From NCBI GenBank assembly GCA_036517115.1, contig DATDYB010000023.1, forward strand, positions 2,839 through 66,838: a stretch of DNA of 64,000 nt. The letters are read 5' to 3'. The translations under genes and the position numbers were made by a program. The stretch is from Minisyncoccota bacterium. Its GTDB lineage: Bacteria > Patescibacteriota > Minisyncoccia > Phycocordibacterales > PALSA-1337. Numbering within the stretch: position 1 is the first letter of the stretch; each line of letters opens with the position of its first letter. The notes beneath the pieces are model-generated. The model was not told where the DNA came from. It did not search any database and saw only the letters and a list, made by a program, of their open reading frames with translations. Shown here in pieces: positions 1 to 64,000 of this stretch.

Positions 1-557
1 CGCTCTTCTCCCGAAGGAGTTTTCGGCACAATGGCGCGGATGGCAATGTTTTTGCTTGCGCGGCGTTTGTAATAGGAGGGAAAATAGTTTGGCAAGCCTT
101 TGTGCATGTCGTCCACATTAGCGTACGCCCGAATCGGTTCGTGTGAGGTGAGTGTATCTTCGTAGACATGCTTCAGTCCTTCGCTCCCTTCATAAAATTT
201 AATTTTTGGACGGTTTTGTGTGGCGTGGACCAGGCGCAACTCGGGCACCAGTGCCTCCGCTTTTTTCATCTGTTCGCGCGTTTCTTCAATTTTATTTTTC
301 AAATACTCGACGACCGCTTCGGGTGGCTCAACAGCGTATTCCTGTTTAGGCTCCTTACCCGATACATTAACCAAGCTTTTATTCGATAGGGAATCGAGGA
401 TGTCGTATCCAGTTGTGCGATTAATCCCCGCTTTTCGACTGATTTGCGTAACCGTTCCCTTGCCCAACTCCAAAAGACCAATATATACCGTGGTCTCCTT
501 TTCGCTCAGCCCAAATGACTGTAGCTGTAGCTTTAATTCACTATTCGAATCCTTCAT
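1..557 (-). CDS. TrmB-family HTH transcriptional regulator (C-terminal part lies beyond the window start)
   Basis: Absent from the ORF track because it is open at the window edge. The minus-strand ATG at 557-555 gives MKDSNSELKLQLQSFGLSEKETTVYIGLLELGKGTVTQISRKAGINRTTGYDILDSLSNKSLV..., the winged-helix N-terminus typical of TrmB-type regulators. The frame stays open to nt 1. Confidence 0.75.
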   Translation of the reverse strand, partial: MKDSNSELKLQLQSFGLSEKETTVYIGLLELGKGTVTQISRKAGINRTTGYDILDSLSNKSLVNVSGKEPKQEYAVEPPEAVVEYLKNKIEETREQMKKAEALVPELRLVHATQNRPKIKFYEGSEGLKHVYEDTLTSHEPIRAYANVDDMHKGLPNYFPSYYKRRASKNIAIRAIVPKTPSGEE

Positions 558-673
558 GTCGCAATTGTATTCCCCAAATGTATTTGTGTCAATTTTTTTC
601 CACAAAATAATGTTAATGGTGCTAAATATATTGCAAAAATTAGGTATCTCGACTATTTTATTGACGATTATGA

Positions 674-702
674 TTGACAATTAAGCTCAAGCATGGTATG
701 AT
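674..702 (+). promoter_or_regulatory. sigma70-like promoter TTGACA-17 nt-TATGAT with TGn extension
   Basis: TTGACA at 674-679, a 17-nt spacer, TGg then TATGAT at 697-702. It lies about 45 nt upstream of the ATG at 749 and is divergent from the TrmB gene. Confidence 0.45.
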
Positions 703-748
703 TATTGCAGAAAGTTCCAAACAACCAAAACAAAAAAGAAAGGAAAGT

Positions 749-1240
749 ATGAAAACAGCAACACCTACTAAACTTCAATTGATATCAGAAGGATGGACAG
801 CAGCAGACTATCTCGTTGAATTCAAGCGATTGGGTATTTGCGTATGTTCAACAACGGAAGCGGTAATACTCAAAGGTTTTGATGGGTCAAAAAATGGAAC
901 AATCTTCGATGTCACGGTAATGCAAAGTTGTGATGAGAAAGAGGGGGTTACACTCCTATCCATTTATCACAAAATGGATGATCAAAGTCTTTGGGAACCG
1001 CCTCTCGAGGTAGCTTTGCTCCTTAGAAAACGACTATCGGATGGAGATGTGGAAGATATGGGACTTAAATCCATCGAGGTGCTTCATAGGCCAGTAACCT
1101 TGGATCGTGCCAGTAAGATCCCAGGAATGTTTCACCTGACGCTTTCGAAAGGAGAAATTGGTGTCAGTGGTACCCATTCTTTCGGTACACGCTACCCAAA
1201 AGATGGGATTGCGGTACTTAATCGGAATGTACGGCAGTAG
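749..1240 (+). CDS. hypothetical protein (163 aa)
   Basis: ORF 674-1240. The internal ATG at 749 is preceded by AAAGGAAAG and lies downstream of the predicted promoter. No domain recognised. A terminator follows. Confidence 0.55.
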   Translation: MKTATPTKLQLISEGWTAADYLVEFKRLGICVCSTTEAVILKGFDGSKNGTIFDVTVMQSCDEKEGVTLLSIYHKMDDQSLWEPPLEVALLLRKRLSDGDVEDMGLKSIEVLHRPVTLDRASKIPGMFHLTLSKGEIGVSGTHSFGTRYPKDGIAVLNRNVRQ

Positions 1241-1343
1241 GTCTGCCAAGCGCACAAGAGAGAGGCGCATCACAAACTCTCTCAAAGCCCCATAAAGGGA
1301 CTATCGATTTGTAACCAATCGCTTCGCTTTTGGACAAATCGTG

Positions 1344-1375
1344 AGCCTCGCACAATGCGGGGCTTTTCTATTTTT
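1344..1375 (+). terminator. intrinsic terminator
   Basis: agcctcgca-caa-tgcggggct gives a 9-bp stem with one G-U pair, followed by tttctattttt. Confidence 0.6.
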
Positions 1376-1397
1376 CGTGTGATACAATTTCTATATT

Positions 1398-1536
1398 ATG
1401 ACTGATGCGGAAACTACAAAAATCGTGATGTTCAAGGGCGTGAAGGTGCGGAAGACGCTGCATCACGGAGATGGGCAGTGAACTCGTGACATTTTGTCAC
1501 GAGTTGAAAGTGGGAGGTACGACCGGTAAGAGATAA
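1398..1536 (+). pseudogene. degraded fragment of a Bro-N/antirepressor-like gene
   Basis: ATG at 1398 gives MTDAETTKIVMFKGVKVRKTLHHGDGQ-stop. A shifted frame continues GSELVTFCHELKVGGTTGKR-stop. Both pieces resemble, from memory, the N-terminal (F-x-G-x-x-(I/V)-R-K-T-(I/L)-H) and mid (GSE(L/V)VTNC(H/N)QLK) parts of a protein family common in CPR genomes, with the middle and C-terminus missing. Confidence 0.35.
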
Positions 1537-1616
1537 ACGAAGTTTCAAAGGGTAAGTACAAACTGCACTACTCCTTCGTTCATGAATCAGTCATCGACAA
1601 GCTGTCGATGACTGAT

Positions 1617-1880
1617 CTATCGGTAGATGTCTTTGCGGTGTTTGACGTGGAGAAGCAGAATCTCGCGCGGAGCAAGGAATTTGAACATCACGCGCCAATC
1701 ACGAGTGATCCGAAAAGAGAACACTCCCTCAAATGGTTCCTTTAGTTTTTTAATATGTAGTCTGGGATCAAACGGGTCACGTTGTAGAAATTCAAGTAAA
1801 ATAGCAAGCTTAACTCTGACATCCTTTGGAGTATCTTTAACATCTTTTTCAAACTTCGGTCCTCCTAACAGACGAATCAT
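1617..1880 (-). CDS. RelE/ParE-family type II toxin
   Basis: 87 aa. The sequence ...FSFRITRDWRVMFKFLAPREILLLHVKHRKDIYR matches the RelE/ParE C-terminal pattern (R-(I/V)-x-x-(D/Y)-(W/Y)-R-V ... H-R-K-D-I-Y). It overlaps the upstream small gene by 4 bp. Confidence 0.7.
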   Translation of the reverse strand: MIRLLGGPKFEKDVKDTPKDVRVKLAILLEFLQRDPFDPRLHIKKLKEPFEGVFSFRITRDWRVMFKFLAPREILLLHVKHRKDIYR

Positions 1881-2098
1881 TTGGTTCGATGAATTCGACT
1901 AAGAAATTCTTTCGCATTCTTAAATTCACTTACAGGTGTGGCAGTTTGAGCGTCATGAAGAAGTTCCTTTATAAATTCAGGTTTGTATTCTCCCTCCTTG
2001 TCTACCTCTATATTCGCCATACCAAAGACGAAAGAACGAAGCACGCTTACTTCGTGCGCGAGTTCTTTGAGAGTTGGAGTTTTTGCTTTCTTTTTCAT
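1877..2098 (-). CDS. putative cognate antitoxin (73 aa)
   Basis: A small acidic/basic protein immediately upstream of the toxin with an ATGA overlap. The family was not recognised. Confidence 0.5.
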   Translation of the reverse strand: MKKKAKTPTLKELAHEVSVLRSFVFGMANIEVDKEGEYKPEFIKELLHDAQTATPVSEFKNAKEFLSRIHRTK

Positions 2099-2104
2099 AC
2101 CAAA

Positions 2105-2133
2105 ACTATAACGGAAATGAGAGAGAAATTCAA
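2105..2133 (-). promoter_or_regulatory. promoter TTGAAT-17 nt-TATAGT, with the -10 box ending 6 nt before the antitoxin ATG
   Basis: The minus strand reads TTGAATttctctctcatttccgtTATAGTtttggtATG. This implies a leaderless transcript. Confidence 0.5.
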
Positions 2134-2170
2134 ATCCCCCGCAGTTCGCTCACGCGAACTGCGGGGGATT
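2133..2170 (-). terminator. rny terminator hairpin
   Basis: A perfect 17-bp stem (aatcccccgcagttcgc / gcgaactgcgggggatt) with a 4-nt loop, about 40 nt downstream of the rny stop, followed on the minus strand by tttgaatttc. Confidence 0.6.
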
Positions 2171-2211
2171 CTATCTTACAAACTTTACGCCTTTATAAAC
2201 CTTACGGACTA

Positions 2212-3741
2212 TTATCGTGCCACCTCAATGGAGCGGGATTCGCGGATGACGTTTACTTTGATCTCACCCGGATATTTGAGTTCGTTTTCGACACGTAGGG
2301 CGATGTCGCGGGCCATTTTCTTGGCTTCAAGATCACTGATTTGTTCTGGAGTGACAAAGATACGGATTTCACGGCCTGCCTGGAGAGCGTAGGATTTCTC
2401 AACGCCTTTGAATGAATTAGCGATTGCTTCCAAATCTTGCAGACGTTTCAAATAGTTTTCAACGGAATCCCTACGAGCACCTGGGCGAGAACCGGAAATG
2501 GCATCCGCCACCTGCACGATGATGGATTCCACAGTTTCATAGGGATATTCTTCGTGATGGGCCTGCATTGCCTTCACAATATCTTCGTGCGCACCGAATT
2601 TCTGGAGGATTCTTCGGCCGATTTCTACGTGCGTGCCAACCACTTCGTGGTCAACCGCTTTGCCGATGTCGTGAAGGAGAGCTCCTGCCTTTGCGACGCC
2701 AACATTCGCACCGAGCTCCTCAGCGAGCATGCCCGCAAGGTGCGCCATTTCTATTGAGTGTTGCAACACATTTTGACCGTAACTGGTACGGAAATGAAGG
2801 CGGCCTACAATTGAAATGATGCGAGGATCCAAGTTGAAAACGCCGCATTCATACGCTGCAGCTTCACCTTTTTCTTTAATAGTTTTATTAATATCTTGCT
2901 GCGCCTTCTCGACAATCTTTTCGATCTTGGCGGGTTGAATACGGCCGTCTTTGATAAGCTCTTCAAGCGCCATGCGTGCCACTTGGCGACGGACAGGGTC
3001 GAACGAGGAGATGGTGATGGTGCCTGGGGTGTCGTCAACAATAACCTCCACACCCGTCATGCGTTCAAATGCTTTGATGTTTCGCCCTTCCTTACCGATG
3101 ATTTTGCCCTTTATGTCATCTGAGGGGATGGGTACTGAGGTAGACATAACGTCTCCTGCGACGGAGGATGCGAGCCTCTGAATGGTGGTGCTTAGGATAT
3201 CTTTTGCTCGTCGTTCGAGTTTCTCCTGTCCGGTAGTCTCGATCTTTCGAAGCCGATTCATGATGTCCTCCTCAAACTTTTGTTCTAGAACGCGGAAAAG
3301 TTCTGCTTTCGCCTCATCTTGTTTCAGGCCAGAAATTCTCTCCAGGGCGTCTTTGCGATCACCTTCGAGTTTAACTGCTTTTTCTCGGATCTCTTTGATT
3401 TCGGTGATTTTTACCTTGATTTCCTCAACCTCTTTATCCAAATCCACTTGTCGTTTGTCGAGTAAGTCTTCTTTTTTAATGAGGCGATTTTCAGTTTGTT
3501 TTAGTTTTTCGTCTTTTTCTCTGACTTCAAGGCGGGCTTCCTGCACTGTTTCGTTCGCCTTTCCTTCTGCTTCGGCGGTAATTTTCTTTGCTTCTTCTTT
3601 TGCCTCAAGCATCATTTGCTTGATTTCAAGCTCGACAGAACCCTTTTTTCCGAGGGAAATGATGAGCCGTAAGAAGTAGCCAAGCGCGACGCCTACCAAG
3701 CTTCCGAAGCCGGCAAGCAGTAATGCTACTTTTAATGACAT
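2212..3741 (-). CDS. rny: ribonuclease Y
   Basis: 509 aa with an N-terminal TM segment, a long coiled coil, a KH domain (GKIIGKEGRNIKAFERMTGVEVIVDD) and an HD domain (LLHDIGKAVDHE). Confidence 0.95.
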   Translation of the reverse strand: MSLKVALLLAGFGSLVGVALGYFLRLIISLGKKGSVELEIKQMMLEAKEEAKKITAEAEGKANETVQEARLEVREKDEKLKQTENRLIKKEDLLDKRQVDLDKEVEEIKVKITEIKEIREKAVKLEGDRKDALERISGLKQDEAKAELFRVLEQKFEEDIMNRLRKIETTGQEKLERRAKDILSTTIQRLASSVAGDVMSTSVPIPSDDIKGKIIGKEGRNIKAFERMTGVEVIVDDTPGTITISSFDPVRRQVARMALEELIKDGRIQPAKIEKIVEKAQQDINKTIKEKGEAAAYECGVFNLDPRIISIVGRLHFRTSYGQNVLQHSIEMAHLAGMLAEELGANVGVAKAGALLHDIGKAVDHEVVGTHVEIGRRILQKFGAHEDIVKAMQAHHEEYPYETVESIIVQVADAISGSRPGARRDSVENYLKRLQDLEAIANSFKGVEKSYALQAGREIRIFVTPEQISDLEAKKMARDIALRVENELKYPGEIKVNVIRESRSIEVAR

Positions 3742-3925
3742 GTTCTAATGTGTTCGCTTTTGCTCCGACTTCGTCACAGTAATAAAGGTAGTGTTGGTCA
3801 TGGTGGGGAGGTATCTTCGTCGATTATTATGTGTAGGGTCAAATTTAGGCGAACACGAATTTAAATCCAGTAATGCCCTCATCGTACAGTAATGAAGCGT
3901 GAATGTCGAGTTTGATTTCAGAAAG

Positions 3926-3959
3926 CAAAAAGCCCATACAGTGACGTGCTGTATGAGCT
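3926..3959 (-). terminator. clpP terminator
   Basis: The minus strand reads agctcatacag-cacgtca-ctgtatgggct followed by ttttt. Confidence 0.6.
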
Positions 3960-3979
3960 TTTTAATCATGGAATGTTGC

Positions 3980-4552
3980 CTAAATTACTTTGTCGACGAC
4001 ACCGTATTTTTTAGCCTCTTCAGCACTCATATAGTAGTCTCGATCGACATCCTTCTCAACCTTGGCGAAAGGCTGGCCGGTATTTTTTGAAAGGATCTTA
4101 TTGACGTTCTCGCGGATTTTAAGGATTTGCTTCGCGGTGATCTCGATGTCTGTTGCCTGCCCTTGTACACCTCCTAGCGGCTGATGGATCATCACTTCAG
4201 CGTTCGGCAGAGCGTAACGCTTGCCTTTTGCTCCAGCTGAAAGAAGTAGTGCGGCAGCGGAAGCAGCAAGTCCCACGCACACCGTCGAAACGTCATTTTT
4301 GATGTGGTTCATGGTATCGAGAATGGCCATGGCAGCAGTGACAGATCCGCCGGGGGAGTTGATGTAGAGGGAGATATCTTTTTTTGAATCTTCTGATTGA
4401 AGGAAGAGGAGCTGAGCGATGACGATGTTTGCGGTGTCATCGTCGATAGGGCCACCAAGAAAGACGATGTTCTCGCGCAAAAGTCGCGAGTAGATATCGT
4501 ATGCTCGTTCTCCGAATTGAGATTTTTCGATGACGGTGGGGATGAGGTTCAT
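3980..4552 (-). CDS. clpP: ATP-dependent Clp protease proteolytic subunit
   Basis: 190 aa, with [34 protein letters not shown] and MIHQPLGG motifs. Confidence 0.95.
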
Positions 4553-4759
4553 ATTTTTAAATGTAAAGTTAAAAGTGAAAAATTAAAAGTTATAAAGTGA
4601 GTATAGCAAAAGGGGATAGGTTTGACAATACTTTTGATGCGTGATATTTTAAGTCGCGAATCGTTCTTTGCATATGGATTGTAGAGACGGCAAAACAACC
4701 GGTGATCCTTGTTAACACAGTGTTGTTGGCGAGTCTAACCAAACAGAGAAAGGAAGATT

Positions 4760-5641
4760 GTGAATACACAATCAACGTTAGTAGTATCCCGCAGAAAGCA
4801 GTTCGCCAGTTATGAAGATAAACCTCTTCCCGTGCTCGACGTGCCGGCGCGGCATCTCACGCCGGGTATTCAGGCACTCTCCGAACTCGGTATTACCACT
4901 AAAGACTGGGAGGCGATTTCCGATGCGAACAGTCCGCTTGCCAAAAGGGTGGCGCGTGCATGGAAAGTAGGGGGATGGTCACTCACCGAGTCTGAAAGCT
5001 TGGCCATCGATCTCCTCGGTACTGATCGAGTGCTTTTGGCACCCGATGTCGCTGAAGTGCAAGACCAATCACCCCAGCCATTTTCTTCGAGAAAAATTCC
5101 CTACTCTGCTGAGACACTCCGCCAGGCAAGTCTCGCTAACGAACATGACAAAGCGGAATGGAGACTTACCTACTGCCTCGGTTTGTCTCCACGACAAGTT
5201 CTCGGTCGGGTGCTCAAGGCTGGGTTGCATGTAGATAGCGAGCATCAGTCGGCGATTAGCATGTGGGAGAAGTACTACCGCTCCACATATCTTGCTGGAT
5301 ACTATCTGGTCGATTGGACCATGCACTATTATGTCAAAGAGAACCACCAACCCTATCGGTGGGATGAGCAAGAAGACGAGATTGCGAAGCTCCCTGAACA
5401 GACCCTTCGAGCGCCGGCGGCGATGATGCTCGAGACATGGGCAAGCTACGCGCTCGTGACCGGGCACCCGAAATGGAATCAGTACTGCTGTTTGCATGGC
5501 ACACGAATTGAAACCATGGAAGAGGGTCCGCAAAAGTTCCTCTCTATATATCCTGGCGAGGGGGCGATCCCTAGAGTGCGTGTCTGTGAAGAAAAAGAAT
5601 TTCACAGCGGCGTCGTATTGCTCCGGAAACCTGATTTCTAA
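4760..5641 (+). CDS. hypothetical protein (293 aa), orphan
   Basis: GTG start preceded by AAAGGAAG, with its own terminator. Visibly GC-richer than its neighbours. No domain recognised. Confidence 0.6.
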   Translation: MNTQSTLVVSRRKQFASYEDKPLPVLDVPARHLTPGIQALSELGITTKDWEAISDANSPLAKRVARAWKVGGWSLTESESLAIDLLGTDRVLLAPDVAEVQDQSPQPFSSRKIPYSAETLRQASLANEHDKAEWRLTYCLGLSPRQVLGRVLKAGLHVDSEHQSAISMWEKYYRSTYLAGYYLVDWTMHYYVKENHQPYRWDEQEDEIAKLPEQTLRAPAAMMLETWASYALVTGHPKWNQYCCLHGTRIETMEEGPQKFLSIYPGEGAIPRVRVCEEKEFHSGVVLLRKPDF

Positions 5642-5656
5642 TTTTAATCACTACAT

Positions 5657-5689
5657 GTCCTGTCGCAGGTGCGACGGGACTTTTTCTTT
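5657..5689 (+). terminator. intrinsic terminator
   Basis: gtcctgtcgc-aggt-gcgacgggac gives a 10-bp stem with one G-U pair, followed by tttttctttg. Confidence 0.65.
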
Positions 5690-5735
5690 GCAAAAAAATT
5701 CTGGAGTGCTACTCTTCTATACAGAAAGGTTTGAT

Positions 5736-5939
5736 ATGGCAAGTAAACTTAAAAAGATCGGACCAGGTACTTACGCGGTTACTTACGCGGTGCCGCCCAA
5801 CAAGTATGGCGTCTTCGCGATGCACGACAGCTCCGCCCCTTCTCCAAGGAGCGAAATTAAAAGGGTGATCAATGGACCAATCGCCGCGACGCGACGAAAA
5901 CTGATCGCTCGTTCAGAAAGAATGAAGAAAAAAACGTAA
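5736..5939 (+). CDS. small hypothetical protein (67 aa)
   Basis: ATG at 5736 preceded by AGAAAGG. Begins MASKLKKIGPGTYAVTYAVPPNKYG... A dedicated terminator lies downstream. Confidence 0.4.
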   Translation: MASKLKKIGPGTYAVTYAVPPNKYGVFAMHDSSAPSPRSEIKRVINGPIAATRRKLIARSERMKKKT

Positions 5940-5946
5940 AATGTAT

Positions 5947-5971
5947 ACTCCGAATTTTTCGGAGTTTTTTG
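5947..5971 (+). terminator. intrinsic terminator
   Basis: actccgaa-ttt-ttcggagt followed by tttttg. Confidence 0.65.
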
Positions 5972-6010
5972 TACTTGCCTTGGTGGCACACTTTTGATAC
6001 ACTTAGATAT

Positions 6011-6238
6011 ATGGCTACCAGCAAAAAAAGAATCAACATAAGTGTCTCGAAAGACATGGAAAAAGCCTTAACGATACTTGCTGAAAGGGACGATGTACCT
6101 CAAGCTACCAAAGCATCGGAGCTTCTCGCGCAAGCTATCGAAATAGAAGAGGATGCGGTATGGGAGATGGTTGTTAAGGAACGCATGCGAAAACCTCGCT
6201 TCGTATCACACGAAGAAGCGTGGAATATTAAAAAATGA
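6011..6238 (+). CDS. ribbon-helix-helix (CopG/RelB-like) antitoxin
   Basis: MATSKKRINISVSKDMEKALTILAERDDVPQATKASELL... matches the RHH pattern. It overlaps the toxin by ATGA. TTGCCT-17-TACACT ends 7 nt before the ATG. Confidence 0.65.
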   Translation: MATSKKRINISVSKDMEKALTILAERDDVPQATKASELLAQAIEIEEDAVWEMVVKERMRKPRFVSHEEAWNIKK

Positions 6239-6528
6239 ACACTCGATTTTCCATTCGCTACCACTATCAGGTGATGGAGGATGATATTCCGAGTCTCTCA
6301 CGTGAATGGAACGCACGCATCAGAGAGACAGTTGAAAAAAAGCTAACCAACCATCCCGAAGTTTTCGGAAAACCTTTACAGCGATCTCTTGCAAGTTGTA
6401 GAAAACTACGGGTGGGAGATTACCGAGTTATTTTCACGATCTCAAAAACAGAGGTGAAGGTGTGGGCTATCGGACATCGGAGTACTATTTATGGGATTGC
6501 GGAAAAAAGAATTAACAAATTTTTATAA
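6235..6528 (+). CDS. RelE/ParE-family type II toxin
   Basis: 97 aa. ...HPEVFGKPLQRSLASCRKLRVGDYRVIFTISKTEVKVWAIGHRSTIY is the classic RelE/ParE signature. Confidence 0.75.
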   Translation: MNTRFSIRYHYQVMEDDIPSLSREWNARIRETVEKKLTNHPEVFGKPLQRSLASCRKLRVGDYRVIFTISKTEVKVWAIGHRSTIYGIAEKRINKFL

Positions 6529-7232
6529 TGCGACTACATCGATTCTTCATCACCCCTCCCTCTCAGCCGATAACAGTGGGAGAAAAAATTGAGGTTACGG
6601 ATGCTGCACTGATCCATCAGTGGCGGAAGGTTTTTCGTTTTAAGGGAGCACGTGAAACCGTTATTTTGCTTCCTAATTCAGGCGTGGAACTTGTTTCGGA
6701 AGTTGTATCGATTGATGATAAAAAAGCTGTCGTTGAAATTGTTGCGTCGAACACTAAGGAAACACGTCAAAAGAAAATAGTATTGTTTCAGTCGATCATC
6801 AAAGGAGATCATTTTGAATTAGTGCTCGAGAAATGCACCGAACTCGGCGTTTCACATTTCGTGCCGATCGTCGCAGAGCGAAGTGAAAAGAAAAATATAA
6901 ATTTAGAGCGCGCGAAAAAAATTGTGAAAGAAGCGAGCGAGCAGTCGGGGAAAACAATACTCCCTATCGTTGATGATGTTGTGACACTTGAAAAGGTGTT
7001 AAACATTTTCACAGTTCCCTCTATCGCTCTTGATTTCTCTGATCAGAGAATCGACGCTAAAAACTTTTCACAAAAGGAGCTTGGAATTTTTGTTGGGCCT
7101 GAAGGAGGATGGACTGATCGCGAGCGGGAATTTTTTAAAACAAAAAATGTTTCTATGGTTTCGCTCGGAGAACAAGTTCTTCGTAGCGAAACTGCGGCCA
7201 TAGCTGTTTCAGCTTTACTACTCTTAAAATAA
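6528..7232 (+). CDS. rsmE: 16S rRNA (uracil1498-N3)-methyltransferase RsmE
   Basis: 234 aa with MRLHRFFI... at the N-terminus, a PUA-like N-domain, and a C-terminal GPEGGWTDRE...LGEQVLRSETAAI SPOUT motif. Confidence 0.85.
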   Translation: MRLHRFFITPPSQPITVGEKIEVTDAALIHQWRKVFRFKGARETVILLPNSGVELVSEVVSIDDKKAVVEIVASNTKETRQKKIVLFQSIIKGDHFELVLEKCTELGVSHFVPIVAERSEKKNINLERAKKIVKEASEQSGKTILPIVDDVVTLEKVLNIFTVPSIALDFSDQRIDAKNFSQKELGIFVGPEGGWTDREREFFKTKNVSMVSLGEQVLRSETAAIAVSALLLLK

Positions 7233-7258
7233 AAACCGACTTCAAAAAGTCGGTTTTT
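7231..7258. terminator. bidirectional terminator between rsmE and tig
   Basis: aaaaaccgact-tcaaaa-agtcggttttt, with A-run and T-run flanks on both strands. Confidence 0.7.
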
Positions 7259-7261
7259 ATT

Positions 7262-8320
7262 TTATTTCTTTCCCTCCAAAAAAGCAAAAACTTTTTCGTT
7301 AGCAAGTACAGTGCGAGCATAAACTCGAGCTCGTTCTTTGTCGACGTCAGGATAGTGAGCAGTCAACGTTGTTACTTCTTTTTCGATCTCGTCATCTGAA
7401 GGAATTAATTTTTCCTTGAGTGCGATCTCGTGGAGAATGAGTGAAAGCTTCGCGCGTTTTTCCGCGTCCTCCCTCCACTCCTTGCGTAAGTCATCTTCAG
7501 TTTTGTTAAGACGTTTCAAGTAGTCTTCTTGTTTGAGTCCCATGCGCACGAGGTCGTCTCTAAATTGGCCGAGCATTTTTGCAAGCTCGTGTTCAACTAA
7601 AAGATTTGGCACATCGATGGTTGATGCACTGATGATCGCTTCGACGATCTGGAGACGTTTTTTTTCCTTGGCTTTACGTTCCTTGTCCTCCTTCATGTTG
7701 GCGTGAAGTTTTTCTTTGAAGTCCCCGACATCTTTAAAGTCACCTAATGTTTTTATGAACTCATTGGTGAACTCTGGCATGTTGTGCTCCACTTCTTTGT
7801 CGTGTTCTTCTTTGCTTTTGCTGTGGTCGTGTTTTGAATGATCTACTCGGGATTTTCTAACCTCAAGAATGACATCATCGATTTCCTTATCAGTGACTTC
7901 GATCGGTGCATCTTTTTCTTTGTGTGCTTCCTGTGCGATTGATTGGTAATCGGCGAGGGTGATAGCAGGTTTCACTGCAACCTTAATAACAAACTCAAGA
8001 GGATTCCCAGGGGCTAGCTTAGTGATTCGGATTTCCGGTCGGTCAATTATTTCAAGCTTCTTTTCCTCGATGATGAGAGGATACACATCGGCGAGTGCAC
8101 GTTCTGCCATTTCCTCAAGAAGCGCCATTTCTCCCACATGCTTCATGAGGATGTTTTCAGGTACCTTACCCTGTCTGAAACCAGGAATAGTTACTTTGCC
8201 TGTCAGGTAGTCGACTGCTGCTTTACGATATGATGCGACACTTTCTGTAGGAATACTGCCTGAAATCTCTACTTCAGAATGCGGTAGGTTTTTAATTGAA
8301 AGATTGGTATATAGGTTCAT
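7262..8320 (-). CDS. tig: trigger factor lacking the PPIase domain
   Basis: The start is probably MNLYTNLSIK (ATG at 8320). The N-domain carries the ribosome-binding motif GFRQGKVP. The C-domain is PEFTNEFIKTLG...IDVPNLLVEHE. The two are joined by only about 22 aa of His/Lys-rich linker. Confidence 0.85.
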   Translation of the reverse strand: MNLYTNLSIKNLPHSEVEISGSIPTESVASYRKAAVDYLTGKVTIPGFRQGKVPENILMKHVGEMALLEEMAERALADVYPLIIEEKKLEIIDRPEIRITKLAPGNPLEFVIKVAVKPAITLADYQSIAQEAHKEKDAPIEVTDKEIDDVILEVRKSRVDHSKHDHSKSKEEHDKEVEHNMPEFTNEFIKTLGDFKDVGDFKEKLHANMKEDKERKAKEKKRLQIVEAIISASTIDVPNLLVEHELAKMLGQFRDDLVRMGLKQEDYLKRLNKTEDDLRKEWREDAEKRAKLSLILHEIALKEKLIPSDDEIEKEVTTLTAHYPDVDKERARVYARTVLANEKVFAFLEGKK

Positions 8321-8330
8321 AAAGTATAAA

Positions 8331-8432
8331 CATACCAATCAACGAATGATGCGAATTCAACGAATGGCTACGAATGCTTCTTCCGGAATTTGTAGCCATT
8401 AGTATATTTGTACTCATTCGTATATTAGTATG
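8331..8432. repeat. about 100-nt imperfect palindromic hairpin element, copy 1 (family shared with 58699-58792)
   Basis: The left arm cataccaatcaacgaatgatgcgaattcaacgaatggctacgaat pairs with the right arm aatttgtagccattagtatatttgtactcattcgtatattagtatg. It is built from TACGAAT/ATTCGTA units. Confidence 0.6.
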
Positions 8433-8475
8433 TGATTGAATTCCCAGTCTAACTTCTCAGAGCAAAATTAGCAAG

Positions 8476-8506
8476 CAAAAACCGCTCGATAACTAGAAGC
8501 GGTTTA
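8476..8506 (-). terminator. terminator of the 8519-8896 gene
   Basis: The minus strand reads aaaccgct-tctagttatcg-agcggttt followed by ttgc. The stem accgct/agcggt is flanked by A and T runs. Confidence 0.5.
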
Positions 8507-8518
8507 TTGCAGCCTCAT

Positions 8519-8896
8519 CTATTGTATCTCCGAGATACTTGCCTCTAGTTCGGTGAAGCTTTCCATCTTCAGATCTTCGTCAATCGAACTTACTTCATCT
8601 GAAGTAGGTAGAGCTTCTGGCGTTGTTTCGACGTGCTCAGCTCCTGGCATAACTTCCCCGGTTTCAGTTTGATGTGTTACCGAGTTGATCCTCTGTCCCC
8701 AGAAATACAATGCACCGAGAACGAGTACGATGATAATAATGGTGGAGCCGACAATCGGTCCGACAGAATGTTTCTCTTGAACAGGTATCGTCTGTGTTGG
8801 TGGCGTTGCTACTGGAGGAGGAGTGACAGACGGTTGCGTAGGAACTACCTGTGCCGCGGACTGTGGAGGGATAGTTTGGTTTTGTAGTGGGTCCAT
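8519..8896 (-). CDS. hypothetical single-pass membrane protein, Pro/Thr/Gln-rich N-terminus
   Basis: 125 aa with TM segment GPIVGSTIIIIVLVLGALYFWG and an acidic C-terminus. Confidence 0.5.
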   Translation of the reverse strand: MDPLQNQTIPPQSAAQVVPTQPSVTPPPVATPPTQTIPVQEKHSVGPIVGSTIIIIVLVLGALYFWGQRINSVTHQTETGEVMPGAEHVETTPEALPTSDEVSSIDEDLKMESFTELEASISEIQ

Positions 8897-8904
8897 ATGA
8901 TTGA

Positions 8905-9558
8905 TTATTGAATAGTAGAAGGAGTAGTGGTTCCGCCATTAGTGCCCCGCTTGTCTTTGAGCGTGTCTTTGGCGCGGGCATTAATAGCTGCAATAGCATC
9001 GACGAGTGCTTTGTGTGCCTCCTTTACTTTTTGTGCTCCAACATTAAGTTTTCTTTTAACCTCAGCGATGGTTTGTTTAGGAGTGCTCGCGGTAAATGAA
9101 TCGATATTTTGGGATTTGATTGAATCGATCTCCTGTCGAGCAAGTGTGATCTTAGTCCGTGCTTCGGCGGCAAGACGCTTTGCGTCCGTAAGTACCGCTC
9201 CCTTTTCTTCCATTTTTACGATACGAGACTCAACACGCGCCGCGTTTTCTTCGATACGCTTCAGCGCTTCCTCGAGTTTTTGGATGGCGTTCCTGACTTG
9301 TATAACGATGCGCTCTTTAGCCACTTCTTGAGCTCGCGTCTTGAACTCGGCTTTTGTCGTTGAGCCGACGGCACCTTCTTTTTTCCTCTCCTCCTTAAAA
9401 TCTTCTTTGATAACTTTTGCTTTTTCTCTAACATCTTTCATTTCTTCCTTCGCGGCTTCTTTTCGTACGGCCGCCGGACGCATTTCTTGCGCGCTCCCGA
9501 TTATCGGGATGATCAAAAGGAGAGAAAGGAATGCAATAAAATTTCTTTTAGTATTCAT
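8905..9558 (-). CDS. secreted coiled-coil protein (hypothetical)
   Basis: 217 aa. The signal peptide is MNTKRNFIAFLSLLLIIPIIGSAQE, followed by Lys/Glu/Ala-rich heptad-like sequence. A TGgTATAAT box lies at 9586-9594 (minus strand). Confidence 0.55.
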   Translation of the reverse strand: MNTKRNFIAFLSLLLIIPIIGSAQEMRPAAVRKEAAKEEMKDVREKAKVIKEDFKEERKKEGAVGSTTKAEFKTRAQEVAKERIVIQVRNAIQKLEEALKRIEENAARVESRIVKMEEKGAVLTDAKRLAAEARTKITLARQEIDSIKSQNIDSFTASTPKQTIAEVKRKLNVGAQKVKEAHKALVDAIAAINARAKDTLKDKRGTNGGTTTPSTIQ

Positions 9559-9611
9559 GCAGACAGTTTAGTTGATAATGTGTCTATTATACCACTCAAA
9601 GAAATATCATC

Positions 9612-9645
9612 AAAGAAGCCCGCCAGATGAGGCGGGTTTCTTTGA
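9612..9645. terminator. hairpin terminator downstream of ppa
   Basis: gcccgcc-agatga-ggcgggt flanked by caaagaa and ttctttg. Confidence 0.5.
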
Positions 9646-9665
9646 GATTCAGCGGTTATTCGGAG

Positions 9666-10193
9666 CTACTTCGTTTCCAGACTTTTCTTGTAGAGTTTAA
9701 TACCCCGTGCGAATGCTTTTTCGGCTGCTTTTCGATCTTTAAAACCAGTGACATTCACTTCTTTTTCCTGAATTTGCTTGTAGGTTGAGTAAAAATGACG
9801 GATTTCCTTAAGTGTATGCTTATTGATATCTTTCAAATCCTGTACATCATCCCATCGAGGATCGTCTGCCGGTACACCAATGATTTTATCGTCCGGATCG
9901 CCTGAATCCACCATACCCATAAGAGCAATAGGTCGCACGCGAACCAAAATACCGGGAATAAGTGCGTAGGTTGTTAATACCACAACATCGATAGCATCTC
10001 CGTCATCCCATAAGGTTTGCGGAATAAAGCCGTAATCAAAAGGAAAATCTTGTGCAGTGTGAGCGACGCGGTCGAGCGCTATAATCCCCGTTTTTTTATC
10101 GATTTCATATTTGTTTTTTGAGCCTCGGTTGATTTCGATAATAGTGTTAATCCTCTCTGCTGTTCCTGGCTCAATGTCGTGTAACAAATTCAT
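9666..10193 (-). CDS. ppa: inorganic pyrophosphatase (family I)
   Basis: 175 aa with IEINRGSKNKYEIDKKTG, DGDAIDVVVL and MVDSGDPDDKIIGV motifs. Confidence 0.9.
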   Translation of the reverse strand: MNLLHDIEPGTAERINTIIEINRGSKNKYEIDKKTGIIALDRVAHTAQDFPFDYGFIPQTLWDDGDAIDVVVLTTYALIPGILVRVRPIALMGMVDSGDPDDKIIGVPADDPRWDDVQDLKDINKHTLKEIRHFYSTYKQIQEKEVNVTGFKDRKAAEKAFARGIKLYKKSLETK

Positions 10194-10218
10194 AATAATT
10201 AGTGGTTATGGTGTGTAA

Positions 10219-11361
10219 TTAGGATTTTTTTGCTTCCTCAACTTGCGCTACGGTGGCGCCTTTTACTGACTGGATGTCTATTTTCCACCCTGTAAGCTTA
10301 GCAGCGAGACGCACGTTCTGACCTCCTTTACCGATAGCGAGAGACTGTTGGTCTTCAGCTACTTTCACCATGGCTTTATTTTCTTCTTTATTGATTTCGA
10401 TACCTAATACTTTAGCGGGAGATAGGGAACTTGCGATGAATTTCTGAGGATCGGCAGACCATTCAATGATATCGATTTTTTCACCATGGAGTTCGCTCAT
10501 TACGGTGGTAACGCGTACACCTCGTCCGCCTACTAATGAGCCAATCGGGTCAATATGCGGATCGTTTGAGGCTACTGCGATCTTTGAACGGGAACCTGCT
10601 TCACGCGCGATTGCTTTGACTTCTACGCTACCATTACTGATCTCAGGAGCCTCTATTTTAAAGAGTGCTTCAAGAAACTTTGGATGTGAACGGGAAAGGC
10701 GAAGCATAATACCCTTAGGGCTGTCTTCCACTGCAAAAAGGTATGCGCGGATACGCTCTCCTTGACGGTAGCGTTCTCCTGGAATCTGCTCTTCGTAAGG
10801 GAGAAAACCGGTAGCACGGCCAAGATCGATGAATATATTACCCCGTTCCATCCTCTGCACCGTTCCGGTAATGATTTCACCTTGTCGTTCGCCGTATTCT
10901 CCGAGGACTGAGACTTTCTCAGCCTCACGGATCTTTTGAATAATGACTTGTTTGGCAGTTTGCGCTGCAATACGGCCGTAATTATCCTTTTGTTCCAGAG
11001 GGAACACGATCTCATCATCAAGCTTGGCGTCTTTTTTAATCTTTTTAGCGTCTTCAAGAAGAATATGGTGCTCCGGGTTATATCGAACCTTCACGTCTTC
11101 TTCAGCGACGTTCGTGATGTCCTGCTCCTCATCTTCCATGAGGATTTTTGAGCGGTCAACCACGATTTTAACCTGATAAAACTCGGTTTTTCCGGAATTT
11201 ATGTCAAAATGGGCCCGAACAATCTGGCCTTTTTTGCCGTATTCCTTTTTATATGCGGTGGCAAGGGCCATGGTAATGGCCTCAAGAACCTTCTCTTTTG
11301 GAATACCGCGCTCTTCTTCAAGCTGCTGCAGCACCGAGTTGATGACTTTAAGATCGAACAT
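10219..11361 (-). CDS. nusA: transcription termination/antitermination factor NusA
   Basis: 380 aa with an N-terminal domain, an S1 domain (GEIITGTVQRMERGNIFIDLG) and two KH domains (GSLVGGRGVRV, LAIGKGGQNVRLAAKLTGWKIDI). Confidence 0.92.
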   Translation of the reverse strand: MFDLKVINSVLQQLEEERGIPKEKVLEAITMALATAYKKEYGKKGQIVRAHFDINSGKTEFYQVKIVVDRSKILMEDEEQDITNVAEEDVKVRYNPEHHILLEDAKKIKKDAKLDDEIVFPLEQKDNYGRIAAQTAKQVIIQKIREAEKVSVLGEYGERQGEIITGTVQRMERGNIFIDLGRATGFLPYEEQIPGERYRQGERIRAYLFAVEDSPKGIMLRLSRSHPKFLEALFKIEAPEISNGSVEVKAIAREAGSRSKIAVASNDPHIDPIGSLVGGRGVRVTTVMSELHGEKIDIIEWSADPQKFIASSLSPAKVLGIEINKEENKAMVKVAEDQQSLAIGKGGQNVRLAAKLTGWKIDIQSVKGATVAQVEEAKKS

Positions 11362-11382
11362 AAGTGATTTTTTAATTTTTCT

Positions 11383-11412
11383 AAAAAAACGAGTTCGCCG
11401 CGAGGCGAACTT
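11383..11412 (-). terminator. intrinsic terminator inside the nusA leader (candidate attenuator)
   Basis: The minus strand reads aagttcgcc-tcgc-ggcgaactc followed by gttttttt, ending 21 nt before the nusA ATG and downstream of the predicted promoter. Confidence 0.6.
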
Positions 11413-11421
11413 AACAGATGT

Positions 11422-11450
11422 AATATATCAAATCTCATCTTTTCGGTCAA
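11422..11450 (-). promoter_or_regulatory. nusA promoter TTGACC-17 nt-TATATT
   Basis: The minus strand reads TTGACCgaaaagatgagatttgaTATATT. Confidence 0.5.
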
Positions 11451-11514
11451 GTGCGAACTTTATCCACACTACAGGGAACTTAGGATCAGACAATTGAAGG
11501 TATAATTGTGCAAT

Positions 11515-14500
11515 ATGCGATTTTTCTTTTCCGTATTGTTTGCAATACTGGCTCTATTTCCGTCTAATAATGTATTTGCAGCGGCGGAAACACTATTCCT
11601 AGTTGGCTTTGATGGAACGTTTCAAGATTTTTCAAAAAATGATTCGAGATACATCAATAATAATTTTTTCATTGATGATGATTTTCTTAAGGATAATGTA
11701 CTAGATGGTCGAAAGGAATATACTAAATTTGGAGAGGGTAGCTTGCGAGTGTATGGCTGGCAGGATGGAACTAAGGAGGGAAAGTTTCATGAAACAAAAA
11801 TCAGTTTTCTACCGAAAGAGGATATTGATGTGGGGACCAGCGAATTCACTATAGACTTTTGGGTCTACCCTTTTGTCGATATCACCACAGACAAGAATAC
11901 TGGCAAGTTTTTTGAACTTCTCAATACCAGAAAGAATACTTCCTCGCTGTACCCGAATTCTAATTTAACAATATGGCGAGACAAGGATGCAGGGCGGGGC
12001 AGCAACAAGCCTTACCTTTTATTTACTGAAGATAAATTCTCGGCAGACGGTACTGCCGTGGCGGAAGAGCTACTCAAGGCACAAGCAGGAGATGATGTGA
12101 TCCGAGGTCAATGGAATCATGTTGCGGTACAGAGAAAAAACACCGCGACGGATTCAAAGTTTACCGTTGCGGTGAATGGTAAGATTGGTCCTGCCACATC
12201 AAAGCCTTTGAGTTTCAAAATCCCTCCGATGAATCGGGCGATTTTCAGTAAGTTGAGCAATGTAGTGTACGGCTTCCTCGATGAGGTGCGCGTGGTAAAA
12301 GGCGAAGCCCTATGGGCAGGAGGAGAAGCCGGAAAAACATTCGATATAACCTCGATTACTTCGGCAATCACTCCCGCCATGAAAGGAAGAGCTAGACCAT
12401 TCACTCCCTCATCTAAAATCTTGCCCGAGGATGTGCCTCCTTCATTTGTCATACCATTTGATGACTCACTTGTTGCGAGTCAGGGAGGAACTGTGGCCCC
12501 GGTAGATCCAAAAGTATCTTCCCCGGCAATAGTTAAAGATGTAGACACTCAGGTGGGAAAGGGAAGCGCGTTCTTTGCGGGTGAGAAAAATGGACTGGTC
12601 TACACTGCCTCAGGAAATGAGGTGGATTTGGGTAATGGCAATTTCACCATAGACTTTTGGGTGTTACCTGAATTACTTTCATCCGGCACCGCCGGGGAAT
12701 CTCTTCAGCTGTTCTCTCTTAAAGATAGCTCGAATAAAACCTTTCTATTACAGAGGTATAACTTTACAGGGGATACTAAGACACTTCTGTTCGGACCTGT
12801 TATTGACGCATTTTCTAATCCGAAAAACGCACGTGGTGCAGATGTGAGTCCTACTGGCGTATCTCCATGGTGGCTTGATATTGAAGCGAGGCGCTGGAAT
12901 CATGTTGTAGTCCAAAAAGATGGACCGTATCTGCGCCTTATGATAAATGGTGTCGTAGGTGGTGCCGCGTATTCTGTCCCTTTCACTGGCAAAACTACAC
13001 TAACGATTGGTGGTGTGGCAGCAGCAAGTACCGTCGGAGGGAAAGTCTATCCGTTCAAGGGTTATATCGACCATTTCCGAATTACCAAAGCGGCTCTGTG
13101 GCCAGGTGTAACACGAGGAGACAAGATAGAATATCTAGCTCCGAAAGGAGGTGAACCTGTCATCATAGAGAGGCCAGTAGAGATTGACCCATATGCCAAC
13201 CGTAGTGAGGTACCCGGAAAAGAAGGCATTCCTACATTCCCGAATCTTTCTTCAACCGAAACATCAGAAGAGCGAGACCTTCCGGAAAGAGCAATTGCAC
13301 AAGAGCTGTTGATACAAAATCTGGACGGCTCTCGAGACTATACTAATTATTATGACGATAGAAGCGTCTTAGTAAAGAGCGTCTTTTGGGCAGAAAACAC
13401 CGGCGATAAAAAATTGAAGACGCTGGAGTACGATGCTTCGGGAGAATTATACAAAGAAACACATTTTGGACCAAAGGGCGCTATTGCCGACACGTATTTC
13501 TATTATTCCGCGGCAGATGGCGGTTCGTTGCACAAGGAAATCCTTCGTCGAGGAGACAAAGAGCTCTACACTCGGTTTACCCCACAGGGAAAAATTGCTT
13601 ATGCCCATGAAGTGAAGGGAGGAAAGTATGTCTATTCTAAACATATTAACTATGATCAAAAGGGAAAGGTGCAAGACGATCTCATCATATATGGGCCAGA
13701 TCAATTTGAGAAAAATGTGTATGTGGCGAGCGAACAAACTGGGCAGGTGAGGGAGATTAGAAATTATACAAAGACTCCAGTATCTGCAGATGGCGCTCCA
13801 TACGCATATACTGCAACCCTACTTGAAAACGAAAAAGTTCTTTCTAAAAAGACACTGTACGCGGACAGTAATTTTAACGTGCGAAAAATGGTGCTTTCAT
13901 CATTTGATGCGAGTGGAAAGCACCTGACTATCGAAAGAACGTTTGATTACATCAATAATCTGCAACACTATCTGGAATATCATACCAAGGGTGAAAAAAT
14001 CATCGGCAAGAAAGCATCTGAATACACTTGGAATATAAGCGACGGAGCGTACCGTTCTAAAACTACCTATGACTACAAAGGTCTTGCGGGGACATTTGAA
14101 GCTAAAAACAAAAAGATCGCGGGTAGTGGCCAGCTGCTTCATTATGTGAATGATGACGAAGCTGTCGATACCGATACCACATTTACTTATCAAACCATCG
14201 GCGGAGTAGTGAGCTGGAAAGACAAGACAACCAAGAAGTATGACAAAGATGGCAAGCTTATTAAAGTAACGGTAACGGTATTTAAGGAAAAACCCGAACC
14301 TACGGAAGATTCAATTACCGCCTATGATGGCGATTCAAACAAACTCTCTCTTACACGCTTTAATAACGGCGCGCGTATCTCTACAGAATTTTATGACAGT
14401 TTTGGAAATATTTTCTTTAAAAATAAGTACCAGAATGATGTTTCAGGTGGGTACACAGTCAAGTCATATTATGTTCTTGGTGCCAATGAGATTCCAGCGG

Positions 14501-17500
14501 GGGAAAATACCTATACTGCAGACGGCTCTCTCGCGAGTGATCTCAAGAAAGACGAACTGGCAATGAAAAACTACGGAGACGCACTTCTTGTTTCCTTAGG
14601 TGTCTCCAAGTCAGGACTTACTGCGTCAAACGAGAAAGCTAAACTTCTCGAAGTCTCGAAGAAAATCATAGGAGCATATAAAGAAACGCTCACGAATTCT
14701 TCTGTTGCAGGCTCGAAGCAAAAGAAATACCGAATATATGCAGATTTTGTAAACAAATTAACGGCAGGGGTATTCGCGATTGAGCATGCAGTCTGGGGTG
14801 CTGATCCGGGGAAGTCATTGGTCAACGATCATCAGCTTGAATATACAGCAAAGCCATGGACCGGCGTCGATGCCGCGAGCGGGCAAGAATTTTTTGGAAT
14901 CTACATTATGCCAGGGAGAGTCTCACCTGAGTCGCCTGATGCCGTGTTTATTGACATGGATATTAATAACCCAGCTGTTCTTACTACCGTTCTCGGAGCA
15001 TCTTCATATGACGCACTGAAATCTATTTCAAAAAAGAAGGAAAAGTGGGATTCACTCTCGGTGCTTCCTTCCACGGTATATGGTTCTACGGGCACAACAT
15101 TGTATAGATACAATCTGAGAGCAAACAATGGCACAGGAGCGTATCTCTCACTTAAAGAGCTCACTAAGGCTGATCCGACGATTAACCTTCTGCTAGATCG
15201 TATGCAGAAAGATTTAGGTGCTTCTCTTAGTCCGACACTTTCTGATGAGGAGGTGATTAAGATTTTTTATGAGTATTTCTTCGAGACAAATCTTTTTCAA
15301 TATATCCATGATCTTGGCGACGTGTCGCAAACAGTGAATGAAACATTAACCCGTGGAGGCGGAGACTGCGAGGATTTTGGAATATTTGCAGCTAGCTTAT
15401 TGCACAATCTATTTTTGAGGCTCGATAGGGGAGATGCAGCGGCGCGTGTGGGACTCGGACTTGTACATGTCGATGCTTTCGGAAAGATTTCATCCAAAAA
15501 CGCAGGAGCGGGACACGGTTCTCTTATGTTTAAGGCGAAAAATGGTAGCCACTACTATATTGAGGCGAGCTACCTCTTTACTGGCTCAGCGGGTAGCTAT
15601 GAGTTTAATCGCGACAAGATACTCACCGTCCTCGCTCCGGGAATAGGGGGCGCAGGGGCTAAAACAGGAAAAGTTGAGGTGGTACCTAACGGGTGGTATG
15701 TTGAGGCGCTTACCTTTAATCCGATTGAAGGAGTGACCGAAGCGTTTGCTGCATCTCAATTGTTTTCTGTGAACAAAATAGCACCTTCTCCAGTTGGCAA
15801 AAGTGCTGCAGAGAAAATATCGTCATTGCCGACCTATATCGAGCCATACAATAGAAAAGTGAATGCGCTTGCTGATTCTATCGTCAGATATATTCCACGA
15901 TTTAAAGACAAGACTCCCGAGTATCTAGCGGAATATGTGAATATGGTGATGAAAGAGTACAGCGTTTACCGTGCTGACGGCAGAGGTGATACTTGGGCAC
16001 GTGTCGACGTTACTCTCTCATCGCTTGACGGTATCCGAGGTGATTGTGAAGATCTCGCGTTTGTCGAAGCCAGTCTCTTGCAAAACATTCTCACGAAATA
16101 TTATATGAGCCGTGGGGATCTTTTGGTGAATGCGATGATCAGAGCGCAGGATCATGTAATGGTTATCGCTCAAAACAACTACGGCGGAGTTACGGGTAAA
16201 GCCCATTTGCTCGTAGGGTTTGTTTCCCCTCGTGCCGACAGTGACCTGACGACGGTGCGTCTCATGGATCCCCAAACGGGAGTGATGGAAGCATCGAGAC
16301 CATTTTCTATGTTGTTTACCGATCAGTATCTTTTCTTCGCTAACACGGACAAGATCACGACCATCACCTACTATGATTGGAGTACTCTGAACCTATCTGC
16401 TTCGGTTAAACAATCTGGGGAAGGGAAGAAAAAAACTGAGAAAGTAAAACCCGTGCCAGCAGAAACAGGCGAAGTATTTACAGACGCAGAGATTGATGCG
16501 GCAGCTGCATCAATCCAAAAAAAACAGAACGAAGGAGGGACATTTACCGCCAAGGAAAAGGCCATTTTCGATTATATGAAGGAAGTTTTAGAGTATGAAC
16601 AACGTCTGGATGATATTGGGGGAGAAATCGATGGTTTTGAAAGTATAAATGACAAAGCGGAAGTATTCATCAAAAAAAGTCTGGATACGATAGATGCCGA
16701 TGTTGCTAAAATTGCGGAAAAAGTGGAGCAAGGAAAGACGTCTGAGATAACCGCATCAGATGGCGCTGCGCTTGTCGGTGCCCAAAATAAAGCTCAGGCG
16801 GGTAAAAGTGTTCTACACGACTCAAGCTTGTTTGCCGGATTGGAAGGTGGAGACGGTTCGCAGCCGTTTCCACCAATCGATCTCAATGGGGATTATGTCA
16901 TCTTTGATCTGGAACCTTCTCAGCCGATCGATCTCATCCATCCAGCCCTTGACCCTAGCGCGTGGGGCAGTGACTTTACGCCAGCCGCTCCCGTCCCCCG
17001 ATCTGAAGTGGCACTTCCAGGCTCCGCTCCTGACGGGCCTCCCCCGGGCTTTCGTGTCGACACGAGAATATCTGATTCAAAGTTAACACCTGACCCGATC
17101 GTGAGCCCACAACAGTCATTTGTGAGCGCTGTGGCGAAAGTCTATTACGTATGGCAGATTCCACCAACGCCTATATTTGCTGGACCTGCAATTTCAAACA
17201 ATATGTTGTCGACGATAAATCCTCTTAATGGACAGATTACGTTCTCAACTCCTGTTATACCCACAGGTCTTCTTAACAATAGCTGTCCCAACGGAAACAC
17301 CGTTACCAAACTATGCAGTGATATTCCTGCATCCGCGCGGGTTACCGTCAAACCGGAAAACTCTTATTTTGTAGGCAGGGATACCTGTGCTTCAAGCGTG
17401 AATATTTGTTCGGATGATACTACGTTCAACACTGGTTGGCAGTGCAATCCTGGCTTCATTCCCGCGCGCGGCAAGTGTATAAAAATTGATATTGAGATAG

Positions 17501-19185
17501 AAAAACCTGACGTATGTCCCAATATTGGAGGTACGCAAGCAACCGTACCAGTCGGTAAGATAAAAGACGCGGCGGGGAATTGTGTAGAGCCCCCTGTAGA
17601 TGCGTGTGTAAATATTCCTGACATTCAAAGCTCTGTTCCATCGGGAATGGTACGAGATACCAGTGATCGTTGTGATATCTGTCCTAACATTCCCGAAGCA
17701 CAGATCGAAATTCCGACAGGTATGAGCAAGGATGCGGCTGGCAATTGTGCCTTTCCATCAGTGAACGCCACCGTTTCCCTCGGCTCTTGTGCGCCGGCCA
17801 CTAACCTCACTCCCGCGAACGTTTCAATCGCTCCCGACAAAAAAGCAAAATTGGTCATCCGTACCGCATCTAACGTAATTTCTGAGCTTAGCTCGAATGG
17901 CCAAGTACATCTTCCGCCAGGATCGTATGCGTGGATAGCTACGCCTGAATCAGGCTATGTATTTTCTCCAAGCGTTCCAACTTCAGGCACGCTTACCGCG
18001 AGAGACTGCGCGCCTCCGCCGCCATGCACCTCAAACTGTATCCCTATTATTTCTATCGGTGACACGAGAATAACGGAAGGTAATACCGGCAAGACTAATG
18101 CATCGTTCACGGTCAGTCTATCGAGAGCTGCGACTGCAGCAGTGACTGCGACGTTTACCACCTCCAATGGCACTGCCACGCTAGCGGACAAGGATTATGA
18201 AGCGACTACCGGCTCAGTTTTTCTTGCTATCGGCGAACTCACTAAGACTATTGTTGTCCCGGTTATTGGTGACACTACTGTTGAGCCTGACGAGTCCTTT
18301 ACGGTGACACTCTCGAACCCAAACATCGTCACACTCGGTCGTTCTGTAGCTACGGGTACGATCGTAAACGACGACAGTAGTGGTACCAATGACTCCGATG
18401 TGTGTCCTAACATCGATGGAATCCAAACCTCTATTCCATCGGGAATGACTAAGGATGTGAACGGAAACTGCGTCGGGGGTGGTACAGGAGGATGCCCTCC
18501 GAATTGTCCCGGAGGCGGAACCCCAAGCATCTTCATTGATAATAGTTCCGCTGCAGAAGGTTTTCCAGTGACGTTCATTGTCCGACTCGACAAGGTTTCA
18601 TCACTTCCGGTAACTTTCGCTTACAAAACTACTGATGGTACTGCGAAGGGTGGACCGTCGACAGATAGTAGTAGAGATTACACGTATGTCCCTGTAAGCA
18701 GTGCTACTCTTACTATCCCCGCCAATGTTCTTTCAACTACTGTATCGGTGCCTACTAATGGCGACGATATTTATGAAGTTGATCCGCCTGAAACGTTTAG
18801 CGTCACGTTACTCAGTATTGGAGGCGCCACAATCGGGGATGCAGTGGCGACAGGAACAATCGGCGATGACGATGTGCAATCAGTAAGCTGTAATGTGTAT
18901 GGAAGCGCTGATGCCACCGCCTTGCCGATTACCACCACTTTCATCAACCGCAACACCTATTGGAGAGCGACGGCCACTCCGGCATCTCGGGCAAAGACCG
19001 TATCGTGGACGGGAGGGCCAACCACGGCGGATATCGTTACTGGAGGTGCGCTTAATGCCACCGCCAAATCCTACACAACAGCGGGGAACAAGACCTCCAC
19101 CATCACCGTGAACGGAAAAATCTGGAATAGTCCTAACCCTTGTCCGATACTTCGAGCCATCGATCCGTCGTATAATGAATTTTAA
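11515..19185 (+). CDS. giant secreted multidomain surface protein (2556 aa): 2x LamG-like, YD-like repeats, 2x transglutaminase-like cores, Cys-repeats, 2x Calx-beta, PKD-like C-terminal domain
   Basis: ORF 11506-19185. The likely start is the ATG at 11515 (MRFFFSVLFAILALFPSNNVFA/AAE signal peptide). Domain motifs are given in the findings. TATAAT at 11501-11506 lies 8 nt before the ATG. Confidence 0.85.
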   Translation: MRFFFSVLFAILALFPSNNVFAAAETLFLVGFDGTFQDFSKNDSRYINNNFFIDDDFLKDNVLDGRKEYTKFGEGSLRVYGWQDGTKEGKFHETKISFLPKEDIDVGTSEFTIDFWVYPFVDITTDKNTGKFFELLNTRKNTSSLYPNSNLTIWRDKDAGRGSNKPYLLFTEDKFSADGTAVAEELLKAQAGDDVIRGQWNHVAVQRKNTATDSKFTVAVNGKIGPATSKPLSFKIPPMNRAIFSKLSNVVYGFLDEVRVVKGEALWAGGEAGKTFDITSITSAITPAMKGRARPFTPSSKILPEDVPPSFVIPFDDSLVASQGGTVAPVDPKVSSPAIVKDVDTQVGKGSAFFAGEKNGLVYTASGNEVDLGNGNFTIDFWVLPELLSSGTAGESLQLFSLKDSSNKTFLLQRYNFTGDTKTLLFGPVIDAFSNPKNARGADVSPTGVSPWWLDIEARRWNHVVVQKDGPYLRLMINGVVGGAAYSVPFTGKTTLTIGGVAAASTVGGKVYPFKGYIDHFRITKAALWPGVTRGDKIEYLAPKGGEPVIIERPVEIDPYANRSEVPGKEGIPTFPNLSSTETSEERDLPERAIAQELLIQNLDGSRDYTNYYDDRSVLVKSVFWAENTGDKKLKTLEYDASGELYKETHFGPKGAIADTYFYYSAADGGSLHKEILRRGDKELYTRFTPQGKIAYAHEVKGGKYVYSKHINYDQKGKVQDDLIIYGPDQFEKNVYVASEQTGQVREIRNYTKTPVSADGAPYAYTATLLENEKVLSKKTLYADSNFNVRKMVLSSFDASGKHLTIERTFDYINNLQHYLEYHTKGEKIIGKKASEYTWNISDGAYRSKTTYDYKGLAGTFEAKNKKIAGSGQLLHYVNDDEAVDTDTTFTYQTIGGVVSWKDKTTKKYDKDGKLIKVTVTVFKEKPEPTEDSITAYDGDSNKLSLTRFNNGARISTEFYDSFGNIFFKNKYQNDVSGGYTVKSYYVLGANEIPAGENTYTADGSLASDLKKDELAMKNYGDALLVSLGVSKSGLTASNEKAKLLEVSKKIIGAYKETLTNSSVAGSKQKKYRIYADFVNKLTAGVFAIEHAVWGADPGKSLVNDHQLEYTAKPWTGVDAASGQEFFGIYIMPGRVSPESPDAVFIDMDINNPAVLTTVLGASSYDALKSISKKKEKWDSLSVLPSTVYGSTGTTLYRYNLRANNGTGAYLSLKELTKADPTINLLLDRMQKDLGASLSPTLSDEEVIKIFYEYFFETNLFQYIHDLGDVSQTVNETLTRGGGDCEDFGIFAASLLHNLFLRLDRGDAAARVGLGLVHVDAFGKISSKNAGAGHGSLMFKAKNGSHYYIEASYLFTGSAGSYEFNRDKILTVLAPGIGGAGAKTGKVEVVPNGWYVEALTFNPIEGVTEAFAASQLFSVNKIAPSPVGKSAAEKISSLPTYIEPYNRKVNALADSIVRYIPRFKDKTPEYLAEYVNMVMKEYSVYRADGRGDTWARVDVTLSSLDGIRGDCEDLAFVEASLLQNILTKYYMSRGDLLVNAMIRAQDHVMVIAQNNYGGVTGKAHLLVGFVSPRADSDLTTVRLMDPQTGVMEASRPFSMLFTDQYLFFANTDKITTITYYDWSTLNLSASVKQSGEGKKKTEKVKPVPAETGEVFTDAEIDAAAASIQKKQNEGGTFTAKEKAIFDYMKEVLEYEQRLDDIGGEIDGFESINDKAEVFIKKSLDTIDADVAKIAEKVEQGKTSEITASDGAALVGAQNKAQAGKSVLHDSSLFAGLEGGDGSQPFPPIDLNGDYVIFDLEPSQPIDLIHPALDPSAWGSDFTPAAPVPRSEVALPGSAPDGPPPGFRVDTRISDSKLTPDPIVSPQQSFVSAVAKVYYVWQIPPTPIFAGPAISNNMLSTINPLNGQITFSTPVIPTGLLNNSCPNGNTVTKLCSDIPASARVTVKPENSYFVGRDTCASSVNICSDDTTFNTGWQCNPGFIPARGKCIKIDIEIEKPDVCPNIGGTQATVPVGKIKDAAGNCVEPPVDACVNIPDIQSSVPSGMVRDTSDRCDICPNIPEAQIEIPTGMSKDAAGNCAFPSVNATVSLGSCAPATNLTPANVSIAPDKKAKLVIRTASNVISELSSNGQVHLPPGSYAWIATPESGYVFSPSVPTSGTLTARDCAPPPPCTSNCIPIISIGDTRITEGNTGKTNASFTVSLSRAATAAVTATFTTSNGTATLADKDYEATTGSVFLAIGELTKTIVVPVIGDTTVEPDESFTVTLSNPNIVTLGRSVATGTIVNDDSSGTNDSDVCPNIDGIQTSIPSGMTKDVNGNCVGGGTGGCPPNCPGGGTPSIFIDNSSAAEGFPVTFIVRLDKVSSLPVTFAYKTTDGTAKGGPSTDSSRDYTYVPVSSATLTIPANVLSTTVSVPTNGDDIYEVDPPETFSVTLLSIGGATIGDAVATGTIGDDDVQSVSCNVYGSADATALPITTTFINRNTYWRATATPASRAKTVSWTGGPTTADIVTGGALNATAKSYTTAGNKTSTITVNGKIWNSPNPCPILRAIDPSYNEF
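19159..19182 (+). other. C-terminal tail IDPSYNEF-stop (shared tail motif, copy 1)
   Basis: The last 8 codons of the 2556-aa protein. Confidence 0.7.
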
Positions 19186-19199
19186 TTTCGCAAAATTAT

Positions 19200-19532
19200 A
19201 TGAACAAAGCAGCACCATATCTCTTCATACTCTTGGTAATCGGCCTAGTTTCCTATGTCATCGTCGATGAGCAACAAAAGAACACGGTGCAAGGCGAACG
19301 TGCACTCTCGGAATCCTCGATGCGCGGTATTGGTGAAACGCAGGGAGCGCTTGATGCTCTTGCGGATGGTGGGGCGACCAGGGTAGCAGACGATATTAAA
19401 AATATCGATGCGAAAAAAGCTGAAGCCGCGAACATAGATACGCAAGCCACCATTGACCGTCAGGAAAAAGCTGAGAGACTGAGCGAACAGGAGACAATGC
19501 CTGGGAGTGTCGGTGAGTTTAATCCACGATAA
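19200..19532 (+). CDS. small single-pass membrane protein (110 aa)
   Basis: MNKAAPYLFILLVIGLVSYVIV is a TM segment, followed by an acidic/Ala-rich tail. It starts 14 nt after the giant gene. Confidence 0.5.
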   Translation: MNKAAPYLFILLVIGLVSYVIVDEQQKNTVQGERALSESSMRGIGETQGALDALADGGATRVADDIKNIDAKKAEAANIDTQATIDRQEKAERLSEQETMPGSVGEFNPR

Positions 19533-19620
19533 TAGATTACGTTCGTTTCTTGTCAGTGGGTGACGAGGTGTATACTTATTACGACGAGCGAGGATATCGC
19601 GGCTGCATGCTGATGCAGAC

Positions 19621-22182
19621 ATGATATCCGAGCGATGTCGTATCAAAAGGATGAATCCTTTTATTATTATGAAATTACCCTCAAAATTTTTCGTAGTGGT
19701 TTTGGTCGCCTTATTGTTCTTTGTTGCTACCAACTCCCTCTACGCATTCACAGAACTTAATCCTATTACTCCTGCTAATCATGGCGGATCATCGCACTAT
19801 TTGATAACTGGCGAGGGTACGAATGCTGACTGTAATCAAAAAGGAGATGCGATAGCGAGAGATTTCTGTGTTATCACGGGAGCAACCTCGGTGCATACTC
19901 CAGCTGATATCGTATCTGGCGGAACATTTTATATTGAAGGAAGCTTGAATACGCGAGTCCGTGAGGGTATTTTAAGTAATGTCGACAGACCTTACACGGT
20001 ATACGCCACTTTTCAGGGAACATCTATCAACGTTGGGAAATATTTGTATGGAATAATTCCAAGTTCAGGTAATAACATCACTGGCCCTTATAAAATCGGG
20101 CCATTTGTGGCCCCGCTCACGGCTGGGAAGTATAAAGTATCGTTAGATTTTGTTACCCTCTCTCCAGGTACTCAATTTACTGAGTATCTTCGTGGATATC
20201 ATGAAGTAAACGTCGTCGCGCCAACATTTAATAATGATCCACTACGAGTAACAGCCCAAACATCACCAATGTGCGGGGGAATGATCAATCTTTCATGGGA
20301 CAAAGCTACTGCTTCAAATTCTAACAACGCCGTAGGGTATAGTGTGTATCGCTTTAGCAAAGATCCCTACGCCGGTGAGCCGTATGAATACTCGGTCATT
20401 AAAATTCGGAATGTAAACACAACCACCTATATCGACAGCGGCCTTCAGCCGAAGGCGCGCTACTGGTATTTCGTGTTTCCTGCTACCGCAGATGAGCTTG
20501 CGAAGGAGAGTGTTAATGCCGCTGCGACACTGCTTGCTCAGGGTCAGGCTCCCGCGCGGGGATACACTAACCCTAATGCGGTGTTTAGGAATCTCGGAAC
20601 ACCCACTCCTATTATCGATCCTTCAACTGCCCTCGCTTCAGCAGCGTGTCCGCCTGTAGTAGAAGCCCCGGACCTTACTGCTATTACTCCGACCATCGAT
20701 GTGGGTCGAAGTACCCTGGCTGTCGACAGTGCGACTAACAGCTATGTATTTGGATCAACCATCGCTCTTCGCGGCGTTATTCATAATGATGCTGTAGCCG
20801 ATATTACCCAGTCGTTCAATAATCTTTATCAAATCAGTACTGACAATTTTGCTCCACAAGGTGACGCTGTCGCCCTTTCTCCGACTCGGAATAGGGTAGG
20901 CTTTACCAACAAGGGGGCGCATGCACTTCTCAACATATCAAAAAATACCAGCAAAGAAGTCAGTCTCTTAAGTTTTGTTCCCACAAAAACCGGCCTGTAC
21001 TTTATCCGTCTCTGTGCGGACTTGCCGGACTACGACTATGGATCTGTCGCTGAATCCAATGAAAATAACAACTGCTCGGCGAGCCTACAGATCTTTATCG
21101 TAAGCCCCGATCTCACCGTTCTCTCTGCACCGGTAGTGAGTGGTAGCGTTCTTGCTACAGGAGGCTTTGACACCACGAAGCCTCTAACCCTTAGAGGTAC
21201 CATCACCAACCAAAGCCCGGTGTCTGTTACGCGTACTTTTCCTAATCTCTACCAGTATTCTATTGACCGGGTCCACTATGAAGATTTTACCGCTACATCG
21301 TTGCCTCAGCTTGCGGCGTTTGCGACCGGAAACTTGCAGCCTTACACGTGGAATCCCACGGTTGGTGACACAAAAACCTATTATATTCGCCTTTGTGCCG
21401 ACATGTCGGGACTTTCCAAGGGTCTCGTGGGAGCTGTTGTCGACGAATCCAATGAAAACAACAACTGCTCGAGCGATGCGGCAGTTAGTTTAGGGGTGCC
21501 ACCGCCAGTGTTGTCGACGGCGCTTGAACTTAAAGTCAGAAAAGAGGGCACAGCTCTTGTCGACGCGCGATATTCGCTTACCATTCCTGAAAACAGTAAA
21601 GCGGTGCTCTCGTGGGAATCGAGCAATACTCTGGGAGGGAATTCTTGCGATGCCCTTGGTTCATGGACCGGTAAAAAGACAAATGCTTCGACGGGAGATA
21701 GTGTCGGTCCCTTAGCCAAGGGTTCCTACAAGTATCAAGTGCGTTGTGGTAGCGCCATTCCAGGGGATATTGCAATGGTAACTAGCAATGAAGTAACGGT
21801 AGAAGTAACGGCAGGGGAGACGATCTGTATCGTAAATTGTGACGGACAGACTTTTGTTCCGCCAGGTACGCCAGGTCGCCCTGTCACACCTCCAGGCACA
21901 CCAGTGACACCTCCACCACCGTTTTCGCCATCAATCTATAGCTGTGCCCCTTCAAAAACCGCAGTGAAAGTTGGAGAATCTGTGACGTGGACAGTAATAG
22001 GAGGAGGAACCACGTTCATATGGACTGGATCCAATATCACCGGCAAAACGGGAAACCCGATATCGGTGGCATACCCTGGGCTAAGTACCAAAACTGCCGA
22101 GGTTCTGGTGGATAATAGGTGGAGGGTGGTGTGTAGTCCGAATGTTACCGTTACGATCGATCCGACTTTTAAAGAAATTTAA
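19621..22182 (+). CDS. secreted surface protein (about 840-853 aa): FN3-like, 2x CARDB-like, Ig-like, PKD-like C-terminal domain
   Basis: The start is ambiguous (ATG at 19621, 19651 or 19669). The signal peptide is KLPSKFFVVVLVALLFFVATNSLYA/FTE. The CARDB signature YFIRLCADLPDYDYGSVAESNENNNC occurs, with a second copy YYIRLCADMSG...VDESNENNNC. Confidence 0.8.
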   Translation: MISERCRIKRMNPFIIMKLPSKFFVVVLVALLFFVATNSLYAFTELNPITPANHGGSSHYLITGEGTNADCNQKGDAIARDFCVITGATSVHTPADIVSGGTFYIEGSLNTRVREGILSNVDRPYTVYATFQGTSINVGKYLYGIIPSSGNNITGPYKIGPFVAPLTAGKYKVSLDFVTLSPGTQFTEYLRGYHEVNVVAPTFNNDPLRVTAQTSPMCGGMINLSWDKATASNSNNAVGYSVYRFSKDPYAGEPYEYSVIKIRNVNTTTYIDSGLQPKARYWYFVFPATADELAKESVNAAATLLAQGQAPARGYTNPNAVFRNLGTPTPIIDPSTALASAACPPVVEAPDLTAITPTIDVGRSTLAVDSATNSYVFGSTIALRGVIHNDAVADITQSFNNLYQISTDNFAPQGDAVALSPTRNRVGFTNKGAHALLNISKNTSKEVSLLSFVPTKTGLYFIRLCADLPDYDYGSVAESNENNNCSASLQIFIVSPDLTVLSAPVVSGSVLATGGFDTTKPLTLRGTITNQSPVSVTRTFPNLYQYSIDRVHYEDFTATSLPQLAAFATGNLQPYTWNPTVGDTKTYYIRLCADMSGLSKGLVGAVVDESNENNNCSSDAAVSLGVPPPVLSTALELKVRKEGTALVDARYSLTIPENSKAVLSWESSNTLGGNSCDALGSWTGKKTNASTGDSVGPLAKGSYKYQVRCGSAIPGDIAMVTSNEVTVEVTAGETICIVNCDGQTFVPPGTPGRPVTPPGTPVTPPPPFSPSIYSCAPSKTAVKVGESVTWTVIGGGTTFIWTGSNITGKTGNPISVAYPGLSTKTAEVLVDNRWRVVCSPNVTVTIDPTFKEI
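22156..22179 (+). other. C-terminal tail IDPTFKEI-stop (shared tail motif, copy 2)
   Basis: The last 8 codons of the 853-aa protein. Confidence 0.7.
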
Positions 22183-22204
22183 GGATATTCAGACATCTCT
22201 CTTT

Positions 22205-22334
22205 ACCGCATAATTAAGCGTAACCACTACCCAAAAAAGAGACTACGCAGCGCGGCCGGCGCGGAGTCCAAGGAAATTTTTCACCAGAAAAATTATCCGG
22301 TCTCTTTTTTGGGTAGTGGCGGAGCTTATGCGGT
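22205..22334. repeat. 130-nt compound hairpin with a perfect 20-bp inverted repeat
   Basis: ccactacccaaaaaagagac (22224-22243) pairs with gtctcttttttgggtagtgg (22300-22319). An outer 9-bp stem joins accgcataa (22205-22213) to ttatgcggt (22326-22334). An inner hairpin aatttttc-acca-gaaaaatt lies at 22275-22294. Confidence 0.6.
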
Positions 22335-22401
22335 GAGTGGCATCCGTGGATATCAACAGTCAAATAGCCTCAATGCATTGTATACTGTATACAATCTGTG
22401 T

Positions 22402-22773
22402 ATGAAAAAGTCGCATGTAACTCTTGCTATCGTTGTGGTTGTGATGTTAGTCGCTGTATTTGTGTGGAAAAAAAACGAAGAGAGGCAAGCGCTCATTCTA
22501 TCCAACCCTCCGGTTGAGCAACTTCTTTTTATCAAAAAAATTGGTGGAGAATTTACGTTGGAGCAAAAGCAAACAATTGAGGAATTTAAAGCTAAGCTTT
22601 TGGTGCGGGCGGGGCTTGGAGTAACACTCACCGAGAATGAAAAAGGGATTTTTACCGCGGTCATGTTTGACCAGGCGGCGGTTTTCCCGAACGGCGGAAC
22701 AGTGGTGAACCAATCGGTCTTGAAATTTAGCACGGAAGAAATTGACCTCATTTCCAGTGCGCTTAAAAAGTAA
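22402..22773 (+). CDS. small single-pass membrane protein (123 aa)
   Basis: The ATG at 22402 (MKKSHVTLAIVVVVMLVAVFVWKK) lies within ORF 22309-22773. Its stop codon directly abuts the ATG of the 4010-aa gene (taaATG). Confidence 0.5.
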   Translation: MKKSHVTLAIVVVVMLVAVFVWKKNEERQALILSNPPVEQLLFIKKIGGEFTLEQKQTIEEFKAKLLVRAGLGVTLTENEKGIFTAVMFDQAAVFPNGGTVVNQSVLKFSTEEIDLISSALKK

Positions 22774-25700
22774 ATGATTTATCATAGAGAAACAATAACT
22801 GGTTCAATGGGGAAAAAGGTTAGAATCGAGCGTCTTTGTGTCTACATAGTTGCAGTTTTATCGCTGTTCTCCTTTTTCTTTGCGTCCAATGCGGTCGAAG
22901 CTTATGTGCCCGGCGATACTATTACCCACGGCACCTCCCATTCATACAACAACTCGACCTACAGTATATATGGGTCATATTATGTGGGAGTCGCTATACA
23001 CAAGAACGGGTCGGTTTGCGACCAACAATATGGAAACGTATACGGGTCGAACGCGAACCCGCCGGGTCCCGCTTCGATTTCCGCGTCATGTTCTCAAGTC
23101 GCAGGTCCCGTCGGTACCACGTACACGTTTAAAAATTTTCTGCTCTTCAACGGGAGCTGGTCGTCAACAGGCGAGACCACATATACCGTTGTAGCCCCGA
23201 CCTGTACCACTTTCACCTACTCGGGTTGGGGGGCGTGTCAGTCAGACAACACACAGACAAGAACAGTAACCGGGAGCTCTCCTGCAGGTTGCACCGGCGG
23301 GTCTCCGGTAACCTCACAATCCTGTACATTTTCTGCGCCGGCATGCAACTACACCTATTCAAATTGGGGAGCCTGCCAACCCAATGGTACGCAGACACGA
23401 ACAGTAAATTCTACATCCCCGTCGGGATGTGCAGGGACACCCGCAACATCCCAGTCTTGTACGTATGTTGCGGCGGTCGCATCCGCAGGCCTTTCTCTCG
23501 CCACGCCCTCCTCAATGCCTGTGCCATACAACTCGGCTGCGACACTCGCTGTTTCGTCTCAAAACGCATCCAACTGTAATTTGTCCGGCGGAGGACAGAC
23601 ATGGAGTAATGTCACAGGAAATGTCGGTGCAGGAAACGTGGGGGTGGGTAACCTCACCACGGACACAGCATTTTCTGTCAACTGTACCCCTAATGCTAAT
23701 ACTACGGGTACACCATCGAATAGTCTTACGGTTACTGTCGCTGCGCAGGTGATTAATTACACTATTTCTTCCGCCGCAGGTACTGGAGGCACGCGGTCGT
23801 GTACCGGTTGTGGAACTGTATCCTCAGGGTCTCAAGTCAGCGTGACTGCCTCGCCTAACACCAACTATCAATTTTCAAGCTGGAGTTGGTCGGGTACGAA
23901 TAACCCTTGTTCCTCTGCTGGGAGCACCTGTACATGGAATGCGGCGCAAAGCGGCACACTTACCGCAAACTTTACGGCAGTGCCTTCTTTTGGCACCCCC
24001 TCATTTTCATCGGTATGTAACAACCAGGTTACTCCCAATGACTGCTCCACTCCGATCATCGACGGATCAACGGTAACCTACTCAGGTTCGGTCACCAACT
24101 CTGGAGGGGCGGCGGGAACATGGAATGGAACCGTTGAGGTAAGGGATGGTAACAGCGGCACTGTCTACACCAACTGGATTTCGGGAGTCTCTGCCACAGT
24201 TGCGGCTAACACCACAGCAACGTTAAGTGGTACACATAGCAACGATGCTACATTCGGCGCTGGGCCTTGGCAATTTAGATTTTGTCAGAGCGGTGGTAGT
24301 TGTTCTCCATGGAGCGGTAACTATTATTTCACCAAGGGATACAGCATCAGTACCACCGCATCTCCGAGTGCGGGTGGGTCAATAGCCTGTTCGGTAGGGG
24401 GAACTACGGTGCCCTGCAGCAACACTTTTCAATCAGGGACAGAGGTGGCACTCACCGCTTCTACCGCGGCTAACTACCAGTTTTCAAACTGGTCAGGTGA
24501 TTGTTCAGGATCGTCTTGTTTGCTTACCATGAACGGGAATAGGAGTGTTACTGCAAATTTCAGCAGTTTTAACTACAGGATCGATCCTCCTGCTGCGCAG
24601 ACTATCACCCAAGGAAAGACGATCTATGTTTATGTACCTACAACATTAACAGGGGGAAACACCGAGGGAGTTACTCTCACACTCTCAAATCTTCAAAATG
24701 GTGTTAGTTATACTGTGGATCCTGTCGGCGCTCTTAACCCGTCGGTGACCAGAGTTTTTGCAATTACGGCCGCTGGAAATGCCACCGTCGAGACAAGAAC
24801 TGTTACGATAACCGGCAGTCCTCTCGGTAGAACCACGACATTCAGTCTTAGTGTGTTAGCGCCGACGGTGAGTGCGACACTTACCGCGAGAAATGCTGCC
24901 GGTACAGCGGTCACTGCCGCGCAAACAGGCGAGACCCTGAACTTCACAACCTCGGTTTTGGGAACGGCTGGAGGGACCGCCACGTACTCAGGACACACCT
25001 GTGGTTCAGGAGCCAATTTATTTAATGTAAGCGACGGTTCATTTTCGTGCACCTATACCAGCGCTAGCAACAAGACTGCAAGCATAACAGTCACGAAACA
25101 AGGGGTATCTGCTACTGCTACCAAAGTTATTTCCGTGACGGCACCACCAAACACACTCATTATTCAGAGTGTTGTTATTGATGGAGCAGTAATAACACCG
25201 ACAACCGGAGCAAGTATGGAGATGTACGACGGTACGTATAACGGAATATATCCAACGGAAAAAACGTTCACGAGTACCACCGGCACCATCACCAACACCA
25301 TTCAAGCTCCCTCAAAATTGAACGGAAACTCCTTTCTTTCTTGGTCAGGGTGTGACAGCACTCGATCGAGACAGCGATGTGACGTGACAGTCGCTAATGG
25401 CGCGACTAAGACTATCAACGCGCAGTATGTCACCGCCTCCTATTATCGTCCGAACTTCACGGTAAGCGGTGTAGTAGTGAATGGTGATAAATACAAGGGA
25501 ACTTCGACATATGTAGACTATACCATCAACGACCATAACGTGACGATTGTTGGTACGATCACCAACTCAGGTTCGACTGAGGCTCCTGATCAAGCGGCAT
25601 ATGTATCATTTGAATATAGCACCAATGGTGGAGCAAGTTATACTGCCATGGGCGCAGCGTATCCAGCGATAAAGGAGCAAGGTGGCTCAACGATTCCTGC

Positions 25701-28700
25701 CTCATTTCCTAGGGGCGCACAGCAAAGAGTGTACGCTGTATTAGATGTTCCTCCGGGTGCCTATACTCTACGTATCTGTGTGGATTCGGCCAACAGTATT
25801 CCTGAAACTAACGACAGCGACAATTGCTCGGGAGGGACGGCGATCGTTGTCTCCACTCCCTCGGCTCCACCGACCGTTCAGTCTTGTTTTGCCTCATTCG
25901 TCAACACTAATACCGCTGAATCGAATCGTGACGTTCGAACAAGTGGAAACGTCGGGATATCAGGAAATTGTTCCACTGATTACTTCCAAGGGATGACGGT
26001 CACGGGTACAGCTTATGCATCTGATCTAGGGGCTGGAGTTCCCGTACTCGATCTTTATGGCTGGTTTGGATGGAGAGATTTTGGTACGGATCCAACTAAC
26101 GGCGGCAACGGCGTATGGAGAGATACGGGGCCAGTGAGTACTAGTGCACAGTATTCTGTTCGAGAGGCAAATGGAGCATGTCAAAACAGCAGTGGCTGGC
26201 CAAGTGGGGATGGTATCGGATTCGGTCCGATTAACGTGTCTGCGGGATACAGCAACTCTTTTACGTACGCTTCGTACCTCGGATGTCTTCAAAATGATCC
26301 TTGGCAAAGAACACATGTTAATTTCGGGACCTACGGTGTTCCTTGGGGGATCTATAATTACGGAGTAACTAACACTTTCAGTGGTACATACTATTGTTAT
26401 GTGCATCTGAACTCTGTATACGATGTTCCAAGTGATACTTTTAAAACACCAGTTTTAATGCGGGGAGATCCGAAAAGCTTTAACCTCTCAACCCGCGCTG
26501 AAAGCTGCTACAGTATTCCTCGGGGTGCGCTTGATGACGATTATTATCAGGAATCATGCGGAAATAGTAAGTATACTGATTCTGTTACATTTAGCTGTCC
26601 GGGATATACCGCAACTCCTGTGCAGAGCACATCTAATCCTTTACCACTTCCGAATACTCCTATCCTCAAACGACATACCTTGAATGTTAAAAGTACTTTC
26701 GGTACCGAATCAAGTCAGGGTGTGTTCATTACTCAGGTGGGCAGTGCGTACGCATTGAAGACAGATGGAACTCTTACTTCCTCTGTGGTAGTGCCGATGG
26801 AAGGAGGGAATTTTGGAGGGACTACCGACTACTCTAAGACCACTGAGCGTAACTTTAGAGTTACTCTCAAGGCACCCTTCACACACCCTTCAAGAGGAGG
26901 TTCGTTTATCGCGTGGAGTGGATGTGATTCACTTGCCACATCGGGCGACGCCCCTGCAGGAGTTAGTAATAATCAATGTACGATCGATTTTAAATATTCT
27001 AATTCAGGCGGTATTTCGAGAACCATAACAGCAAACTATTTTGTTGCAGTTCCTGCTCAGCCGATCATAAGTGTAGGACCAGGGTCGTGCGGGGCGAATG
27101 TAAATATTTCATGGAGCGCAGCCGCAGGGGCAACAACCTACAAATTGCACCGTTCAACGAATGGGTTGGGTGGTCCATTTAATCAACTTCCGATTGGTAT
27201 CCCTACTACGGTAACAAGTGTGTACCCAGATTCAAAGCTTAATGCCACCACTCCGCTTTCACCAAATACGGAGTATTGGTACCAGTTGGAGGCGGTGAAT
27301 ACGGGAGGTAGCTCGTTCTCGCCGATCACTTCAGGGCTGTCTTCCAAGAACTGTTTCGACTTCGGCCTCACCAACGGAGGCAACAAGACGACAGTAGCGG
27401 GAACAAATCCTGTAGACAACACACTCACCGCTTCACTTACACCTGAAGCAGTTGGCGCAACAACACAAGTCGTTAACCTCACCATGGGGTCACTACCAGC
27501 TGGAGTAACTCACGTATTCCTTAAGGGCGGTGTGGCTGTAACTTCGATCACTCCGAACGACACCATTACCGTCAGGCTCAATACGACGCTCGGCACCACG
27601 CTTCCGAATACCTACGCCATCACCATTACAGGTACCAGTCCAAATCCAAAAATCCCAGGTCAGAATCTTACAAGACAGACGACATATAACCTCATTGTTA
27701 CCAACCCAAGTAACATGCAGCTTTCTGTTACTAAGTCAGGTACGGGAACCGGTACGGTAAAATCGAGCGAAGCAACACCGAAAATTAATTGTGGTAGCAC
27801 CTGCTCGGCTCTCTACACATATAGCGACCAGGTGACACTTATACCTACCCCTGATGCAGGCTCAGCATTTAAACAATGGACAGGTGCGTGCAGTTGGACG
27901 GGGAGTTGCATAGTCAACATGAACGGAAACAAAGCGGTTGACGCAGAGTTTACTAAGCAGATCGCGTCTGTTGATCTTAAGGCGGAAACATCTGACGGAC
28001 CGATAATTGTCGACTATGATTTCAATCCTAAACTTACCTGGTCGTCGACGTTTGTAAACGCAAACAGCTGTAACATCACGATAGATCGGCAATCCAACAA
28101 CTTTCCAAAAAATGGCCAGCCGGCGTCGATGACAGCGCCCGGTATTTCGACCGAAGCATTGAGGCAAGATGTCACCTTTACCGTAACTTGTACGAAAAAT
28201 ACTGGCGCAGGAGGGGGAACGGGGACTACGGTCACTGACAGTGTGGTGGTTAAGGTAAAAGTAAGAACGGGTGATGTTACACCAGTTACTCGAGCTAATT
28301 CCTGCGGAGTGATTGACGTCACTTACCAGTCGGCTGGTAATGCTACGACATACACACTCCATCGGAACCCCGACGCGAGCGGTCTTAATCAATGGGGAAG
28401 GATTGCTGGCGGAGGAACTGAAGCTACCGGTGTAGCGTTCGGTGCACTTCCGGCCGTACATACCGGTCTCACTGCCGGAACCTTGTATCAGTACCAGCTT
28501 CAGGCGTTTAATAAAGTCAGTGATGCATCGTCGCCAATCAGGAGCGCGACTGCATCCGCAAACTGTTTTGATTACACTCTTTCAAACTCAGGCAATGTTG
28601 GCGTCGGTGTTACTGGAGCAGCCTCAGCTTCAGTTACAAAAACATTAGTCACTGCACCAACTCAAGCGGTAACATTGGCAGTGTCGAGTATTAAAAAACC

Positions 28701-31700
28701 AGATAACAGTATAGTGACCGGCTCAGGAAGTAGCCTCAGTACATCCGGTCTCACTATTGCGATCAGAGACAACAATCCTTCTAATCCTACCAGTACCAGC
28801 AACATTGATGTAACAACCAACAATGCGACCCTTGGGACGTATGTTGTTACCGTCGTTGGCTCGCCGCTCGGTAAGTCAACCTCTTTCAACGTAACAGTTT
28901 CTATTGGACAGCCAACCGTAACGCTAAACACTACGACTGCAGCTTGCGGAGCAAATATTAATCTTTCGTACGGAGGAGGGTCCGGCGCGAATTCATTTAC
29001 GTTGTATCGACAAATTGATAGCAATACCTCACCGTATCCGCAACGCGCTACTGCACCCACTCTCGCCGGTTTACCTACAATTGATAAAGCCTCTGACAGT
29101 TTGATCGCCGGAAGAACATACTGGTATCAGCTTAAGGCATCAAATGGAAGCTTCGATGCCTATTCGCCACGGGTGAGTGCGGTTGCAAGCGTGCCGTGTC
29201 CGACAATTGATTTGAAAATTAACGACAAAGACTCTGATACGGTTGCTGCTGGATCGAACGCCGCATTAAGCTGGCAATCGTTTAACGCGCCAACAGGAAG
29301 CACCTGTTTAGCTTCTTCTGTTCCAATAAGTACATTCAAGGGGGCGCGGGTGTTGACCTCGTCTTCACCGGAAAGTGTTGTGGTGGATGTCAATACGACG
29401 TATAAAATTGACTGTTTGGCACCAGGCGATTATCCTTTTTCTGACACGGCTGTTGTGACGGCCCCTGTTACTGTCACTTGTAGCGCTTTGCCGACTTCGG
29501 GTACCGCGGGAGTTACCGAAATTACGTGGACTGCCGTTCCAAAAGGTGGCACAGGAGCATACACCTATTCATGGTCAGGCACCGATAGCCTCACAGGAAC
29601 TGCAATTTCAGTAAAGAAAACATATGGGGCAACTAGTGCCGGCTCCAAAACAGCGAGTGTGAGTGTCAACGGATTGGCGGCGGCAAACTGCAGTACACCC
29701 GTGAATATTATCGCTCCTGTGGCAACAGCCGATATTAAAGCGGACGCTTCGGATGGACCGATTACAGTAAATTACGGAGCGACGCCGACTATTTCTTGGA
29801 GCAGCGAAGAAACCGCGACATGTTCAATTACGGCGAGTCCGGGTGTTACTGGGTTTCCTAAGAGCGGCACTTCATCCGCCGGAGTAACCTCAGGAGCACT
29901 TACGGCTGACACCACATTCAATATCTTATGTACTCCTGCTAATGGAGCAACTAATAATCCAACTAACAGTGTTGTTGTAAAAGTTCGACCGCAGGCGCCT
30001 GACCTTACCGCTCTACCAGCAGCCTGTGGAGGAAACATCAACCTTACGTATACGGAAAGCAACAATACGACAGGATACAAACTACACCGGAATCCATACT
30101 CAGGGAATGTAGGAACGTGGGGACAGATTGAAGGAGGGAATACAGGAATTTCAATCGCAACTCTACGAAACAACAGGGCTATCGATGTAAACCTTGCTCT
30201 CGGCGCCTCGTATCAGTATCAACTTGAAGCGGTCAATACGAATGGCAGCGCTAACTCTGCCATTAGATCGACAAACGCTTCGGAAAAATGTTTCGACTAC
30301 TCTCTTTCAAACGGAGGCAATATTTCGGTAACGGCCGGACAGTCGGTAACTAATCAGGTGACGAGGACACTTGCTCCTGGAGTGCCGGTGAGTGCTTCGC
30401 AAGATGTGACACTTTCAGTCGGATCATTGCCTAATGGCATGAATGCACCCGATGTTACCAATCCATCGTTTACAGCAAATCCTTTCAAGCCTACGAACAC
30501 TAGTACACTGACGCTCAATACGACGCTCGGTAAAACATGTCTACCGCCGCTAGTATCCTGTACTTATCTCGTTACCGTTACTGGGGTATCTGCAGGAATC
30601 ACTAACAAAACAACGACATTTAATCTTACTGTCAATAATCCTTCGTATCTGCTCACGCTTAATCGTTCGGGTAATGGGTCAGTATCCTCAAGTCCTGTTG
30701 GCGTCACCTGTAACACAGGATGTGCCACAACAAACGCTTCGTATCTTTACAATACCTCGGTGGTACTTACCGCTACTCCTGATTCTGGATGGGTCGTAGA
30801 CACAACCAACTGGACAGGGTGCGACTCGGTTACCAGTAATCAAGGGGGGCAAACCTTCTGTACCGTTAAAGTGACGGCGGCTAAGACTGTCGCGGTTCTT
30901 TTCACACAAGTTTCGGCAAACGTCAACCTCAAGGCCAGTGCTTCCGACGGTCCGATTACGCTCGCGTACGGCAGCGGAGCAAATCTTACCTGGACATCAA
31001 ACCATATAGTGGATAATACTTGCGGAATTACCGCAATTCCTTCGGCTACTGGTTTTCCTAAATCTTCATTGCCTCTTTCCCATTCAGGTACGAGTTATAC
31101 AACCGGTAATCTTACTGTCGATACTACATTTAGGATAACCTGTACTAAAATTACAGGAGCGGGAGGAACAGACACTGACACTGTGCTCGTAAAAGTTGGA
31201 CCTGAACCCGTCAGCTTCAACGCCGCAAAAGGCTCATGCGGAAGTACCATCGACCTTACGTCGTATAGCGGCGGAGCCGGAGCAACCGGCAATGCTGCCT
31301 ACACACTCTATCGACAGCTCGGAGACAATCCACCGTATCCATTTGTTGAAAGCAAAGCAGCACTTACTGGTGGAGGAGGGCTCCGTCCAGTAGACTCGGT
31401 CGGACTCACGAGTGGCTCCACCTACTTCTACCAGGTGATGTCAACTAAAGTTCACCTTGATACCACGAGTTCATACAGCTATTCTGCTAAAAAATCAGCG
31501 GTTGCATCGGAAAAATGTTTTGACTACTCTCTCAGTAATAACGGCAATGTCACAATTGCGGTAGGTGGTAGCAGTGCAACAGCGGTTACCAAGACGCTTG
31601 TTGCGGGTGCAACAGCGCCGGTAACACTTTCGGTGACGAGCATCACTGCTCCAGGAGGAACAGTGACAACCGGTTCGGGAGTTACGCTTGCGGGTTCGGG

Positions 31701-34700
31701 TCTTACGGTAACGGTCGCTAACAATAATCCTTCCAATCCAGCGACTAACCCTGCAACCAACCCTAGCACTGTCAATGTGACCTCAACTACCAACGCTTCG
31801 GTGGGGAACTACACTGTTGTTGTAACGGGCGCACCTCTCGGAAAAACAACTTCCTTTGCAGTCACGGTGAATGCCTCTGCCCCTACTATCTCATTTACTC
31901 CGACACCGTTTGCTTGCGGTGGAAATATCAATCTGTTCTATGGAGGAGGAAACGGAGCGGCACGATTCAGTCTTTTTAGAAAGATAGACAGCAATACTTC
32001 ACCATACGATCATGTAGAAACGGTAACATCGCGTTCGGCACTTCGAACTGTCGATGCGGGTTTGATTCCGGGTAGGACCTACTATTATCAGGTCCGGGCG
32101 TGGAACGGCACTAATACCACTAACGAGGCATATTCCGTGATTCCTACTAGTGCTGTTGCTTCAGAAAAATGCTTTGACTACAGCCTCTCAAACGGCGGCA
32201 ATGTTTCTGTTACTGCTGGCCAGTCGGTGACCAACACCGTGACCCGAACACTGGCTTCCGGAGTACCGGTAGGTGCTTCACAAGATGTGACACTTTCCGC
32301 GGTGTTGCCTGGAACCATGAATGCGCCGACTCCCACGTTCACACTTAACCCTTCGAAGCCAACGAGTACGAGCAACATAACCCTTTCAACAACGCTCGGT
32401 ACTACCTGTCCGCCGCCGACGGCATCATGCACCTACCTCATCACGGTAAACGGTTCGCCACTTAGTAAGAGCACAACATTCAACCTTACGGTTAACAACC
32501 CTTCCTATGCACTCACCATTACAACGTCTGGAACTGGTGAGGGATCGGTCACCACATCAGGCATCACACCAGCTATTAGTTGCAATCGTACTAATGGAAC
32601 TACAACCTCAGGCACCTGCACAGGCACATATCTTCACAACACTTTGGTAACACTTTCAGCATCACCGGACGAAGGATCAACCTTTGATGGTTGGACGGGG
32701 GCGTGCAATAACACGGCGACATCCTGTACTGTAACAATGAGTCAGGCAAAATACGTCGACGCTAAATTCAACCAACAAAACACCAACATCTCACTTACCG
32801 CTACTACGCCGGTTGCATATGGTTCGGCGAGCTCGCTTGCCTGGTCTACCAGCAACATGCAAAATAATAAGTGTGATCTTGATGCGACGTATAATGGCAC
32901 CAGTATCAGTGGATACCCTAGGAAAAATTTGGCGACGAGCGCAACCAACTACTCAAGCGGGGCACTTACACAAAATCCAGTCGTATTTGCTCTCACCTGT
33001 ACACGAGTCAAGGGAACAGCTGGGCCAAACACAGCCTCTGCAACAGTTGGTGTATTGCCTGCAGTGATGACGCCCGCTCCGGTAAGCGGAACATGTGGAG
33101 GCACCATCGCTCTCACATATTCGGGAGGAACTATTGCCACATCATACAAGCTGTATCGAGGAACAGCTGATCAAAGTCCGTACACACAACCTGCTAATCC
33201 TCCGTATACTCATATCAGAAACACGGCTCCGGGCGCGCCAGCGGACGGTAGCTTCACTACCTTGCCGGCTACCGATGCAGGGCTAACTCCTAATACTGTT
33301 TACTACTACCAGGTAGAAGCGATCAACACCGCAGGCTCATCATGGTCAGCACGACCAAGAAGCGCGACCGCATCGGACAACTGTTTCAATTATTCCTTGG
33401 GCACTACCGGCAACGTTACCTTGGCAGTAGGAAGTGGAGGCTCCACTTCGATTACTAAAACACTTATTGCGGGAGCGACTGCGCCTGTGACACTCTCGGT
33501 AACGAGCATCACGGCACCAGGGGGGACAGTGACGAGCGGCACTACCAACACGCTTACTGGTTCTGGCATGACGGTGACAATTTCCACAACCGGTAACAAC
33601 AATCCAGGAAGTCCGACTAATCCCGCAAGCAATCCAAGTACTGCAACCATCACGTCAACGACCGCTGCACAGGTGGGTATATACACCATTGTGGTGGGTG
33701 GTGCTCCTCTCGGGAAGACTACCTCGTTTACCGTTGATGTTGGTGTTGCACAACCCGTTGTTGATGCGGTAACCACGACAGGTGCCAACGCTTGCGGCGG
33801 AAAGATTACACTTTCATACACCGGTGGTGAAGGCGCGACACTCTACCAGCTATATCGTCGAATTAACGATGATGGTACTCCGTATCAACTTATCCAGAGT
33901 GCAGCATCACTCTCGGCACTTCGGACTACCGACACAGAATTGGAATACGAAAAAAGATACTACTACCAAGTTCTCGCTTCGAATGGCACTAAAGAATCAT
34001 ATTCAGCACGACCAAAGAGTGCGCTCTCAACAGGCGAGTGTCCGCCGATCGTGAATCTTGAAATCGAGCAGGCTGACGGTAGTTATTCAGGTAATACTAC
34101 TTCTGTGGTACATGGACAAAGCCGAATGCTCCGCTGGACAACTACTAATGCATCAACCTGTGTCGCTGCGACCATTCCTAACGTGCCTTCTGGCAGTGTG
34201 TGGGGCACAAACATATCAATTCTATTACCGACAGGGAATCACACCACAGGCCCTATAACTGGAGTAGACGACGATAGCCAGCCTCCTGTTCGTGAAAAGG
34301 TGTTTAGACTTACCTGTCAGAATTCCGGTGGACTCGCGACCGAGGTCTATGACTCGGTAACAGTTACTATCACTAATATTCCAACACCCGACTTCTCCAT
34401 CGTTGCCAGTCCACTAACAGGTGTTATGAATATGTATGGGCCGAAGGGGATATCAAGTGAGTTCATTATCACCGTAGAAGGACAAAATAATTTCACTCGA
34501 GACGTCGTGCTCGACCTTGAGCTTAGAACACCAAGTGACCAAAAAGAAAATAATGTGTCGTTTACGTTGGCTCCAGGGGACGAGAGACTAGTCTTCTCTG
34601 AATACTCGACTGGTGTCGGAATCAAAGTTAATGCCAGTAATGGGCTTGCTGGAGGTAAATACAACCTCATTGTTACCCCGCTGTCGGATTGCAACGCGCA

Positions 34701-34806
34701 AGGACAGGGTTGTAAGAAATATGATGGAACGGGTGGTAGAGAGGATAAGACGTTAAGTCTCCCAATCCAAGTAACCAACGTCAATCCAACCTTTAAAGAA
34801 ATTTGA
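22774..34806 (+). CDS. giant secreted modular surface protein (4010 aa): TSP1-like, InlB-B-repeat-like, CARDB-like, FN3-like, Ig-like and PKD-like modules
   Basis: A single uninterrupted ORF. The signal peptide is ...RLCVYIVAVLSLFSFFFASNAVEA/YVP (alternative start ATG at 22807). It has a strongly repetitive module structure. Confidence 0.85.
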   Translation: MIYHRETITGSMGKKVRIERLCVYIVAVLSLFSFFFASNAVEAYVPGDTITHGTSHSYNNSTYSIYGSYYVGVAIHKNGSVCDQQYGNVYGSNANPPGPASISASCSQVAGPVGTTYTFKNFLLFNGSWSSTGETTYTVVAPTCTTFTYSGWGACQSDNTQTRTVTGSSPAGCTGGSPVTSQSCTFSAPACNYTYSNWGACQPNGTQTRTVNSTSPSGCAGTPATSQSCTYVAAVASAGLSLATPSSMPVPYNSAATLAVSSQNASNCNLSGGGQTWSNVTGNVGAGNVGVGNLTTDTAFSVNCTPNANTTGTPSNSLTVTVAAQVINYTISSAAGTGGTRSCTGCGTVSSGSQVSVTASPNTNYQFSSWSWSGTNNPCSSAGSTCTWNAAQSGTLTANFTAVPSFGTPSFSSVCNNQVTPNDCSTPIIDGSTVTYSGSVTNSGGAAGTWNGTVEVRDGNSGTVYTNWISGVSATVAANTTATLSGTHSNDATFGAGPWQFRFCQSGGSCSPWSGNYYFTKGYSISTTASPSAGGSIACSVGGTTVPCSNTFQSGTEVALTASTAANYQFSNWSGDCSGSSCLLTMNGNRSVTANFSSFNYRIDPPAAQTITQGKTIYVYVPTTLTGGNTEGVTLTLSNLQNGVSYTVDPVGALNPSVTRVFAITAAGNATVETRTVTITGSPLGRTTTFSLSVLAPTVSATLTARNAAGTAVTAAQTGETLNFTTSVLGTAGGTATYSGHTCGSGANLFNVSDGSFSCTYTSASNKTASITVTKQGVSATATKVISVTAPPNTLIIQSVVIDGAVITPTTGASMEMYDGTYNGIYPTEKTFTSTTGTITNTIQAPSKLNGNSFLSWSGCDSTRSRQRCDVTVANGATKTINAQYVTASYYRPNFTVSGVVVNGDKYKGTSTYVDYTINDHNVTIVGTITNSGSTEAPDQAAYVSFEYSTNGGASYTAMGAAYPAIKEQGGSTIPASFPRGAQQRVYAVLDVPPGAYTLRICVDSANSIPETNDSDNCSGGTAIVVSTPSAPPTVQSCFASFVNTNTAESNRDVRTSGNVGISGNCSTDYFQGMTVTGTAYASDLGAGVPVLDLYGWFGWRDFGTDPTNGGNGVWRDTGPVSTSAQYSVREANGACQNSSGWPSGDGIGFGPINVSAGYSNSFTYASYLGCLQNDPWQRTHVNFGTYGVPWGIYNYGVTNTFSGTYYCYVHLNSVYDVPSDTFKTPVLMRGDPKSFNLSTRAESCYSIPRGALDDDYYQESCGNSKYTDSVTFSCPGYTATPVQSTSNPLPLPNTPILKRHTLNVKSTFGTESSQGVFITQVGSAYALKTDGTLTSSVVVPMEGGNFGGTTDYSKTTERNFRVTLKAPFTHPSRGGSFIAWSGCDSLATSGDAPAGVSNNQCTIDFKYSNSGGISRTITANYFVAVPAQPIISVGPGSCGANVNISWSAAAGATTYKLHRSTNGLGGPFNQLPIGIPTTVTSVYPDSKLNATTPLSPNTEYWYQLEAVNTGGSSFSPITSGLSSKNCFDFGLTNGGNKTTVAGTNPVDNTLTASLTPEAVGATTQVVNLTMGSLPAGVTHVFLKGGVAVTSITPNDTITVRLNTTLGTTLPNTYAITITGTSPNPKIPGQNLTRQTTYNLIVTNPSNMQLSVTKSGTGTGTVKSSEATPKINCGSTCSALYTYSDQVTLIPTPDAGSAFKQWTGACSWTGSCIVNMNGNKAVDAEFTKQIASVDLKAETSDGPIIVDYDFNPKLTWSSTFVNANSCNITIDRQSNNFPKNGQPASMTAPGISTEALRQDVTFTVTCTKNTGAGGGTGTTVTDSVVVKVKVRTGDVTPVTRANSCGVIDVTYQSAGNATTYTLHRNPDASGLNQWGRIAGGGTEATGVAFGALPAVHTGLTAGTLYQYQLQAFNKVSDASSPIRSATASANCFDYTLSNSGNVGVGVTGAASASVTKTLVTAPTQAVTLAVSSIKKPDNSIVTGSGSSLSTSGLTIAIRDNNPSNPTSTSNIDVTTNNATLGTYVVTVVGSPLGKSTSFNVTVSIGQPTVTLNTTTAACGANINLSYGGGSGANSFTLYRQIDSNTSPYPQRATAPTLAGLPTIDKASDSLIAGRTYWYQLKASNGSFDAYSPRVSAVASVPCPTIDLKINDKDSDTVAAGSNAALSWQSFNAPTGSTCLASSVPISTFKGARVLTSSSPESVVVDVNTTYKIDCLAPGDYPFSDTAVVTAPVTVTCSALPTSGTAGVTEITWTAVPKGGTGAYTYSWSGTDSLTGTAISVKKTYGATSAGSKTASVSVNGLAAANCSTPVNIIAPVATADIKADASDGPITVNYGATPTISWSSEETATCSITASPGVTGFPKSGTSSAGVTSGALTADTTFNILCTPANGATNNPTNSVVVKVRPQAPDLTALPAACGGNINLTYTESNNTTGYKLHRNPYSGNVGTWGQIEGGNTGISIATLRNNRAIDVNLALGASYQYQLEAVNTNGSANSAIRSTNASEKCFDYSLSNGGNISVTAGQSVTNQVTRTLAPGVPVSASQDVTLSVGSLPNGMNAPDVTNPSFTANPFKPTNTSTLTLNTTLGKTCLPPLVSCTYLVTVTGVSAGITNKTTTFNLTVNNPSYLLTLNRSGNGSVSSSPVGVTCNTGCATTNASYLYNTSVVLTATPDSGWVVDTTNWTGCDSVTSNQGGQTFCTVKVTAAKTVAVLFTQVSANVNLKASASDGPITLAYGSGANLTWTSNHIVDNTCGITAIPSATGFPKSSLPLSHSGTSYTTGNLTVDTTFRITCTKITGAGGTDTDTVLVKVGPEPVSFNAAKGSCGSTIDLTSYSGGAGATGNAAYTLYRQLGDNPPYPFVESKAALTGGGGLRPVDSVGLTSGSTYFYQVMSTKVHLDTTSSYSYSAKKSAVASEKCFDYSLSNNGNVTIAVGGSSATAVTKTLVAGATAPVTLSVTSITAPGGTVTTGSGVTLAGSGLTVTVANNNPSNPATNPATNPSTVNVTSTTNASVGNYTVVVTGAPLGKTTSFAVTVNASAPTISFTPTPFACGGNINLFYGGGNGAARFSLFRKIDSNTSPYDHVETVTSRSALRTVDAGLIPGRTYYYQVRAWNGTNTTNEAYSVIPTSAVASEKCFDYSLSNGGNVSVTAGQSVTNTVTRTLASGVPVGASQDVTLSAVLPGTMNAPTPTFTLNPSKPTSTSNITLSTTLGTTCPPPTASCTYLITVNGSPLSKSTTFNLTVNNPSYALTITTSGTGEGSVTTSGITPAISCNRTNGTTTSGTCTGTYLHNTLVTLSASPDEGSTFDGWTGACNNTATSCTVTMSQAKYVDAKFNQQNTNISLTATTPVAYGSASSLAWSTSNMQNNKCDLDATYNGTSISGYPRKNLATSATNYSSGALTQNPVVFALTCTRVKGTAGPNTASATVGVLPAVMTPAPVSGTCGGTIALTYSGGTIATSYKLYRGTADQSPYTQPANPPYTHIRNTAPGAPADGSFTTLPATDAGLTPNTVYYYQVEAINTAGSSWSARPRSATASDNCFNYSLGTTGNVTLAVGSGGSTSITKTLIAGATAPVTLSVTSITAPGGTVTSGTTNTLTGSGMTVTISTTGNNNPGSPTNPASNPSTATITSTTAAQVGIYTIVVGGAPLGKTTSFTVDVGVAQPVVDAVTTTGANACGGKITLSYTGGEGATLYQLYRRINDDGTPYQLIQSAASLSALRTTDTELEYEKRYYYQVLASNGTKESYSARPKSALSTGECPPIVNLEIEQADGSYSGNTTSVVHGQSRMLRWTTTNASTCVAATIPNVPSGSVWGTNISILLPTGNHTTGPITGVDDDSQPPVREKVFRLTCQNSGGLATEVYDSVTVTITNIPTPDFSIVASPLTGVMNMYGPKGISSEFIITVEGQNNFTRDVVLDLELRTPSDQKENNVSFTLAPGDERLVFSEYSTGVGIKVNASNGLAGGKYNLIVTPLSDCNAQGQGCKKYDGTGGREDKTLSLPIQVTNVNPTFKEI
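27060..28900 (+). repeat. intragenic super-module unit 1 (about 1.85 kb; boundaries approximate)
   Basis: The order is FN3-like (CGANVNISW), CFDF module (Cys codon 27352), InlB-B-like, Ig-like, FN3-like, CFDY module (Cys codon 28564). Confidence 0.6.
29990..31875 (+). repeat. intragenic super-module unit 2
   Basis: Same module order, with Cys codons at 30289 and 31516. DNA similarity to unit 3 is visible by eye. Confidence 0.6.
31880..33745 (+). repeat. intragenic super-module unit 3
   Basis: Same module order, with Cys codons at 32170 and 33382. Confidence 0.6.
34780..34803 (+). other. C-terminal tail VNPTFKEI-stop (shared tail motif, copy 3)
   Basis: The last 8 codons of the 4010-aa protein. 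Confidence 0.7.
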
Positions 34807-34960
34807 TTTTCGTTCCAACCGAAAATCATGTCGAAAGATTTTTTCAGCAACGCTGAAAAAATTTTCGACTATTTTTGCCCACCGTAAAGCGCCGCTAAAA
34901 ACATGAACTTCGTTCAGTTCTCTAGCGACCAGCAAAAAAGCCCTAATCAAGGGCTTTTTT
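34803..34960 (+). repeat. about 158-nt intergenic unit, copy A (paralog of 59338-59494): conserved 5-prime hairpins plus terminal intrinsic terminator
   Basis: ttgattttcgttccaaccgaaaatcatgtcgaaagatttt... is near-identical to the start of copy B. It ends with gccct-aatca-agggc followed by tttttt (34940-34960). Confidence 0.6.
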
Positions 34961-34988
34961 GACAGCCAGCAACCTTTTGTTGTGTACT

Positions 34989-35017
34989 TGCAATTTAGAG
35001 CGTTTAGGTATATAATT
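34989..35017 (+). promoter_or_regulatory. promoter TTGCAA-17 nt-TATAAT
   Basis: TTGCAA at 34989-34994 and TATAAT at 35012-35017, upstream of the 35100 gene. Confidence 0.6.
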
Positions 35018-35099
35018 GTATATAGAAGATGTTTGAAATTGTTTAGAAAAAACGGCAATTTCTCGCTTCGGTAAACTAAAATTCAACAAAGGAGACGGT

Positions 35100-36014
35100 G
35101 TGAAGAAATTCATCTTGTCAGTTGTATTCGTACTCGCGCTTTTCGGAGTCCGAATGGTCTCCGCAAGCGAAATTTTTCTGCCTATCGGTAGTAAAGAAAC
35201 AGTTGATACTTATATCCGCAACCAGGTGTCCGAACTGTGGATCAATCTTGTGGTGGAGAATCCGTGGAAAATCATAGACATGGAAGGTGGTCCACTCGAT
35301 TTCACCGAGTCTGATTATGAGGACATCTGTGAAAGTTGGCTTCCTGTAATGCTTGAACGTTCCGGACAGGAGATTAGTAAATACCCAGGTGCGACGGTCA
35401 GCGTTAAAATTCTGGGAATCCTTCGAGATGGTAGACCATGGTCAGTATTGGTTCACTATCGTAAAATTGGAATCATTAAGGCAGATGGTTCGCTTGAGGT
35501 TTCAGGCGACGCACTCAAGGTGCATTTTGAACCCTATCCAAGTGTCCATGTTAAGTTGCCGGGAATTTCCTCTGCATCCATAACATATACAGATGGTGAG
35601 GTACAAAAGACATTGATACCCGTCGCGCAGGATATCTATCTTGCCGGAGCATTCAAAATCGATGAAGCGTACGACATGCTCATACTCCCATACGATCTTT
35701 CTATCGGCACATATCCTGGAACTCTCACCCTGTCTTTCAAGGATGGAAGTGAGCAGGTCTTCGATTTACAGCCGAACCGTATGGTCATCACTAGACTCGA
35801 ACGAGGGATGGAGCAGATCACTCTTACTCTTGAAGGTTCCGGACTCTTCGCTGTCGACGTTTCAACCGACTTGAAGACGTGGACGGAAGCGGGCGTCGGA
35901 GCGTTTGATCCCGAAGGTCCCACGATCTTTCAGGTGGCCTGCACTAAGGGAAATAGTGCATTCTATCGGCTGCGTGGTAGAAGTCCAGAAGTAGTCGGCT
36001 CCAGTAGTCGTTAA
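35100..36014 (+). CDS. secreted hypothetical protein (304 aa)
   Basis: GTG start with AAAGGAGA 6 nt upstream. The signal peptide is MKKFILSVVFVLALFGVRMVSA/SE. No domain recognised. Confidence 0.6.
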   Translation: MKKFILSVVFVLALFGVRMVSASEIFLPIGSKETVDTYIRNQVSELWINLVVENPWKIIDMEGGPLDFTESDYEDICESWLPVMLERSGQEISKYPGATVSVKILGILRDGRPWSVLVHYRKIGIIKADGSLEVSGDALKVHFEPYPSVHVKLPGISSASITYTDGEVQKTLIPVAQDIYLAGAFKIDEAYDMLILPYDLSIGTYPGTLTLSFKDGSEQVFDLQPNRMVITRLERGMEQITLTLEGSGLFAVDVSTDLKTWTEAGVGAFDPEGPTIFQVACTKGNSAFYRLRGRSPEVVGSSSR

Positions 36015-36034
36015 TCTAAACAATGTCATTCATG

Positions 36035-36064
36035 CCCGCCTTGTTAACTCAAGGCGGGTTTTTT
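36035..36064 (+). terminator. intrinsic terminator
   Basis: cccgcctt-gttaactc-aaggcggg followed by tttttt. Confidence 0.7.
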
Positions 36065-36097
36065 CTTATCTGTTGGGGAAATTCCTCTCGCATGTTC

Positions 36098-36106
36098 TGG
36101 TATACT
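36098..36106 (+). promoter_or_regulatory. extended -10 box TGgTATACT, 7 nt before the pilB ATG
   Basis: ttcTGgTATACTtagcactATG, with no Shine-Dalgarno sequence. Confidence 0.5.
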
Positions 36107-36113
36107 TAGCACT

Positions 36114-37859
36114 ATGTACATTGAAGAGAAACAGCTTCGAAACTTTATTCTTGATTCAGGGCTAGTATCTCGAGCCGACTACGAGAAGGCGTCTGAAGAT
36201 GTCAAAGGTAAAAAAGATGGGGTAGGCGAGATGCTGGTATCTGAAGGAAAAATAACCGAGGATAACCTACGGCGCATGCAGGCATATGTGCTCGGCATCC
36301 CTTTTGTCGATCTCAAGGGTCAGAAAATCCCTTTTGACACGCTCTCTCTTATTCCTGAGCCCATTGCCCGAACTCACAACGTAGTCGCATTCAAAAAAAC
36401 AGACGATGCGCTTGAAGTGGCCATGCTTGATACGGACGACTTGAACGCCATCGACTTTGTTCAAAAGAAGGTACGTTTGAGAATCTTGCCTCGATTGACC
36501 GATACTGAATCAGTCAGAAGCGCCCTGCTGCAATATCAGAAAAGTCTTAAGGCGGAATTTGGCGACATCATCCAAAAAGAAGTGGAGGCGCTTAAGGCCG
36601 TGACTGACGGAAAAGGGGATGCTTCGGTGAGCGATCTTAAGAAAATCGCGGAAGATATTCCGGTGGTTCGTGTTGTCGATACACTGTTGAAGCATGCCAT
36701 ACTCCAAAACGCTTCGGATATTCACATTGAACCGATGGAAGCGGAACTTCTGGTACGGTATCGCATTGACGGACTTTTGCATGACGCTATGATTTTGCCA
36801 AAAAGTGCTGAGCCCTCGATCACCGCACGTATCAAAGTGCTCTCTAACTTAAAGCTAGATGAAAAGCGTCTTCCGCAGGACGGCCGGTTTAAAGTAGAAA
36901 TGGAAAAAGAGAAAGTTTCCTTCCGCGTGTCCATTCTCCCGACTTATTTCGGTGAGAAGACGGTGATGAGACTCCTTCGCGAAAACGCGGGCGGCTTTAC
37001 GCTTGAGGGTCTCGGTTTTCACGGCATGGGACTTGAGCGCATCCATAAAGCAAGTACGCTTTCCACGGGAATGATCTTGACCACTGGCCCGACCGGCTCG
37101 GGAAAAACGACGACGCTCTACACCATGCTCGATATTTTAAATACACCCGACGTGAACATCTCGACAGTCGAAGACCCTGTGGAGTACCAAATGCCGCGGG
37201 TCAACCAGTCACAGGTCAAGCCGGAAATAGGGTTCACTTTTTCAAGCGGTCTTCGAACACTGGTACGACAGGATCCGGATATTATCATGGTCGGTGAAAT
37301 CCGTGACAACGAAACCGCCTCACTTGCTATCAACGCTGCGCTTACCGGTCACCTCGTGCTCTCGACACTCCACACCAACTCCGCTGCTGGTGCGATACCA
37401 CGATTGCTTGATATGAAAGTTGAACCGTTTCTTCTTGTTTCCACCATTGATATCGTCATCGCTCAGCGTCTGGTGCGCAAATTGTCGGATAGTAAAGAGA
37501 AGTATTTTTTAAGCAAGAGTGAGTTTGAACAGCTACGTACGTCAGTTGATGTAGATAAAGTGCTCAATACACTCAAAGAAGAACATATTGTGGAAAAAAA
37601 TGTTGCATGGGATAAGATTCCTTTCTACAAAGCTAAAGAAGGAACGGAAGAAGGGTATAAGGGTAGGTTCGGTATCCACGAGGTACTCAAAGTAACATCA
37701 ACTATCAAAGATCTCGTAATGAAGGGGGCGACGGCTGACGAAATTGAAGCTCAGGCACGAAAAGAGGGAATGTTGACGATGCTCGAAGACGGGATCTTTA
37801 AGGCGGCTCAAGGGCTCACTACTATTGAGGAAGTACTCCGTGTTGCGACCACAGAATAA
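36114..37859 (+). CDS. pilB: type IV pilus assembly ATPase (GspE/PilB family)
   Basis: 581 aa with an N-terminal T2SSE_N-like domain, Walker A GPTGSGKTTTLY, VEDPVEY, IIMVGEIRD and LSTLHTN. Confidence 0.9.
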   Translation: MYIEEKQLRNFILDSGLVSRADYEKASEDVKGKKDGVGEMLVSEGKITEDNLRRMQAYVLGIPFVDLKGQKIPFDTLSLIPEPIARTHNVVAFKKTDDALEVAMLDTDDLNAIDFVQKKVRLRILPRLTDTESVRSALLQYQKSLKAEFGDIIQKEVEALKAVTDGKGDASVSDLKKIAEDIPVVRVVDTLLKHAILQNASDIHIEPMEAELLVRYRIDGLLHDAMILPKSAEPSITARIKVLSNLKLDEKRLPQDGRFKVEMEKEKVSFRVSILPTYFGEKTVMRLLRENAGGFTLEGLGFHGMGLERIHKASTLSTGMILTTGPTGSGKTTTLYTMLDILNTPDVNISTVEDPVEYQMPRVNQSQVKPEIGFTFSSGLRTLVRQDPDIIMVGEIRDNETASLAINAALTGHLVLSTLHTNSAAGAIPRLLDMKVEPFLLVSTIDIVIAQRLVRKLSDSKEKYFLSKSEFEQLRTSVDVDKVLNTLKEEHIVEKNVAWDKIPFYKAKEGTEEGYKGRFGIHEVLKVTSTIKDLVMKGATADEIEAQARKEGMLTMLEDGIFKAAQGLTTIEEVLRVATTE

Positions 37860-37861
37860 TA

Positions 37862-39073
37862 ATGAAATTTAAATTCAAAGCAAAAAATGCGGCCGGAGAG
37901 GTGATAAGCGGAGTACGAGAGGCCGCGGATAAATTTTCCTTGTATAAGGAAATGAAGAGTATCGGCAACGTCATTATCTCGGTAGTACCTCTTGGGGCGC
38001 ATGAAACAGGAGAGCCAAGGTTTGCTTCATTGTTGGGGTTTGTGGGCACCCACGAGAAAATCATTTTCGCCCGAAACCTAGGTTCGATGATGGAGGCCGG
38101 ACTCTCTGTTTCTCGTGCACTCTCGGTGATGGAACGGCAAACCAACAATGCAGCGTTCAAGAAAGTGCTGCGAAGCCTTATCGCGGAAATCAACGCCGGT
38201 ACGACACTCTCGAATGCCCTCCGAAAATTCCCTAAAGTATTTTCCTCTCTTTTTGTTTCCATGGTGGGCGCTGGGGAGGAGAGCGGCTCTATGGCAGGCT
38301 CACTCAAAAAAGTGGGTGAGCAGATGGAGTCATCATATCTGTTGCAGAAAAAAGTGAGGGGAGCGCTCATGTATCCAGCGGTCGTGCTTCTCGCGATGGT
38401 TGTTATCGCCGTCCTCATGCTTATGTATATCGTCCCGACCCTGACCGCGACTTTTAACGAGCTCCATGTAGAGCTGCCCCTTTCCACACAGTTTATTATT
38501 GCGGTCAGTGACATAGTCCGTCTACACTTTTTGAGCGCCCTCTTATCTCTCGTTGTCCTTATCGTTCTATTTTCTTTAGCTATACGCTCGCCGAAAGGTA
38601 AGCACGTTCTTGATTTCTGTATACTACATGTACCACTTTTTTCTACGTTGGTTAAGCAGGTAAACTCTGCACGAACCGCGCGTACATTTTCTTCACTCCT
38701 GTCCGCGGGCGTCCCCATGCTTGAGGCGGCGCGGATCACTGGGTCGGTGGTTCAAAATTCATACTACAAGGCTGTACTTAAAGAGGCAGAAACGGTCATC
38801 ACTAAGGGCGAATCACTCTCGTCACTTTTTTCACAGAAGACGAATCTCTATCCGATTTTCTTAGGAGAAATGGTAAATGTTGGTGAAGAGACCGGCAAAC
38901 TCTCATCTATGCTCGTGAATGTTGCCGACTATTACGAGAATGAAGTGGCACAAAAGACTAAAGATCTATCCACGTTGATTGAGCCGTTGCTGATGATCGT
39001 GATTGGCGTGGCTGTAGGTTTTTTCGCACTCGCCATGATCACGCCGACCTATTCGGTACTCGATAGTCTGTAA
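37862..39073 (+). CDS. pilC: type IV pilus platform protein (GspF/PilC family)
   Basis: 403 aa with two T2SSF repeats (...LSxALxxFPKVFSSLFVSMVGAGEESG... and ...LSSLFSQKTNLYPIFLGEMVNVGEETGKL...) and 3 TM segments. Confidence 0.9.
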   Translation: MKFKFKAKNAAGEVISGVREAADKFSLYKEMKSIGNVIISVVPLGAHETGEPRFASLLGFVGTHEKIIFARNLGSMMEAGLSVSRALSVMERQTNNAAFKKVLRSLIAEINAGTTLSNALRKFPKVFSSLFVSMVGAGEESGSMAGSLKKVGEQMESSYLLQKKVRGALMYPAVVLLAMVVIAVLMLMYIVPTLTATFNELHVELPLSTQFIIAVSDIVRLHFLSALLSLVVLIVLFSLAIRSPKGKHVLDFCILHVPLFSTLVKQVNSARTARTFSSLLSAGVPMLEAARITGSVVQNSYYKAVLKEAETVITKGESLSSLFSQKTNLYPIFLGEMVNVGEETGKLSSMLVNVADYYENEVAQKTKDLSTLIEPLLMIVIGVAVGFFALAMITPTYSVLDSL

Positions 39074-39074
39074 T

Positions 39075-39554
39075 ATGAAAGATTCAAGATTCAAGATTCA
39101 AGACGATGGCTTTACGCTTATTGAAATGCTGTTGGTGTTGAGCATCCTCATTTTTCTTGCGGGGATCAGTGTGCCCACGTTCTCGAAATTCATGACAACC
39201 AATAACTTAGAAAAAAGTACGGCAAAAGTAAGAGGACTCTTAGAAGAAGCTCGTTCATTAACGCTTGCCTCAAAATACGATACGCAGTACGGTGTTCACT
39301 TTGAAAGTGCCAAGGCGGTGTTGTTTCAAGGTGCTTCATATTCTTCCACTAGTGCCACCAACATTTCCCTCACCTTGCCCTCGAGTGTGCGGATCGGTAC
39401 CACCACGCTTTCCGGAGGGGGTAATGACGTTGTGTTCTCTCGGCAAGCAGGGGGTGTCAGCGCCTACGGCACTACGACACTTTTTCTCCTCGCTAATCCT
39501 GCCCGTATCTCGTCGATCGTGATTTATGGTACAGGACTGACGGAAATTAAATAA
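39075..39554 (+). CDS. prepilin-type N-terminal cleavage/methylation domain protein (GspH/FimT-like minor pilin)
   Basis: MKDSRFKIQDDG/FTLIEMLLVLSILIFLAGI, with G at -1 and E at +5. Confidence 0.8.
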   Translation: MKDSRFKIQDDGFTLIEMLLVLSILIFLAGISVPTFSKFMTTNNLEKSTAKVRGLLEEARSLTLASKYDTQYGVHFESAKAVLFQGASYSSTSATNISLTLPSSVRIGTTTLSGGGNDVVFSRQAGGVSAYGTTTLFLLANPARISSIVIYGTGLTEIK

Positions 39555-39555
39555 C

Positions 39556-40068
39556 ATGAAAAAATCTCGGTTAAAATTTTTACATTCTAAATTCCGTATC
39601 TCATATTCTTCGGGCTTTAGTATGGTCGAGATGGTGGTGGGGCTCGGCATTCTTGCAGTTGCTTTCAGTGCTCTCTTCGGCACCTATCGAGCGTATCTTA
39701 AGGCCGCACTTAAGACGACAGATACCTTAAAAGCAGCCTATCTGCTTGAGGAAGGGTTGGAATCGGTTCGACTCCTTCGGGATACCGGTTTTACTGCAAA
39801 TATCGCTCCACTTGCCTCGGGCACTTCCTATTACCTTGCTTGGAGTGGCGGCACGTGGAAATCAACTACCAGCGCGCAAACTATCGACGGGTTTAGCCGC
39901 TCCTTCAGGATCGCCTCGATATATCGTGATGCGAGTCAAGACATCGCTTCTTCCGGTACGCTCGATAACAATACGAAGAAGGTGGACATGATGGTGGCGT
40001 GGACAGGAAGGGGAGCCACCACTACCGAGACGATCTCTACCTACCTTTCTAATATTTTAAACAATTGA
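39556..40068 (+). CDS. prepilin-like protein
   Basis: ...ISYSSG/FSMVEMVVGLGILAVAF, with E at +5. Confidence 0.7.
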   Translation: MKKSRLKFLHSKFRISYSSGFSMVEMVVGLGILAVAFSALFGTYRAYLKAALKTTDTLKAAYLLEEGLESVRLLRDTGFTANIAPLASGTSYYLAWSGGTWKSTTSAQTIDGFSRSFRIASIYRDASQDIASSGTLDNNTKKVDMMVAWTGRGATTTETISTYLSNILNN

Positions 40069-40562
40069 AAGCGACACCTTCCAAAGGAATATCCCTCATC
40101 GAGCTCGTGATCTACGTCGCTATTCTTGCGGTGGCGGTTATAGCGATTACGCGGGTGCTCATTGTCATGACTCGCTCGTATACCTCAATTGTCGTTGCTC
40201 GCGACCTCAACCACTCAGCGCTCGTAGGGTTCGAAACTATGGTGCGTGAAATTCGCGGATCCGCGAGCGTCACTGCCGGCTCGAGTACCTTAGGTGCTCA
40301 TCCGGGCAGGTTAACGACAGCGGCAGGAGCCACGACCACTGAATTTTATATGGCGGGCACGCAACTCATGTTTAGGAAAAACGGTGTGGTCCAAGGGCCA
40401 CTCACGCTGAGCACTGCCCGTGTCACTAACCTCGTGTTTCGCCAAGTGAGTACGGGATCTTCGGAAGCGATAAAAATCGAGATGACGCTTGCAGCCGGTA
40501 CAAGTACTGCAGCTAGATCAGTTAACCTTTATTCGACGGCTATCTTAAGGGGAAGCTACTAA
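40065..40562 (+). CDS. prepilin-like protein
   Basis: TTG start overlapping the upstream stop. MKATPSKG/ISLIELVIYVAILAVAVIAI, with E at +5. Confidence 0.7.
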   Translation: MKATPSKGISLIELVIYVAILAVAVIAITRVLIVMTRSYTSIVVARDLNHSALVGFETMVREIRGSASVTAGSSTLGAHPGRLTTAAGATTTEFYMAGTQLMFRKNGVVQGPLTLSTARVTNLVFRQVSTGSSEAIKIEMTLAAGTSTAARSVNLYSTAILRGSY

Positions 40563-40563
40563 C

Positions 40564-41868
40564 ATGAAAAATTTAAAATTTAAAATTAAAAATTTTACTT
40601 TTAACTATCAATCCGGTCAGGCTATGATTACCGCAGTTATCTTTTTCCTTTTTTCGTCGCTGATTATCATGAACGGGGTAAGTACGCCTGTGGTGCGAGA
40701 GGTGATGATTGTGAATGACCTCGTGCGTTCGAAAGAAGGACTCTTTGCGGCGGAAGGAGGAATTGAAGATGTTATATATCGTCTTAAAAACGGTATCACG
40801 GTCTCTTCTTCAGAAGGGGTTTCTTTGAACAACTCAAGGGCAACGACGACCATTACTGATGTGACGGGAGGTAAAACGCTTGCTACTAAGGCAGACCGAA
40901 ACGGTTTTGTTCGCAATGTGCAGGCGGCACTCACGCAGGGGAGCGGAGCCTCGTTTAATTATGGTGTGCAATCCGGCATCGGTGGTGTTCTTCTTGAAAA
41001 CAGTTCCTCAATCATTGGTAATGTATATTCGAATGGGCCAGTCGACGGAGCGGGCTCGAATCTTATAAAAGGTGACGTAGTGTCCGCAGGCCCTTCTGGA
41101 CTGGTAAAAGATATTCATGCTACGAGTTCCGTATATGCGCACACTATTCAAAATGCCGACATCGACAAGGACGCGTATTATGTAAGTATTTCTAATAGTA
41201 CCGTCGACGGCGCAACACATCCGGGAAGTACGGATCAAGCAACCACCACGATGCCCATCTCCGATAGCATGATTACTTCATGGGAGGCAGACGCGCAAGC
41301 TGGAGGTGTGATCTCGACACCATGTCCTTACAAAATCGATGAGGATGTGACCATAGGGCCTAAAAAAATCACCTGTGATCTTGAGATAAGCGGTGATCCC
41401 ACCGTAACGCTCACTGGGAACTTGTGGGTAACTGGAAACGTTACGATACAAAATACCGCTATAGTGAAAGCAAGCTCAAGTTTAGGTAATAATAGTGTGG
41501 CGATTATTGCTGATAAAGCTAGTGATCGTGATGATGGAAGTAAAATTTCTTTGGAAAATAGCGTAGTATTCCAGGGTTCAGGCCAGCCAAATTCATATAT
41601 TCTTTTTATCTCTCAAAACAATGATGCAGAGAATGGGGGAAATAACATTGCTATTGAAGCGAAGAACAGTGTAAGCGGAAAGGTGTTGTTGTATGCCGGC
41701 CACGGTGAAATTTCACTTCAAAACAGCATTAGTATCAAAGAGGTGACTGCGTATCGTATTCGACTTAAAAATAGTGCCTCGGTGATCTATGAGACCGGTA
41801 TCGCGAACCTCCTCTTTTCCTCCGGTCCCTCCGGTGGGTACTCTATTTCTTCGTGGGGTGAAAATTAA
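40564..41868 (+). CDS. large PilX-N-like pilus-associated protein with beta-helix-like C-terminal region (434 aa)
   Basis: The hydrophobic N-terminus SGQAMITAVIFFLFSSLIIMNGV has no E at +5. It is followed by Gly/Asn/Val/Ser-rich repetitive strands (GNVYSNGPVDGAGSNLIKGDVVSAG...). Confidence 0.55.
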   Translation: MKNLKFKIKNFTFNYQSGQAMITAVIFFLFSSLIIMNGVSTPVVREVMIVNDLVRSKEGLFAAEGGIEDVIYRLKNGITVSSSEGVSLNNSRATTTITDVTGGKTLATKADRNGFVRNVQAALTQGSGASFNYGVQSGIGGVLLENSSSIIGNVYSNGPVDGAGSNLIKGDVVSAGPSGLVKDIHATSSVYAHTIQNADIDKDAYYVSISNSTVDGATHPGSTDQATTTMPISDSMITSWEADAQAGGVISTPCPYKIDEDVTIGPKKITCDLEISGDPTVTLTGNLWVTGNVTIQNTAIVKASSSLGNNSVAIIADKASDRDDGSKISLENSVVFQGSGQPNSYILFISQNNDAENGGNNIAIEAKNSVSGKVLLYAGHGEISLQNSISIKEVTAYRIRLKNSASVIYETGIANLLFSSGPSGGYSISSWGEN

Positions 41869-41869
41869 T

Positions 41870-42715
41870 TCATTGCGGAAATTCCATCAGTAACATAGAT
41901 GAGTTATAAAAATCTAGAGCTAGAGAACCGAAGCTGTACGCTTGTCCCTTAATCTCAATAAGAGCACCGCCGGAACGAGGATTTGCCTGCGGCGTCGAAT
42001 GTTTGAAGCCAATGTTGTAGAGCGTGGAGAGGATCTCAGGTTTTTTGGAAATATCAAATCCGGCATTTTGCCACTGCACCTCTATCTGTTTGAGAAAAAG
42101 TGCGGCATAGAAATAGGAATAGTAGCGATCTTGTTCGTCCGTGAGACGTTTAAAACGTTCTTCGTCGGGGTCTTCAGTTTCAAATTCCAACATGTGTTTG
42201 TACGGAGGGCCGAGATAATATGGGGAAGTATTGTCCTTAAGATGTTCCTCAATCTCCATCGCCGTTTCCTGTTTGATGCCCATCACACCCCATGAAAATT
42301 TAGACTGATTGCCGAGAATTTTAAGCGGAGCGAAGATTGTCTTAAATAATTCTCGTTCGCTGTGATATAGGCGGAGTTGTTCGACAACAAGGTTAGCGAC
42401 AATGAGTCGGGGAGGCACTCCCGCTGTCTCCGCCGCTCGTTGTATCACTTCCTTGTCATTTCGAACGGCAATTTCGAGCGTCTCCCACTCTGCACCCTTA
42501 TCCCATGTGCGGTTTTTAGCCGATGCTTCGCGAAATGTTTCTGTTTGTGTGTCGATAATACCCGGGCTGTTGGTCCAACCAAGCCGTACCGCGAAATAAC
42601 CAGCGACCAACCCAAAGCCAATGACAGCGAAGCAATATACAAAGATTTTGAGAATCTTCTTCAGCATACAAAGCATTATAGCTTGTTTGAGTGGTGTGTA
42701 TAAGTATGCGTTCAA
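41870..42715 (-). CDS. membrane-anchored hypothetical protein, weak lytic-transglycosylase-like motifs
   Basis: The TM segment is ILKIFVYCFAVIGFGLVAGYFAV (the start may be M17 at 42667). The motifs VVEQ, GVMGIKQETA and LYNIGF loosely recall E / GLMQ / AYNAG of the SLT family. Confidence 0.45.
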   Translation of the reverse strand: MNAYLYTPLKQAIMLCMLKKILKIFVYCFAVIGFGLVAGYFAVRLGWTNSPGIIDTQTETFREASAKNRTWDKGAEWETLEIAVRNDKEVIQRAAETAGVPPRLIVANLVVEQLRLYHSERELFKTIFAPLKILGNQSKFSWGVMGIKQETAMEIEEHLKDNTSPYYLGPPYKHMLEFETEDPDEERFKRLTDEQDRYYSYFYAALFLKQIEVQWQNAGFDISKKPEILSTLYNIGFKHSTPQANPRSGGALIEIKGQAYSFGSLALDFYNSSMLLMEFPQ

Positions 42716-42747
42716 TATACTGATGAGGAGGTATAATTACGAGAATT

Positions 42748-45396
42748 ATGAAACTAAAGATTGTGACGGCATGCTGTGTCGGAATCGTATTTCTGGCAGG
42801 CTACGAATATGCGACAGCACAAGTTTTTTCTGTACGGGAATTCGTGATCGATACGCTTGGAAAGCCGGTTGGGCTTATTGAAAATAAAAAAGGTACCTTT
42901 GATCTAGGTCATTCGGAAGGGAAGGTTGTACAAGAATGGACCAACACTAAGGGAGTAATGAAGGACTCCGTAAGTGGAGCAACATGGAGTATAGAATATG
43001 AGAAAAAGGGAGCCAGCAGGCAGGGTTGCAATCCACCAGTTCTTAATATCACCATGAAGGATGCAAAAGGTAAGACAAAACCACTTTTTTTCGGGACAAG
43101 CACTTACCAGAATAATACCGCTTTGAAGTACGCAAAAATCAGGATGGTGCCTGACTGCGAGCTGTGGGGATTCAATATTAATGTATTGCTCCGAGAATAT
43201 TTCGTATATAGCATGCTTCGAAAATTCGGACTACCTATCGTTGATGTGGTCGGTTTTGCGAATGTGACGTTTAAATCTTCTGATGTGGCTGAGTCAGAAA
43301 CATACCGTTATATGCTACTGCAACGAGACAATGAGTCGAAGGATGATATTGCGTTCACTACACAATTTAATTTTTTACCTGATCTGATTGAAGCGAGTGA
43401 TTCAGAAAAAGGTCTCATTGGAGGAATAGAGTATCCGGAAGGAGGAATGACAGTTACATATCAAAGTTCAGGAAAAAGAGGTGGTGAATTTGAAGTTGAT
43501 AATTTGATTCGGGTAGCCTTATTTACTGGGCTTTTTAATATGAATGACCGCTCCCCGTTACATAATGAAGATTATGGTATTGATGTAGCAACAGGAAAGG
43601 TGAAAAAAATTCCTTTTGACTTCGATATGTCGATCGGAAGTCAGTGTTCCGCATCAAATCTTACTTCTTTTGCGCCGAATGATGTAGTGAGAGAGATCAT
43701 GGCACAGGCGCCTCAAGATAAAAAACAACTATATACACAAACTTTGGTTAAAATTAGTAAAGAAATATTCGATACGCAGCAAACGCTCAGTAGTATGCTT
43801 GCTGTAGTTGATCGGTATCCGTTGTCTGATGATAAAAACAAGCTGAAAGAATACCTCAAAAAGAACTTCGGTATTTATGCGACGTATTTCGGATCAAAAA
43901 GATTTACCGATGACATGGCCATCGTTTATACACCGTTTAGTAACCCCGTCAGCGTATCTACAGCAAAGAAAAGTATCGTAGTGCGTTCTCCAAGTGATGG
44001 TGAGACCGTGAACGACCAGTACAGAGGAGAGTATACTGCTACAGGAGTTTCATTTTTCAAGGTGGAAATCATCGATGATAAAGGTAATGCTTCGCCGATA
44101 CGTCAATGGAATCGACGGGGTGTATGCGATGGGGTCTATGATTTCGAATCATGGTACGTAGAGGGACCAATTGACCCGAATGCATATTTCACCATACGTC
44201 TTTCCGATGTTGAGGATCCCGCCGTATACGGAGAAAGTGGCAAGTTCAAGATAAAGTCTACACGAGAATTCGTCGGACCCACGCCTATTCGTGCTATTCC
44301 TGTAGGACCGGCATCGATAAATGTCCTTTCTCCTGTGACAGACGAAGTGCTTGAAAAAGGAAAATCGTATGTTATTAGATACAAAGCCTCGAACATTTTC
44401 GAGATGAACGTGGATCTTATGGACATCAAGGGCAATAAGCTTATCCGAAAAATTGAGACCATACGACCTAATGCATTTGGTGATTTTTATTGGAATGTTC
44501 CTAAAGACCTCGATCTTGAGCGTGATGACTATTTTACTATCCAGATGAGTGACGCGCAGGACCCAAAGGTCAAGTCCAAAAGCGGAAAGTTCAGAATAGC
44601 GGAGAGTCACGAGCCCAGCATGGAGATTATAAGTAGTACGTTTGGGCTTGAATACGATAACAATCGTAAAGAGTCAGGGCTAACCTCGAAGATAAGTGTG
44701 AGTATCACTGCTCATAAAAGTGCTGATTTGATCATTGATAAAGAAGGAATGTTTCTTGTTGGTGCGCTCAGTAAAGAAGTGAATGGAATGTATAATGAAA
44801 CTAAATATACAACTCGCACTCCTGTAGGCCAGGTCGGGACGTCGTACAAAATTCCAGCAGGAACCAATGTGATATTCGACCTCACGACCAGGTTTAATCC
44901 TAAGGCAATGTTCGCGGGTTCCTACCAGGCAACATTGTGGGGGTTTGGATACGGAGAACGCGAGCGGGAGATTGCTGCCAAATACGCACCAGAAAACTAC
45001 TCCAATGCAGTAGTAATTGTTGGTGAAACATCTCCTTATATTATCAACCTCTTCAGCTCTTCTCAGCCTCCTCCCATAGATCAATCGGTAACGATCGTCG
45101 GAGAGAGATTTGGTGTTGGTATGATCGACGTGGCGATCAATGGAAAGAAAATTTCATTATTAGCAAAGAAATTTGGAGCCAAGGGTCTGGATCAGATTGA
45201 GTTTATACCGAAAGATGTGGGTATTGAAGCAGGGTGGATTCAAATACAGATTATGAATTCTGTAGAAGGGAACAGTAATATGTATAATATTGAATTTCTT
45301 CCTGCTAAGGCAGCGCTCGGAACATGGAAAGATCAGTTCGCCAACATACTACAGGCAATCGAAGGAATTTTTAGTACCAAGAACGTCAAACAATGA
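42748..45396 (+). CDS. secreted CotH-like domain protein with two Kre9/KNH-like beta-sandwich modules (882 aa)
   Basis: The signal peptide is MKLKIVTACCVGIVFLAGYEYATA/QV. LREYFVYSMLRKFGLP and FNMNDRSPLHNEDYGIDVATGKVKKIPFDFDMSIG resemble CotH kinase-fold motifs. TATAAT at 42732-42737 lies 10 nt before the ATG. Confidence 0.7.
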   Translation: MKLKIVTACCVGIVFLAGYEYATAQVFSVREFVIDTLGKPVGLIENKKGTFDLGHSEGKVVQEWTNTKGVMKDSVSGATWSIEYEKKGASRQGCNPPVLNITMKDAKGKTKPLFFGTSTYQNNTALKYAKIRMVPDCELWGFNINVLLREYFVYSMLRKFGLPIVDVVGFANVTFKSSDVAESETYRYMLLQRDNESKDDIAFTTQFNFLPDLIEASDSEKGLIGGIEYPEGGMTVTYQSSGKRGGEFEVDNLIRVALFTGLFNMNDRSPLHNEDYGIDVATGKVKKIPFDFDMSIGSQCSASNLTSFAPNDVVREIMAQAPQDKKQLYTQTLVKISKEIFDTQQTLSSMLAVVDRYPLSDDKNKLKEYLKKNFGIYATYFGSKRFTDDMAIVYTPFSNPVSVSTAKKSIVVRSPSDGETVNDQYRGEYTATGVSFFKVEIIDDKGNASPIRQWNRRGVCDGVYDFESWYVEGPIDPNAYFTIRLSDVEDPAVYGESGKFKIKSTREFVGPTPIRAIPVGPASINVLSPVTDEVLEKGKSYVIRYKASNIFEMNVDLMDIKGNKLIRKIETIRPNAFGDFYWNVPKDLDLERDDYFTIQMSDAQDPKVKSKSGKFRIAESHEPSMEIISSTFGLEYDNNRKESGLTSKISVSITAHKSADLIIDKEGMFLVGALSKEVNGMYNETKYTTRTPVGQVGTSYKIPAGTNVIFDLTTRFNPKAMFAGSYQATLWGFGYGEREREIAAKYAPENYSNAVVIVGETSPYIINLFSSSQPPPIDQSVTIVGERFGVGMIDVAINGKKISLLAKKFGAKGLDQIEFIPKDVGIEAGWIQIQIMNSVEGNSNMYNIEFLPAKAALGTWKDQFANILQAIEGIFSTKNVKQ

Positions 45397-46958
45397 AAAA
45401 TATTATCCTTATCGCAGCCATCCTCGTCCTCGTCTCGCCATTAACAACATGGGCTGAAGGGAACTGTCTCATTCTCCGCGAGACGATGCGGCTTCGTTCG
45501 GACGATGATCGCACTAAAGGAGAAGTTTCTAAACTCCAGAATTTTCTCAAAGCAAGAGGATATTTTAACGCTGAAATTTCGGGATTTTACGGGAAAGCTA
45601 CTGCGGAAGCCGTACTTAGTTTTCAAAGAGCCAATAACATTGCTCCTGCCGGTGGGAGTGCATGGGTCTCAGCCGTAGTAGGTAAGCAGACGCAGGCAAA
45701 GATAGCGTCGCTTACTTGTAAAACAGCAACCATTAAAGACGCGGCGCCTACACTCACACCTGTTGTCAGCACCCCTCTTTCCGCTACTCCTCTCGAGGTT
45801 TCAACCACAGGTTCATTTACGCTAACTTTTCTCACTTCACCGACTGAGTGGCTTCCTGCCACTACCAAAGCTATTACCTGGACAACCATTGCCGGGGTCG
45901 TCATTCCGTATGTAAAGATAGATCTTTATAAAAATGGTGTTTATGATCGGTCGATCACCACGAGCGCATACAACTACGGAACCTATACATGGAAAGTACC
46001 TTCCGATCTTCAAAGTGCTACCAGGTACACTATTCGTGTGAGCAGTCTTTCAGGCCTCCAGGCCACTGAAACAAAAAGTTATTTTACTGTGCCCACTGTT
46101 ACGGTAGCAGCACCAGTTACGGTACCGACACAAACTGGCACTACGCAGCCCACGGAGAGTACCATCGTCCCTCTCTCGGCAATGTGCTCCGCCAATGTCT
46201 CCACTATAGCGACTAATGGAGAAGTGCTGTGGACGGTGAGACCAGTGGGTGGATCAGGAAGCTACACCTACTCATGGAATGACACCGATGGTGTAATAGG
46301 TGCGTCGCCTACCTCAGTAACCTACGCAAGGATCTATACCACTGTCGGTACTAAAACCGTGAACGCTCTTGTCATGGATGCTGCTGGAAAATATACTCCT
46401 GCTTCCTGTGGTTCAGTTACCGTGACGGCACCCGTTACGACGTATTCGACGGGCAACACTGGATACTCTACTGGAAATACAGGCAGTACAGGAAATACGG
46501 GGGTGTCCGGCATCCCGAACCTCTTTCCATCCACTCCTGCAGTATCCGGTAACGGCTCGCCGAGCGGTGCCCTACAGGCTGGAACTATGACTGTCACGGG
46601 TGGTGTGGCGAACAACGGTACGGCGACCGCAGGGGCATCGACCGTGCAACTTAAATATTCTCAAGATGGTGTGAATTATTACGACTGGGTGACGCAATCC
46701 ATATCCTCCGTTGTGCCGGGCTCTCTTCAGTCGTTCTCTTATACTTGGCAAGGTGGTGTTGGTGTTTGGTATGTCAAAATGTGTGCCGATTCTACCAATG
46801 CTGTTACAGAGTCTAACGAATCGGACAATTGTTCAGTGGGTACAAGGTTTGACGTGGTGGCGTCTGTCTCAAAGGGCGGCGGCAAACTCATGGCAAGCGT
46901 CAGCAATGCAATTGGCAGCATCATTCGTTTTCTGGGAAAGCAAGGGGCCGTCGAATAG
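45393..46958 (+). CDS. secreted protein: PG_binding_1, Kre9/KNH-like, PKD-like and CARDB-like domains (521 aa)
   Basis: ATGA overlap with the upstream gene. The motifs are VSKLQNFLKARGYFNAEISGFYGKATAEAVLSFQ, GSGSYTYSWNDTDG and WYVKMCADSTNAVTESNESDNC. Confidence 0.75.
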   Translation: MKNIILIAAILVLVSPLTTWAEGNCLILRETMRLRSDDDRTKGEVSKLQNFLKARGYFNAEISGFYGKATAEAVLSFQRANNIAPAGGSAWVSAVVGKQTQAKIASLTCKTATIKDAAPTLTPVVSTPLSATPLEVSTTGSFTLTFLTSPTEWLPATTKAITWTTIAGVVIPYVKIDLYKNGVYDRSITTSAYNYGTYTWKVPSDLQSATRYTIRVSSLSGLQATETKSYFTVPTVTVAAPVTVPTQTGTTQPTESTIVPLSAMCSANVSTIATNGEVLWTVRPVGGSGSYTYSWNDTDGVIGASPTSVTYARIYTTVGTKTVNALVMDAAGKYTPASCGSVTVTAPVTTYSTGNTGYSTGNTGSTGNTGVSGIPNLFPSTPAVSGNGSPSGALQAGTMTVTGGVANNGTATAGASTVQLKYSQDGVNYYDWVTQSISSVVPGSLQSFSYTWQGGVGVWYVKMCADSTNAVTESNESDNCSVGTRFDVVASVSKGGGKLMASVSNAIGSIIRFLGKQGAVE

Positions 46959-46964
46959 CGGCTG

Positions 46965-46973
46965 TGCTATAAT
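46965..46973 (+). promoter_or_regulatory. extended -10 box TGcTATAAT upstream of the tpiA leader
   Basis: gcTGtgcTATAATgc. TG at 46965-46966 and TATAAT at 46968-46973. Confidence 0.45.
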
Positions 46974-47009
46974 GCTGAATTGAAAGAAGCGAAGCGACTA
47001 TGCAATTCG

Positions 47010-47072
47010 CACCCCGTGGAGTAAATCATTTCATGATTTCATTTTGCGGAGCAAAATGTACTCCACAGGGTG
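47010..47072 (+). promoter_or_regulatory. 63-nt three-way-junction RNA structure in the tpiA-pgk leader (function unknown)
   Basis: P1 is CACCCCGTGGAGTA / TACTCCACAGGGTG (14 bp, 1 mismatch). P2 is aatcat-ttc-atgatt. P3 is cattttgc-gga-gcaaaatg. A further hairpin gattttc...gaaaatc lies at 47075-47104, just before the ATG. Confidence 0.45.
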
Positions 47073-47108
47073 ATGATTTTCTAATCGTAGAGCTCAAGAA
47101 AATCAATC

Positions 47109-47870
47109 ATGAAATCAAAGAAAATTGTAGTGGGTAACTGGAAAATGGAACCTCATTTTATAGCTGATGCAACGCGGCTTTTTACGGGCGTAAAAAAAAC
47201 AGCCGAAAAATTAACTTCGGTTAAGACCGTCGTTGCTCCGCCGTTCGTATATATCCATGATTTGAAAAAAAAATATAAAGGAGAAAATATCTCGCTTGCT
47301 GGGCAGGACGTTTTTAATGAGATGGGGGGTGCATTTACGGGTGAAGTTAGTCCTTTGCAACTTATGAGTGTTGGAGCGGAGTACTGCATCGTCGGACATT
47401 CCGAACGACGCAAGCTAGGAGAAACAGATGTTGTTGTAGCAGAAAAAGTCCAAGCTGTTCTTAAAGCAGGACTCACTGCCATCGTATGTGTGGGAGAAAA
47501 TGTCCGGGATCAAAGCGGTGCCTATCTGGATTTTGTTGCTAATCAGCTTAGGGTCACTCTTTCTAAGGTTCAGAAAAAAAATATTCGCGGACTCATTGTC
47601 GCTTACGAGCCAGTATGGGCGATCGGTAACAGCGAAGCCTTAAACGCCGCACTTATCCAAGAGATGGCGATTTTCATAAGAAAGATTCTTTCGGATTTAT
47701 TTGGTCAAGAAGAGGCTTCTGACGTACCCGTACTCTATGGCGGGTCGATTTCAAGCAGAAATGCGGAGGACGTAATGCGCGGCGGCGGAGTACAGGGACT
47801 TCTGGTAGGCCGCGAGAGTTTAAACGTAGAAAGCTTCAGAGAGATCTTGAAGATAGTCGAGAAAATGTAA
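47109..47870 (+). CDS. tpiA: triose-phosphate isomerase
   Basis: 253 aa with GNWKM, GHSERR, VCVGE and YEPVWAIG motifs. Confidence 0.92.
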   Translation: MKSKKIVVGNWKMEPHFIADATRLFTGVKKTAEKLTSVKTVVAPPFVYIHDLKKKYKGENISLAGQDVFNEMGGAFTGEVSPLQLMSVGAEYCIVGHSERRKLGETDVVVAEKVQAVLKAGLTAIVCVGENVRDQSGAYLDFVANQLRVTLSKVQKKNIRGLIVAYEPVWAIGNSEALNAALIQEMAIFIRKILSDLFGQEEASDVPVLYGGSISSRNAEDVMRGGGVQGLLVGRESLNVESFREILKIVEKM

Positions 47871-47888
47871 TTTTTCAGCTCTGCCTTC

Positions 47889-49052
47889 ATGTCCCTTAAA
47901 ACCATCCATTCACTCCATAATCTTAAAGATAAGCGAGTGCTCTTGCGTCTTGACCTTAATGTGCCTGTCGAGAACGGTCAGGTCGTCGATGCCTTTCGGA
48001 TCGAACAATCTATCCCGACGGTAGAATATCTGCGTCAGAAGGGAGCAGTGGTGATCATTGTTGCCCATATTGAAGCGGAGGAAGGATCCTCGCTTGAGGT
48101 TGTGGCGTCATACCTGCGAAAGCATTTTCCCGTAACTTTTATTAAAGAATATTGGACCGAAGAAACGAAAGGTATTGTTGAGAATGCAAAAGGTGGCAGT
48201 GTGATTCTTTTTGAAAACCTCCGTCTTCATGAGGAAGAAAAACGTAACGATAAAGAATTTTCCAAGAGACTTGCAGAATACGGAGATTACTATGTGAACG
48301 AAGCTTTTTCGGTATCGCACCGGTCTCATGCCTCTATTGTCGGACTACCCTTGTATCTCCCTAGTTTCATAGGACTTCGGTTTGCCAAAGAAATAGAGCA
48401 TCTCTCTACAGCGGCAGCATTACCGCATCCATTTCTTTTTATTATCGGCGGGGCAAAGTTTGAGACAAAGTTGCCGCTCATTGAGAAGTTTTTAGGTCAC
48501 GCTGACAGGGTTTTTGTGTGTGGAGCCCTTGCTCATGACATCTTTAGGTTCCAGGGTTGTGAAATCGGCAAATCTACGGTCTCTGAGGTGCAATATGATT
48601 TTTCAAAAATTATCAATAACCCGAAAGTTGTTATTCCTACTGATGTAGTGGTGACAGACAGCCACGGGCCATGTGTTAAAAAACCGCAGGACGTTCTCCA
48701 TACAGATACTATCTATGATGCTGGTCCTGAAACCATCACAAAACTCAAAACACTCATCAGTGAGGCTAAAGGAATTCTCTGGAATGGTCCCGTCGGTTTC
48801 TGTGAGCGAGGATTTAAAGAAGGAACTATCGAGTGCGCCCGGGCGATCTCGGAAAATACTACTGTCCGCTCTATTGTTGGTGGGGGAGACACTTTGGCTG
48901 CCATTGAAGAGCTCGGCATTATTGATAAATTTTCATTTGTTTCAACTGGTGGCGGAGCCATGCTCGAGTTCCTGGCAAAGGGCACACTCCCGGGTATTGT
49001 CGCACTCAAAAGAAGTCAGCGGTGGAGATGGTTAAAGTTCCTTCTTTCCTAA
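47889..49052 (+). CDS. pgk: phosphoglycerate kinase
   Basis: 387 aa with [30 protein letters not shown] and [11 protein letters not shown] motifs. Confidence 0.92.
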
Positions 49053-49408
49053 AGATTTTCTCGAATTTTTTGTGCGTTGGTTGTAAAGCTGTTTTTGTCG
49101 TCTTTGGTGGATGCAGGATCAGGAAAAACCCAGAAATGTGCATGAGGAACTTCTTCACCGTAAATTCTACCTTGAATGAGCTCTGTCCCGAATGCTTTTC
49201 TTTGTGCTAAGGCGATTTTTTTGGTGATCTTAAAATATTCTTCGGCCTGAGGCACGTCCCATACCCATCGGTAATGTTGCTTGGGAATAACGAGGGTGTG
49301 TCCGGGGGATTGAGGATGAATGTCTAAAAAGGCGAGAAAGTTTTCATTCTCGAACACGATCTCGGCTTGAATTTCTTTTTTCACAATTTTACAGAAAATG
49401 CAGTCCAC
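49049..49408 (-). CDS. HIT-family (histidine triad) protein
   Basis: GTG start. [15 protein letters not shown] and the triad HAHFWV are present. Confidence 0.8.
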
Positions 49409-49444
49409 GAAGATAGTATAAGGTATTAAGTATGAAGACGGAAA

Positions 49445-49471
49445 TAAAAAGAGCCTATTTTTAACAGGCTC
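49445..49471 (-). terminator. intrinsic terminator
   Basis: The minus strand reads gagcct-gttaaaaat-aggctc followed by tttttatttcc. Confidence 0.6.
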
Positions 49472-49477
49472 AAGATT

Positions 49478-50008
49478 TTAGATAACCGCTTCCACGCTAG
49501 GTGGACGAGAGGTGGTTTGACCGAAGTACGGTTGAATTAGTTTGGTGCCGGCCTCTTTATCGACCCATTCACGCAATTTTTCTTCATCACAGAGTGAAAT
49601 GAGTAACTCGTTAACCTCGTCCGGTAGCCGTCGCCTGCCATTCCATGGCGTTCTGATCGCCACCTTTCTTTGTGGTGGTGTCGATAGAATTTTTCCCACT
49701 TCCTCGTCGAGCGTGGAGGACGAATCGTTTTCTCGAACCGGGTTTCCTCGGAGTGAACAGGAAATAGCGAATATTGGATTACCTCGAGTATTTTTGGTAA
49801 GCACGATACCGCATTCATATTTTCCCCAGTATGTGAGTAGTATGGCATTGGCGGCTCTCTTCTTCTTTGTCTCGAGAAAATAATTCGCATGCTCACCAGT
49901 GATGGCATTCATGAGAATACTTTTGAAATCAGGATCAGCCTTCAGGACTTTCCGAAGAGTGTTATTAGCCTCGCACAGCAATTGTTTGCTCTCTCGTATT
50001 GTTTTCAT
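49478..50008 (-). CDS. hypothetical protein (176 aa)
   Basis: ORF 49478-50017. The first ATG is at 50008 (MKTIRESKQL...). No domain recognised. Confidence 0.5.
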   Translation of the reverse strand: MKTIRESKQLLCEANNTLRKVLKADPDFKSILMNAITGEHANYFLETKKKRAANAILLTYWGKYECGIVLTKNTRGNPIFAISCSLRGNPVRENDSSSTLDEEVGKILSTPPQRKVAIRTPWNGRRRLPDEVNELLISLCDEEKLREWVDKEAGTKLIQPYFGQTTSRPPSVEAVI

Positions 50009-50078
50009 AATGATCAATTTCTGAAGAGAATATATCAGCTTTTATATGAATATGGAAGGCTAGGCTTGAGAAGGGGGA

Positions 50079-50087
50079 TGATACAAT
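50079..50087 (+). promoter_or_regulatory. extended -10 box TGaTACAAT, 6 nt before the recJ ATG
   Basis: gaTGaTACAATaaaagcATG. Confidence 0.5.
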
Positions 50088-50093
50088 AAAAGC

Positions 50094-51818
50094 ATGTCGA
50101 AATTCTCCATCCGAGAGGCGATTCCAAAAGAAGCGCATGAAGAGCTAGCTTCCCACTCGGACATTGTGCGACACCTCTTGTTTCACCGTGGCATTACCAA
50201 GAAGGAAGAAGCAGAAAAGTTTTTAAGACCGAACTATGACCTTCACGGCCACGATCCTTTTGCTATGAAAGATATGGAGAAAGCGGTGCTCCGTATCGAA
50301 AAAGCGTTCTCGAATAATGAAAAGATTGCTATTTTCAGTGACTATGATTGCGATGGAATACCCGCCGGCGTGATTCTACACGATTTTTTTAAGCAGATCG
50401 GATACGAAAACTTCATCAACTACTTCCCGCACCGTTACGAAGAAGGGTATGGTCTAAACATCCCCGCAATTGAAGAATTTAAAAAAGAGGGTGTGTCGCT
50501 CATCATCACCGCAGACTGTGGCACGTCCGACGTCTTGCAGGTTGAACGGGCAAATGAGCTTGGTCTCGATGTCATCATCACCGACCACCATTTGTCGCAG
50601 GAGACAAAGATCCCGCCCGCGTATGCCATCTTGAATCCTAAGCAACCCGACTGCGCGTATCCTGAAAAAATGCTCTGTGGCTCAGGTGTCATCTTCAAGC
50701 TCATTCAAGCTCTTACTACGAGACTGGCAACTAGTAACTGGCAACTGAAAACTGGACAGGAAAAATGGTTGTTGGATATGGTGGGTTTAGCAACCATGGC
50801 CGATATGGTGCCGCTTCAGGGAGAGAATCGCGTGTTCGCACACTACGGCTTGACGGTGCTTCGCAAATCGCGTCGGCTAGGACTCAAAAAGCTTTTAGAA
50901 AAAAGTAAAGTCAATCAGCTGCACTTGTGTGAAGATGATATCGGTTTTACTATCGCGCCGCGAATCAACGCCGCTTCGAGAATGGGAGAACCTTCCGAGG
51001 CATTCAGGCTTTTGACGGCATCAGACGAAGCAACTGCCGAGGAGCTTGCTAATTATTTAAATAAAATTAATGACGAGAGAAAGGGCTTGGCGGCCTCAAT
51101 GGTTAAGGAGATCAAAAAGATTTTAAGCGTGCGAACTAAAGAAGAGGAGAAAAAAGTGTTAGTCATCGGCAATCCGAAGTGGAAACCGCCACTCCTTGGG
51201 CCCGTCGCTAATAATCTTTCAGAAATGTATAGTGTGCCGGTGTTCCTGTGGGGCAGAGCAGACGGTGATTGCATCAAAGGTTCCTGCAGGGCCAGTGGGG
51301 CCGTTAATGTTTTGGAGCTTATGAAAGCGGCGCCGACAGATCTATTTCTAGGCTACGGTGGACACAAGTCATCGGGCGGCTTTTCCATCTCTCATGAAAA
51401 CGTACATCGACTTGAAACGGAATTAGTGCATGCGTTCGACAGAGTCGTGGGCATACAAAAAGAGGAAGAAGAAATTTTTATTGATATGCGTCTTGATCTT
51501 AACGCGGTGAATTGGAACACCTATGCTCATGTTGAGAAATTGGCGCCTTTTGGGTATGGCAACTCGAAACCGGTATTTCTTTTAGAGAATATTGTACCTT
51601 CAGATGTGCGCCGCTTCGGTAAAGAAGAAAATCATCTTGAGTTGGTATTTAGGGGAGAGCGAGGTAATAAAATTCCCGCCATCGGCTTTTTCACCACACC
51701 CGAAGATTTCCCGAAGCCACCGATGAAAGGTGAAGCCTTGAATCTCGTGGCCACCATCGAAAAGTCCATGTTCCGAAATTTCCCAGAACTCCGTCTTCGT
51801 ATTATCGATATTATTTGA
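50094..51818 (+). CDS. recJ: single-stranded-DNA-specific exonuclease RecJ
   Basis: 574 aa with DHH motifs (IFSDYDCDGI, ITADCGT, IITDHH) and a DHHA1 domain (GGHKSSGGFS). Confidence 0.88.
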   Translation: MSKFSIREAIPKEAHEELASHSDIVRHLLFHRGITKKEEAEKFLRPNYDLHGHDPFAMKDMEKAVLRIEKAFSNNEKIAIFSDYDCDGIPAGVILHDFFKQIGYENFINYFPHRYEEGYGLNIPAIEEFKKEGVSLIITADCGTSDVLQVERANELGLDVIITDHHLSQETKIPPAYAILNPKQPDCAYPEKMLCGSGVIFKLIQALTTRLATSNWQLKTGQEKWLLDMVGLATMADMVPLQGENRVFAHYGLTVLRKSRRLGLKKLLEKSKVNQLHLCEDDIGFTIAPRINAASRMGEPSEAFRLLTASDEATAEELANYLNKINDERKGLAASMVKEIKKILSVRTKEEEKKVLVIGNPKWKPPLLGPVANNLSEMYSVPVFLWGRADGDCIKGSCRASGAVNVLELMKAAPTDLFLGYGGHKSSGGFSISHENVHRLETELVHAFDRVVGIQKEEEEIFIDMRLDLNAVNWNTYAHVEKLAPFGYGNSKPVFLLENIVPSDVRRFGKEENHLELVFRGERGNKIPAIGFFTTPEDFPKPPMKGEALNLVATIEKSMFRNFPELRLRIIDII

Positions 51819-51830
51819 TATTCTATTTCC

Positions 51831-52556
51831 ATGAATGAACAGACTGTAATCTTCACTGATGGCTCCTCTCGCGGCAACCCTGGTCCCGGCGGCTATGCTG
51901 CTATTATTGTTACTGGTGGGAAAGTGATTGAATTCGGCGGACAAGAAGCTCATACAACCAATAATCGTATGGAGCTCCGCGCCGCCATCGAAGCATTGAA
52001 GTTTCTAAAAGGTTCGACCTTTCTACAGATCCAAGGTCGAACCTTAGTCTACACAGACTCTCGGTATTTAATAAACGGCATTACCAAATGGGTGTTCGGT
52101 TGGCAGAAGAATGGTTGGATAACAGGAGCAAAAGAAGAAGTTCAGAATCGAGACCTCTGGGAAGCACTCGTTGCCTTAGTGCGCGGCAAAAAGATCGACT
52201 GGCAATACATCGGTGGTCACGTGGGTATCGCGGGAAACACAAGGTGCGATGAGATCGCCACGACGTTTGCTGATAATAAAAAAATTGATCTGTATTCAGG
52301 TTTCGTTGAGTCTTGTCCGATTAAGGATATTTTAAATATTAATATAGACCACACGTTGGTTGCAGAAAAATCAGAAACAAAAAATCGCTCACGAGCAAAA
52401 GCATATTCTTATCTCTCAATGATAAACGGTACCATTAAAACCCATGCCACCTGGGCTGAATGCGAAGCACGTGTTAAAGGTGTGAAAGGGGCGAAGTTTA
52501 AAAAGGCTCTCGATGCTGTGGAAGAGAAGAATATCACGGGTGAATGGAGAGCGTAA
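51831..52556 (+). CDS. rnhA: ribonuclease HI with C-terminal hybrid-binding-like (Cauli_VI-type) domain
   Basis: The RNase H core has FTDGSSRGNPGPGGYAA, TNNRMELRAAIEAL, YTDSRY and GHVGIAGNTRCDEIA. The C-terminal 50 aa, AYSYLSMINGTIKTHATWAECEARVKGVKGAKFKKALDAVEE, match the W-x-E-C-x(3)-V-x-G-x(2)-G-A-x-(F/Y)-K-K pattern. Confidence 0.85.
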   Translation: MNEQTVIFTDGSSRGNPGPGGYAAIIVTGGKVIEFGGQEAHTTNNRMELRAAIEALKFLKGSTFLQIQGRTLVYTDSRYLINGITKWVFGWQKNGWITGAKEEVQNRDLWEALVALVRGKKIDWQYIGGHVGIAGNTRCDEIATTFADNKKIDLYSGFVESCPIKDILNINIDHTLVAEKSETKNRSRAKAYSYLSMINGTIKTHATWAECEARVKGVKGAKFKKALDAVEEKNITGEWRA

Positions 52557-52565
52557 TCTAATTAA

Positions 52566-52588
52566 TAAAAAAAGACGCACCAGCGTCT
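52566..52588 (-). terminator. intrinsic terminator overlapping the stop of 52587-52889
   Basis: The minus strand reads agacgc-tggt-gcgtct followed by ttttttt. Confidence 0.55.
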
Positions 52589-52889
52589 AAGGAGTCCAAT
52601 ATTCGATGTCTTCTGTCATGCTGTTGAACCTACCCTCGTCAACGAAGTGCGGGTTGGCGAACATCATGAGGACGTAGGCACCGGCTTTAATCTGGAGTAG
52701 TCGCTGTGCCTCGGTGTCTGAAGCATTTTTGTATGGGTTGTTCCGTTCCCATTGCTCAAGCGCTTTGCCCGCCTTTTTGTAATTTTCCCGAGTCCATACG
52801 GCATGACTCGCTTCGGAGGAAATGTGTCGCCTGTACCAATCTATCCACGTTAGGAATACAGCGAGACCGATAACAAACAAAAGGGTCAT
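52587..52889 (-). CDS. hypothetical membrane protein (100 aa)
   Basis: N-terminal TM segment MTLLFVIGLAVFLTWIDWY. No domain recognised. Confidence 0.45.
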   Translation of the reverse strand: MTLLFVIGLAVFLTWIDWYRRHISSEASHAVWTRENYKKAGKALEQWERNNPYKNASDTEAQRLLQIKAGAYVLMMFANPHFVDEGRFNSMTEDIEYWTP

Positions 52890-52945
52890 AAGAATGTATT
52901 TTCTCCCATCACGGTACCAGAGGTGCTCTTCCAGAGCAAGGGGTT

Positions 52946-52954
52946 TGTTACAAT
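52946..52954 (+). promoter_or_regulatory. extended -10 box TGtTACAAT, 7 nt before the comEC ATG
   Basis: ttTGtTACAATagagcgtATG. This favours the start at 52962 rather than the GTG at 52923. Confidence 0.5.
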
Positions 52955-52961
52955 AGAGCGT

Positions 52962-54470
52962 ATGGGTCAGCCAATGTTTCTTGTTGCTGTATCAGGATTT
53001 ATCGGGGGCGTGGCACTTCACTCCTTTTTTGATGTGGGCGCGGCGTTTTCACTTTTCGTCGTCTTTTTGGGAATTTCTCTGTTTGTTTACTATAGATTAA
53101 AAAAGAGACAACATCCCGGACAAGATTTTAAAGTGACACTCTTGCTCAGCGTATCCTTTATATGCTTCGGATTGGGACTTATACGTTACGATATCTCTCT
53201 CATCGACAGGGAGTCTGCGCTCACTCGGCGTATCGGAGAGAACGTCGAACTTTCTGGGATCGTCGTCGAAGAGCCGCAGGACAGGGAAAACATGCAGAGA
53301 TTGGTAGTGGAAATAGAAGAAGCAGAGACCAAAGCTTTGGTATGGACGACATTTTACCCGAGATTCGAATATGGTGACCGGATCAGCGTCTCGGGAATTC
53401 TCAAAGAGCCTCAAAATTTTGAAAGCGAGAACGGCCGAACGTTCGACTACCGTTCTTACCTAGCCAAAGACGGAATCTATTTCGAGTTCATGCGTCCCGA
53501 GCTCGAACCTGTTTCAAAAGACCACGGTAGTGTCATTAAAAAATATCTTTTTGGGTTCAAACATGCTTTTGTGGAGAATTTCAAAGAAAGTATTCCTGAA
53601 CCTTCCTCATCTTTGCTCGCCGGGCTCCTGGTGGGGGAGAAGTCATCGCTTGGTAAGGATTTGGAGAATGACCTTCGTACTGTTGGCCTCATCCATATGG
53701 TGGTGCTTTCAGGCTACAACATCACCCTCATCGCGGATTTCATTATGAAGATCTTTGCCTTTCTACCCAGGGCCCTCGGCCACACCTTTGGTATCATCTC
53801 CATTATTCTTTTTGCTCTCATGACGGGTGGCTCGGCGACGGTGGTGCGAGCAACTATCATGGCACTCCTTGCTGTAGCGGCGAGATCAAGTGCGCGAATA
53901 TACGATGTGGCGCGGGCTCTTATTATTGCCGGAACGGTCATGGTGATCCATAACCCGAAGATTCTTATTTTTGATCCTTCGTTCCAGCTAAGTTTTATGG
54001 CCACGCTTGGGCTTATCATCCTTTCCCCGAAAGTTGAAACGAGACTTCAATGGATTCCCGCGAAATATAAATTACGGGAGATCGCCACAGCGACGATCGC
54101 GACGCAGATCTTCGTTTTGCCTCTGCTTCTTTATATGACAGGGATGTTTAGTCTTATCTCACTTCCCGCAAACATTTTGGTTTTGATCGCAGTACCATAT
54201 GCTATGCTTCTCGGATTTTTCGCTGGTGCTTTGGGCTTTGTTTCCTTTGTCGCCTCTCTGCCGTTTGCCTACGTTGCCTACGCACTCCTCGCGTACCAGC
54301 TTACCCTTGTAGAATTCTTTGCTTCTTTGCCGTTCGCTTCGATCGCTATTCCATACTTTCCGGCATGGCTCATGGTCGGTGTTTACCTCTGTGGTGTCGT
54401 GTTCGTCTGGTGGAGAAATAGAAGACGAGTACCCACCGTACCGGATAATATTATCTACTTGCCTGAATGA
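52962..54470 (+). CDS. comEC: ComEC/Rec2 DNA internalisation channel protein without the metallo-beta-lactamase domain
   Basis: A polytopic membrane protein with a DUF4131/OB-like insert (VELSGIVVEEPQDRENMQRLVVEIE...) and a competence domain (GLIHMVVLSGYNITL...MTGGSATVVRA). It ends after the last TM segment. Confidence 0.8.
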   Translation: MGQPMFLVAVSGFIGGVALHSFFDVGAAFSLFVVFLGISLFVYYRLKKRQHPGQDFKVTLLLSVSFICFGLGLIRYDISLIDRESALTRRIGENVELSGIVVEEPQDRENMQRLVVEIEEAETKALVWTTFYPRFEYGDRISVSGILKEPQNFESENGRTFDYRSYLAKDGIYFEFMRPELEPVSKDHGSVIKKYLFGFKHAFVENFKESIPEPSSSLLAGLLVGEKSSLGKDLENDLRTVGLIHMVVLSGYNITLIADFIMKIFAFLPRALGHTFGIISIILFALMTGGSATVVRATIMALLAVAARSSARIYDVARALIIAGTVMVIHNPKILIFDPSFQLSFMATLGLIILSPKVETRLQWIPAKYKLREIATATIATQIFVLPLLLYMTGMFSLISLPANILVLIAVPYAMLLGFFAGALGFVSFVASLPFAYVAYALLAYQLTLVEFFASLPFASIAIPYFPAWLMVGVYLCGVVFVWWRNRRRVPTVPDNIIYLPE

Positions 54471-55050
54471 AATTCTTTTCGATCACTTCCCAATTCAGAT
54501 TCGCAAAGAAGTCTTCAATGTAGCTTTTCTTTCCGGAAGGTTGATAGTCAAAGACGAATGAGTGTTCCCACATATCGAGGCCAAGAATGAGTTGGCATCC
54601 GTTTAGTTGTCCCAGATGTTGTTCGTCTACCCACGCATGAACAAGTTTTTTTACAATAGGATCGTAGTAGAGCATTGCCCAGCCGATGCCACGGGTGAGA
54701 GCAATCGACTTGAACATGGCGAGCCAGCCGTCGAATAAACCGAACTGTTCCTCGATTGCTTTTTTAAGCACACTCCCAGCGGGGAGGGGTCTTGCTCCGT
54801 TTTCTAAACTTTTAAAATAATATTCGTGATTCCGCATGCCGTTCCATTCGAAGCTGAAGCGGCGCTGTAGTTCGCCAAGTGCATACGCATTTTTTTCAGC
54901 ATCCAGTTTCATTTCGGTAATCTTTTCGAAAATTAAATTAACATGCTTCACATATCCGGAATAAAGTTTCAGATGTTCCTCGACACTTTTTTTAGAAATA
55001 CCTTTCAGTTCTGGGATATTAAATTTTTGCTCGTCGTATTTGAAGTTCAT
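54451..55050 (-). CDS. Fe/Mn-family superoxide dismutase
   Basis: The likely start is MNFKYDEQKF (ATG at 55050). EEHLKLYSGYV, WNGMRNHEYYF and LGLDMWEHSFVFDY motifs are present. Its 3-prime end overlaps the comEC 3-prime end by 20 bp (convergent). Confidence 0.85.
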   Translation of the reverse strand: MNFKYDEQKFNIPELKGISKKSVEEHLKLYSGYVKHVNLIFEKITEMKLDAEKNAYALGELQRRFSFEWNGMRNHEYYFKSLENGARPLPAGSVLKKAIEEQFGLFDGWLAMFKSIALTRGIGWAMLYYDPIVKKLVHAWVDEQHLGQLNGCQLILGLDMWEHSFVFDYQPSGKKSYIEDFFANLNWEVIEKNFIQASR

Positions 55051-55101
55051 AGATTCACGATTAATGTATATTTTTAGTATAACATTTTCTGAAGTTTTTA
55101 A

Positions 55102-55110
55102 TGCTACAAT
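55102..55110 (+). promoter_or_regulatory. extended -10 box TGcTACAAT, 6 nt before the ATG at 55117
   Basis: aaTGcTACAATtttctcATG. Confidence 0.5.
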
Positions 55111-55116
55111 TTTCTC

Positions 55117-55971
55117 ATGCAAAAAAGGGAGCGGATCAAATACGGAGTACTGGTAGGGCTTCTATTGTTTACATCTTTTGTGTGGTACGTGATCGCGCTG
55201 GAGTCGAGACAAGGGAAGCTTACGGTGACGTTTTTAGACATCGGACAGGGTGATGCGATTTTCATCGATACTCCGAGCGGTAATCAGGTGTTGGTGGACG
55301 GAGGTGCGAATAAAAAAGTGCTTTCTGAGCTTGGTAGAGTAATGCCGTTTTTCGACCGCTCTATCGATATGATAATCGCCACTCATCCCGACAGGGATCA
55401 CATCGGCGGTCTGCCGTGGGTAATGGAGAAATACGCGGTGACGAGCGTTGTGGAACCGGGGGTCAAAGGAGAATCCGCCGAATCCGTCCATTTCAATACC
55501 CTGGTTAGTGAGCGGGGTGTTAAAAAAGAGCTGGCCCGAAGAGGAGCGGTCTACGATCTGGGCGAAGGAGTAAAACTTACCATTCTCTTCCCCGACAGGG
55601 ATGTTTCGGGGCTTGAAACAAATGACGCCTCGATTGTCGCGAGGCTCACCTACGGAAACACGTCATACCTACTCACAGGGGACTCACCGCAGAAAATTGA
55701 AAACTATTTGGTGTCGCTTGATGGAGTCGGACTTAAAAGCGATGTTCTGAAAGCTGGGCATCATGGTTCCCGCACTTCAACAAGCGAAGCATTCGTGGCG
55801 GCAGTGCTGCCGTCTATTGCGGTAATTTCCGCAGGTAAAAATAATTCATACGGCCATCCTCATAAGGAAGTGCTTGGCGTACTCGAAAAATTTAAAGTAA
55901 AGATTCTTCGCACCTATGACCGCTCGAGAATTAAAATAATCTCTGACGGGACTTCTTTGAAGATAAAATAA
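55117..55971 (+). CDS. membrane-anchored ComEC-type metallo-beta-lactamase-fold protein (separate polypeptide)
   Basis: The N-terminal TM segment is YGVLVGLLLFTSFVWYVIAL. It is followed by LTVTFLDIGQGDAIFIDTPSGNQVLVDGG, IATHPDRDHIGGL, LLTGDS and AGHHGS, as in the ComEC C-terminal domain. Confidence 0.8.
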   Translation: MQKRERIKYGVLVGLLLFTSFVWYVIALESRQGKLTVTFLDIGQGDAIFIDTPSGNQVLVDGGANKKVLSELGRVMPFFDRSIDMIIATHPDRDHIGGLPWVMEKYAVTSVVEPGVKGESAESVHFNTLVSERGVKKELARRGAVYDLGEGVKLTILFPDRDVSGLETNDASIVARLTYGNTSYLLTGDSPQKIENYLVSLDGVGLKSDVLKAGHHGSRTSTSEAFVAAVLPSIAVISAGKNNSYGHPHKEVLGVLEKFKVKILRTYDRSRIKIISDGTSLKIK

Positions 55972-56006
55972 AACCCTCTTTCGAGGGATTTATAAATAAG
56001 CGCTTT

Positions 56007-56121
56007 AGAAAAAACGGCCCAGATGCGAGACGCGAGCGAGTAGTGCGACCAAGCTGTAGTTTGATACTACTGCGTGGGAGCACACGGAGCTTGCAACGAA
56101 GCAGGTGGGATTGTTTTTTCT
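56007..56121. repeat. 115-nt long imperfect palindrome bounded by AGAAAAAAC / GTTTTTTCT (probable long-stem bidirectional terminator)
   Basis: The ends are perfectly complementary. The apex hairpin is gtagt-ttgat-actac at 56056-56070. The arms pair with several internal loops. The right end overlaps the rpmB stop codon. Confidence 0.5.
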
Positions 56122-56362
56122 AAAGGAGACCGGCTTTTTTGAGAGTAGCGTAAGCCCCGTTCTTATTGATCGTTTTGATTGCTCGTGTTGAGAGAGTAAG
56201 AATGATGTGCTTTTTAAGTTCAGGAACGTAAATTTTCTTCTTCTTGAGATTAACCTGTTTTCGGACTTTTCCGGTAGGATTATACTGGGTAGCACGAGTA
56301 CGGTTGCTGTAACCGCCTCCTACAATGCTCCCTCTTTTTGTTACTGCACAGATTTTAGCCAT
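56120..56362 (-). CDS. rpmB: 50S ribosomal protein L28
   Basis: 80 aa, MAKICAVTKRGSIVGGGYSNRTRATQYNPTGKVRKQVNL... The TGaTAGCAT box ends 7 nt before the ATG. Confidence 0.85.
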   Translation of the reverse strand: MAKICAVTKRGSIVGGGYSNRTRATQYNPTGKVRKQVNLKKKKIYVPELKKHIILTLSTRAIKTINKNGAYATLKKAGLL

Positions 56363-56402
56363 GAAGGGTATGCTATCATAAGGGTAAATTTAATCAAGTT
56401 TT

Positions 56403-57020
56403 ATGGAAGTAATGTTTATTTTTTCAATCGCTATTCTTATCATGTCGGTCGTCGCCCATGAGGTTGCCCATGCGTGGAGCGCAGAGCTCTTGGGTGACCC
56501 CACGCCGCGACTCGCCGGCCGCTTAACGCTCAACCCCCTTCGACATTTGGACTTGTTCGGTTCCCTTATCGTGCCGCTCATCACTTTTTTTGCCGGCGGC
56601 ATAATTTTTGGCTGGGCCAAGCCTGTGGTCTGGAATCCCTATAACATTCGAAACGCCAGGTGGGGGGAGGGGCTCATAGCGTTCGCCGGTCCTCTCACGA
56701 ATCTTCTTATTGCATTGTTCTTCTCCCTTATCATCCGATTTGTCGCGCCTCTGTATCCGCTACCGCTCTCTTTTATCGATATCTCGCAATACATTATTCT
56801 CATCAATATCACCCTGGCGATATTCAACCTGGTACCAGTGCCCCCACTTGATGGTTCAAAAATTCTTTTTATGTTGATTCCGCCGCACTATCAGCATGTA
56901 CGAGAAATGATTGAACGCTATTCAATGGTGCTCATCTTAATTTTCATTTTCGTGCTCTGGAGGTTCATTACTCCCGTGATCCCTTGGTTGTATAAAATAT
57001 TTACAGGACTAAGTTTTTAA
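56403..57020 (+). CDS. site-2 protease family (peptidase M50) membrane protein
   Basis: HEVAHAW (HExxH), LNPLRHLD and NLVPVPPLDGSKIL motifs. Confidence 0.8.
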   Translation: MEVMFIFSIAILIMSVVAHEVAHAWSAELLGDPTPRLAGRLTLNPLRHLDLFGSLIVPLITFFAGGIIFGWAKPVVWNPYNIRNARWGEGLIAFAGPLTNLLIALFFSLIIRFVAPLYPLPLSFIDISQYIILINITLAIFNLVPVPPLDGSKILFMLIPPHYQHVREMIERYSMVLILIFIFVLWRFITPVIPWLYKIFTGLSF

Positions 57021-58121
57021 CTTTTCCGCCTCGCACACTTTGTATGATGTGTTTTCTGTGACAATGCGAATTTTTCCGACAAAGGTGTTCATGAGTTTGT
57101 CGTAGCCCAAGAATGTGTTAAATACTAATCGCAATTTTCCTGCTGTAGCTAAATGATGGGGAGCTTCTTTGATAAGTCGTTCGCTTGCTTCAGACGATGT
57201 TTTGATGCCTTGATGGAAGGGGGGATTGGAAATGATTAAATCATATTTTTCATCAATATCTGAAAACACATCAGAGGGAATGATTCGAACGTTGGAAACC
57301 TTGTTCGCTTCCATGGTGAGACGTGCTGATTCGAGTGAAAGCGCGTTCACATCGGATAGATGAATCACACTCTCCGGTGATATTTTCTTAAGATACATAC
57401 CAATAACCCCAGAACCACAAGCGATATCAAGTAGTGTGATTTTTGTATGAAGGTCTATGTGAGGTATTTTGTCAGAGATGGACGTGTCTTGCGTATCCTG
57501 CAAGGTGAGCGATTCAAGCAATAATTTTGTTCCTGCGTCGAGCTTACCCAGGCTGAACACACCGGGTAGATTGCAGACCGTGAAGGAGACTTCGCCAATC
57601 ATCGCTTCGTATCGACTTATAAATTCCTCAGGTTGTTTGCTGATCTCTGTTTTTTTCTCTGCCTCAAACCACACACAGTGCCGTGCCGCGTCGTTCGCAG
57701 TAATTGGACCAATCAATCTTTCGATATCTTTCTTGGCGCTCCTGATACCCCCATCGTTCTCTCCGACGACGACAACTTTTCCACCGTGTGCCGTATTTAA
57801 TGATGCAAGCGTCAGCACATATTCAATAAGCGGTTTGCTTTTAGGTAGGTAGACGATCGTGGTGTCATGAAGGGACGATGAAGTATGCCAATGGTTGAAA
57901 ACGGTAGTTACATTTTTGTCTTCAGCAGATGCGGTCTGTACTCTTTTGTAATCAGCGTAATCGAAATAGAAGAGGGTGAGGGTGCTTTCAGGGAGTTTTT
58001 CTTTAAGTGCCACACCAACTTCCTCATCGGGACAGTTTAAAACAAGGAGGTTGCTCCCTGTGATTTTTTCGATATTTCTGATCACCAGCTGTGATGGTTT
58101 GCTTAGTTCACGTGATTCCAT
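57009..58121 (-). CDS. class I SAM-dependent rRNA methyltransferase (RsmC/RlmG-like)
   Basis: 370 aa in a two-lobed arrangement. The C-terminal lobe has LLDIACGSGVIG and IISNPPFHQG. Confidence 0.75.
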   Translation of the reverse strand: MESRELSKPSQLVIRNIEKITGSNLLVLNCPDEEVGVALKEKLPESTLTLFYFDYADYKRVQTASAEDKNVTTVFNHWHTSSSLHDTTIVYLPKSKPLIEYVLTLASLNTAHGGKVVVVGENDGGIRSAKKDIERLIGPITANDAARHCVWFEAEKKTEISKQPEEFISRYEAMIGEVSFTVCNLPGVFSLGKLDAGTKLLLESLTLQDTQDTSISDKIPHIDLHTKITLLDIACGSGVIGMYLKKISPESVIHLSDVNALSLESARLTMEANKVSNVRIIPSDVFSDIDEKYDLIISNPPFHQGIKTSSEASERLIKEAPHHLATAGKLRLVFNTFLGYDKLMNTFVGKIRIVTENTSYKVCEAEKLKT

Positions 58122-58284
58122 ATGGACTAGCCTAGCATAATTTGCGTTTTTTTAAAGTTTGTATTACTGTACATTCATAGCTTTTTGACTAAAGCTTTTA
58201 TTAATCACAAGGGTAAGTATGAGTAATCTCAAGGCCAACTCGGCCGGAAGATGAAGAACTTCAAACTTCCCGTTATTAAAAAGA

Positions 58285-58698
58285 ATGCCCACCATCAATC
58301 AGTTAGTGCGAAGAAATAGAAAGAAATTGTACCGCAAGCCAAAAGCGGTGGCGTTAATGCGTGGTTTTAATACCATCAAGAACCGTCCTCGTTTTTACCC
58401 ATCTCCTTTCAAGCGAGGAGTATGTATCAAGGTGACGACCAAAACGCCGAAGAAGCCGAACTCAGCTATCCGAAAGATCGCCCGCGTTCGTTTGACGAAT
58501 GGTATGGAGGTTACCGCCTACGTGCCCGGCATCGGACACAACCTACAGGAGCACTCAGTAGTACTTCTTCGAGGTGGCCGTGTGAAGGACGTCGGTATTC
58601 GATACACCATCGTTCGAGGCGTGCTCGACGCCGGTGGGGTAGAGAAACGTATGAAAGGTCGCAGCCAATACGGAGCTAAGAGGCCTAAAAAGGCTTAG
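58285..58698 (+). CDS. rpsL: 30S ribosomal protein S12
   Basis: MPTINQLVR..., [18 protein letters not shown] and [19 protein letters not shown]. Confidence 0.95.
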
Positions 58699-58792
58699 AT
58701 ACCAATATACTAATTAGTGCCAATATACGAATGAATACGAATCGGGATTTGCAGCCATTAGTAGATTTGTATCATTTGTAGATTGGTATATT
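58699..58792 (+). repeat. hairpin element copy 2 (family shared with 8331-8432) filling the rpsL-rpsG spacer
   Basis: The ends ataccaat / attggtat pair. The inner stem tacgaatgaatacgaat / atttgtatcatttgta has G-U pairs valid only on the plus strand. The 3-prime 45 nt are about 80 percent identical to the tig-proximal arm of copy 1. The terminal TGgTATATT lies 7 nt before the rpsG ATG. Confidence 0.6.
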
Positions 58793-58799
58793 AAATTCT

Positions 58800-59270
58800 A
58801 TGCGAAGAAAAATAAAAGCACGACGACCCCTGAATCCCGACCTGGTGTACAGCTCGGTTAAAGTTTCAAAATTTATCAACTACATCATGGAACGTGGCAA
58901 GAAAAACACTGCCCGAGAGATCGTCTATGATTGTTTTGAAGCTATCAAGGAAAAAGCAAAAGTGGAAAATCCGATGGAAGTATTTGATACTGCGCTCAAG
59001 AACACTGCGCCGAATATGGAAGTACGTTCACGACGAGTGGGAGGTGCCAACTACCAGGTTCCTCGAGAAGTTCGACCTGAACGAAAACAGGCGCTTTCAA
59101 TGAAGTGGATTATTGACGCAGCTCGAAACAAAAAGGGCGCTGAAATGCACAAAAAGCTAGCGGATGAGATCATTCTTGCAGCAAAGGGAGAAGGTGAGGC
59201 GGTGAAGAAGCGTGAGAACACGCACAAGATGGCTGAGGCCAATAAAGCCTTTGCCCATTTCGCCTGGTAG
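58800..59270 (+). CDS. rpsG: 30S ribosomal protein S7
   Basis: 156 aa with KFINYIMERGKKNTA, RRVGGANYQVP and AHFAW at the end. Confidence 0.95.
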   Translation: MRRKIKARRPLNPDLVYSSVKVSKFINYIMERGKKNTAREIVYDCFEAIKEKAKVENPMEVFDTALKNTAPNMEVRSRRVGGANYQVPREVRPERKQALSMKWIIDAARNKKGAEMHKKLADEIILAAKGEGEAVKKRENTHKMAEANKAFAHFAW

Positions 59271-59337
59271 TTTCGCGCCAAGCGTCGAAACTACAGCTGC
59301 GAAATGGAGCCCGAGCCTTCCGAGGCGAGGTGCCCGC

Positions 59338-59494
59338 TTGATTTTCGTTCCTACCGAAAATCATGTCGCAAGATTTCCCATAACGTAGTTATAAAAAATT
59401 TGCGACTGCTTGGTAGAAGACACGGAACAGACGTGGAACGAAGCCAGCACGGAACGAAAGGAACAAAACGAAAAGCGGGACAGCCCGCTTTTTT
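59338..59494 (+). repeat. about 157-nt intergenic unit, copy B (paralog of 34803-34960)
   Basis: ttgattttcgttcctaccgaaaatcatgtcgcaagattt... It ends with agcggg-acag-cccgct followed by tttttt (59474-59494). Confidence 0.6.
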
Positions 59495-59522
59495 CGTGCT
59501 AGTGTCCCAACAGGAGAACATT

Positions 59523-59804
59523 ATGAAGAAATATTCAGTCTATATCCGCTGTTCATACGAACCCCTGGATAGTGCCAGCCCCACGCATCGAGAAGTGCAT
59601 TCCATGGAAGTATCTACAGAACTTTTGCCGTTCGTCGCCGCACTTAAGGATGCTCATCTTGCAGAGCCGTGCTGGGAAATAGAGACAATCCTCATTCTTC
59701 CGGAAGGCGCGCTCTGTCAACTACCAATTGACGAGCATCACGACTCAATCGATGAGTTTCTCAACCACTTCGGCGGCGTCAGGTTTAAAAAGAAAATAGG
59801 GTGA
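59523..59804 (+). CDS. hypothetical protein (93 aa) inserted in the str operon
   Basis: ATG at 59523 preceded by CAGGAGAA. Begins MKKYSVYIRCSYEPLDSASP... No domain recognised. Confidence 0.45.
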   Translation: MKKYSVYIRCSYEPLDSASPTHREVHSMEVSTELLPFVAALKDAHLAEPCWEIETILILPEGALCQLPIDEHHDSIDEFLNHFGGVRFKKKIG

Positions 59805-59992
59805 GTAATGTAAAAATAACGCGTGCATACAGGCGTCGCACAGAGGATTCCTTAATTGGAGTCTTTTTTCTTTTCAGATTTTCCATTTCCGTTTGAATTC
59901 TTCGAGGGTCATGCCTTTTCCGGTTCTCTTCGGGATACGAAACCGCTTCGCCGGAAGTACTTTCTTTTTTCGCTCCATGATATCGTAACGCT

Positions 59993-60658
59993 ATGAATGT
60001 ACGCATTGAGCCATCATGGAAAGAGGCCCTCTCTTCTGAATTTGATCAGGAATATTTTAAAACGCTCACGGAATTTGTAAAAAGCGAGTACAAGAGCGCG
60101 ACAGTATATCCGCCGCCGAAGTTTGTGTTTCATGCGTTTGATCTCTGTCCATTCGACAAAGTAAAGGTGGTTATCTTAGGGCAGGATCCGTATCACGGGC
60201 CTAGTCAGGCCCATGGCCTCTCATTTTCCGTCCCCGAGAAAGTAGCGATCCCGCCTTCGCTTCGAAATATCTACAAGGAAATAGCGAATGATATTGGAGG
60301 GACTATTCCTGCTCATGGCAATCTCGAGCATTGGGCCAAGCAAGGAGTACTTCTTTTAAACGCTACGCTCACCGTGCGAGCGAGCATACCCGGTTCCCAC
60401 CAACACAAGGGCTGGGAGGAATTCACAAATACAGTGATTCGTACCATTTCAGAGAAGAAAGAGAATGTGGTCTTTATTCTGTGGGGGAGATACGCTCGTG
60501 ACAAAAAGGGCCTTATTGATGGCACCAAACATCTCATCCTCGAATCAGCCCATCCTTCACCATTTTCCGCCACTGCCTTTTTCGGTTCCAAACCTTTCAG
60601 TAAAACCAATGAATATCTTAAGAAGCATAAAAAAGAGGGTATTAAGTGGGCAGGGTAA
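59993..60658 (+). CDS. ung: uracil-DNA glycosylase (family 1)
   Basis: 221 aa with VVILGQDPYHGPSQAHGLSFSV, GVLLLNATLTV and HPSPFSA motifs. Confidence 0.9.
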   Translation: MNVRIEPSWKEALSSEFDQEYFKTLTEFVKSEYKSATVYPPPKFVFHAFDLCPFDKVKVVILGQDPYHGPSQAHGLSFSVPEKVAIPPSLRNIYKEIANDIGGTIPAHGNLEHWAKQGVLLLNATLTVRASIPGSHQHKGWEEFTNTVIRTISEKKENVVFILWGRYARDKKGLIDGTKHLILESAHPSPFSATAFFGSKPFSKTNEYLKKHKKEGIKWAG

Positions 60659-60760
60659 TAACGATTGCATTTCAGGCCTTTTTACGGTAATCTAACCTTT
60701 ATCGTTTAAAAAACGTCTTTTTACTATTATTAGAAACGCAAGAACAGGAATTTGAATTTT

Positions 60761-62908
60761 ATGAACCGTGATTATCCATTAGAGAGAGTACGAAACTTCG
60801 GTATTATCGCTCACATCGACGCGGGCAAAACAACCACATCTGAGCGTATTTTGTATTACACCGGTGAAAGTCACAAAATCGGCGAAGTGCATGATGGCAA
60901 TACCACCACCGACTGGATGGAACAGGAACGTGAACGTGGCATCACCATCACCGCCGCCGCCATTACGTGTTTTTGGAACCCGAGCTACAAGGCGAAAGAT
61001 GATTTGAGCCTTAAGCATCGTTTCAACATCATCGATACTCCGGGACACATCGACTTTACCGTGGAAGTGAAGCGCTCGCTTCGCGTACTCGATGGCGCGG
61101 TGGTGGTGTTCGACGGTGTGGCCGGCGTTGAACCGCAATCTGAGACCAACTGGCGCTATGCCGATGATGGTAAGGTGCCCCGAATCTGCTTCATCAACAA
61201 ACTCGACCGAATGGGTGCCTCATTCGAGCGTTCATTCCAGTCTATTCTCGATCGTCTGAATAAAAATGCCGTACGAGTCCAGATCCCAATTGGTCTTGAA
61301 GAAAATTTTGAAGGAGTGATCGACCTTTTGAAAATGAAAGCATTCTTTTTTGAGGGCGAAATGGGTAAGGAGATCGTGGAAAAAGAAATTCCTGCTGAAT
61401 ATCTCGAAGAGGCTAAAAAGCATCGCGCAACATTGGTGGAGAAAATCGTTGAACACGATGATATTCTCATGACATCATTTCTCGATGGACATGAACCGTC
61501 ACTGCCTGATTTGAAACGTGTGCTCCGAAAGGCAACCCTTGAGATCAAGCTTATCCCTGTCTTCACCGGATCAGCCTTGAAAAACCGCGGTGTACAGCTT
61601 GTGCTCGACGGTGTCGTGGACTACCTTCCAAGCCCTCTTGATATTCCCCCTGTTAAAGGAGTTCATCCAGTCACTGGTGACGAAGTTATTCGTCATGCCG
61701 ATGACAGCGAACCTTTCTCTGCGCTCGCCTTTAAGCTTCAGAACGATCCATTCGTCGGACAGCTCACCTTCTTCCGTGTATATTCCGGAACGATCGAGGC
61801 GGGCACATATATCTATAATGCAACAACAGGAGAGCGAGAGCGTCTTGGGCGTATCGTACGACTCCAGGCTGACAAGCGCGAAGAAGTGAAAAAAGTGTTT
61901 TCAGGAGAAATTGCTGCGGCTGTAGGACTGAAAAGCGCGCGAACGTCCCATACTTTCTGCGACGAGAAGGACCCGATCATCCTCGACCCAATCAAGTTCG
62001 TCGAGCCCGTAGTATCGCTTCGTATCGAGCCGAAAACTAAGGCTGACCAAGAGAAAATGGGTATGGCCATGAAAAAACTTGCCGATGAGGATCCTACGTT
62101 TAAAGTTTCTTCTAATGCCGAGACGAATGAAACCATTATTTCGGGCATGGGTGAGCTTCACCTCGAAATCATGGTGGATCGTATGAAGCGAGAATTCGGC
62201 GTACAAGCTGATGTCGGCAAGCCGCAAGTGGCATACCGTGAGACGATTACCGGCGAAGCTGAAGCTGAACATAAATACATCAAACAGTCGGGTGGTAAGG
62301 GTCAGTACGGTCACGTTAAACTTTCAATCCGACCGATGAAACCTATCGAAGAAGGCGCGAAGATTCCGAAGAACGTTAAGCGATATGATCATTTTGAATT
62401 CATCGACTCGATCAAGGGAGGAGTTATTCCGATCGAGTTCATCCCAGCTGTTGAGAAAGGTGTGAAAGAAGCAATGGAGCGGGGAATCGTGGCAGGGTTC
62501 AAAATGGAAGATATTTCCTGTGAACTTACCTTCGGTTCATATCACGATGTGGACTCGTCTGAAATTGCTTACAAGATTGCCGCTTCTCAGGCATTCCAGG
62601 AAGCCGCGAAGCGCGCACGACCAGTCATTCTCGAACCGATTATGAAAGCTGAAGTGCTCGCGCCGGAGAAGTTCTTCGGTGACGTGACTGGAAGTCTCTC
62701 TGCAAAACGAGGATCTATCGAAGGGTTTGAAGACCGACCGGGTGGTGTGAAGGTTATCAACGCCAAAGTGCCTCTTTCTGAAATGTTCGGATATACGACA
62801 CAGCTCCGATCCATGACCGAAGGTCGTGGCAACATCAACATGGAATTTGATCATTACGAAGTAGTACCTCCAAACGTTGAAAAAACTATCGTGGAGAGTA
62901 GGAAATAG
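60761..62908 (+). CDS. fusA: elongation factor G
   Basis: The likely start is [25 protein letters not shown] (ATG at 60761 within ORF 60752-62908). [13 protein letters not shown] and the full five-domain length are present. Confidence 0.95.
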
Positions 62909-62932
62909 TCAAAATACCTGGAAGAGAATATC

Positions 62933-62963
62933 AAAATGTGCAACACCCGGTGTTGCACATTTT
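62933..62963 (+). terminator. fusA terminator
   Basis: aaaatgtgcaacac-ccg-gtgttgcacatttt (11-bp core stem plus A/T extension). Confidence 0.75.
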
Positions 62964-63159
62964 GCTAAATGTTGAATAACCTACGCAAAGAGATGTTTAC
63001 CTACTTTTGATCATAGAGATTAGGTTCGTCTTGAAGATGCCCATCACGCCAACCTGTCGTCAGGGGATACGTTTCGGGTTATCCACAGTACCTCCCTTGT
63101 GCGTGGTGGGGACTACAGAGTCGTGGTATTATTTCCACATTAACACTTATTTTTTACTA

Positions 63160-64000
63160 ATGAAAAAATTCATCCTCGTCGGCCTTTTAATGTTTTCGTT
63201 CGTTATTCTTCCGGTAGTTGGAGTAGCCGAATCGGAAATTGAGCGGGCTATCAACAACCTCGTATCATCGGGTTCTATTTCAAAACAACAAGCAGAGGAG
63301 ACGAGGAAGATTCTAGGTCTACCTGTGGTTAGCGGCACGTACACTGCCGGAGGATCCAGCTTTTGCTACAACTGGACAAGGAATTTGCCAGTAGGTTCGA
63401 CCGGCCCCGATGTCGAGGCATTAAATGAAGCATTATCTCAAGAGGGTATTGCGGATAGAATTCTGAGTGCTCGGTCATATTATGATGAGGCGACGGCTTC
63501 AAACGTAACCCGTTTTCAAGAAAAATATCGTTCTGAAATCCTCACCCCTAGCGGCTTTTCGAGCGGCACCGGCAATGTCGGCCCTGCAACCCGCGCAAAG
63601 CTCAATCAGTTATACGCGTGTGGTACTTTACAAGCACAACCTTTACAATCTTCGATCATAGTAACGTCTCCAAATGGGGGAGAAACATTTACTACGGGGA
63701 GTAACGTTACCATCCGATGGGATGCTCGTAATATAAGCACCACTGACGAATTCTTCGTCACTTACAGAAAAGACTCAGGATACACACTAACAACTACTAT
63801 AGGTCGTACTAAAGGAAGTTCGATTAACTGGGTGGTTCCAACTGTCGCTGGAAAATATAAGGTTACAGTCCAACTCATTAGCAAGCCTACCCTCTCAGAT
63901 TCGAGTGATAATTGGTTCACTGTAGCAGTTCCGACTACTACACCGACGCCGCCTGTTGTTGTAACCCCGACGATAAGTAGTTTGTCACCATCGAGTGGTG
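63160..64000 (+). CDS. secreted PG_binding_1 plus Kre9/KNH-like module protein (N-terminal 280 aa; continues beyond the window)
   Basis: Absent from the ORF track because it is open at the window end. Begins MKKFILVGLLMFSFVILPVVGVAESE..., then GPDVEALNEALSQEG...VTRFQEKY...GPATRAKLNQLY, then IIVTSPNGGETFTTGSNVTIRWDA...GKYKVTVQL...SDNWFTV. Confidence 0.7.
   Translation, partial: MKKFILVGLLMFSFVILPVVGVAESEIERAINNLVSSGSISKQQAEETRKILGLPVVSGTYTAGGSSFCYNWTRNLPVGSTGPDVEALNEALSQEGIADRILSARSYYDEATASNVTRFQEKYRSEILTPSGFSSGTGNVGPATRAKLNQLYACGTLQAQPLQSSIIVTSPNGGETFTTGSNVTIRWDARNISTTDEFFVTYRKDSGYTLTTTIGRTKGSSINWVVPTVAGKYKVTVQLISKPTLSDSSDNWFTVAVPTTTPTPPVVVTPTISSLSPSSG

Follow-up and report, generated by a model that had tools for sequence, protein, structure and literature searches.

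The window, a 64,000-nucleotide stretch of DNA from a Minisyncoccota bacterium, carries a gene for a 2556-aa protein and, adjoining it, a gene for a small membrane protein:

11515..19185, + strand: complete gene of the 2556-aa protein, in a single frame from the ATG at 11515 to the stop codon at 19183-19185
11515..11583, + strand: Sec-type signal peptide, aa 1-23, MRFFFSVLFAILALFPSNNVFA followed by AAE, read from the sequence by eye
19200..19532, + strand: 110-aa single-pass membrane protein, adjoining the 2556-aa gene

Public annotation of the large protein is limited to 'LamG domain-containing protein'. Its open reading frame is real and intact. An initial annotation of this DNA had allowed for a break caused by assembly errors; the exact 2556-aa protein is encoded on six independently assembled contigs (ENA and Logan assemblies), and misassembly-prone repeats are absent from the gene, which contains neither tandem repeats nor direct repeats of more than 85% identity over up to 51 nt. 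The motifs quoted in that annotation were all recovered where it had placed them (17 of 17). On inspection the N-terminus looks like a signal peptide: basic residues come first, then a hydrophobic core and, at VFA-A, what resembles a cleavage site. Because this signal peptide is without Cys, the protein is not a lipoprotein.

Lectin-like domains and the beta-hairpin array

The N-terminal part of the protein comprises two lectin-like domains, a long run of beta-hairpins and a helical segment:

11593..12324, + strand: LamG/ConA-like domain 1, aa ~27-270 (Pfam Laminin_G_3 and homology to domain 2)
12442..13107, + strand: LamG/ConA-like domain 2, aa ~310-531 (Pfam Laminin_G_3)
13300..14514, + strand: beta-hairpin array of 31 strands, aa 596-1000, YD/RHS-like in local structure only (AF2 model)
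14560..14796, + strand: long helical hairpin or stalk, aa 1016-1094 (model helices H427-438, H451-472 and H479-505)

The two LamG domains proposed in the initial annotation are well founded. Over the whole protein, Laminin_G_3 (PF13385) scores 51.7 bits in two stretches against a cut-off of 27.6. Domain 2 by itself reaches 41.4 bits (E 2e-10, aa 368-528) and domain 1 by itself 24.7 bits (aa 104-232), slightly below the cut-off; the two are homologous to each other (29% identity, E 7e-10). LamG domains bind ligands of many kinds, not glycans alone.

The region that follows had been compared with YD/RHS-type repeats. An AF2 model of aa 590-1650 (1061 residues, mean pLDDT 79.8, pTM 0.62) predicts a beta-hairpin array here, with strands running from E7-12 to E402-411. 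The 27 top Foldseek matches of the array are Rhs effectors, teneurins, BC components of Tc toxins and mosquito SGS1. Like the shells of Rhs T6SS effectors (8uxt, 7q97), Tc toxin BC complexes (4igl, 4o9x) and teneurins (6fb3), it is a long antiparallel beta-hairpin run rich in Tyr, Asp and Gly (YD..G..). Matches to these shells reach E 1.6e-11, yet TM is only 0.05-0.13 and rmsd ~30 A, so that the global shapes are not superposable. The defining RHS features are missing as well. RHS_repeat (PF05593) matches neither the 2556-aa protein (E up to 10) nor any of 11 family members (E up to 1); the family profile matches no RHS, teneurin or Tc chain in the PDB (E up to 10), and a single-sequence PDB search with the hairpin region gave no match. 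The RHS core autoprotease motif, DPxGL, is absent from the whole 2556-aa protein. Thus the array and its local likeness to YD/RHS shells stand, as modelled, whereas the RHS profile, the core motif and the global superposition do not.

These data bear on the idea of an Rhs-type polymorphic toxin, in which the YD array would form a shell and the transglutaminase-like domains downstream would be cargo, for instance a deamidase, delivered to a host. Such an arrangement would account for the top Foldseek matches of the array (Rhs effectors, Tc toxins and teneurins, E ~1e-11). However, a closed cocoon is not supported, since the array has only 31 strands and superposes at TM <=0.13 with rmsd ~30 A, and both RHS_repeat (0 of 11 members) and the DPxGL motif fail to appear. 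Moreover, the supposed cargo is conserved rather than polymorphic and is followed by ~900 aa of stalk, so it is not C-terminal as a polymorphic toxin would be. A toxin of this type is therefore very improbable.

Tandem transglutaminase-like domains

Two related domains, here termed TG1 and TG2, follow the helical hairpin:

14848..15723, + strand: TG1, LapG/BTLCP-like cysteine-protease domain with an N-terminal alpha/beta lobe, aa 1112-1403
15367-15369, 15514-15516 and 15562-15564, + strand: TG1 triad, C1285, H1334 and E1350
15811..16404, + strand: TG2, second (duplicated) transglutaminase-like domain, aa ~1433-1630
16045-16047, 16204-16206 and 16267-16269, + strand: TG2 triad, C1511, H1564 and D1585

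TG1 and TG2 are real and mutually homologous (hhalign probability 97.3%, E 1.7e-11; BLAST of the core, E 7e-6), and in the model they have the same secondary-structure layout. Sequence evidence for the wider family, the clan CA superfamily of transglutaminase-like cysteine proteases, is weak. The TG-family HMM gives the 2556-aa protein 14.0-14.5 bits, below the cut-off of 20.5, over a match of ~35 residues around the Cys. DUF553 (PF04473) does pass the same cut-off in two relatives, P0049 (21.6 bits) and L005 (20.9 bits), and among the 11 family members it matches five, Transglut_core (PF01841) four and Peptidase_C93 one (E 0.067), at E up to 1. Among Pfam families, only DUF553 and Transglut_core recognise the cores. 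The two transglutaminase-like cores named in the initial annotation are thus upheld by weak sequence evidence combined with structure, and no TG-family HMM exceeds its threshold in the 2556-aa protein itself.

Modelling supports a papain/transglutaminase-like fold for the TG region. In an AF2 model of aa 1010-1637 (pLDDT 85.0, pTM 0.79), the Cys of both cores stands at the start of a helix, and the two strands that follow carry the His and the acid, as judged from secondary-structure positions. By Foldseek, LapG chains take the first six places among PDB matches (E 4e-4 to 3e-3, prob 1.00), although the match is modest (TM 0.56-0.58 on target, rmsd 8-10 A, 16-18% identity). The transglutaminase-like putative protease 3kd4 and papain-fold phytochelatin synthase come next, and no transglutaminase chain is found among the top 50. 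With a single sequence the LapG match is not significant (E 1.2), and only the family profile brings it near significance, to 4u65_E (E 0.018) and 4fgo_A (E 0.21), at the GGDC(E/D)D motif; this is the profile's only near-significant PDB sequence match.

Both cores contain a G-D-C-E-D motif, and it is in this motif that the nucleophile and Ca-binding residues of LapG lie. In DvhG, a protease of the LapG family, mutation identified the D and E flanking the nucleophile as the Ca site (D316A/E318A, C317A; PMC13090378), and in LapG the residue at Cys+2, D139, binds Ca (PMC4866520). By structure and by family profile, the cores are closest to LapG-type Ca-dependent cysteine proteases (BTLCP; Pfam Peptidase_C93; PDB 4fgo, 4fgp, 4fgq, 4u65), not to cross-linking transglutaminases. 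They share with LapG the fold, the position of the Cys at a helix N-terminus with His and acid on following strands, the motif with its flanking acids, and a predicted extracytoplasmic location. LapG itself, by contrast, is a free ~200-aa periplasmic protein of diderms, under the control of LapD and c-di-GMP, whose targets are T1SS adhesins cleaved at [T/A/P]AAG. The CPR protein has two such domains built into its 2556 aa, and the acid of TG1 is Glu where LapG and transglutaminases have Asp.

A true transglutaminase would suggest another function, namely a cross-linker whose isopeptide bonds would fix the protein covalently to the envelope of the host or to the cell's own wall. Fold and Cys-His-acid triad are common to transglutaminases, the weak Transglut_core and DUF553 matches point the same way, and there is a precedent in EsrD of Actinobacteria, a transglutaminase for which a role in the covalent attachment of a surface protein was recently proposed (PMC13622651). 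The nearest structures and the D-C-E-D motif nevertheless belong to the LapG/BTLCP protease branch, and the top 50 PDB matches lack transglutaminases, which makes a cross-linker unlikely.

All 13 relatives keep the TG1 triad and its flanking Asp(+2) unchanged, and the invariance of Cys, His, acid and Asp(+2) at 24-54% identity argues, at the level of sequence, for selection on catalysis. The TG2 triad is intact in the 2556-aa protein and lost in P0049, P0050, P0051, P0054, P0055 and P0057. With its Cys and/or His missing in about half of the relatives, TG2 at least tolerates inactivation. This loss would fit a purely structural or binding protein in which the TG-like domains are pseudo-enzymes serving as interaction modules; against it stands the conservation of TG1, and we consider it decidedly unlikely.

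The C-terminal stalk and its tail

The last third of the protein consists of a linker, cysteine-containing modules, two Calx-beta domains and a short tail:

16432..17214, + strand: variable linker, acidic-helical then Pro-rich, aa ~1640-1900 (composition, model, family searches)
17284..17478, + strand: family-conserved Cys-rich module, aa 1924-1988, with the pattern C..KP.NS.FVG..C..C.DD..(Y/F)..GW.CN.GF..C
17515..17748, + strand: three tandem 23-aa two-Cys CPNI repeats, aa 2001-2078 (regular expression and alignment)
18040..18384, + strand: Calx-beta domain 1, aa ~2176-2290, ending in ..GTIVNDD (Pfam PF03160, best stretch aa 2192-2286)
18403..18471, + strand: fourth CPNI repeat, aa 2297-2319, between the two Calx-beta domains
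18517..18873, + strand: Calx-beta domain 2, aa ~2335-2453, ending in ..GTIGDDD (second PF03160 stretch)
18877..19158, + strand: C-terminal beta-rich, possibly Ig-like domain, aa 2455-2548
19159..19182, + strand: shared C-terminal tail, IDPSYNEF before the stop, consensus P-x-F/Y-x-E-F/I-COOH

The linker differs in length and sequence among relatives and has no family match. Its part from aa 1801 to 1900 contains 19 Pro and 12 Ser per 100 aa, and the model ends with pLDDT values below 50. The Cys-rich module also occurs in P0002, P0048, P0050, P0051 and P0052. It had been called EGF-like; aa 1880-2180 match no EGF or other model in Pfam or NCBIfam at E up to 10, and the resemblance is limited to a 6-Cys pattern containing ..GW.CN.GF..C. 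Likewise, neither database gives a PKD or any other match to aa 2430-2556 (E up to 10), so neither label was retained. The beta-rich domain in that segment and the C-terminal end of the 853-aa neighbour are weakly alike, at 30% over 73 aa (E 0.003).

Other parts of the earlier description hold. The CPNI repeats number four, and copies 2 and 4 are linked by DNA repeat family D1. Calx-beta (PF03160, cut-off 27) scores 64.8 bits in two stretches over the whole protein and 76.1 bits for the segment aa 2160-2450; the two domains align with each other at E 1e-12, and each ends in an acidic DDD-type motif that is a putative Ca site by sequence. The shared tail is also genuine. The same P-x-F/Y-x-E-F/I ending closes the 853-aa and 4010-aa neighbours as well as relatives and other large proteins at other Patescibacteria loci. 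Neither the tail nor the Cys-rich region has a model in NCBIfam, and the tail has none in Pfam either. The tail may hold the protein on the cell. Matches to UVB_sens_prot, Rotamase_2, ISG65-75, MIAC, ThiQ, CagS (2g3v) and MORN_2, all at E >=0.02, were discarded as noise.

Distribution, gene neighbourhood and proposed role

A core of ~1050 aa, made up of the YD-like hairpin array, the helical hairpin and the tandem LapG-like domains, is rare and restricted to Patescibacteria. The family was assembled by exhaustive phmmer search. The core has 21 matches among 1.84 billion cluster representatives and occurs at 6 loci among 185,579 species genomes; the closest relatives carry the label Candidatus Taylorbacteria. 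Relatives share only 24-54% identity. A fragment (P0001, 99% identical) and an ortholog (P0002, 46% identical) are colinear with the protein over aa 14 to ~1790. A further match, P0025 (96% over 56 aa), lies at the end of an unrelated protein of 1953 aa whose contig measures 6.7 kb; it is likely a chimeric assembly and was not used. Orthologs retain LamG, the hairpin array, TG1-TG2, the Cys-rich module and the tail, and Calx-beta is present in none; the six-part combination given in the initial annotation is therefore not conserved as such. No description of the core family or of the tail was found in the literature.

The gene lies near two further giant tail-bearing secreted proteins (853 aa and 4010 aa) and a type IV pilus cluster; Pfam scans of the neighbours identify NusA, T4P genes and the giant surface proteins. 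It has been proposed that CPR bacteria attach to their hosts by means of type IV pili and giant surface proteins (PMC8080830, PMC10633639). The protein shares with LapA-type RTX adhesins and with CPR giant surface proteins (Vampirococcus, PMC8080830) its multi-kilobase secreted architecture, the Calx-beta domains, neighbouring type IV pilus genes and ligand-binding modules at one end. Unlike LapA-type adhesins, it has protease-like domains of its own and, in place of RTX repeats and a T1SS signal, a predicted Sec signal peptide and a novel C-terminal tail.

The likeness to both LapG and LapA raises the possibility of a self-releasing adhesin, in which the protease domains would act in cis on the stalk, or on the two tail-bearing giant neighbours. 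Such cleavage, like that of LapA by LapG, would shed the head or free the cell from its host. Among solved structures LapG is the nearest, with the Ca-site/nucleophile motif common to both (PMC13090378); Calx-beta and a weak LapA-domain match (E 4e-4, below cut-off) occur as in LapA-type adhesins, and the genes of three giant surface proteins lie next to one another. On the other hand, the [T/A/P]AAG cleavage motif is absent from the 2556-aa and 853-aa proteins, and its two occurrences in the 4010-aa neighbour are about what chance would give by a rough estimate that was not computed. There is neither a LapD-like regulator nor a type I secretion system among the neighbouring genes scanned with Pfam, and the orthologs are without Calx-beta. 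Cleavage in cis accordingly seems improbable.

The reading preferred here, which we hold to be somewhat probable, is a Sec-secreted giant CPR cell-surface protein in which LamG domains bind and a Ca-activated TG1 acts as protease or transamidase on the surface of a host or partner. The head would consist of one or two LamG lectin-like domains, the YD-like single-sheet hairpin array and the helical hairpin with its tandem LapG/BTLCP-like domains. The C-terminal third would be a shuffled stalk of flexible linker, Cys-rich modules, CPNI repeats, two Calx-beta domains and the Ig-like domain, ending in the lineage-specific tail that probably keeps the protein on the cell. Oriented in this way, the stalk would project the head towards the host cell, where the LamG domains may bind a surface ligand. 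TG1, with TG2 helping or regulating, could then be activated by calcium to act, as cysteine protease or transamidase, on a surface protein or peptide of the host or partner. An adhesin-like protein with an enzymatic head that modifies its target is thus a plausible interpretation. As for the secreted multi-module binding and catalytic protein first envisaged, the signal peptide, LamG, Calx-beta and conserved Cys-His-acid triad all fit.

Suspicion as to how CPR/Patescibacteria recognise, hold and exploit host cells falls mainly on giant surface proteins and type IV pili. The 2556-aa protein offers a concrete candidate, with a conserved head that, from its sequence and model, includes an apparently active and probably Ca-gated cysteine protease. 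In biofilm bacteria, an enzyme related to this predicted protease controls the release of adhesins. Two further features emerge: a block of domains that is unannotated and lineage-specific, and a recurrent C-terminal tail that may be a new sorting signal. More speculatively, the ~1050-aa core may be an undescribed, Patescibacteria-specific module that modifies host surfaces, and the tail, which ends several giant secreted proteins per genome and is encoded beside the conserved 110-aa membrane protein, a new C-terminal sorting or anchoring signal of these wall-bearing ultra-small bacteria. We regard this extension as doubtful; if true, core and tail would together represent a previously unrecognised system of surface display and attack in episymbiosis. 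The 110-aa protein resembles the product of a 109-aa gene directly upstream of P0002 at locus L001 (35% identity, E 6e-19), and a gene for this membrane protein is called in all three contigs shown.

The reading frame and its recognised modules

A single unbroken forward-strand ORF encodes the 2556-aa protein; its ATG is at 11515 and its stop codon at 19183-19185. A repeat search of the gene found no tandem repeats and its direct DNA repeats are short and diverged (at most 51 nt, at most 85% identity), so that repeat-driven misassembly is unlikely. The initial annotation had allowed that assembly errors in repeats might break the frame; the ORF is intact, and the identical product is found on six independently assembled contigs (ENA and Logan assemblies), always with the same neighbours (NusA upstream; a 110-aa gene and then a CARDB-containing giant gene downstream). 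The uninterrupted frame, the lack of misassembly-prone repeats and the six identical contigs together establish the ORF as real and complete. All of the quoted peptide motifs (17/17) were found where they had been placed. The N-terminus (MRFFFSVLFAILALFPSNNVFA|AAE) reads by eye as a predicted Sec signal peptide.

HMMs recognised only LamG and Calx-beta, each in two stretches, as had been proposed. LamG reaches 51.7 bits with Pfam Laminin_G_3 (cut-off 27.6) and its copies are homologous to each other (E 7e-10). Calx-beta reaches 64.8 bits in the whole protein and 76.1 bits in the segment (cut-off 27); its two copies can be aligned (E 1e-12), each with an acidic ..NDD/..DDD motif at its end. The Cys-containing part comprises a Cys-rich module at aa 1924-1988, kept in relatives, and four 23-aa two-Cys CPNI repeats:

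aa 2001-2078: CPNI repeats 1-3, in tandem
between the two Calx-beta domains: CPNI repeat 4

Both elements stand as described, but the EGF label once attached to the Cys-rich module finds no call in Pfam or NCBIfam. Similarly, the shared C-terminal tail is real, whereas the PKD-like domain said to precede it is unsupported, with zero PKD matches in the last ~100 aa even at E up to 10.

The conserved core and its relatives

Because HMMs recognised only LamG and Calx-beta, aa 560-1700 were searched exhaustively, yielding just 21 matches among 1.84 billion cluster representatives. A colinear core of ~1050 aa is common to about seven of these; another five carry its second half. Six true core loci occur among 185,579 species genomes scanned; every one lies in a Patescibacteria MAG, with Taylorbacteria, 'Patescibacteria group' or Saccharibacteria as its label. 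The best ortholog, P0002 (public name 'LamG domain-containing protein, partial [Candidatus Taylorbacteria]'), is 46% identical and colinear with the window protein from aa 14 to ~1790. Kept across relatives are LamG (one or two copies), a hairpin array, a helical hairpin and the transglutaminase-like cores TG1-TG2. The Cys-rich module and the tail are kept too, together with a linker and Ig-like modules that vary. Only the window protein has Calx-beta and CPNI repeats; P0002 and the relatives at loci L003, L004 and L005 lack both and bear InlB-B-like or other modules in their place. Shuffling of modules in the stalk (the C-terminal third) thus produced the six-part combination as one of its outcomes, and the conserved unit is the head, from LamG to TG2. 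A further match, P0025 (1953 aa, on a 6.7-kb ENA contig), resembles the window protein only at its very end, where a 56-aa stretch (aa 1857-1912) is 96% identical to aa 180-235 (LamG1); the remainder is unrelated and P0025 is probably a chimeric assembly.

In the core model (AlphaFold2 from an 11-sequence alignment; mean pLDDT 79.8, pTM 0.62), 31 beta strands follow one another over aa 596-1000. A Foldseek search of the PDB with this array placed Rhs effectors, teneurins, Tc-toxin BC components and mosquito SGS1 in the first 27 ranks (best E 1.6e-11), followed by single-layer OspA sheets. As TM is just 0.05-0.13 and rmsd ~30 A, the likeness appears to concern local hairpin architecture rather than a closed shell. 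Comparison with YD/RHS-type repeats is therefore fair for shape, but no sequence link to the family emerged: RHS_repeat has zero matches in the window protein or 11 relatives, the family profile matched zero RHS chains, and the DPxGL core motif is absent from the window protein. At the sequence level, RHS family membership is not supported. An Rhs-type toxin, to which the shape might point, is highly improbable, since its defining features are missing.

The tandem transglutaminase-like cores

Several independent lines of evidence converge on a transglutaminase-like identity of TG1 (aa 1112-1403) and TG2 (aa ~1433-1630). In Pfam, DUF553 is sub-threshold in the window protein (14 bits vs 20.5) but above cut-off in two relatives, and matches across 11 relatives are to DUF553 (five), Transglut_core (four) and Peptidase_C93 (one). 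With the family profile, two LapG entries of the PDB were matched (E 0.018 and 0.21), each time precisely at the nucleophile motif. In a structural search with the aa 1010-1637 model (13 sequences; pLDDT 85.0, pTM 0.79), LapG chains take the first six places (prob 1.00, E 4e-4 to 3e-3, TM 0.56-0.58), followed by the transglutaminase-like putative protease 3kd4 and then papain-fold phytochelatin synthase. Both modelled cores place a Cys at a helix start and a His and an acid on the next two strands, and hhalign identifies the two as homologues (97.3%, E 1.7e-11). The two cores of the initial annotation are thus real, although closest to a protease.

Both contain G-D-C-E-D, which matches the nucleophile and Ca-site acids of the LapG-family protease DvhG. 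There, the D and E on either side of the nucleophile form the Ca site, and D316A/E318A and C317A are inactive (PMC13090378); in LapG, D139, at Cys+2, binds Ca (PMC4866520). The LapG matches and this motif suggest that the closest known relative is a Ca-dependent protease, not a cross-linking transglutaminase. True cross-linking activity, which the fold would permit, is improbable because the nearest structures are proteases. Cis-acting LapG function, shedding the adhesin, would suit the same likeness but appears equally improbable, as the protein contains no AAG site.

The TG1 triad (C1285, H1334, E1350) is invariant in 13/13 relatives except for one Asp in place of Glu; the Asp at Cys+2 does not vary either. 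The window protein and five relatives have an intact TG2 triad (C1511, H1564, D1585); six relatives have lost the Cys and/or His, and another relative, P0053, keeps both with Asn instead of Asp. This distribution suggests that TG1 is the constrained, predicted catalytic copy and TG2 a duplicate, often a pseudo-enzyme. A non-catalytic scaffold, conceivable from TG2, is quite unlikely given the invariant TG1 triad.

The nucleophile motif R(G/K)GG(D/N)C(D/E/K)D recurs at 30-54% local identity in archaeal MAG contigs (L009, L011, L012, L013, L017, L018, L021) of Thaumarchaeota/Nitrososphaeria, Micrarchaeota and Iainarchaeum, presumably in DUF553-type transglutaminase-like domains. The giant proteins P0063, P0064 and P0065 (6710, 4380 and 2169 aa), otherwise unlike the family, share the core 'D.W.SV.DT(L/I)..G.GDCED(F/L)(A/S)', with two copies each in P0063 and P0064; cores of this subtype thus also occur in other giant proteins.

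C-terminal tail, proposed action and gene neighbourhood

Several large secreted proteins per genome terminate exactly at P-x-(F/Y)-x-E-(F/I)-stop (IDPSYNEF, IDPTFKEI, VNPTFKEI, PSGSFEEF, PAGSFIEF, NPEFQEF), the first three examples closing three adjacent giant proteins of the window:

window 19159-19182, 22156-22179, 34780-34803: ..IDPSYNEF, ..IDPTFKEI, ..VNPTFKEI
L003 4398-10463: tail-bearing protein
L004 6944-13774: tail-bearing protein
L005 7583-13834, 16310-19000: tail-bearing proteins
L001 (locus of P0002) 6686-9616: tail-bearing protein

The tail is preceded by the final strand of an Ig-like domain and has no transmembrane segment behind it; it has zero matches to any Pfam or NCBIfam model. 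This could be a C-terminal signal for sorting or anchoring that is specific to Patescibacteria.

The analysis establishes which domains are present, that catalytic residues are conserved, that the core is confined to Patescibacteria and which genes lie nearby; how the protein is anchored and oriented, its Ca dependence and its substrate are what we infer in the following reading, which we somewhat favour. The protein would be exported via Sec and held at the surface by its C-terminal end, with the stalk (flexible linker, Cys-rich modules, Calx-beta domains) presenting the head. There, ligand binding would fall to the LamG domains, and TG1, as a cysteine protease or transamidase activated by Ca, would act on a surface molecule of a host or partner. 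All modules fall in known superfamilies, and as a class, giant adhesin-like proteins are already known from CPR bacteria. Pfam, NCBIfam and the literature searched seem to contain no description of three features: the conserved, Patescibacteria-restricted core in which a YD-like sheet is fused to LapG-like domains in tandem, a LapG-like protease embedded within a surface protein, and the recurrent tail. It is doubtful that they form a new system for surface display and attack in CPR bacteria, with a sorting signal that is likewise new.

Upstream of the gene, on the opposite strand, lie NusA and inorganic pyrophosphatase. Downstream follow, in order:

19200-19532, directly after the gene: 110-aa single-pass membrane protein
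19621-22182, forward strand: 853-aa secreted protein with CARDB and the shared tail
22774-34806, forward strand: 4010-aa secreted protein with four InlB-B-like repeats, fn3, CARDB and the shared tail
36114-39073, small ORFs to ~41868: type IV pilus cluster (PilB-like T2SSE ATPase, 402 bits; PilC-like T2SSF)
after PilC-like T2SSF, to ~41868: three ORFs of 159-170 aa and one of 434 aa

CPR bacteria are proposed to attach by means of giant surface proteins and type IV pili (PMC8080830, PMC10633639). The 110-aa protein is 35% identical (E 6e-19) to the product of the 109-aa gene directly upstream of P0002 (L001 9661-9990); both terminate in ..(E/R)FNP(R), and a conserved partnership with the giant proteins is possible. 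At L003, L004 and L005, the equivalent upstream position holds a different membrane protein of 87-89 aa.

Follow-up and report, generated by a model that had tools for sequence, protein, structure and literature searches.

A two-hairpin intergenic element downstream of two unrelated genes in a groundwater Candidatus Paceibacterota bacterium

An uncultured groundwater bacterium of the Candidatus Paceibacterota (CPR) carries, behind two unrelated genes, an element with a two-hairpin core of ~70 nt, positioned in both cases 3′ of the stop codon and 5′ of a terminator. The copies represent a genuine paralogous family with conserved secondary structure, as the earlier note on this DNA had proposed: compensatory changes keep the pairing, and the element is therefore real but narrowly distributed. 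Our preferred interpretation, to which we assign a probability of roughly 0.4, is that of a lineage-restricted structured module, transcribed within the 3′ UTR and acting in cis on mRNA 3′ ends, in loose analogy to REP or BOX elements.

Architecture of the two copies

In the window (the whole 64-kb stretch of DNA that was analysed), the core is common to copy A (34804–34870) and copy B (59339–59407), these and all following coordinates referring to features on the plus strand. It comprises hairpin H1 (9 bp, 7-nt loop), a linker of 1–3 nt and hairpin H2 (19–21 bp). A 39-nt block occurs exactly twice (34803–34841 and 59338–59376) with two differences, where none is expected by chance.

H1 has the general form TGATTTTCG-N7-CGAAAATCA and is present in both copies as originally described, at 34804–34828 with loop TTCCAAC in copy A and at 59339–59363 with loop TTCCTAC in copy B; a third difference in the conserved blocks (A/T) falls in this loop. 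The starting points given for the two copies also stand. The TGA stop of the 4010-aa gene (34804–34806) supplies the first three bases of the 5′ arm of H1 in copy A, and copy B starts 68 nt 3′ of the rpsG stop (59270).

The earlier note had recognised that pairing in the second hairpin is kept despite differing sequence, but had drawn it too short, as H2 extends over 34830–34869 and 59365–59406. Copy A combines a 7-bp base (GTCGAAA/TTTCGAC), one bulged purine, an 11-bp A/U-rich stem and the tip CAGC-aac-GCTG, and copy B has the base GTCGCAA/TTGCGAC, a bulged purine, ATTT/AAAT, a CCC/AAA internal mismatch and the tip ATAAC-gta-GTTAT. A C-G pair in the base of copy B thus corresponds to an A-T pair in copy A. 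The motif aaaaaattt(t/g)cgact is indeed conserved, yet it is not a separate block: it is the 3′ arm of H2 (AAAAAATTTKCGACT), pairing with GTCG(A/C)AAGATTT, and the stem differences A/C and T/G amount to one compensatory base pair.

Beyond the core, the 3′ domain of copy A (34870–34932) includes a hairpin, TGAAC-ttc-GTTCA, that resembles a degenerate H1, and the variable 3′ region of copy B (59407–59470) is rich in GGAAC(G)AA repeats. Each unit ends, as had been stated, in an intrinsic terminator with a G+C hairpin followed by a T-run, at 34933–34963 in copy A (CAAAAAAGCCCT / AGGGCTTTTTTG) and at 59471–59497 in copy B (AAAAGCGGGACAGCCCGCTTTTTTCGT), the latter directly 5′ of the ribosome-binding site and ATG (59523) of a 93-aa ORF. 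The near-equal unit lengths (158 versus 157 nt) proved coincidental, since one full unit in a relative measures ~119 nt and another unit lacks its own terminator.

Two further hairpins in the window resemble H1. One, at the rpsG stop codon (59268–59293, TAGTTTCG...CGAAACTA), has an H1-like stem; in relatives, the last base of the stop and the base opposite it have changed together (TAG/CTA versus TAA/TTA), and the hairpin is likely related to the H1-H2 family. The other, GATTTTC-N16-GAAAATC at 47073–47105, ends 3 nt before the tpiA ATG; the gattttc/gaaaatc stem reported there (47075–47104) is real, but as a family member this hairpin was not detected on the plus strand (E = 5.9) and weakly on the minus strand (E = 0.12). 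Hairpins with the GATTTTC/GAAAATC stem number three in the window against 0.03 expected.

Conservation of pairing and sequence

Every copy folds as H1 plus H2, with z-scores of −4.2 to −7.4 for the window units. Across four copies, eight pairs were changed on both sides with 95.4% of cells paired, against 0–1 in slid controls; across five copies, in an alignment that was also fitted to the model, nine pairs were changed on both sides with 94.9% of cells paired, a result reached by 0 of 500 shuffles. These counts are small because the set consists of five distinct but related cores, drawn from two or three genomes that are very close to one another. The five different H2 tips are nevertheless all paired (CAGC/GCTG, ATAAC/GTTAT, GTGAC/GTCAC, TGCC/GGCA and ATGAC/GTCAT). 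H2 overall has a conserved 7-bp base, one bulged purine and a freely changing tip.

The sequences of H1 and the H2 base are far more conserved than neighbouring neutral sites. Between the window and the related contig L036, rpsG is 85.6% identical (59% at third codon positions), whereas no difference occurs across the 32 nt spanning H1, for which our own arithmetic gives 0.85^32, or ~0.005. Two H1 variants, each self-complementary (GATTTTCG/CGAAAATC and GATTTTTC/GAAAAATC), were found on contigs L036 and L034 from one metagenome sample, which probably belong to one genome.

An alternative pairing of the H1 3′ arm with a downstream GATTTT had also been put forward, with mutually exclusive folds as its consequence. 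It finds no support in covariation, and 292 of 500 shuffles do as well; moreover, L036 has a T-to-G change at this site for which a second change within H2 compensates, whereas the alternative pair is lost. The proposed switch was thus tested and is unsupported.

Distribution among relatives

A search of related genomes recovered homologues in the closest relatives at the same two loci as in the window, with a tandem extra unit in one of them, each copy bearing its own, still paired, H2 tip. The module has given rise to a copy at a second locus and has also undergone tandem duplication. The copies seen occupy two loci per genome (region), which correspond between the window and the relative, and all of them share the orientation of the flanking genes. 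In the relatives too, the copies are preceded by a stop codon and followed by a G+C hairpin with a T-run. In more distant relatives the sites are empty. In L035, the homologous gene end (…NPSFKEF*) is followed directly after the stop codon by a terminator homologous to that of copy A, with no element, and in L027, L030 and L038 rpsG abuts fusA with no element between them. The exact H1 pattern had no match in 185,579 species-representative genomes, and no Rfam family matches the element.

Copy A and unit 1 of the relative L034 share 83% identity in the 3′ domain, against 54% in the spacer between terminator and start and 60% in the adjacent gene. In copy B, the 3′ region beyond CGACTGCYTGGTAG is unrelated to its L036 counterpart, and 30 bases of the terminator (AAGCGGGACAGCCCGCTTTTTTCGTGCTAG) are identical in a distant Taylorbacteria genome without the H1-H2 core.

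Candidate functions and comparison with known systems

The promoter scan revealed no conserved −35/−10 pair within or before the element, a putative TTGATT hexamer being ACGATT in L034 unit 2. Because the element has no conserved promoter-like site and is followed by an intrinsic terminator, it must lie in the 3′ UTR of the upstream gene; its transcription, strand and processing we infer.

This layout could also suit a family of trans-acting, 3′ UTR-derived sRNAs, a possible but doubtful alternative in which H1 and the H2 base would serve as a protein-binding scaffold and the H2 tip with the ~60-nt pre-terminator segment as the targeting part. The order of constant 5′ module, variable segment and terminator is consistent with this proposal, as are the conservation of the constant part beyond structural need, the replacement of the copy B 3′ region in a relative whose S7 is 98% identical, and the seed-region-like conservation (83%) of the copy A 3′ domain. 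CpxQ, SroC and DapZ of enterobacteria similarly lie between a stop codon and a shared mRNA terminator and join a conserved module to a more variable part. However, the element has no identified targets, Hfq/ProQ context or Rfam match; no conserved internal promoter or candidate partner protein nearby was found, and its variable regions have neither complementarity of at least 11 nt elsewhere in the 64-kb window nor a match in viral contigs.

Comparably doubtful is the proposal of a selfish or recombination-prone DNA repeat (REP/BIME, BOX or MITE-like), whose hairpins would be kept by palindrome mutation, through template switching or gene conversion, and not by RNA function. Template switching in a DNA palindrome can yield concerted changes in both arms without selection on RNA. 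Patchy presence at syntenic sites and the tandem duplication are in keeping with such a repeat, as is the rpsG-fusA junction, an insertion hotspot with different cargo in different genomes. Metagenome contigs L034, L036, L037, L040 and L041 begin or end inside or beside the element, as expected for repeats or polymorphic sites. In the distal half of H2, two contigs with a single difference in 672 nt elsewhere disagree at 11 of 33 columns, a sharp pile-up more suggestive of recombination or a mutational hotspot than of fine-tuned function. Against a DNA repeat, the boundaries show no terminal inverted repeats or target-site duplication, the window yielded no transposase, RAYT, integrase or reverse transcriptase, and both the mere two loci seen per genome region and the single orientation relative to genes are contrary to it. 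H1 is furthermore identical across lineages ~41% diverged at third codon positions, which argues for purifying selection.

Known repeats share some of these features. REP/BIME sequences of enterobacteria and pseudomonads, including REPINs, are short imperfect palindromes in transcribed intergenic DNA just 3′ of stop codons; their RNA hairpins can stabilise the message that precedes them, they are found alone or in tandem clusters, and a given syntenic site may have or lack them. The element differs in having two different hairpins with sequence conserved in H1 and the H2 base, no conserved 5′ GTAG, no REP-like palindromic arms, no RAYT gene seen, a fixed orientation, and two loci seen as against hundreds of REPs. 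BOX (Streptococcus pneumoniae), ERIC/IRU and Correia elements are likewise modular intergenic repeats with variable sub-unit number, and their predicted RNA structure is stable; they are transcribed together with adjacent genes and can affect mRNA processing; Correia hairpins are RNase III substrates. Unlike these, the element lacks sequence similarity to them, terminal inverted repeats and TA duplication, appears far lower in copy number, and resides in a CPR bacterium, a group for which the literature searched held no description of such a repeat.

An integron attC is also an imperfect hairpin whose base is conserved and whose tip varies strongly, with one nucleotide extrahelical, and copy B lies at a place that has received insertions of small accessory genes. 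The base of H2 is nonetheless GTCGAAA…TTTCGAC rather than RYYYAAC…GTTRRRY, with the order reversed; there is one site per locus instead of one per cassette, always with H1, and no integron integrase in the window. IS200/IS605 ends and PATEs carry subterminal hairpins recognised in single-stranded form, and copies A and B begin with TTGAT, the ISDra2 target pentanucleotide, but here this lies inside the H1 stem and reads CACGAT in L034 unit 2, the hairpins on the two sides do not resemble each other, and the window has no TnpA/TnpB.

An attenuator- or riboswitch-like cis-regulatory leader for the downstream gene, namely the 93-aa ORF (copy B) or a 304-aa secreted protein (copy A), appears improbable. 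In copy B, the Shine-Dalgarno sequence and ATG come within 26 nt after the terminator, 30 nt of which are conserved at 100% in a distant genome with the same ORF, and two GGAACGAA(A) motifs able to pair with the 5′ arm and loop of H1 would permit an alternative fold. These GGAAC motifs are missing from the L036 copy, however, and the Taylorbacteria genome has terminator and ORF without the core. A strong sigma-70-like promoter (TTGCAA-17-TATAAT, 34988–35016) separates the copy A terminator from the 304-aa gene and is kept in L034 (TTGCAA-17-TATACT), and the two downstream genes are mutually unrelated, with no known-family match.

Still less credible is a minus-strand DNA site with a promoter-like [T/G]CGACA-17-GAAAAT, the H1 palindrome as spacer operator and antisense transcripts that would enter the upstream gene from its 3′ end. 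The promoter scan placed TCGACA-17-GAAAAT on the minus strand within copy A, at positions conserved in copy B, and the minus-strand folds of copy B and L036 are more stable. The match is nevertheless 9/12 in copy A and 8/12, below the scan threshold, in copy B, and antisense RNAs to rpsG and a surface-protein gene have no obvious role. The two self-complementary H1 variants, probably in one genome, point to a hairpin rather than to a target for one dimeric DNA-binding protein.

Relics of a duplicated gene start (ATG TCG AAA GAT ...), which the earlier note had named as a refuting alternative, are suggested by an ATG 3′ of H1 in all copies and by the tpiA hairpin with the same stem just before a real ATG, but are effectively refuted, as the internal-ATG ORFs run for 19, 6, 6 and 28 codons and diverge into unrelated sequence beyond codon 5, the two conserved blocks differ in reading frame in copies A and B, and the conserved parts are covarying arms of one hairpin.

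Under the favoured reading of a cis-acting 3′ UTR module, H1 would block 3′-exonucleases where the upstream mRNA ends, or would be bound there. Two observations speak against this reading: conserved loop and linker sequence is not needed for a generic exonuclease barrier, and the non-canonical positions do not favour the plus strand, on which copy B contains three C·A pairs and L036 one A·C (G·U on the minus strand), and L034 one U·G, with folding energies mixed between strands. The long bulged helix of H2 may be the point at which a double-strand-specific RNase or another factor enters or processes the RNA. Conservation at the level of sequence implies recognition by a specific, putative factor. 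Together with the terminator, H1 and H2 would fix where the upstream mRNA ends, stabilise that 3′ end and insulate the downstream gene.

Anatomy of the two copies

Exactly two occurrences of the 39-nt block TTGATTTTCGTTCC[A/T]ACCGAAAATCATGTCG[A/C]AAGATTT are present in the window (34803 and 59338), against a chance expectation of none, which bears out an earlier note's claim that two intergenic units share a near-identical 5′ part. The core of both copies (copy A, 34804-34870, after the 4010-aa giant gene; copy B, 59339-59407, after rpsG) consists of a hairpin H1 (TGATTTTCG, a 7-nt loop and CGAAAATCA), a linker of a single T, and a long hairpin H2 whose 5′ arm opens with GTCG(A/C)AAG and whose 3′ arm closes with TT(T/G)CGAC. 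Because the 3′ arm of H2 ends in this way, the block AAAAAATTTKCGACT, which the note had listed as conserved in its own right, is conserved but is not a separate block; it is that arm. Only three differences fall within the conserved blocks: A/C and T/G form the two sides of a single base pair, and the third lies in the H1 loop.

As the note had stated, copy A starts at the stop codon of the giant gene, the TGA of the 4010-aa ORF forming bases 1-3 of H1, and copy B lies 68 nt beyond the rpsG stop. Each unit was said to close in a canonical intrinsic terminator, and a G+C-rich stem-loop followed by a T-run is indeed present at both 3′ ends (copy A, 34933-34963, with 12-nt perfect arms and then TTTTTT; copy B, 59471-59497, with a G+C hairpin and T-run). 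H1 and H2 are not canonical terminators; TATTTTT nonetheless follows H2 of copy A. RNAfold recovered H1 and H2 in both copies, and folding of the whole units gave z = -7.4 (A) and -4.2 (B) relative to shuffles. The variable region of copy B (59420-59465, + strand) is made of GGAAC(G)AA-like repeats, none of which occurs in the copy of relative L036. Two 9-mers within it, GGAACGAAA, are complementary to the 5′ arm and loop of H1 (TTTCGTTCC), and in the minimum-energy structure that RNAfold predicts for copy B the pairing of GGAACGAAA with the H1 5′ arm replaces H1.

S7 homologues indicate that the host belongs to Candidatus Paceibacterota (Patescibacteria/CPR), near Taylorbacteria, and contigs identical to the window come from groundwater metagenomes, Rifle among them. 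Copy A is flanked upstream by the gene of the giant surface-type protein and downstream by a strong promoter, TTGCAA-17-TATAAT (34988-35016), which serves the gene of a 304-aa secreted protein; type IV pilus genes come next. Copy B occupies a 1.48-kb rpsG-fusA stretch together with a 93-aa ORF and a uracil-DNA glycosylase (UDG) gene. The 93-aa ORF matched nothing in Pfam, NCBIfam or PADLOC, and its confident AlphaFold model (pLDDT 85.7) had no significant fold match in the PDB (best E = 0.7). None of the window's genes encodes a transposase, an integrase or a reverse transcriptase. The idea that copies A and B are direct repeats bounding a 24.5-kb island was rejected because the interval carries the syntenic core genes recJ, rnhA, comEC, sodA, rpmB, rpsL and rpsG.

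Several features of these neighbourhoods were recorded in passing. The rpsG frame stays open for 178 codons past its TAG stop (59271-59804, + strand), spanning element B with its terminator as well as the 93-aa ORF, and certain gene-calling programs predict a 166-aa ORF at 59304-59804; the open frame is probably due to chance (p roughly 0.02 for 84 non-coding codons, by our own estimate). Between the 93-aa ORF and the UDG gene, a 190-nt spacer (59805-59992, - strand) contains short minus-strand ORFs such as MERKKKVLPAKRFRIPKRTGKGMTLEEFKRKWKI, which could be remnants of a small gene. An RsmC-like methyltransferase gene (57009-58121, - strand) separates the M50 peptidase gene from rpsL; it is missing from contigs L027 and L030, and L028 carries ParD-like genes in that interval. 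In the strain variant L022 (1-1482), a gene with a T5orf172/MUG113 domain adjoins a shortened ComEC gene.

Maintained hairpins and conserved sequence

Compensatory substitutions keep the base pairs of the core, as is expected of a structured RNA; a DNA hairpin would yield the same signal. Among at most five core sequences, all closely related, both-sided changes affected 8 of 28 pairs in a MAFFT alignment of the four full cores (no one-sided change, 95.4% of cells paired) and 9 of 28 in a model-fitted alignment of five cores (one one-sided change, 94.9% paired). In each alignment slid controls gave 0-1, and none of 500 shuffles reached the observed score. These figures show that H1 and H2 are maintained, without distinguishing action as RNA from action as DNA. 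The covariation-like second hairpin of the note is upheld. The note's alternative fold, in which the 3′ arm of H1 pairs elsewhere, fell away, being no better than shuffles and broken exactly where H2 is compensated. A strand call from G·U versus A·C pairs was dropped, the signals being contradictory.

Comparison with L036, a close relative carrying the element, places this conservation against its background. The rpsG genes are 85.6% identical (59% at third codon positions) and the spacer between rpsL and rpsG can hardly be aligned, but a 32-nt stretch across H1 is fully identical, which by our own arithmetic has a probability of ~0.005 at 85% per-site identity. Identity of these 32 nt despite the divergence of rpsG points to purifying selection on both the sequence and the structure of the core. 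Unlike the core, the tip of H2 has undergone wholesale replacement, as has copy B's 3′ region.

The rpsG stop of the window lies within the 5′ arm of the hairpin TAGTTTCG…CGAAACTA (59268-59293); in L036 (817-846) the last base of the stop codon covaries with the base it pairs with (TAG/CTA, TAA/TTA). The counterpart in the Taylorbacteria contig L033 (5497-5518), TAATTTTCG-tctg-CGAAAATTA, is H1 with TAA/TTA instead of TGA/TCA. The rpsG stop-codon hairpin is conserved across the window, L036 and L033, with an H1-like stem. A hairpin starts at the stop codon of 5 of the 46 window genes, versus 2.2% of random positions, and two of these five are the element-bearing genes.

The hairpin that the note had seen upstream of tpiA, with a GATTTTC/GAAAATC stem, is present and ends 3 nt short of the tpiA ATG. 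It is the last part of a strongly structured leader (46975-47108, + strand; RNAfold z = -4.1) downstream of a TATAAT at ~46966, in which two hairpins and the 12-bp stem that closes around them, CCCCGTGGAGTA/TACTCCACAGGG, form a three-way junction. No Rfam family matched this leader (best Gut-1, 20 bits versus 50), which may regulate the tpiA-pgk operon in cis as an RNA element.

Distribution in relatives and comparison with known families

Homologues, which the note had made a test of its proposal, were found at the copy A site in L034 and at the copy B site in L036 and L037. Contig L034 comes from a Logan run that also contains an S7 98% identical to that of the window, and carries two tandem units upstream of a homologue of the 304-aa gene (52% amino acid identity). 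Unit 1, truncated at the start of the contig, is 83% identical to copy A from the H2 tip onward; beyond it the next spacer is 54% and the gene 60% identical to the window. In unit 2, H1 reads GATTTTTC/GAAAAATC, with two compensatory pairs relative to the window, and the same H2 base bears a new tip (GTGAC-aaa-GTCAC) and a shorter tail closing in its own terminator. L036, from the same run, has an H1 100% identical to the window's and the H2 base GTCGAAA/TTTCGAC, with a T-A pair changed to G-C, a new tip (TGCC-gaa-GGCA) and a 3′ region unrelated to that of copy B. A second locus has acquired a copy of the module, and a tandem duplication of it has also taken place.

The Rifle contig L037, from the same aquifer as the contig it was compared with, matches the window at all but 1 of 672 nt, after which 11 of 33 columns differ (672-705, against window 59379-59411). 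The latter differences lie in the distal and 3′ half of copy B's H2 and keep the hairpin, and a CC mismatched in window copy B pairs with GG; L037, the shorter contig, ends 5 nt past the variant stretch. The variant could represent an allele at a hypervariable position, a third paralogue, or a chimera created in assembly. Four C-to-A/G changes close to the start of contig L040 are possibly a contig-end error.

Empty sites were found at both loci. In L035, which carries a more distant homologue of the 304-aa gene, the giant-gene end (…NPSFKEF*) is followed directly by a homologous terminator with no element. L033 (S7 69% identical) has a 93-aa ORF (73% identical) right behind rpsG and 30 nt of terminator identical to the window's, with no H1-H2 core. 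As the ORF is 73% identical against 69% for S7, and 30 terminator nt are identical, the comparison suggests that the small 93-aa ORF cassette moved by horizontal transfer. The rpsG-fusA junction (window 59268-60751; L033 5497-6993; L028 10472-11463) is an insertion hotspot: among relatives with S7 85-89% identical, rpsG abuts fusA in L027, L030 and L038 and the gap holds DUF4190 and ORF6N genes in L028; elsewhere it holds the 93-aa ORF and UDG gene (window) or a 93-aa ORF and a MazE-like pair (L033).

No third copy was found in the window at up to 3 mismatches, by nhmmer, by blastn or with an unfiltered covariance model of H1 and H2 (69 positions). The homologue search with a covariance model proposed in the note was extended, with nhmmer and blastn, to all fetched relatives; it returned the known copies and a lone weak extra match, the H1-like rpsG stop hairpin of L033. 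The exact pattern GATTTTCG-N7-CGAAAATCATG had 17 matches among GTDB species-representative genomes, none homologous to the element: the L002 match is inside coding sequence, those in L003, L004 and L013 adjoin tRNA-Gln, and these three share with L009 and L011 a flanking sequence unrelated to the element. The JGI metagenome collection gave one match, by chance; the scan missed L021 and L022, from JGI samples of the same organism, and is thus of no use for counting copies there. Core and variable-region patterns had no match among viral contigs.

The sequence common to L003 (3760-3960), L004 (6797-6997), L013 (859-1059), L009 and L011 is a conserved stretch of ~90 nt, …GACCGCAG…CTGTTCAATCTGCTCACCTGCTCC plus a hairpin GATTTTCGG/CCGAAAATC, unrelated to H1-H2. 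Its hosts are Spirochaetia, FCPU426 and unclassified MAGs, it directly adjoins the 3′ end of the tRNA-Gln gene in three of the five loci, and it may be an attachment site or mobile-element end.

The element matches no Rfam family and lacks the defining features of MITE and attC as well as the GTAG head of REP. Rfam 15 gave no hit in the whole window at gathering thresholds, and permissive scans of both loci gave only matches below threshold, to the terminator or to generic hairpins, the best being rimP (25.6 bits versus 47) and SprD (18.4 versus 100). MITE-like terminal inverted repeats are absent, the start TTGATTTTCG not being inverted relative to the core end TTTTCGACT or the unit end, and filled window sites compared with empty L035 and L033 show no target-site duplication. 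The H2 base GTCGAAA…TTTCGAC matches the attC boxes RYYYAAC…GTTRRRY at 5 of 7 positions but in opposite order; attC sites form arrays, whereas each locus here has a single site, and the window encodes no integrase. Three further ideas were discarded: a DNA-uptake sequence (TTTTCG-type motifs are not over-represented in the window), a spacer or protospacer (the variable regions have neither viral matches nor significant complementarity in the window), and a coding or leader-peptide origin (the ORFs are not conserved).

Possible roles of the element

By analogy, the element most resembles REP/BOX-type transcribed intergenic hairpin repeats or 3′-UTR sRNAs, and appears to be a member of neither. 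Its fixed position between stop codon and terminator, fixed orientation, maintained hairpins and lack of a conserved promoter favour a structured module that belongs to the 3′-UTR transcript and acts in cis, a tentative reading to which we give a probability of about 0.4 and whose every functional step we infer. H1 would serve as a 3′-end barrier or binding site, H2, a bulged helix of 19-21 bp, as a processing or binding helix, and the terminator would close the unit.

A family of trans-acting sRNAs derived from 3′ UTRs, in which the scaffold stays constant and another region varies, is rather unlikely. The position after the stop codon and the terminator shared with the mRNA agree with it, and no conserved internal promoter for such a transcript was found in the element. 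Equally doubtful is a recombination-prone DNA palindrome of the REP/BOX kind. REP/BIME repeats occur in many dispersed copies per genome; the 64 kb of the window contain two copies, and a relative has three units, at these same loci. The element has no 5′ GTAG head, and no Y1/HUH transposase (RAYT) is among the window proteins.

The constant scaffold of H1 and H2 base, with a fast-replaced H2 tip and ~60-nt segment, would also suit a programmable or diversifying RNA system of CPR bacteria or a recombination site for accessory genes, both very unlikely. The element could then be a family of scaffolded guide-like RNAs that some protein reads, or the hairpin could be an insertion point for small genes (93-aa ORF, UDG, others) beside rpsG. 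If either were true, the strain-level burst of H2 changes would be the work of a dedicated mechanism and not chance.

A leader of the downstream gene, such as a riboswitch or attenuator, is slightly less probable still. Leader-like geometry exists in copy B only; in copy A and L034 the promoter of the downstream gene follows the terminator and so intervenes, the alternative pairing has no covariation support, and L033 keeps terminator and ORF without the core. A minus-strand promoter or operator is highly improbable, and a relic of a gene start is refuted by the reading frames and the covariation.

The observation is a clean and solid but narrow comparative one from a poorly explored host group, the element having been seen at two loci in one species-level clade. 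CPR/Patescibacteria have small genomes with scant space for non-coding DNA, and in the literature searched neither repeat elements nor structured RNAs specific to a lineage were described for them. A conserved, structured 3′-UTR module of ~70 nt behind the genes of a ribosomal protein and a giant surface protein would offer a handle on mRNA 3′-end biology in CPR, and the element may mark recombination hotspots such as the rpsG-fusA junction. Should its constant scaffold and variable segment reflect a family of RNAs acting in trans, the element would count as one of the earliest regulatory RNAs to be proposed in the CPR radiation.
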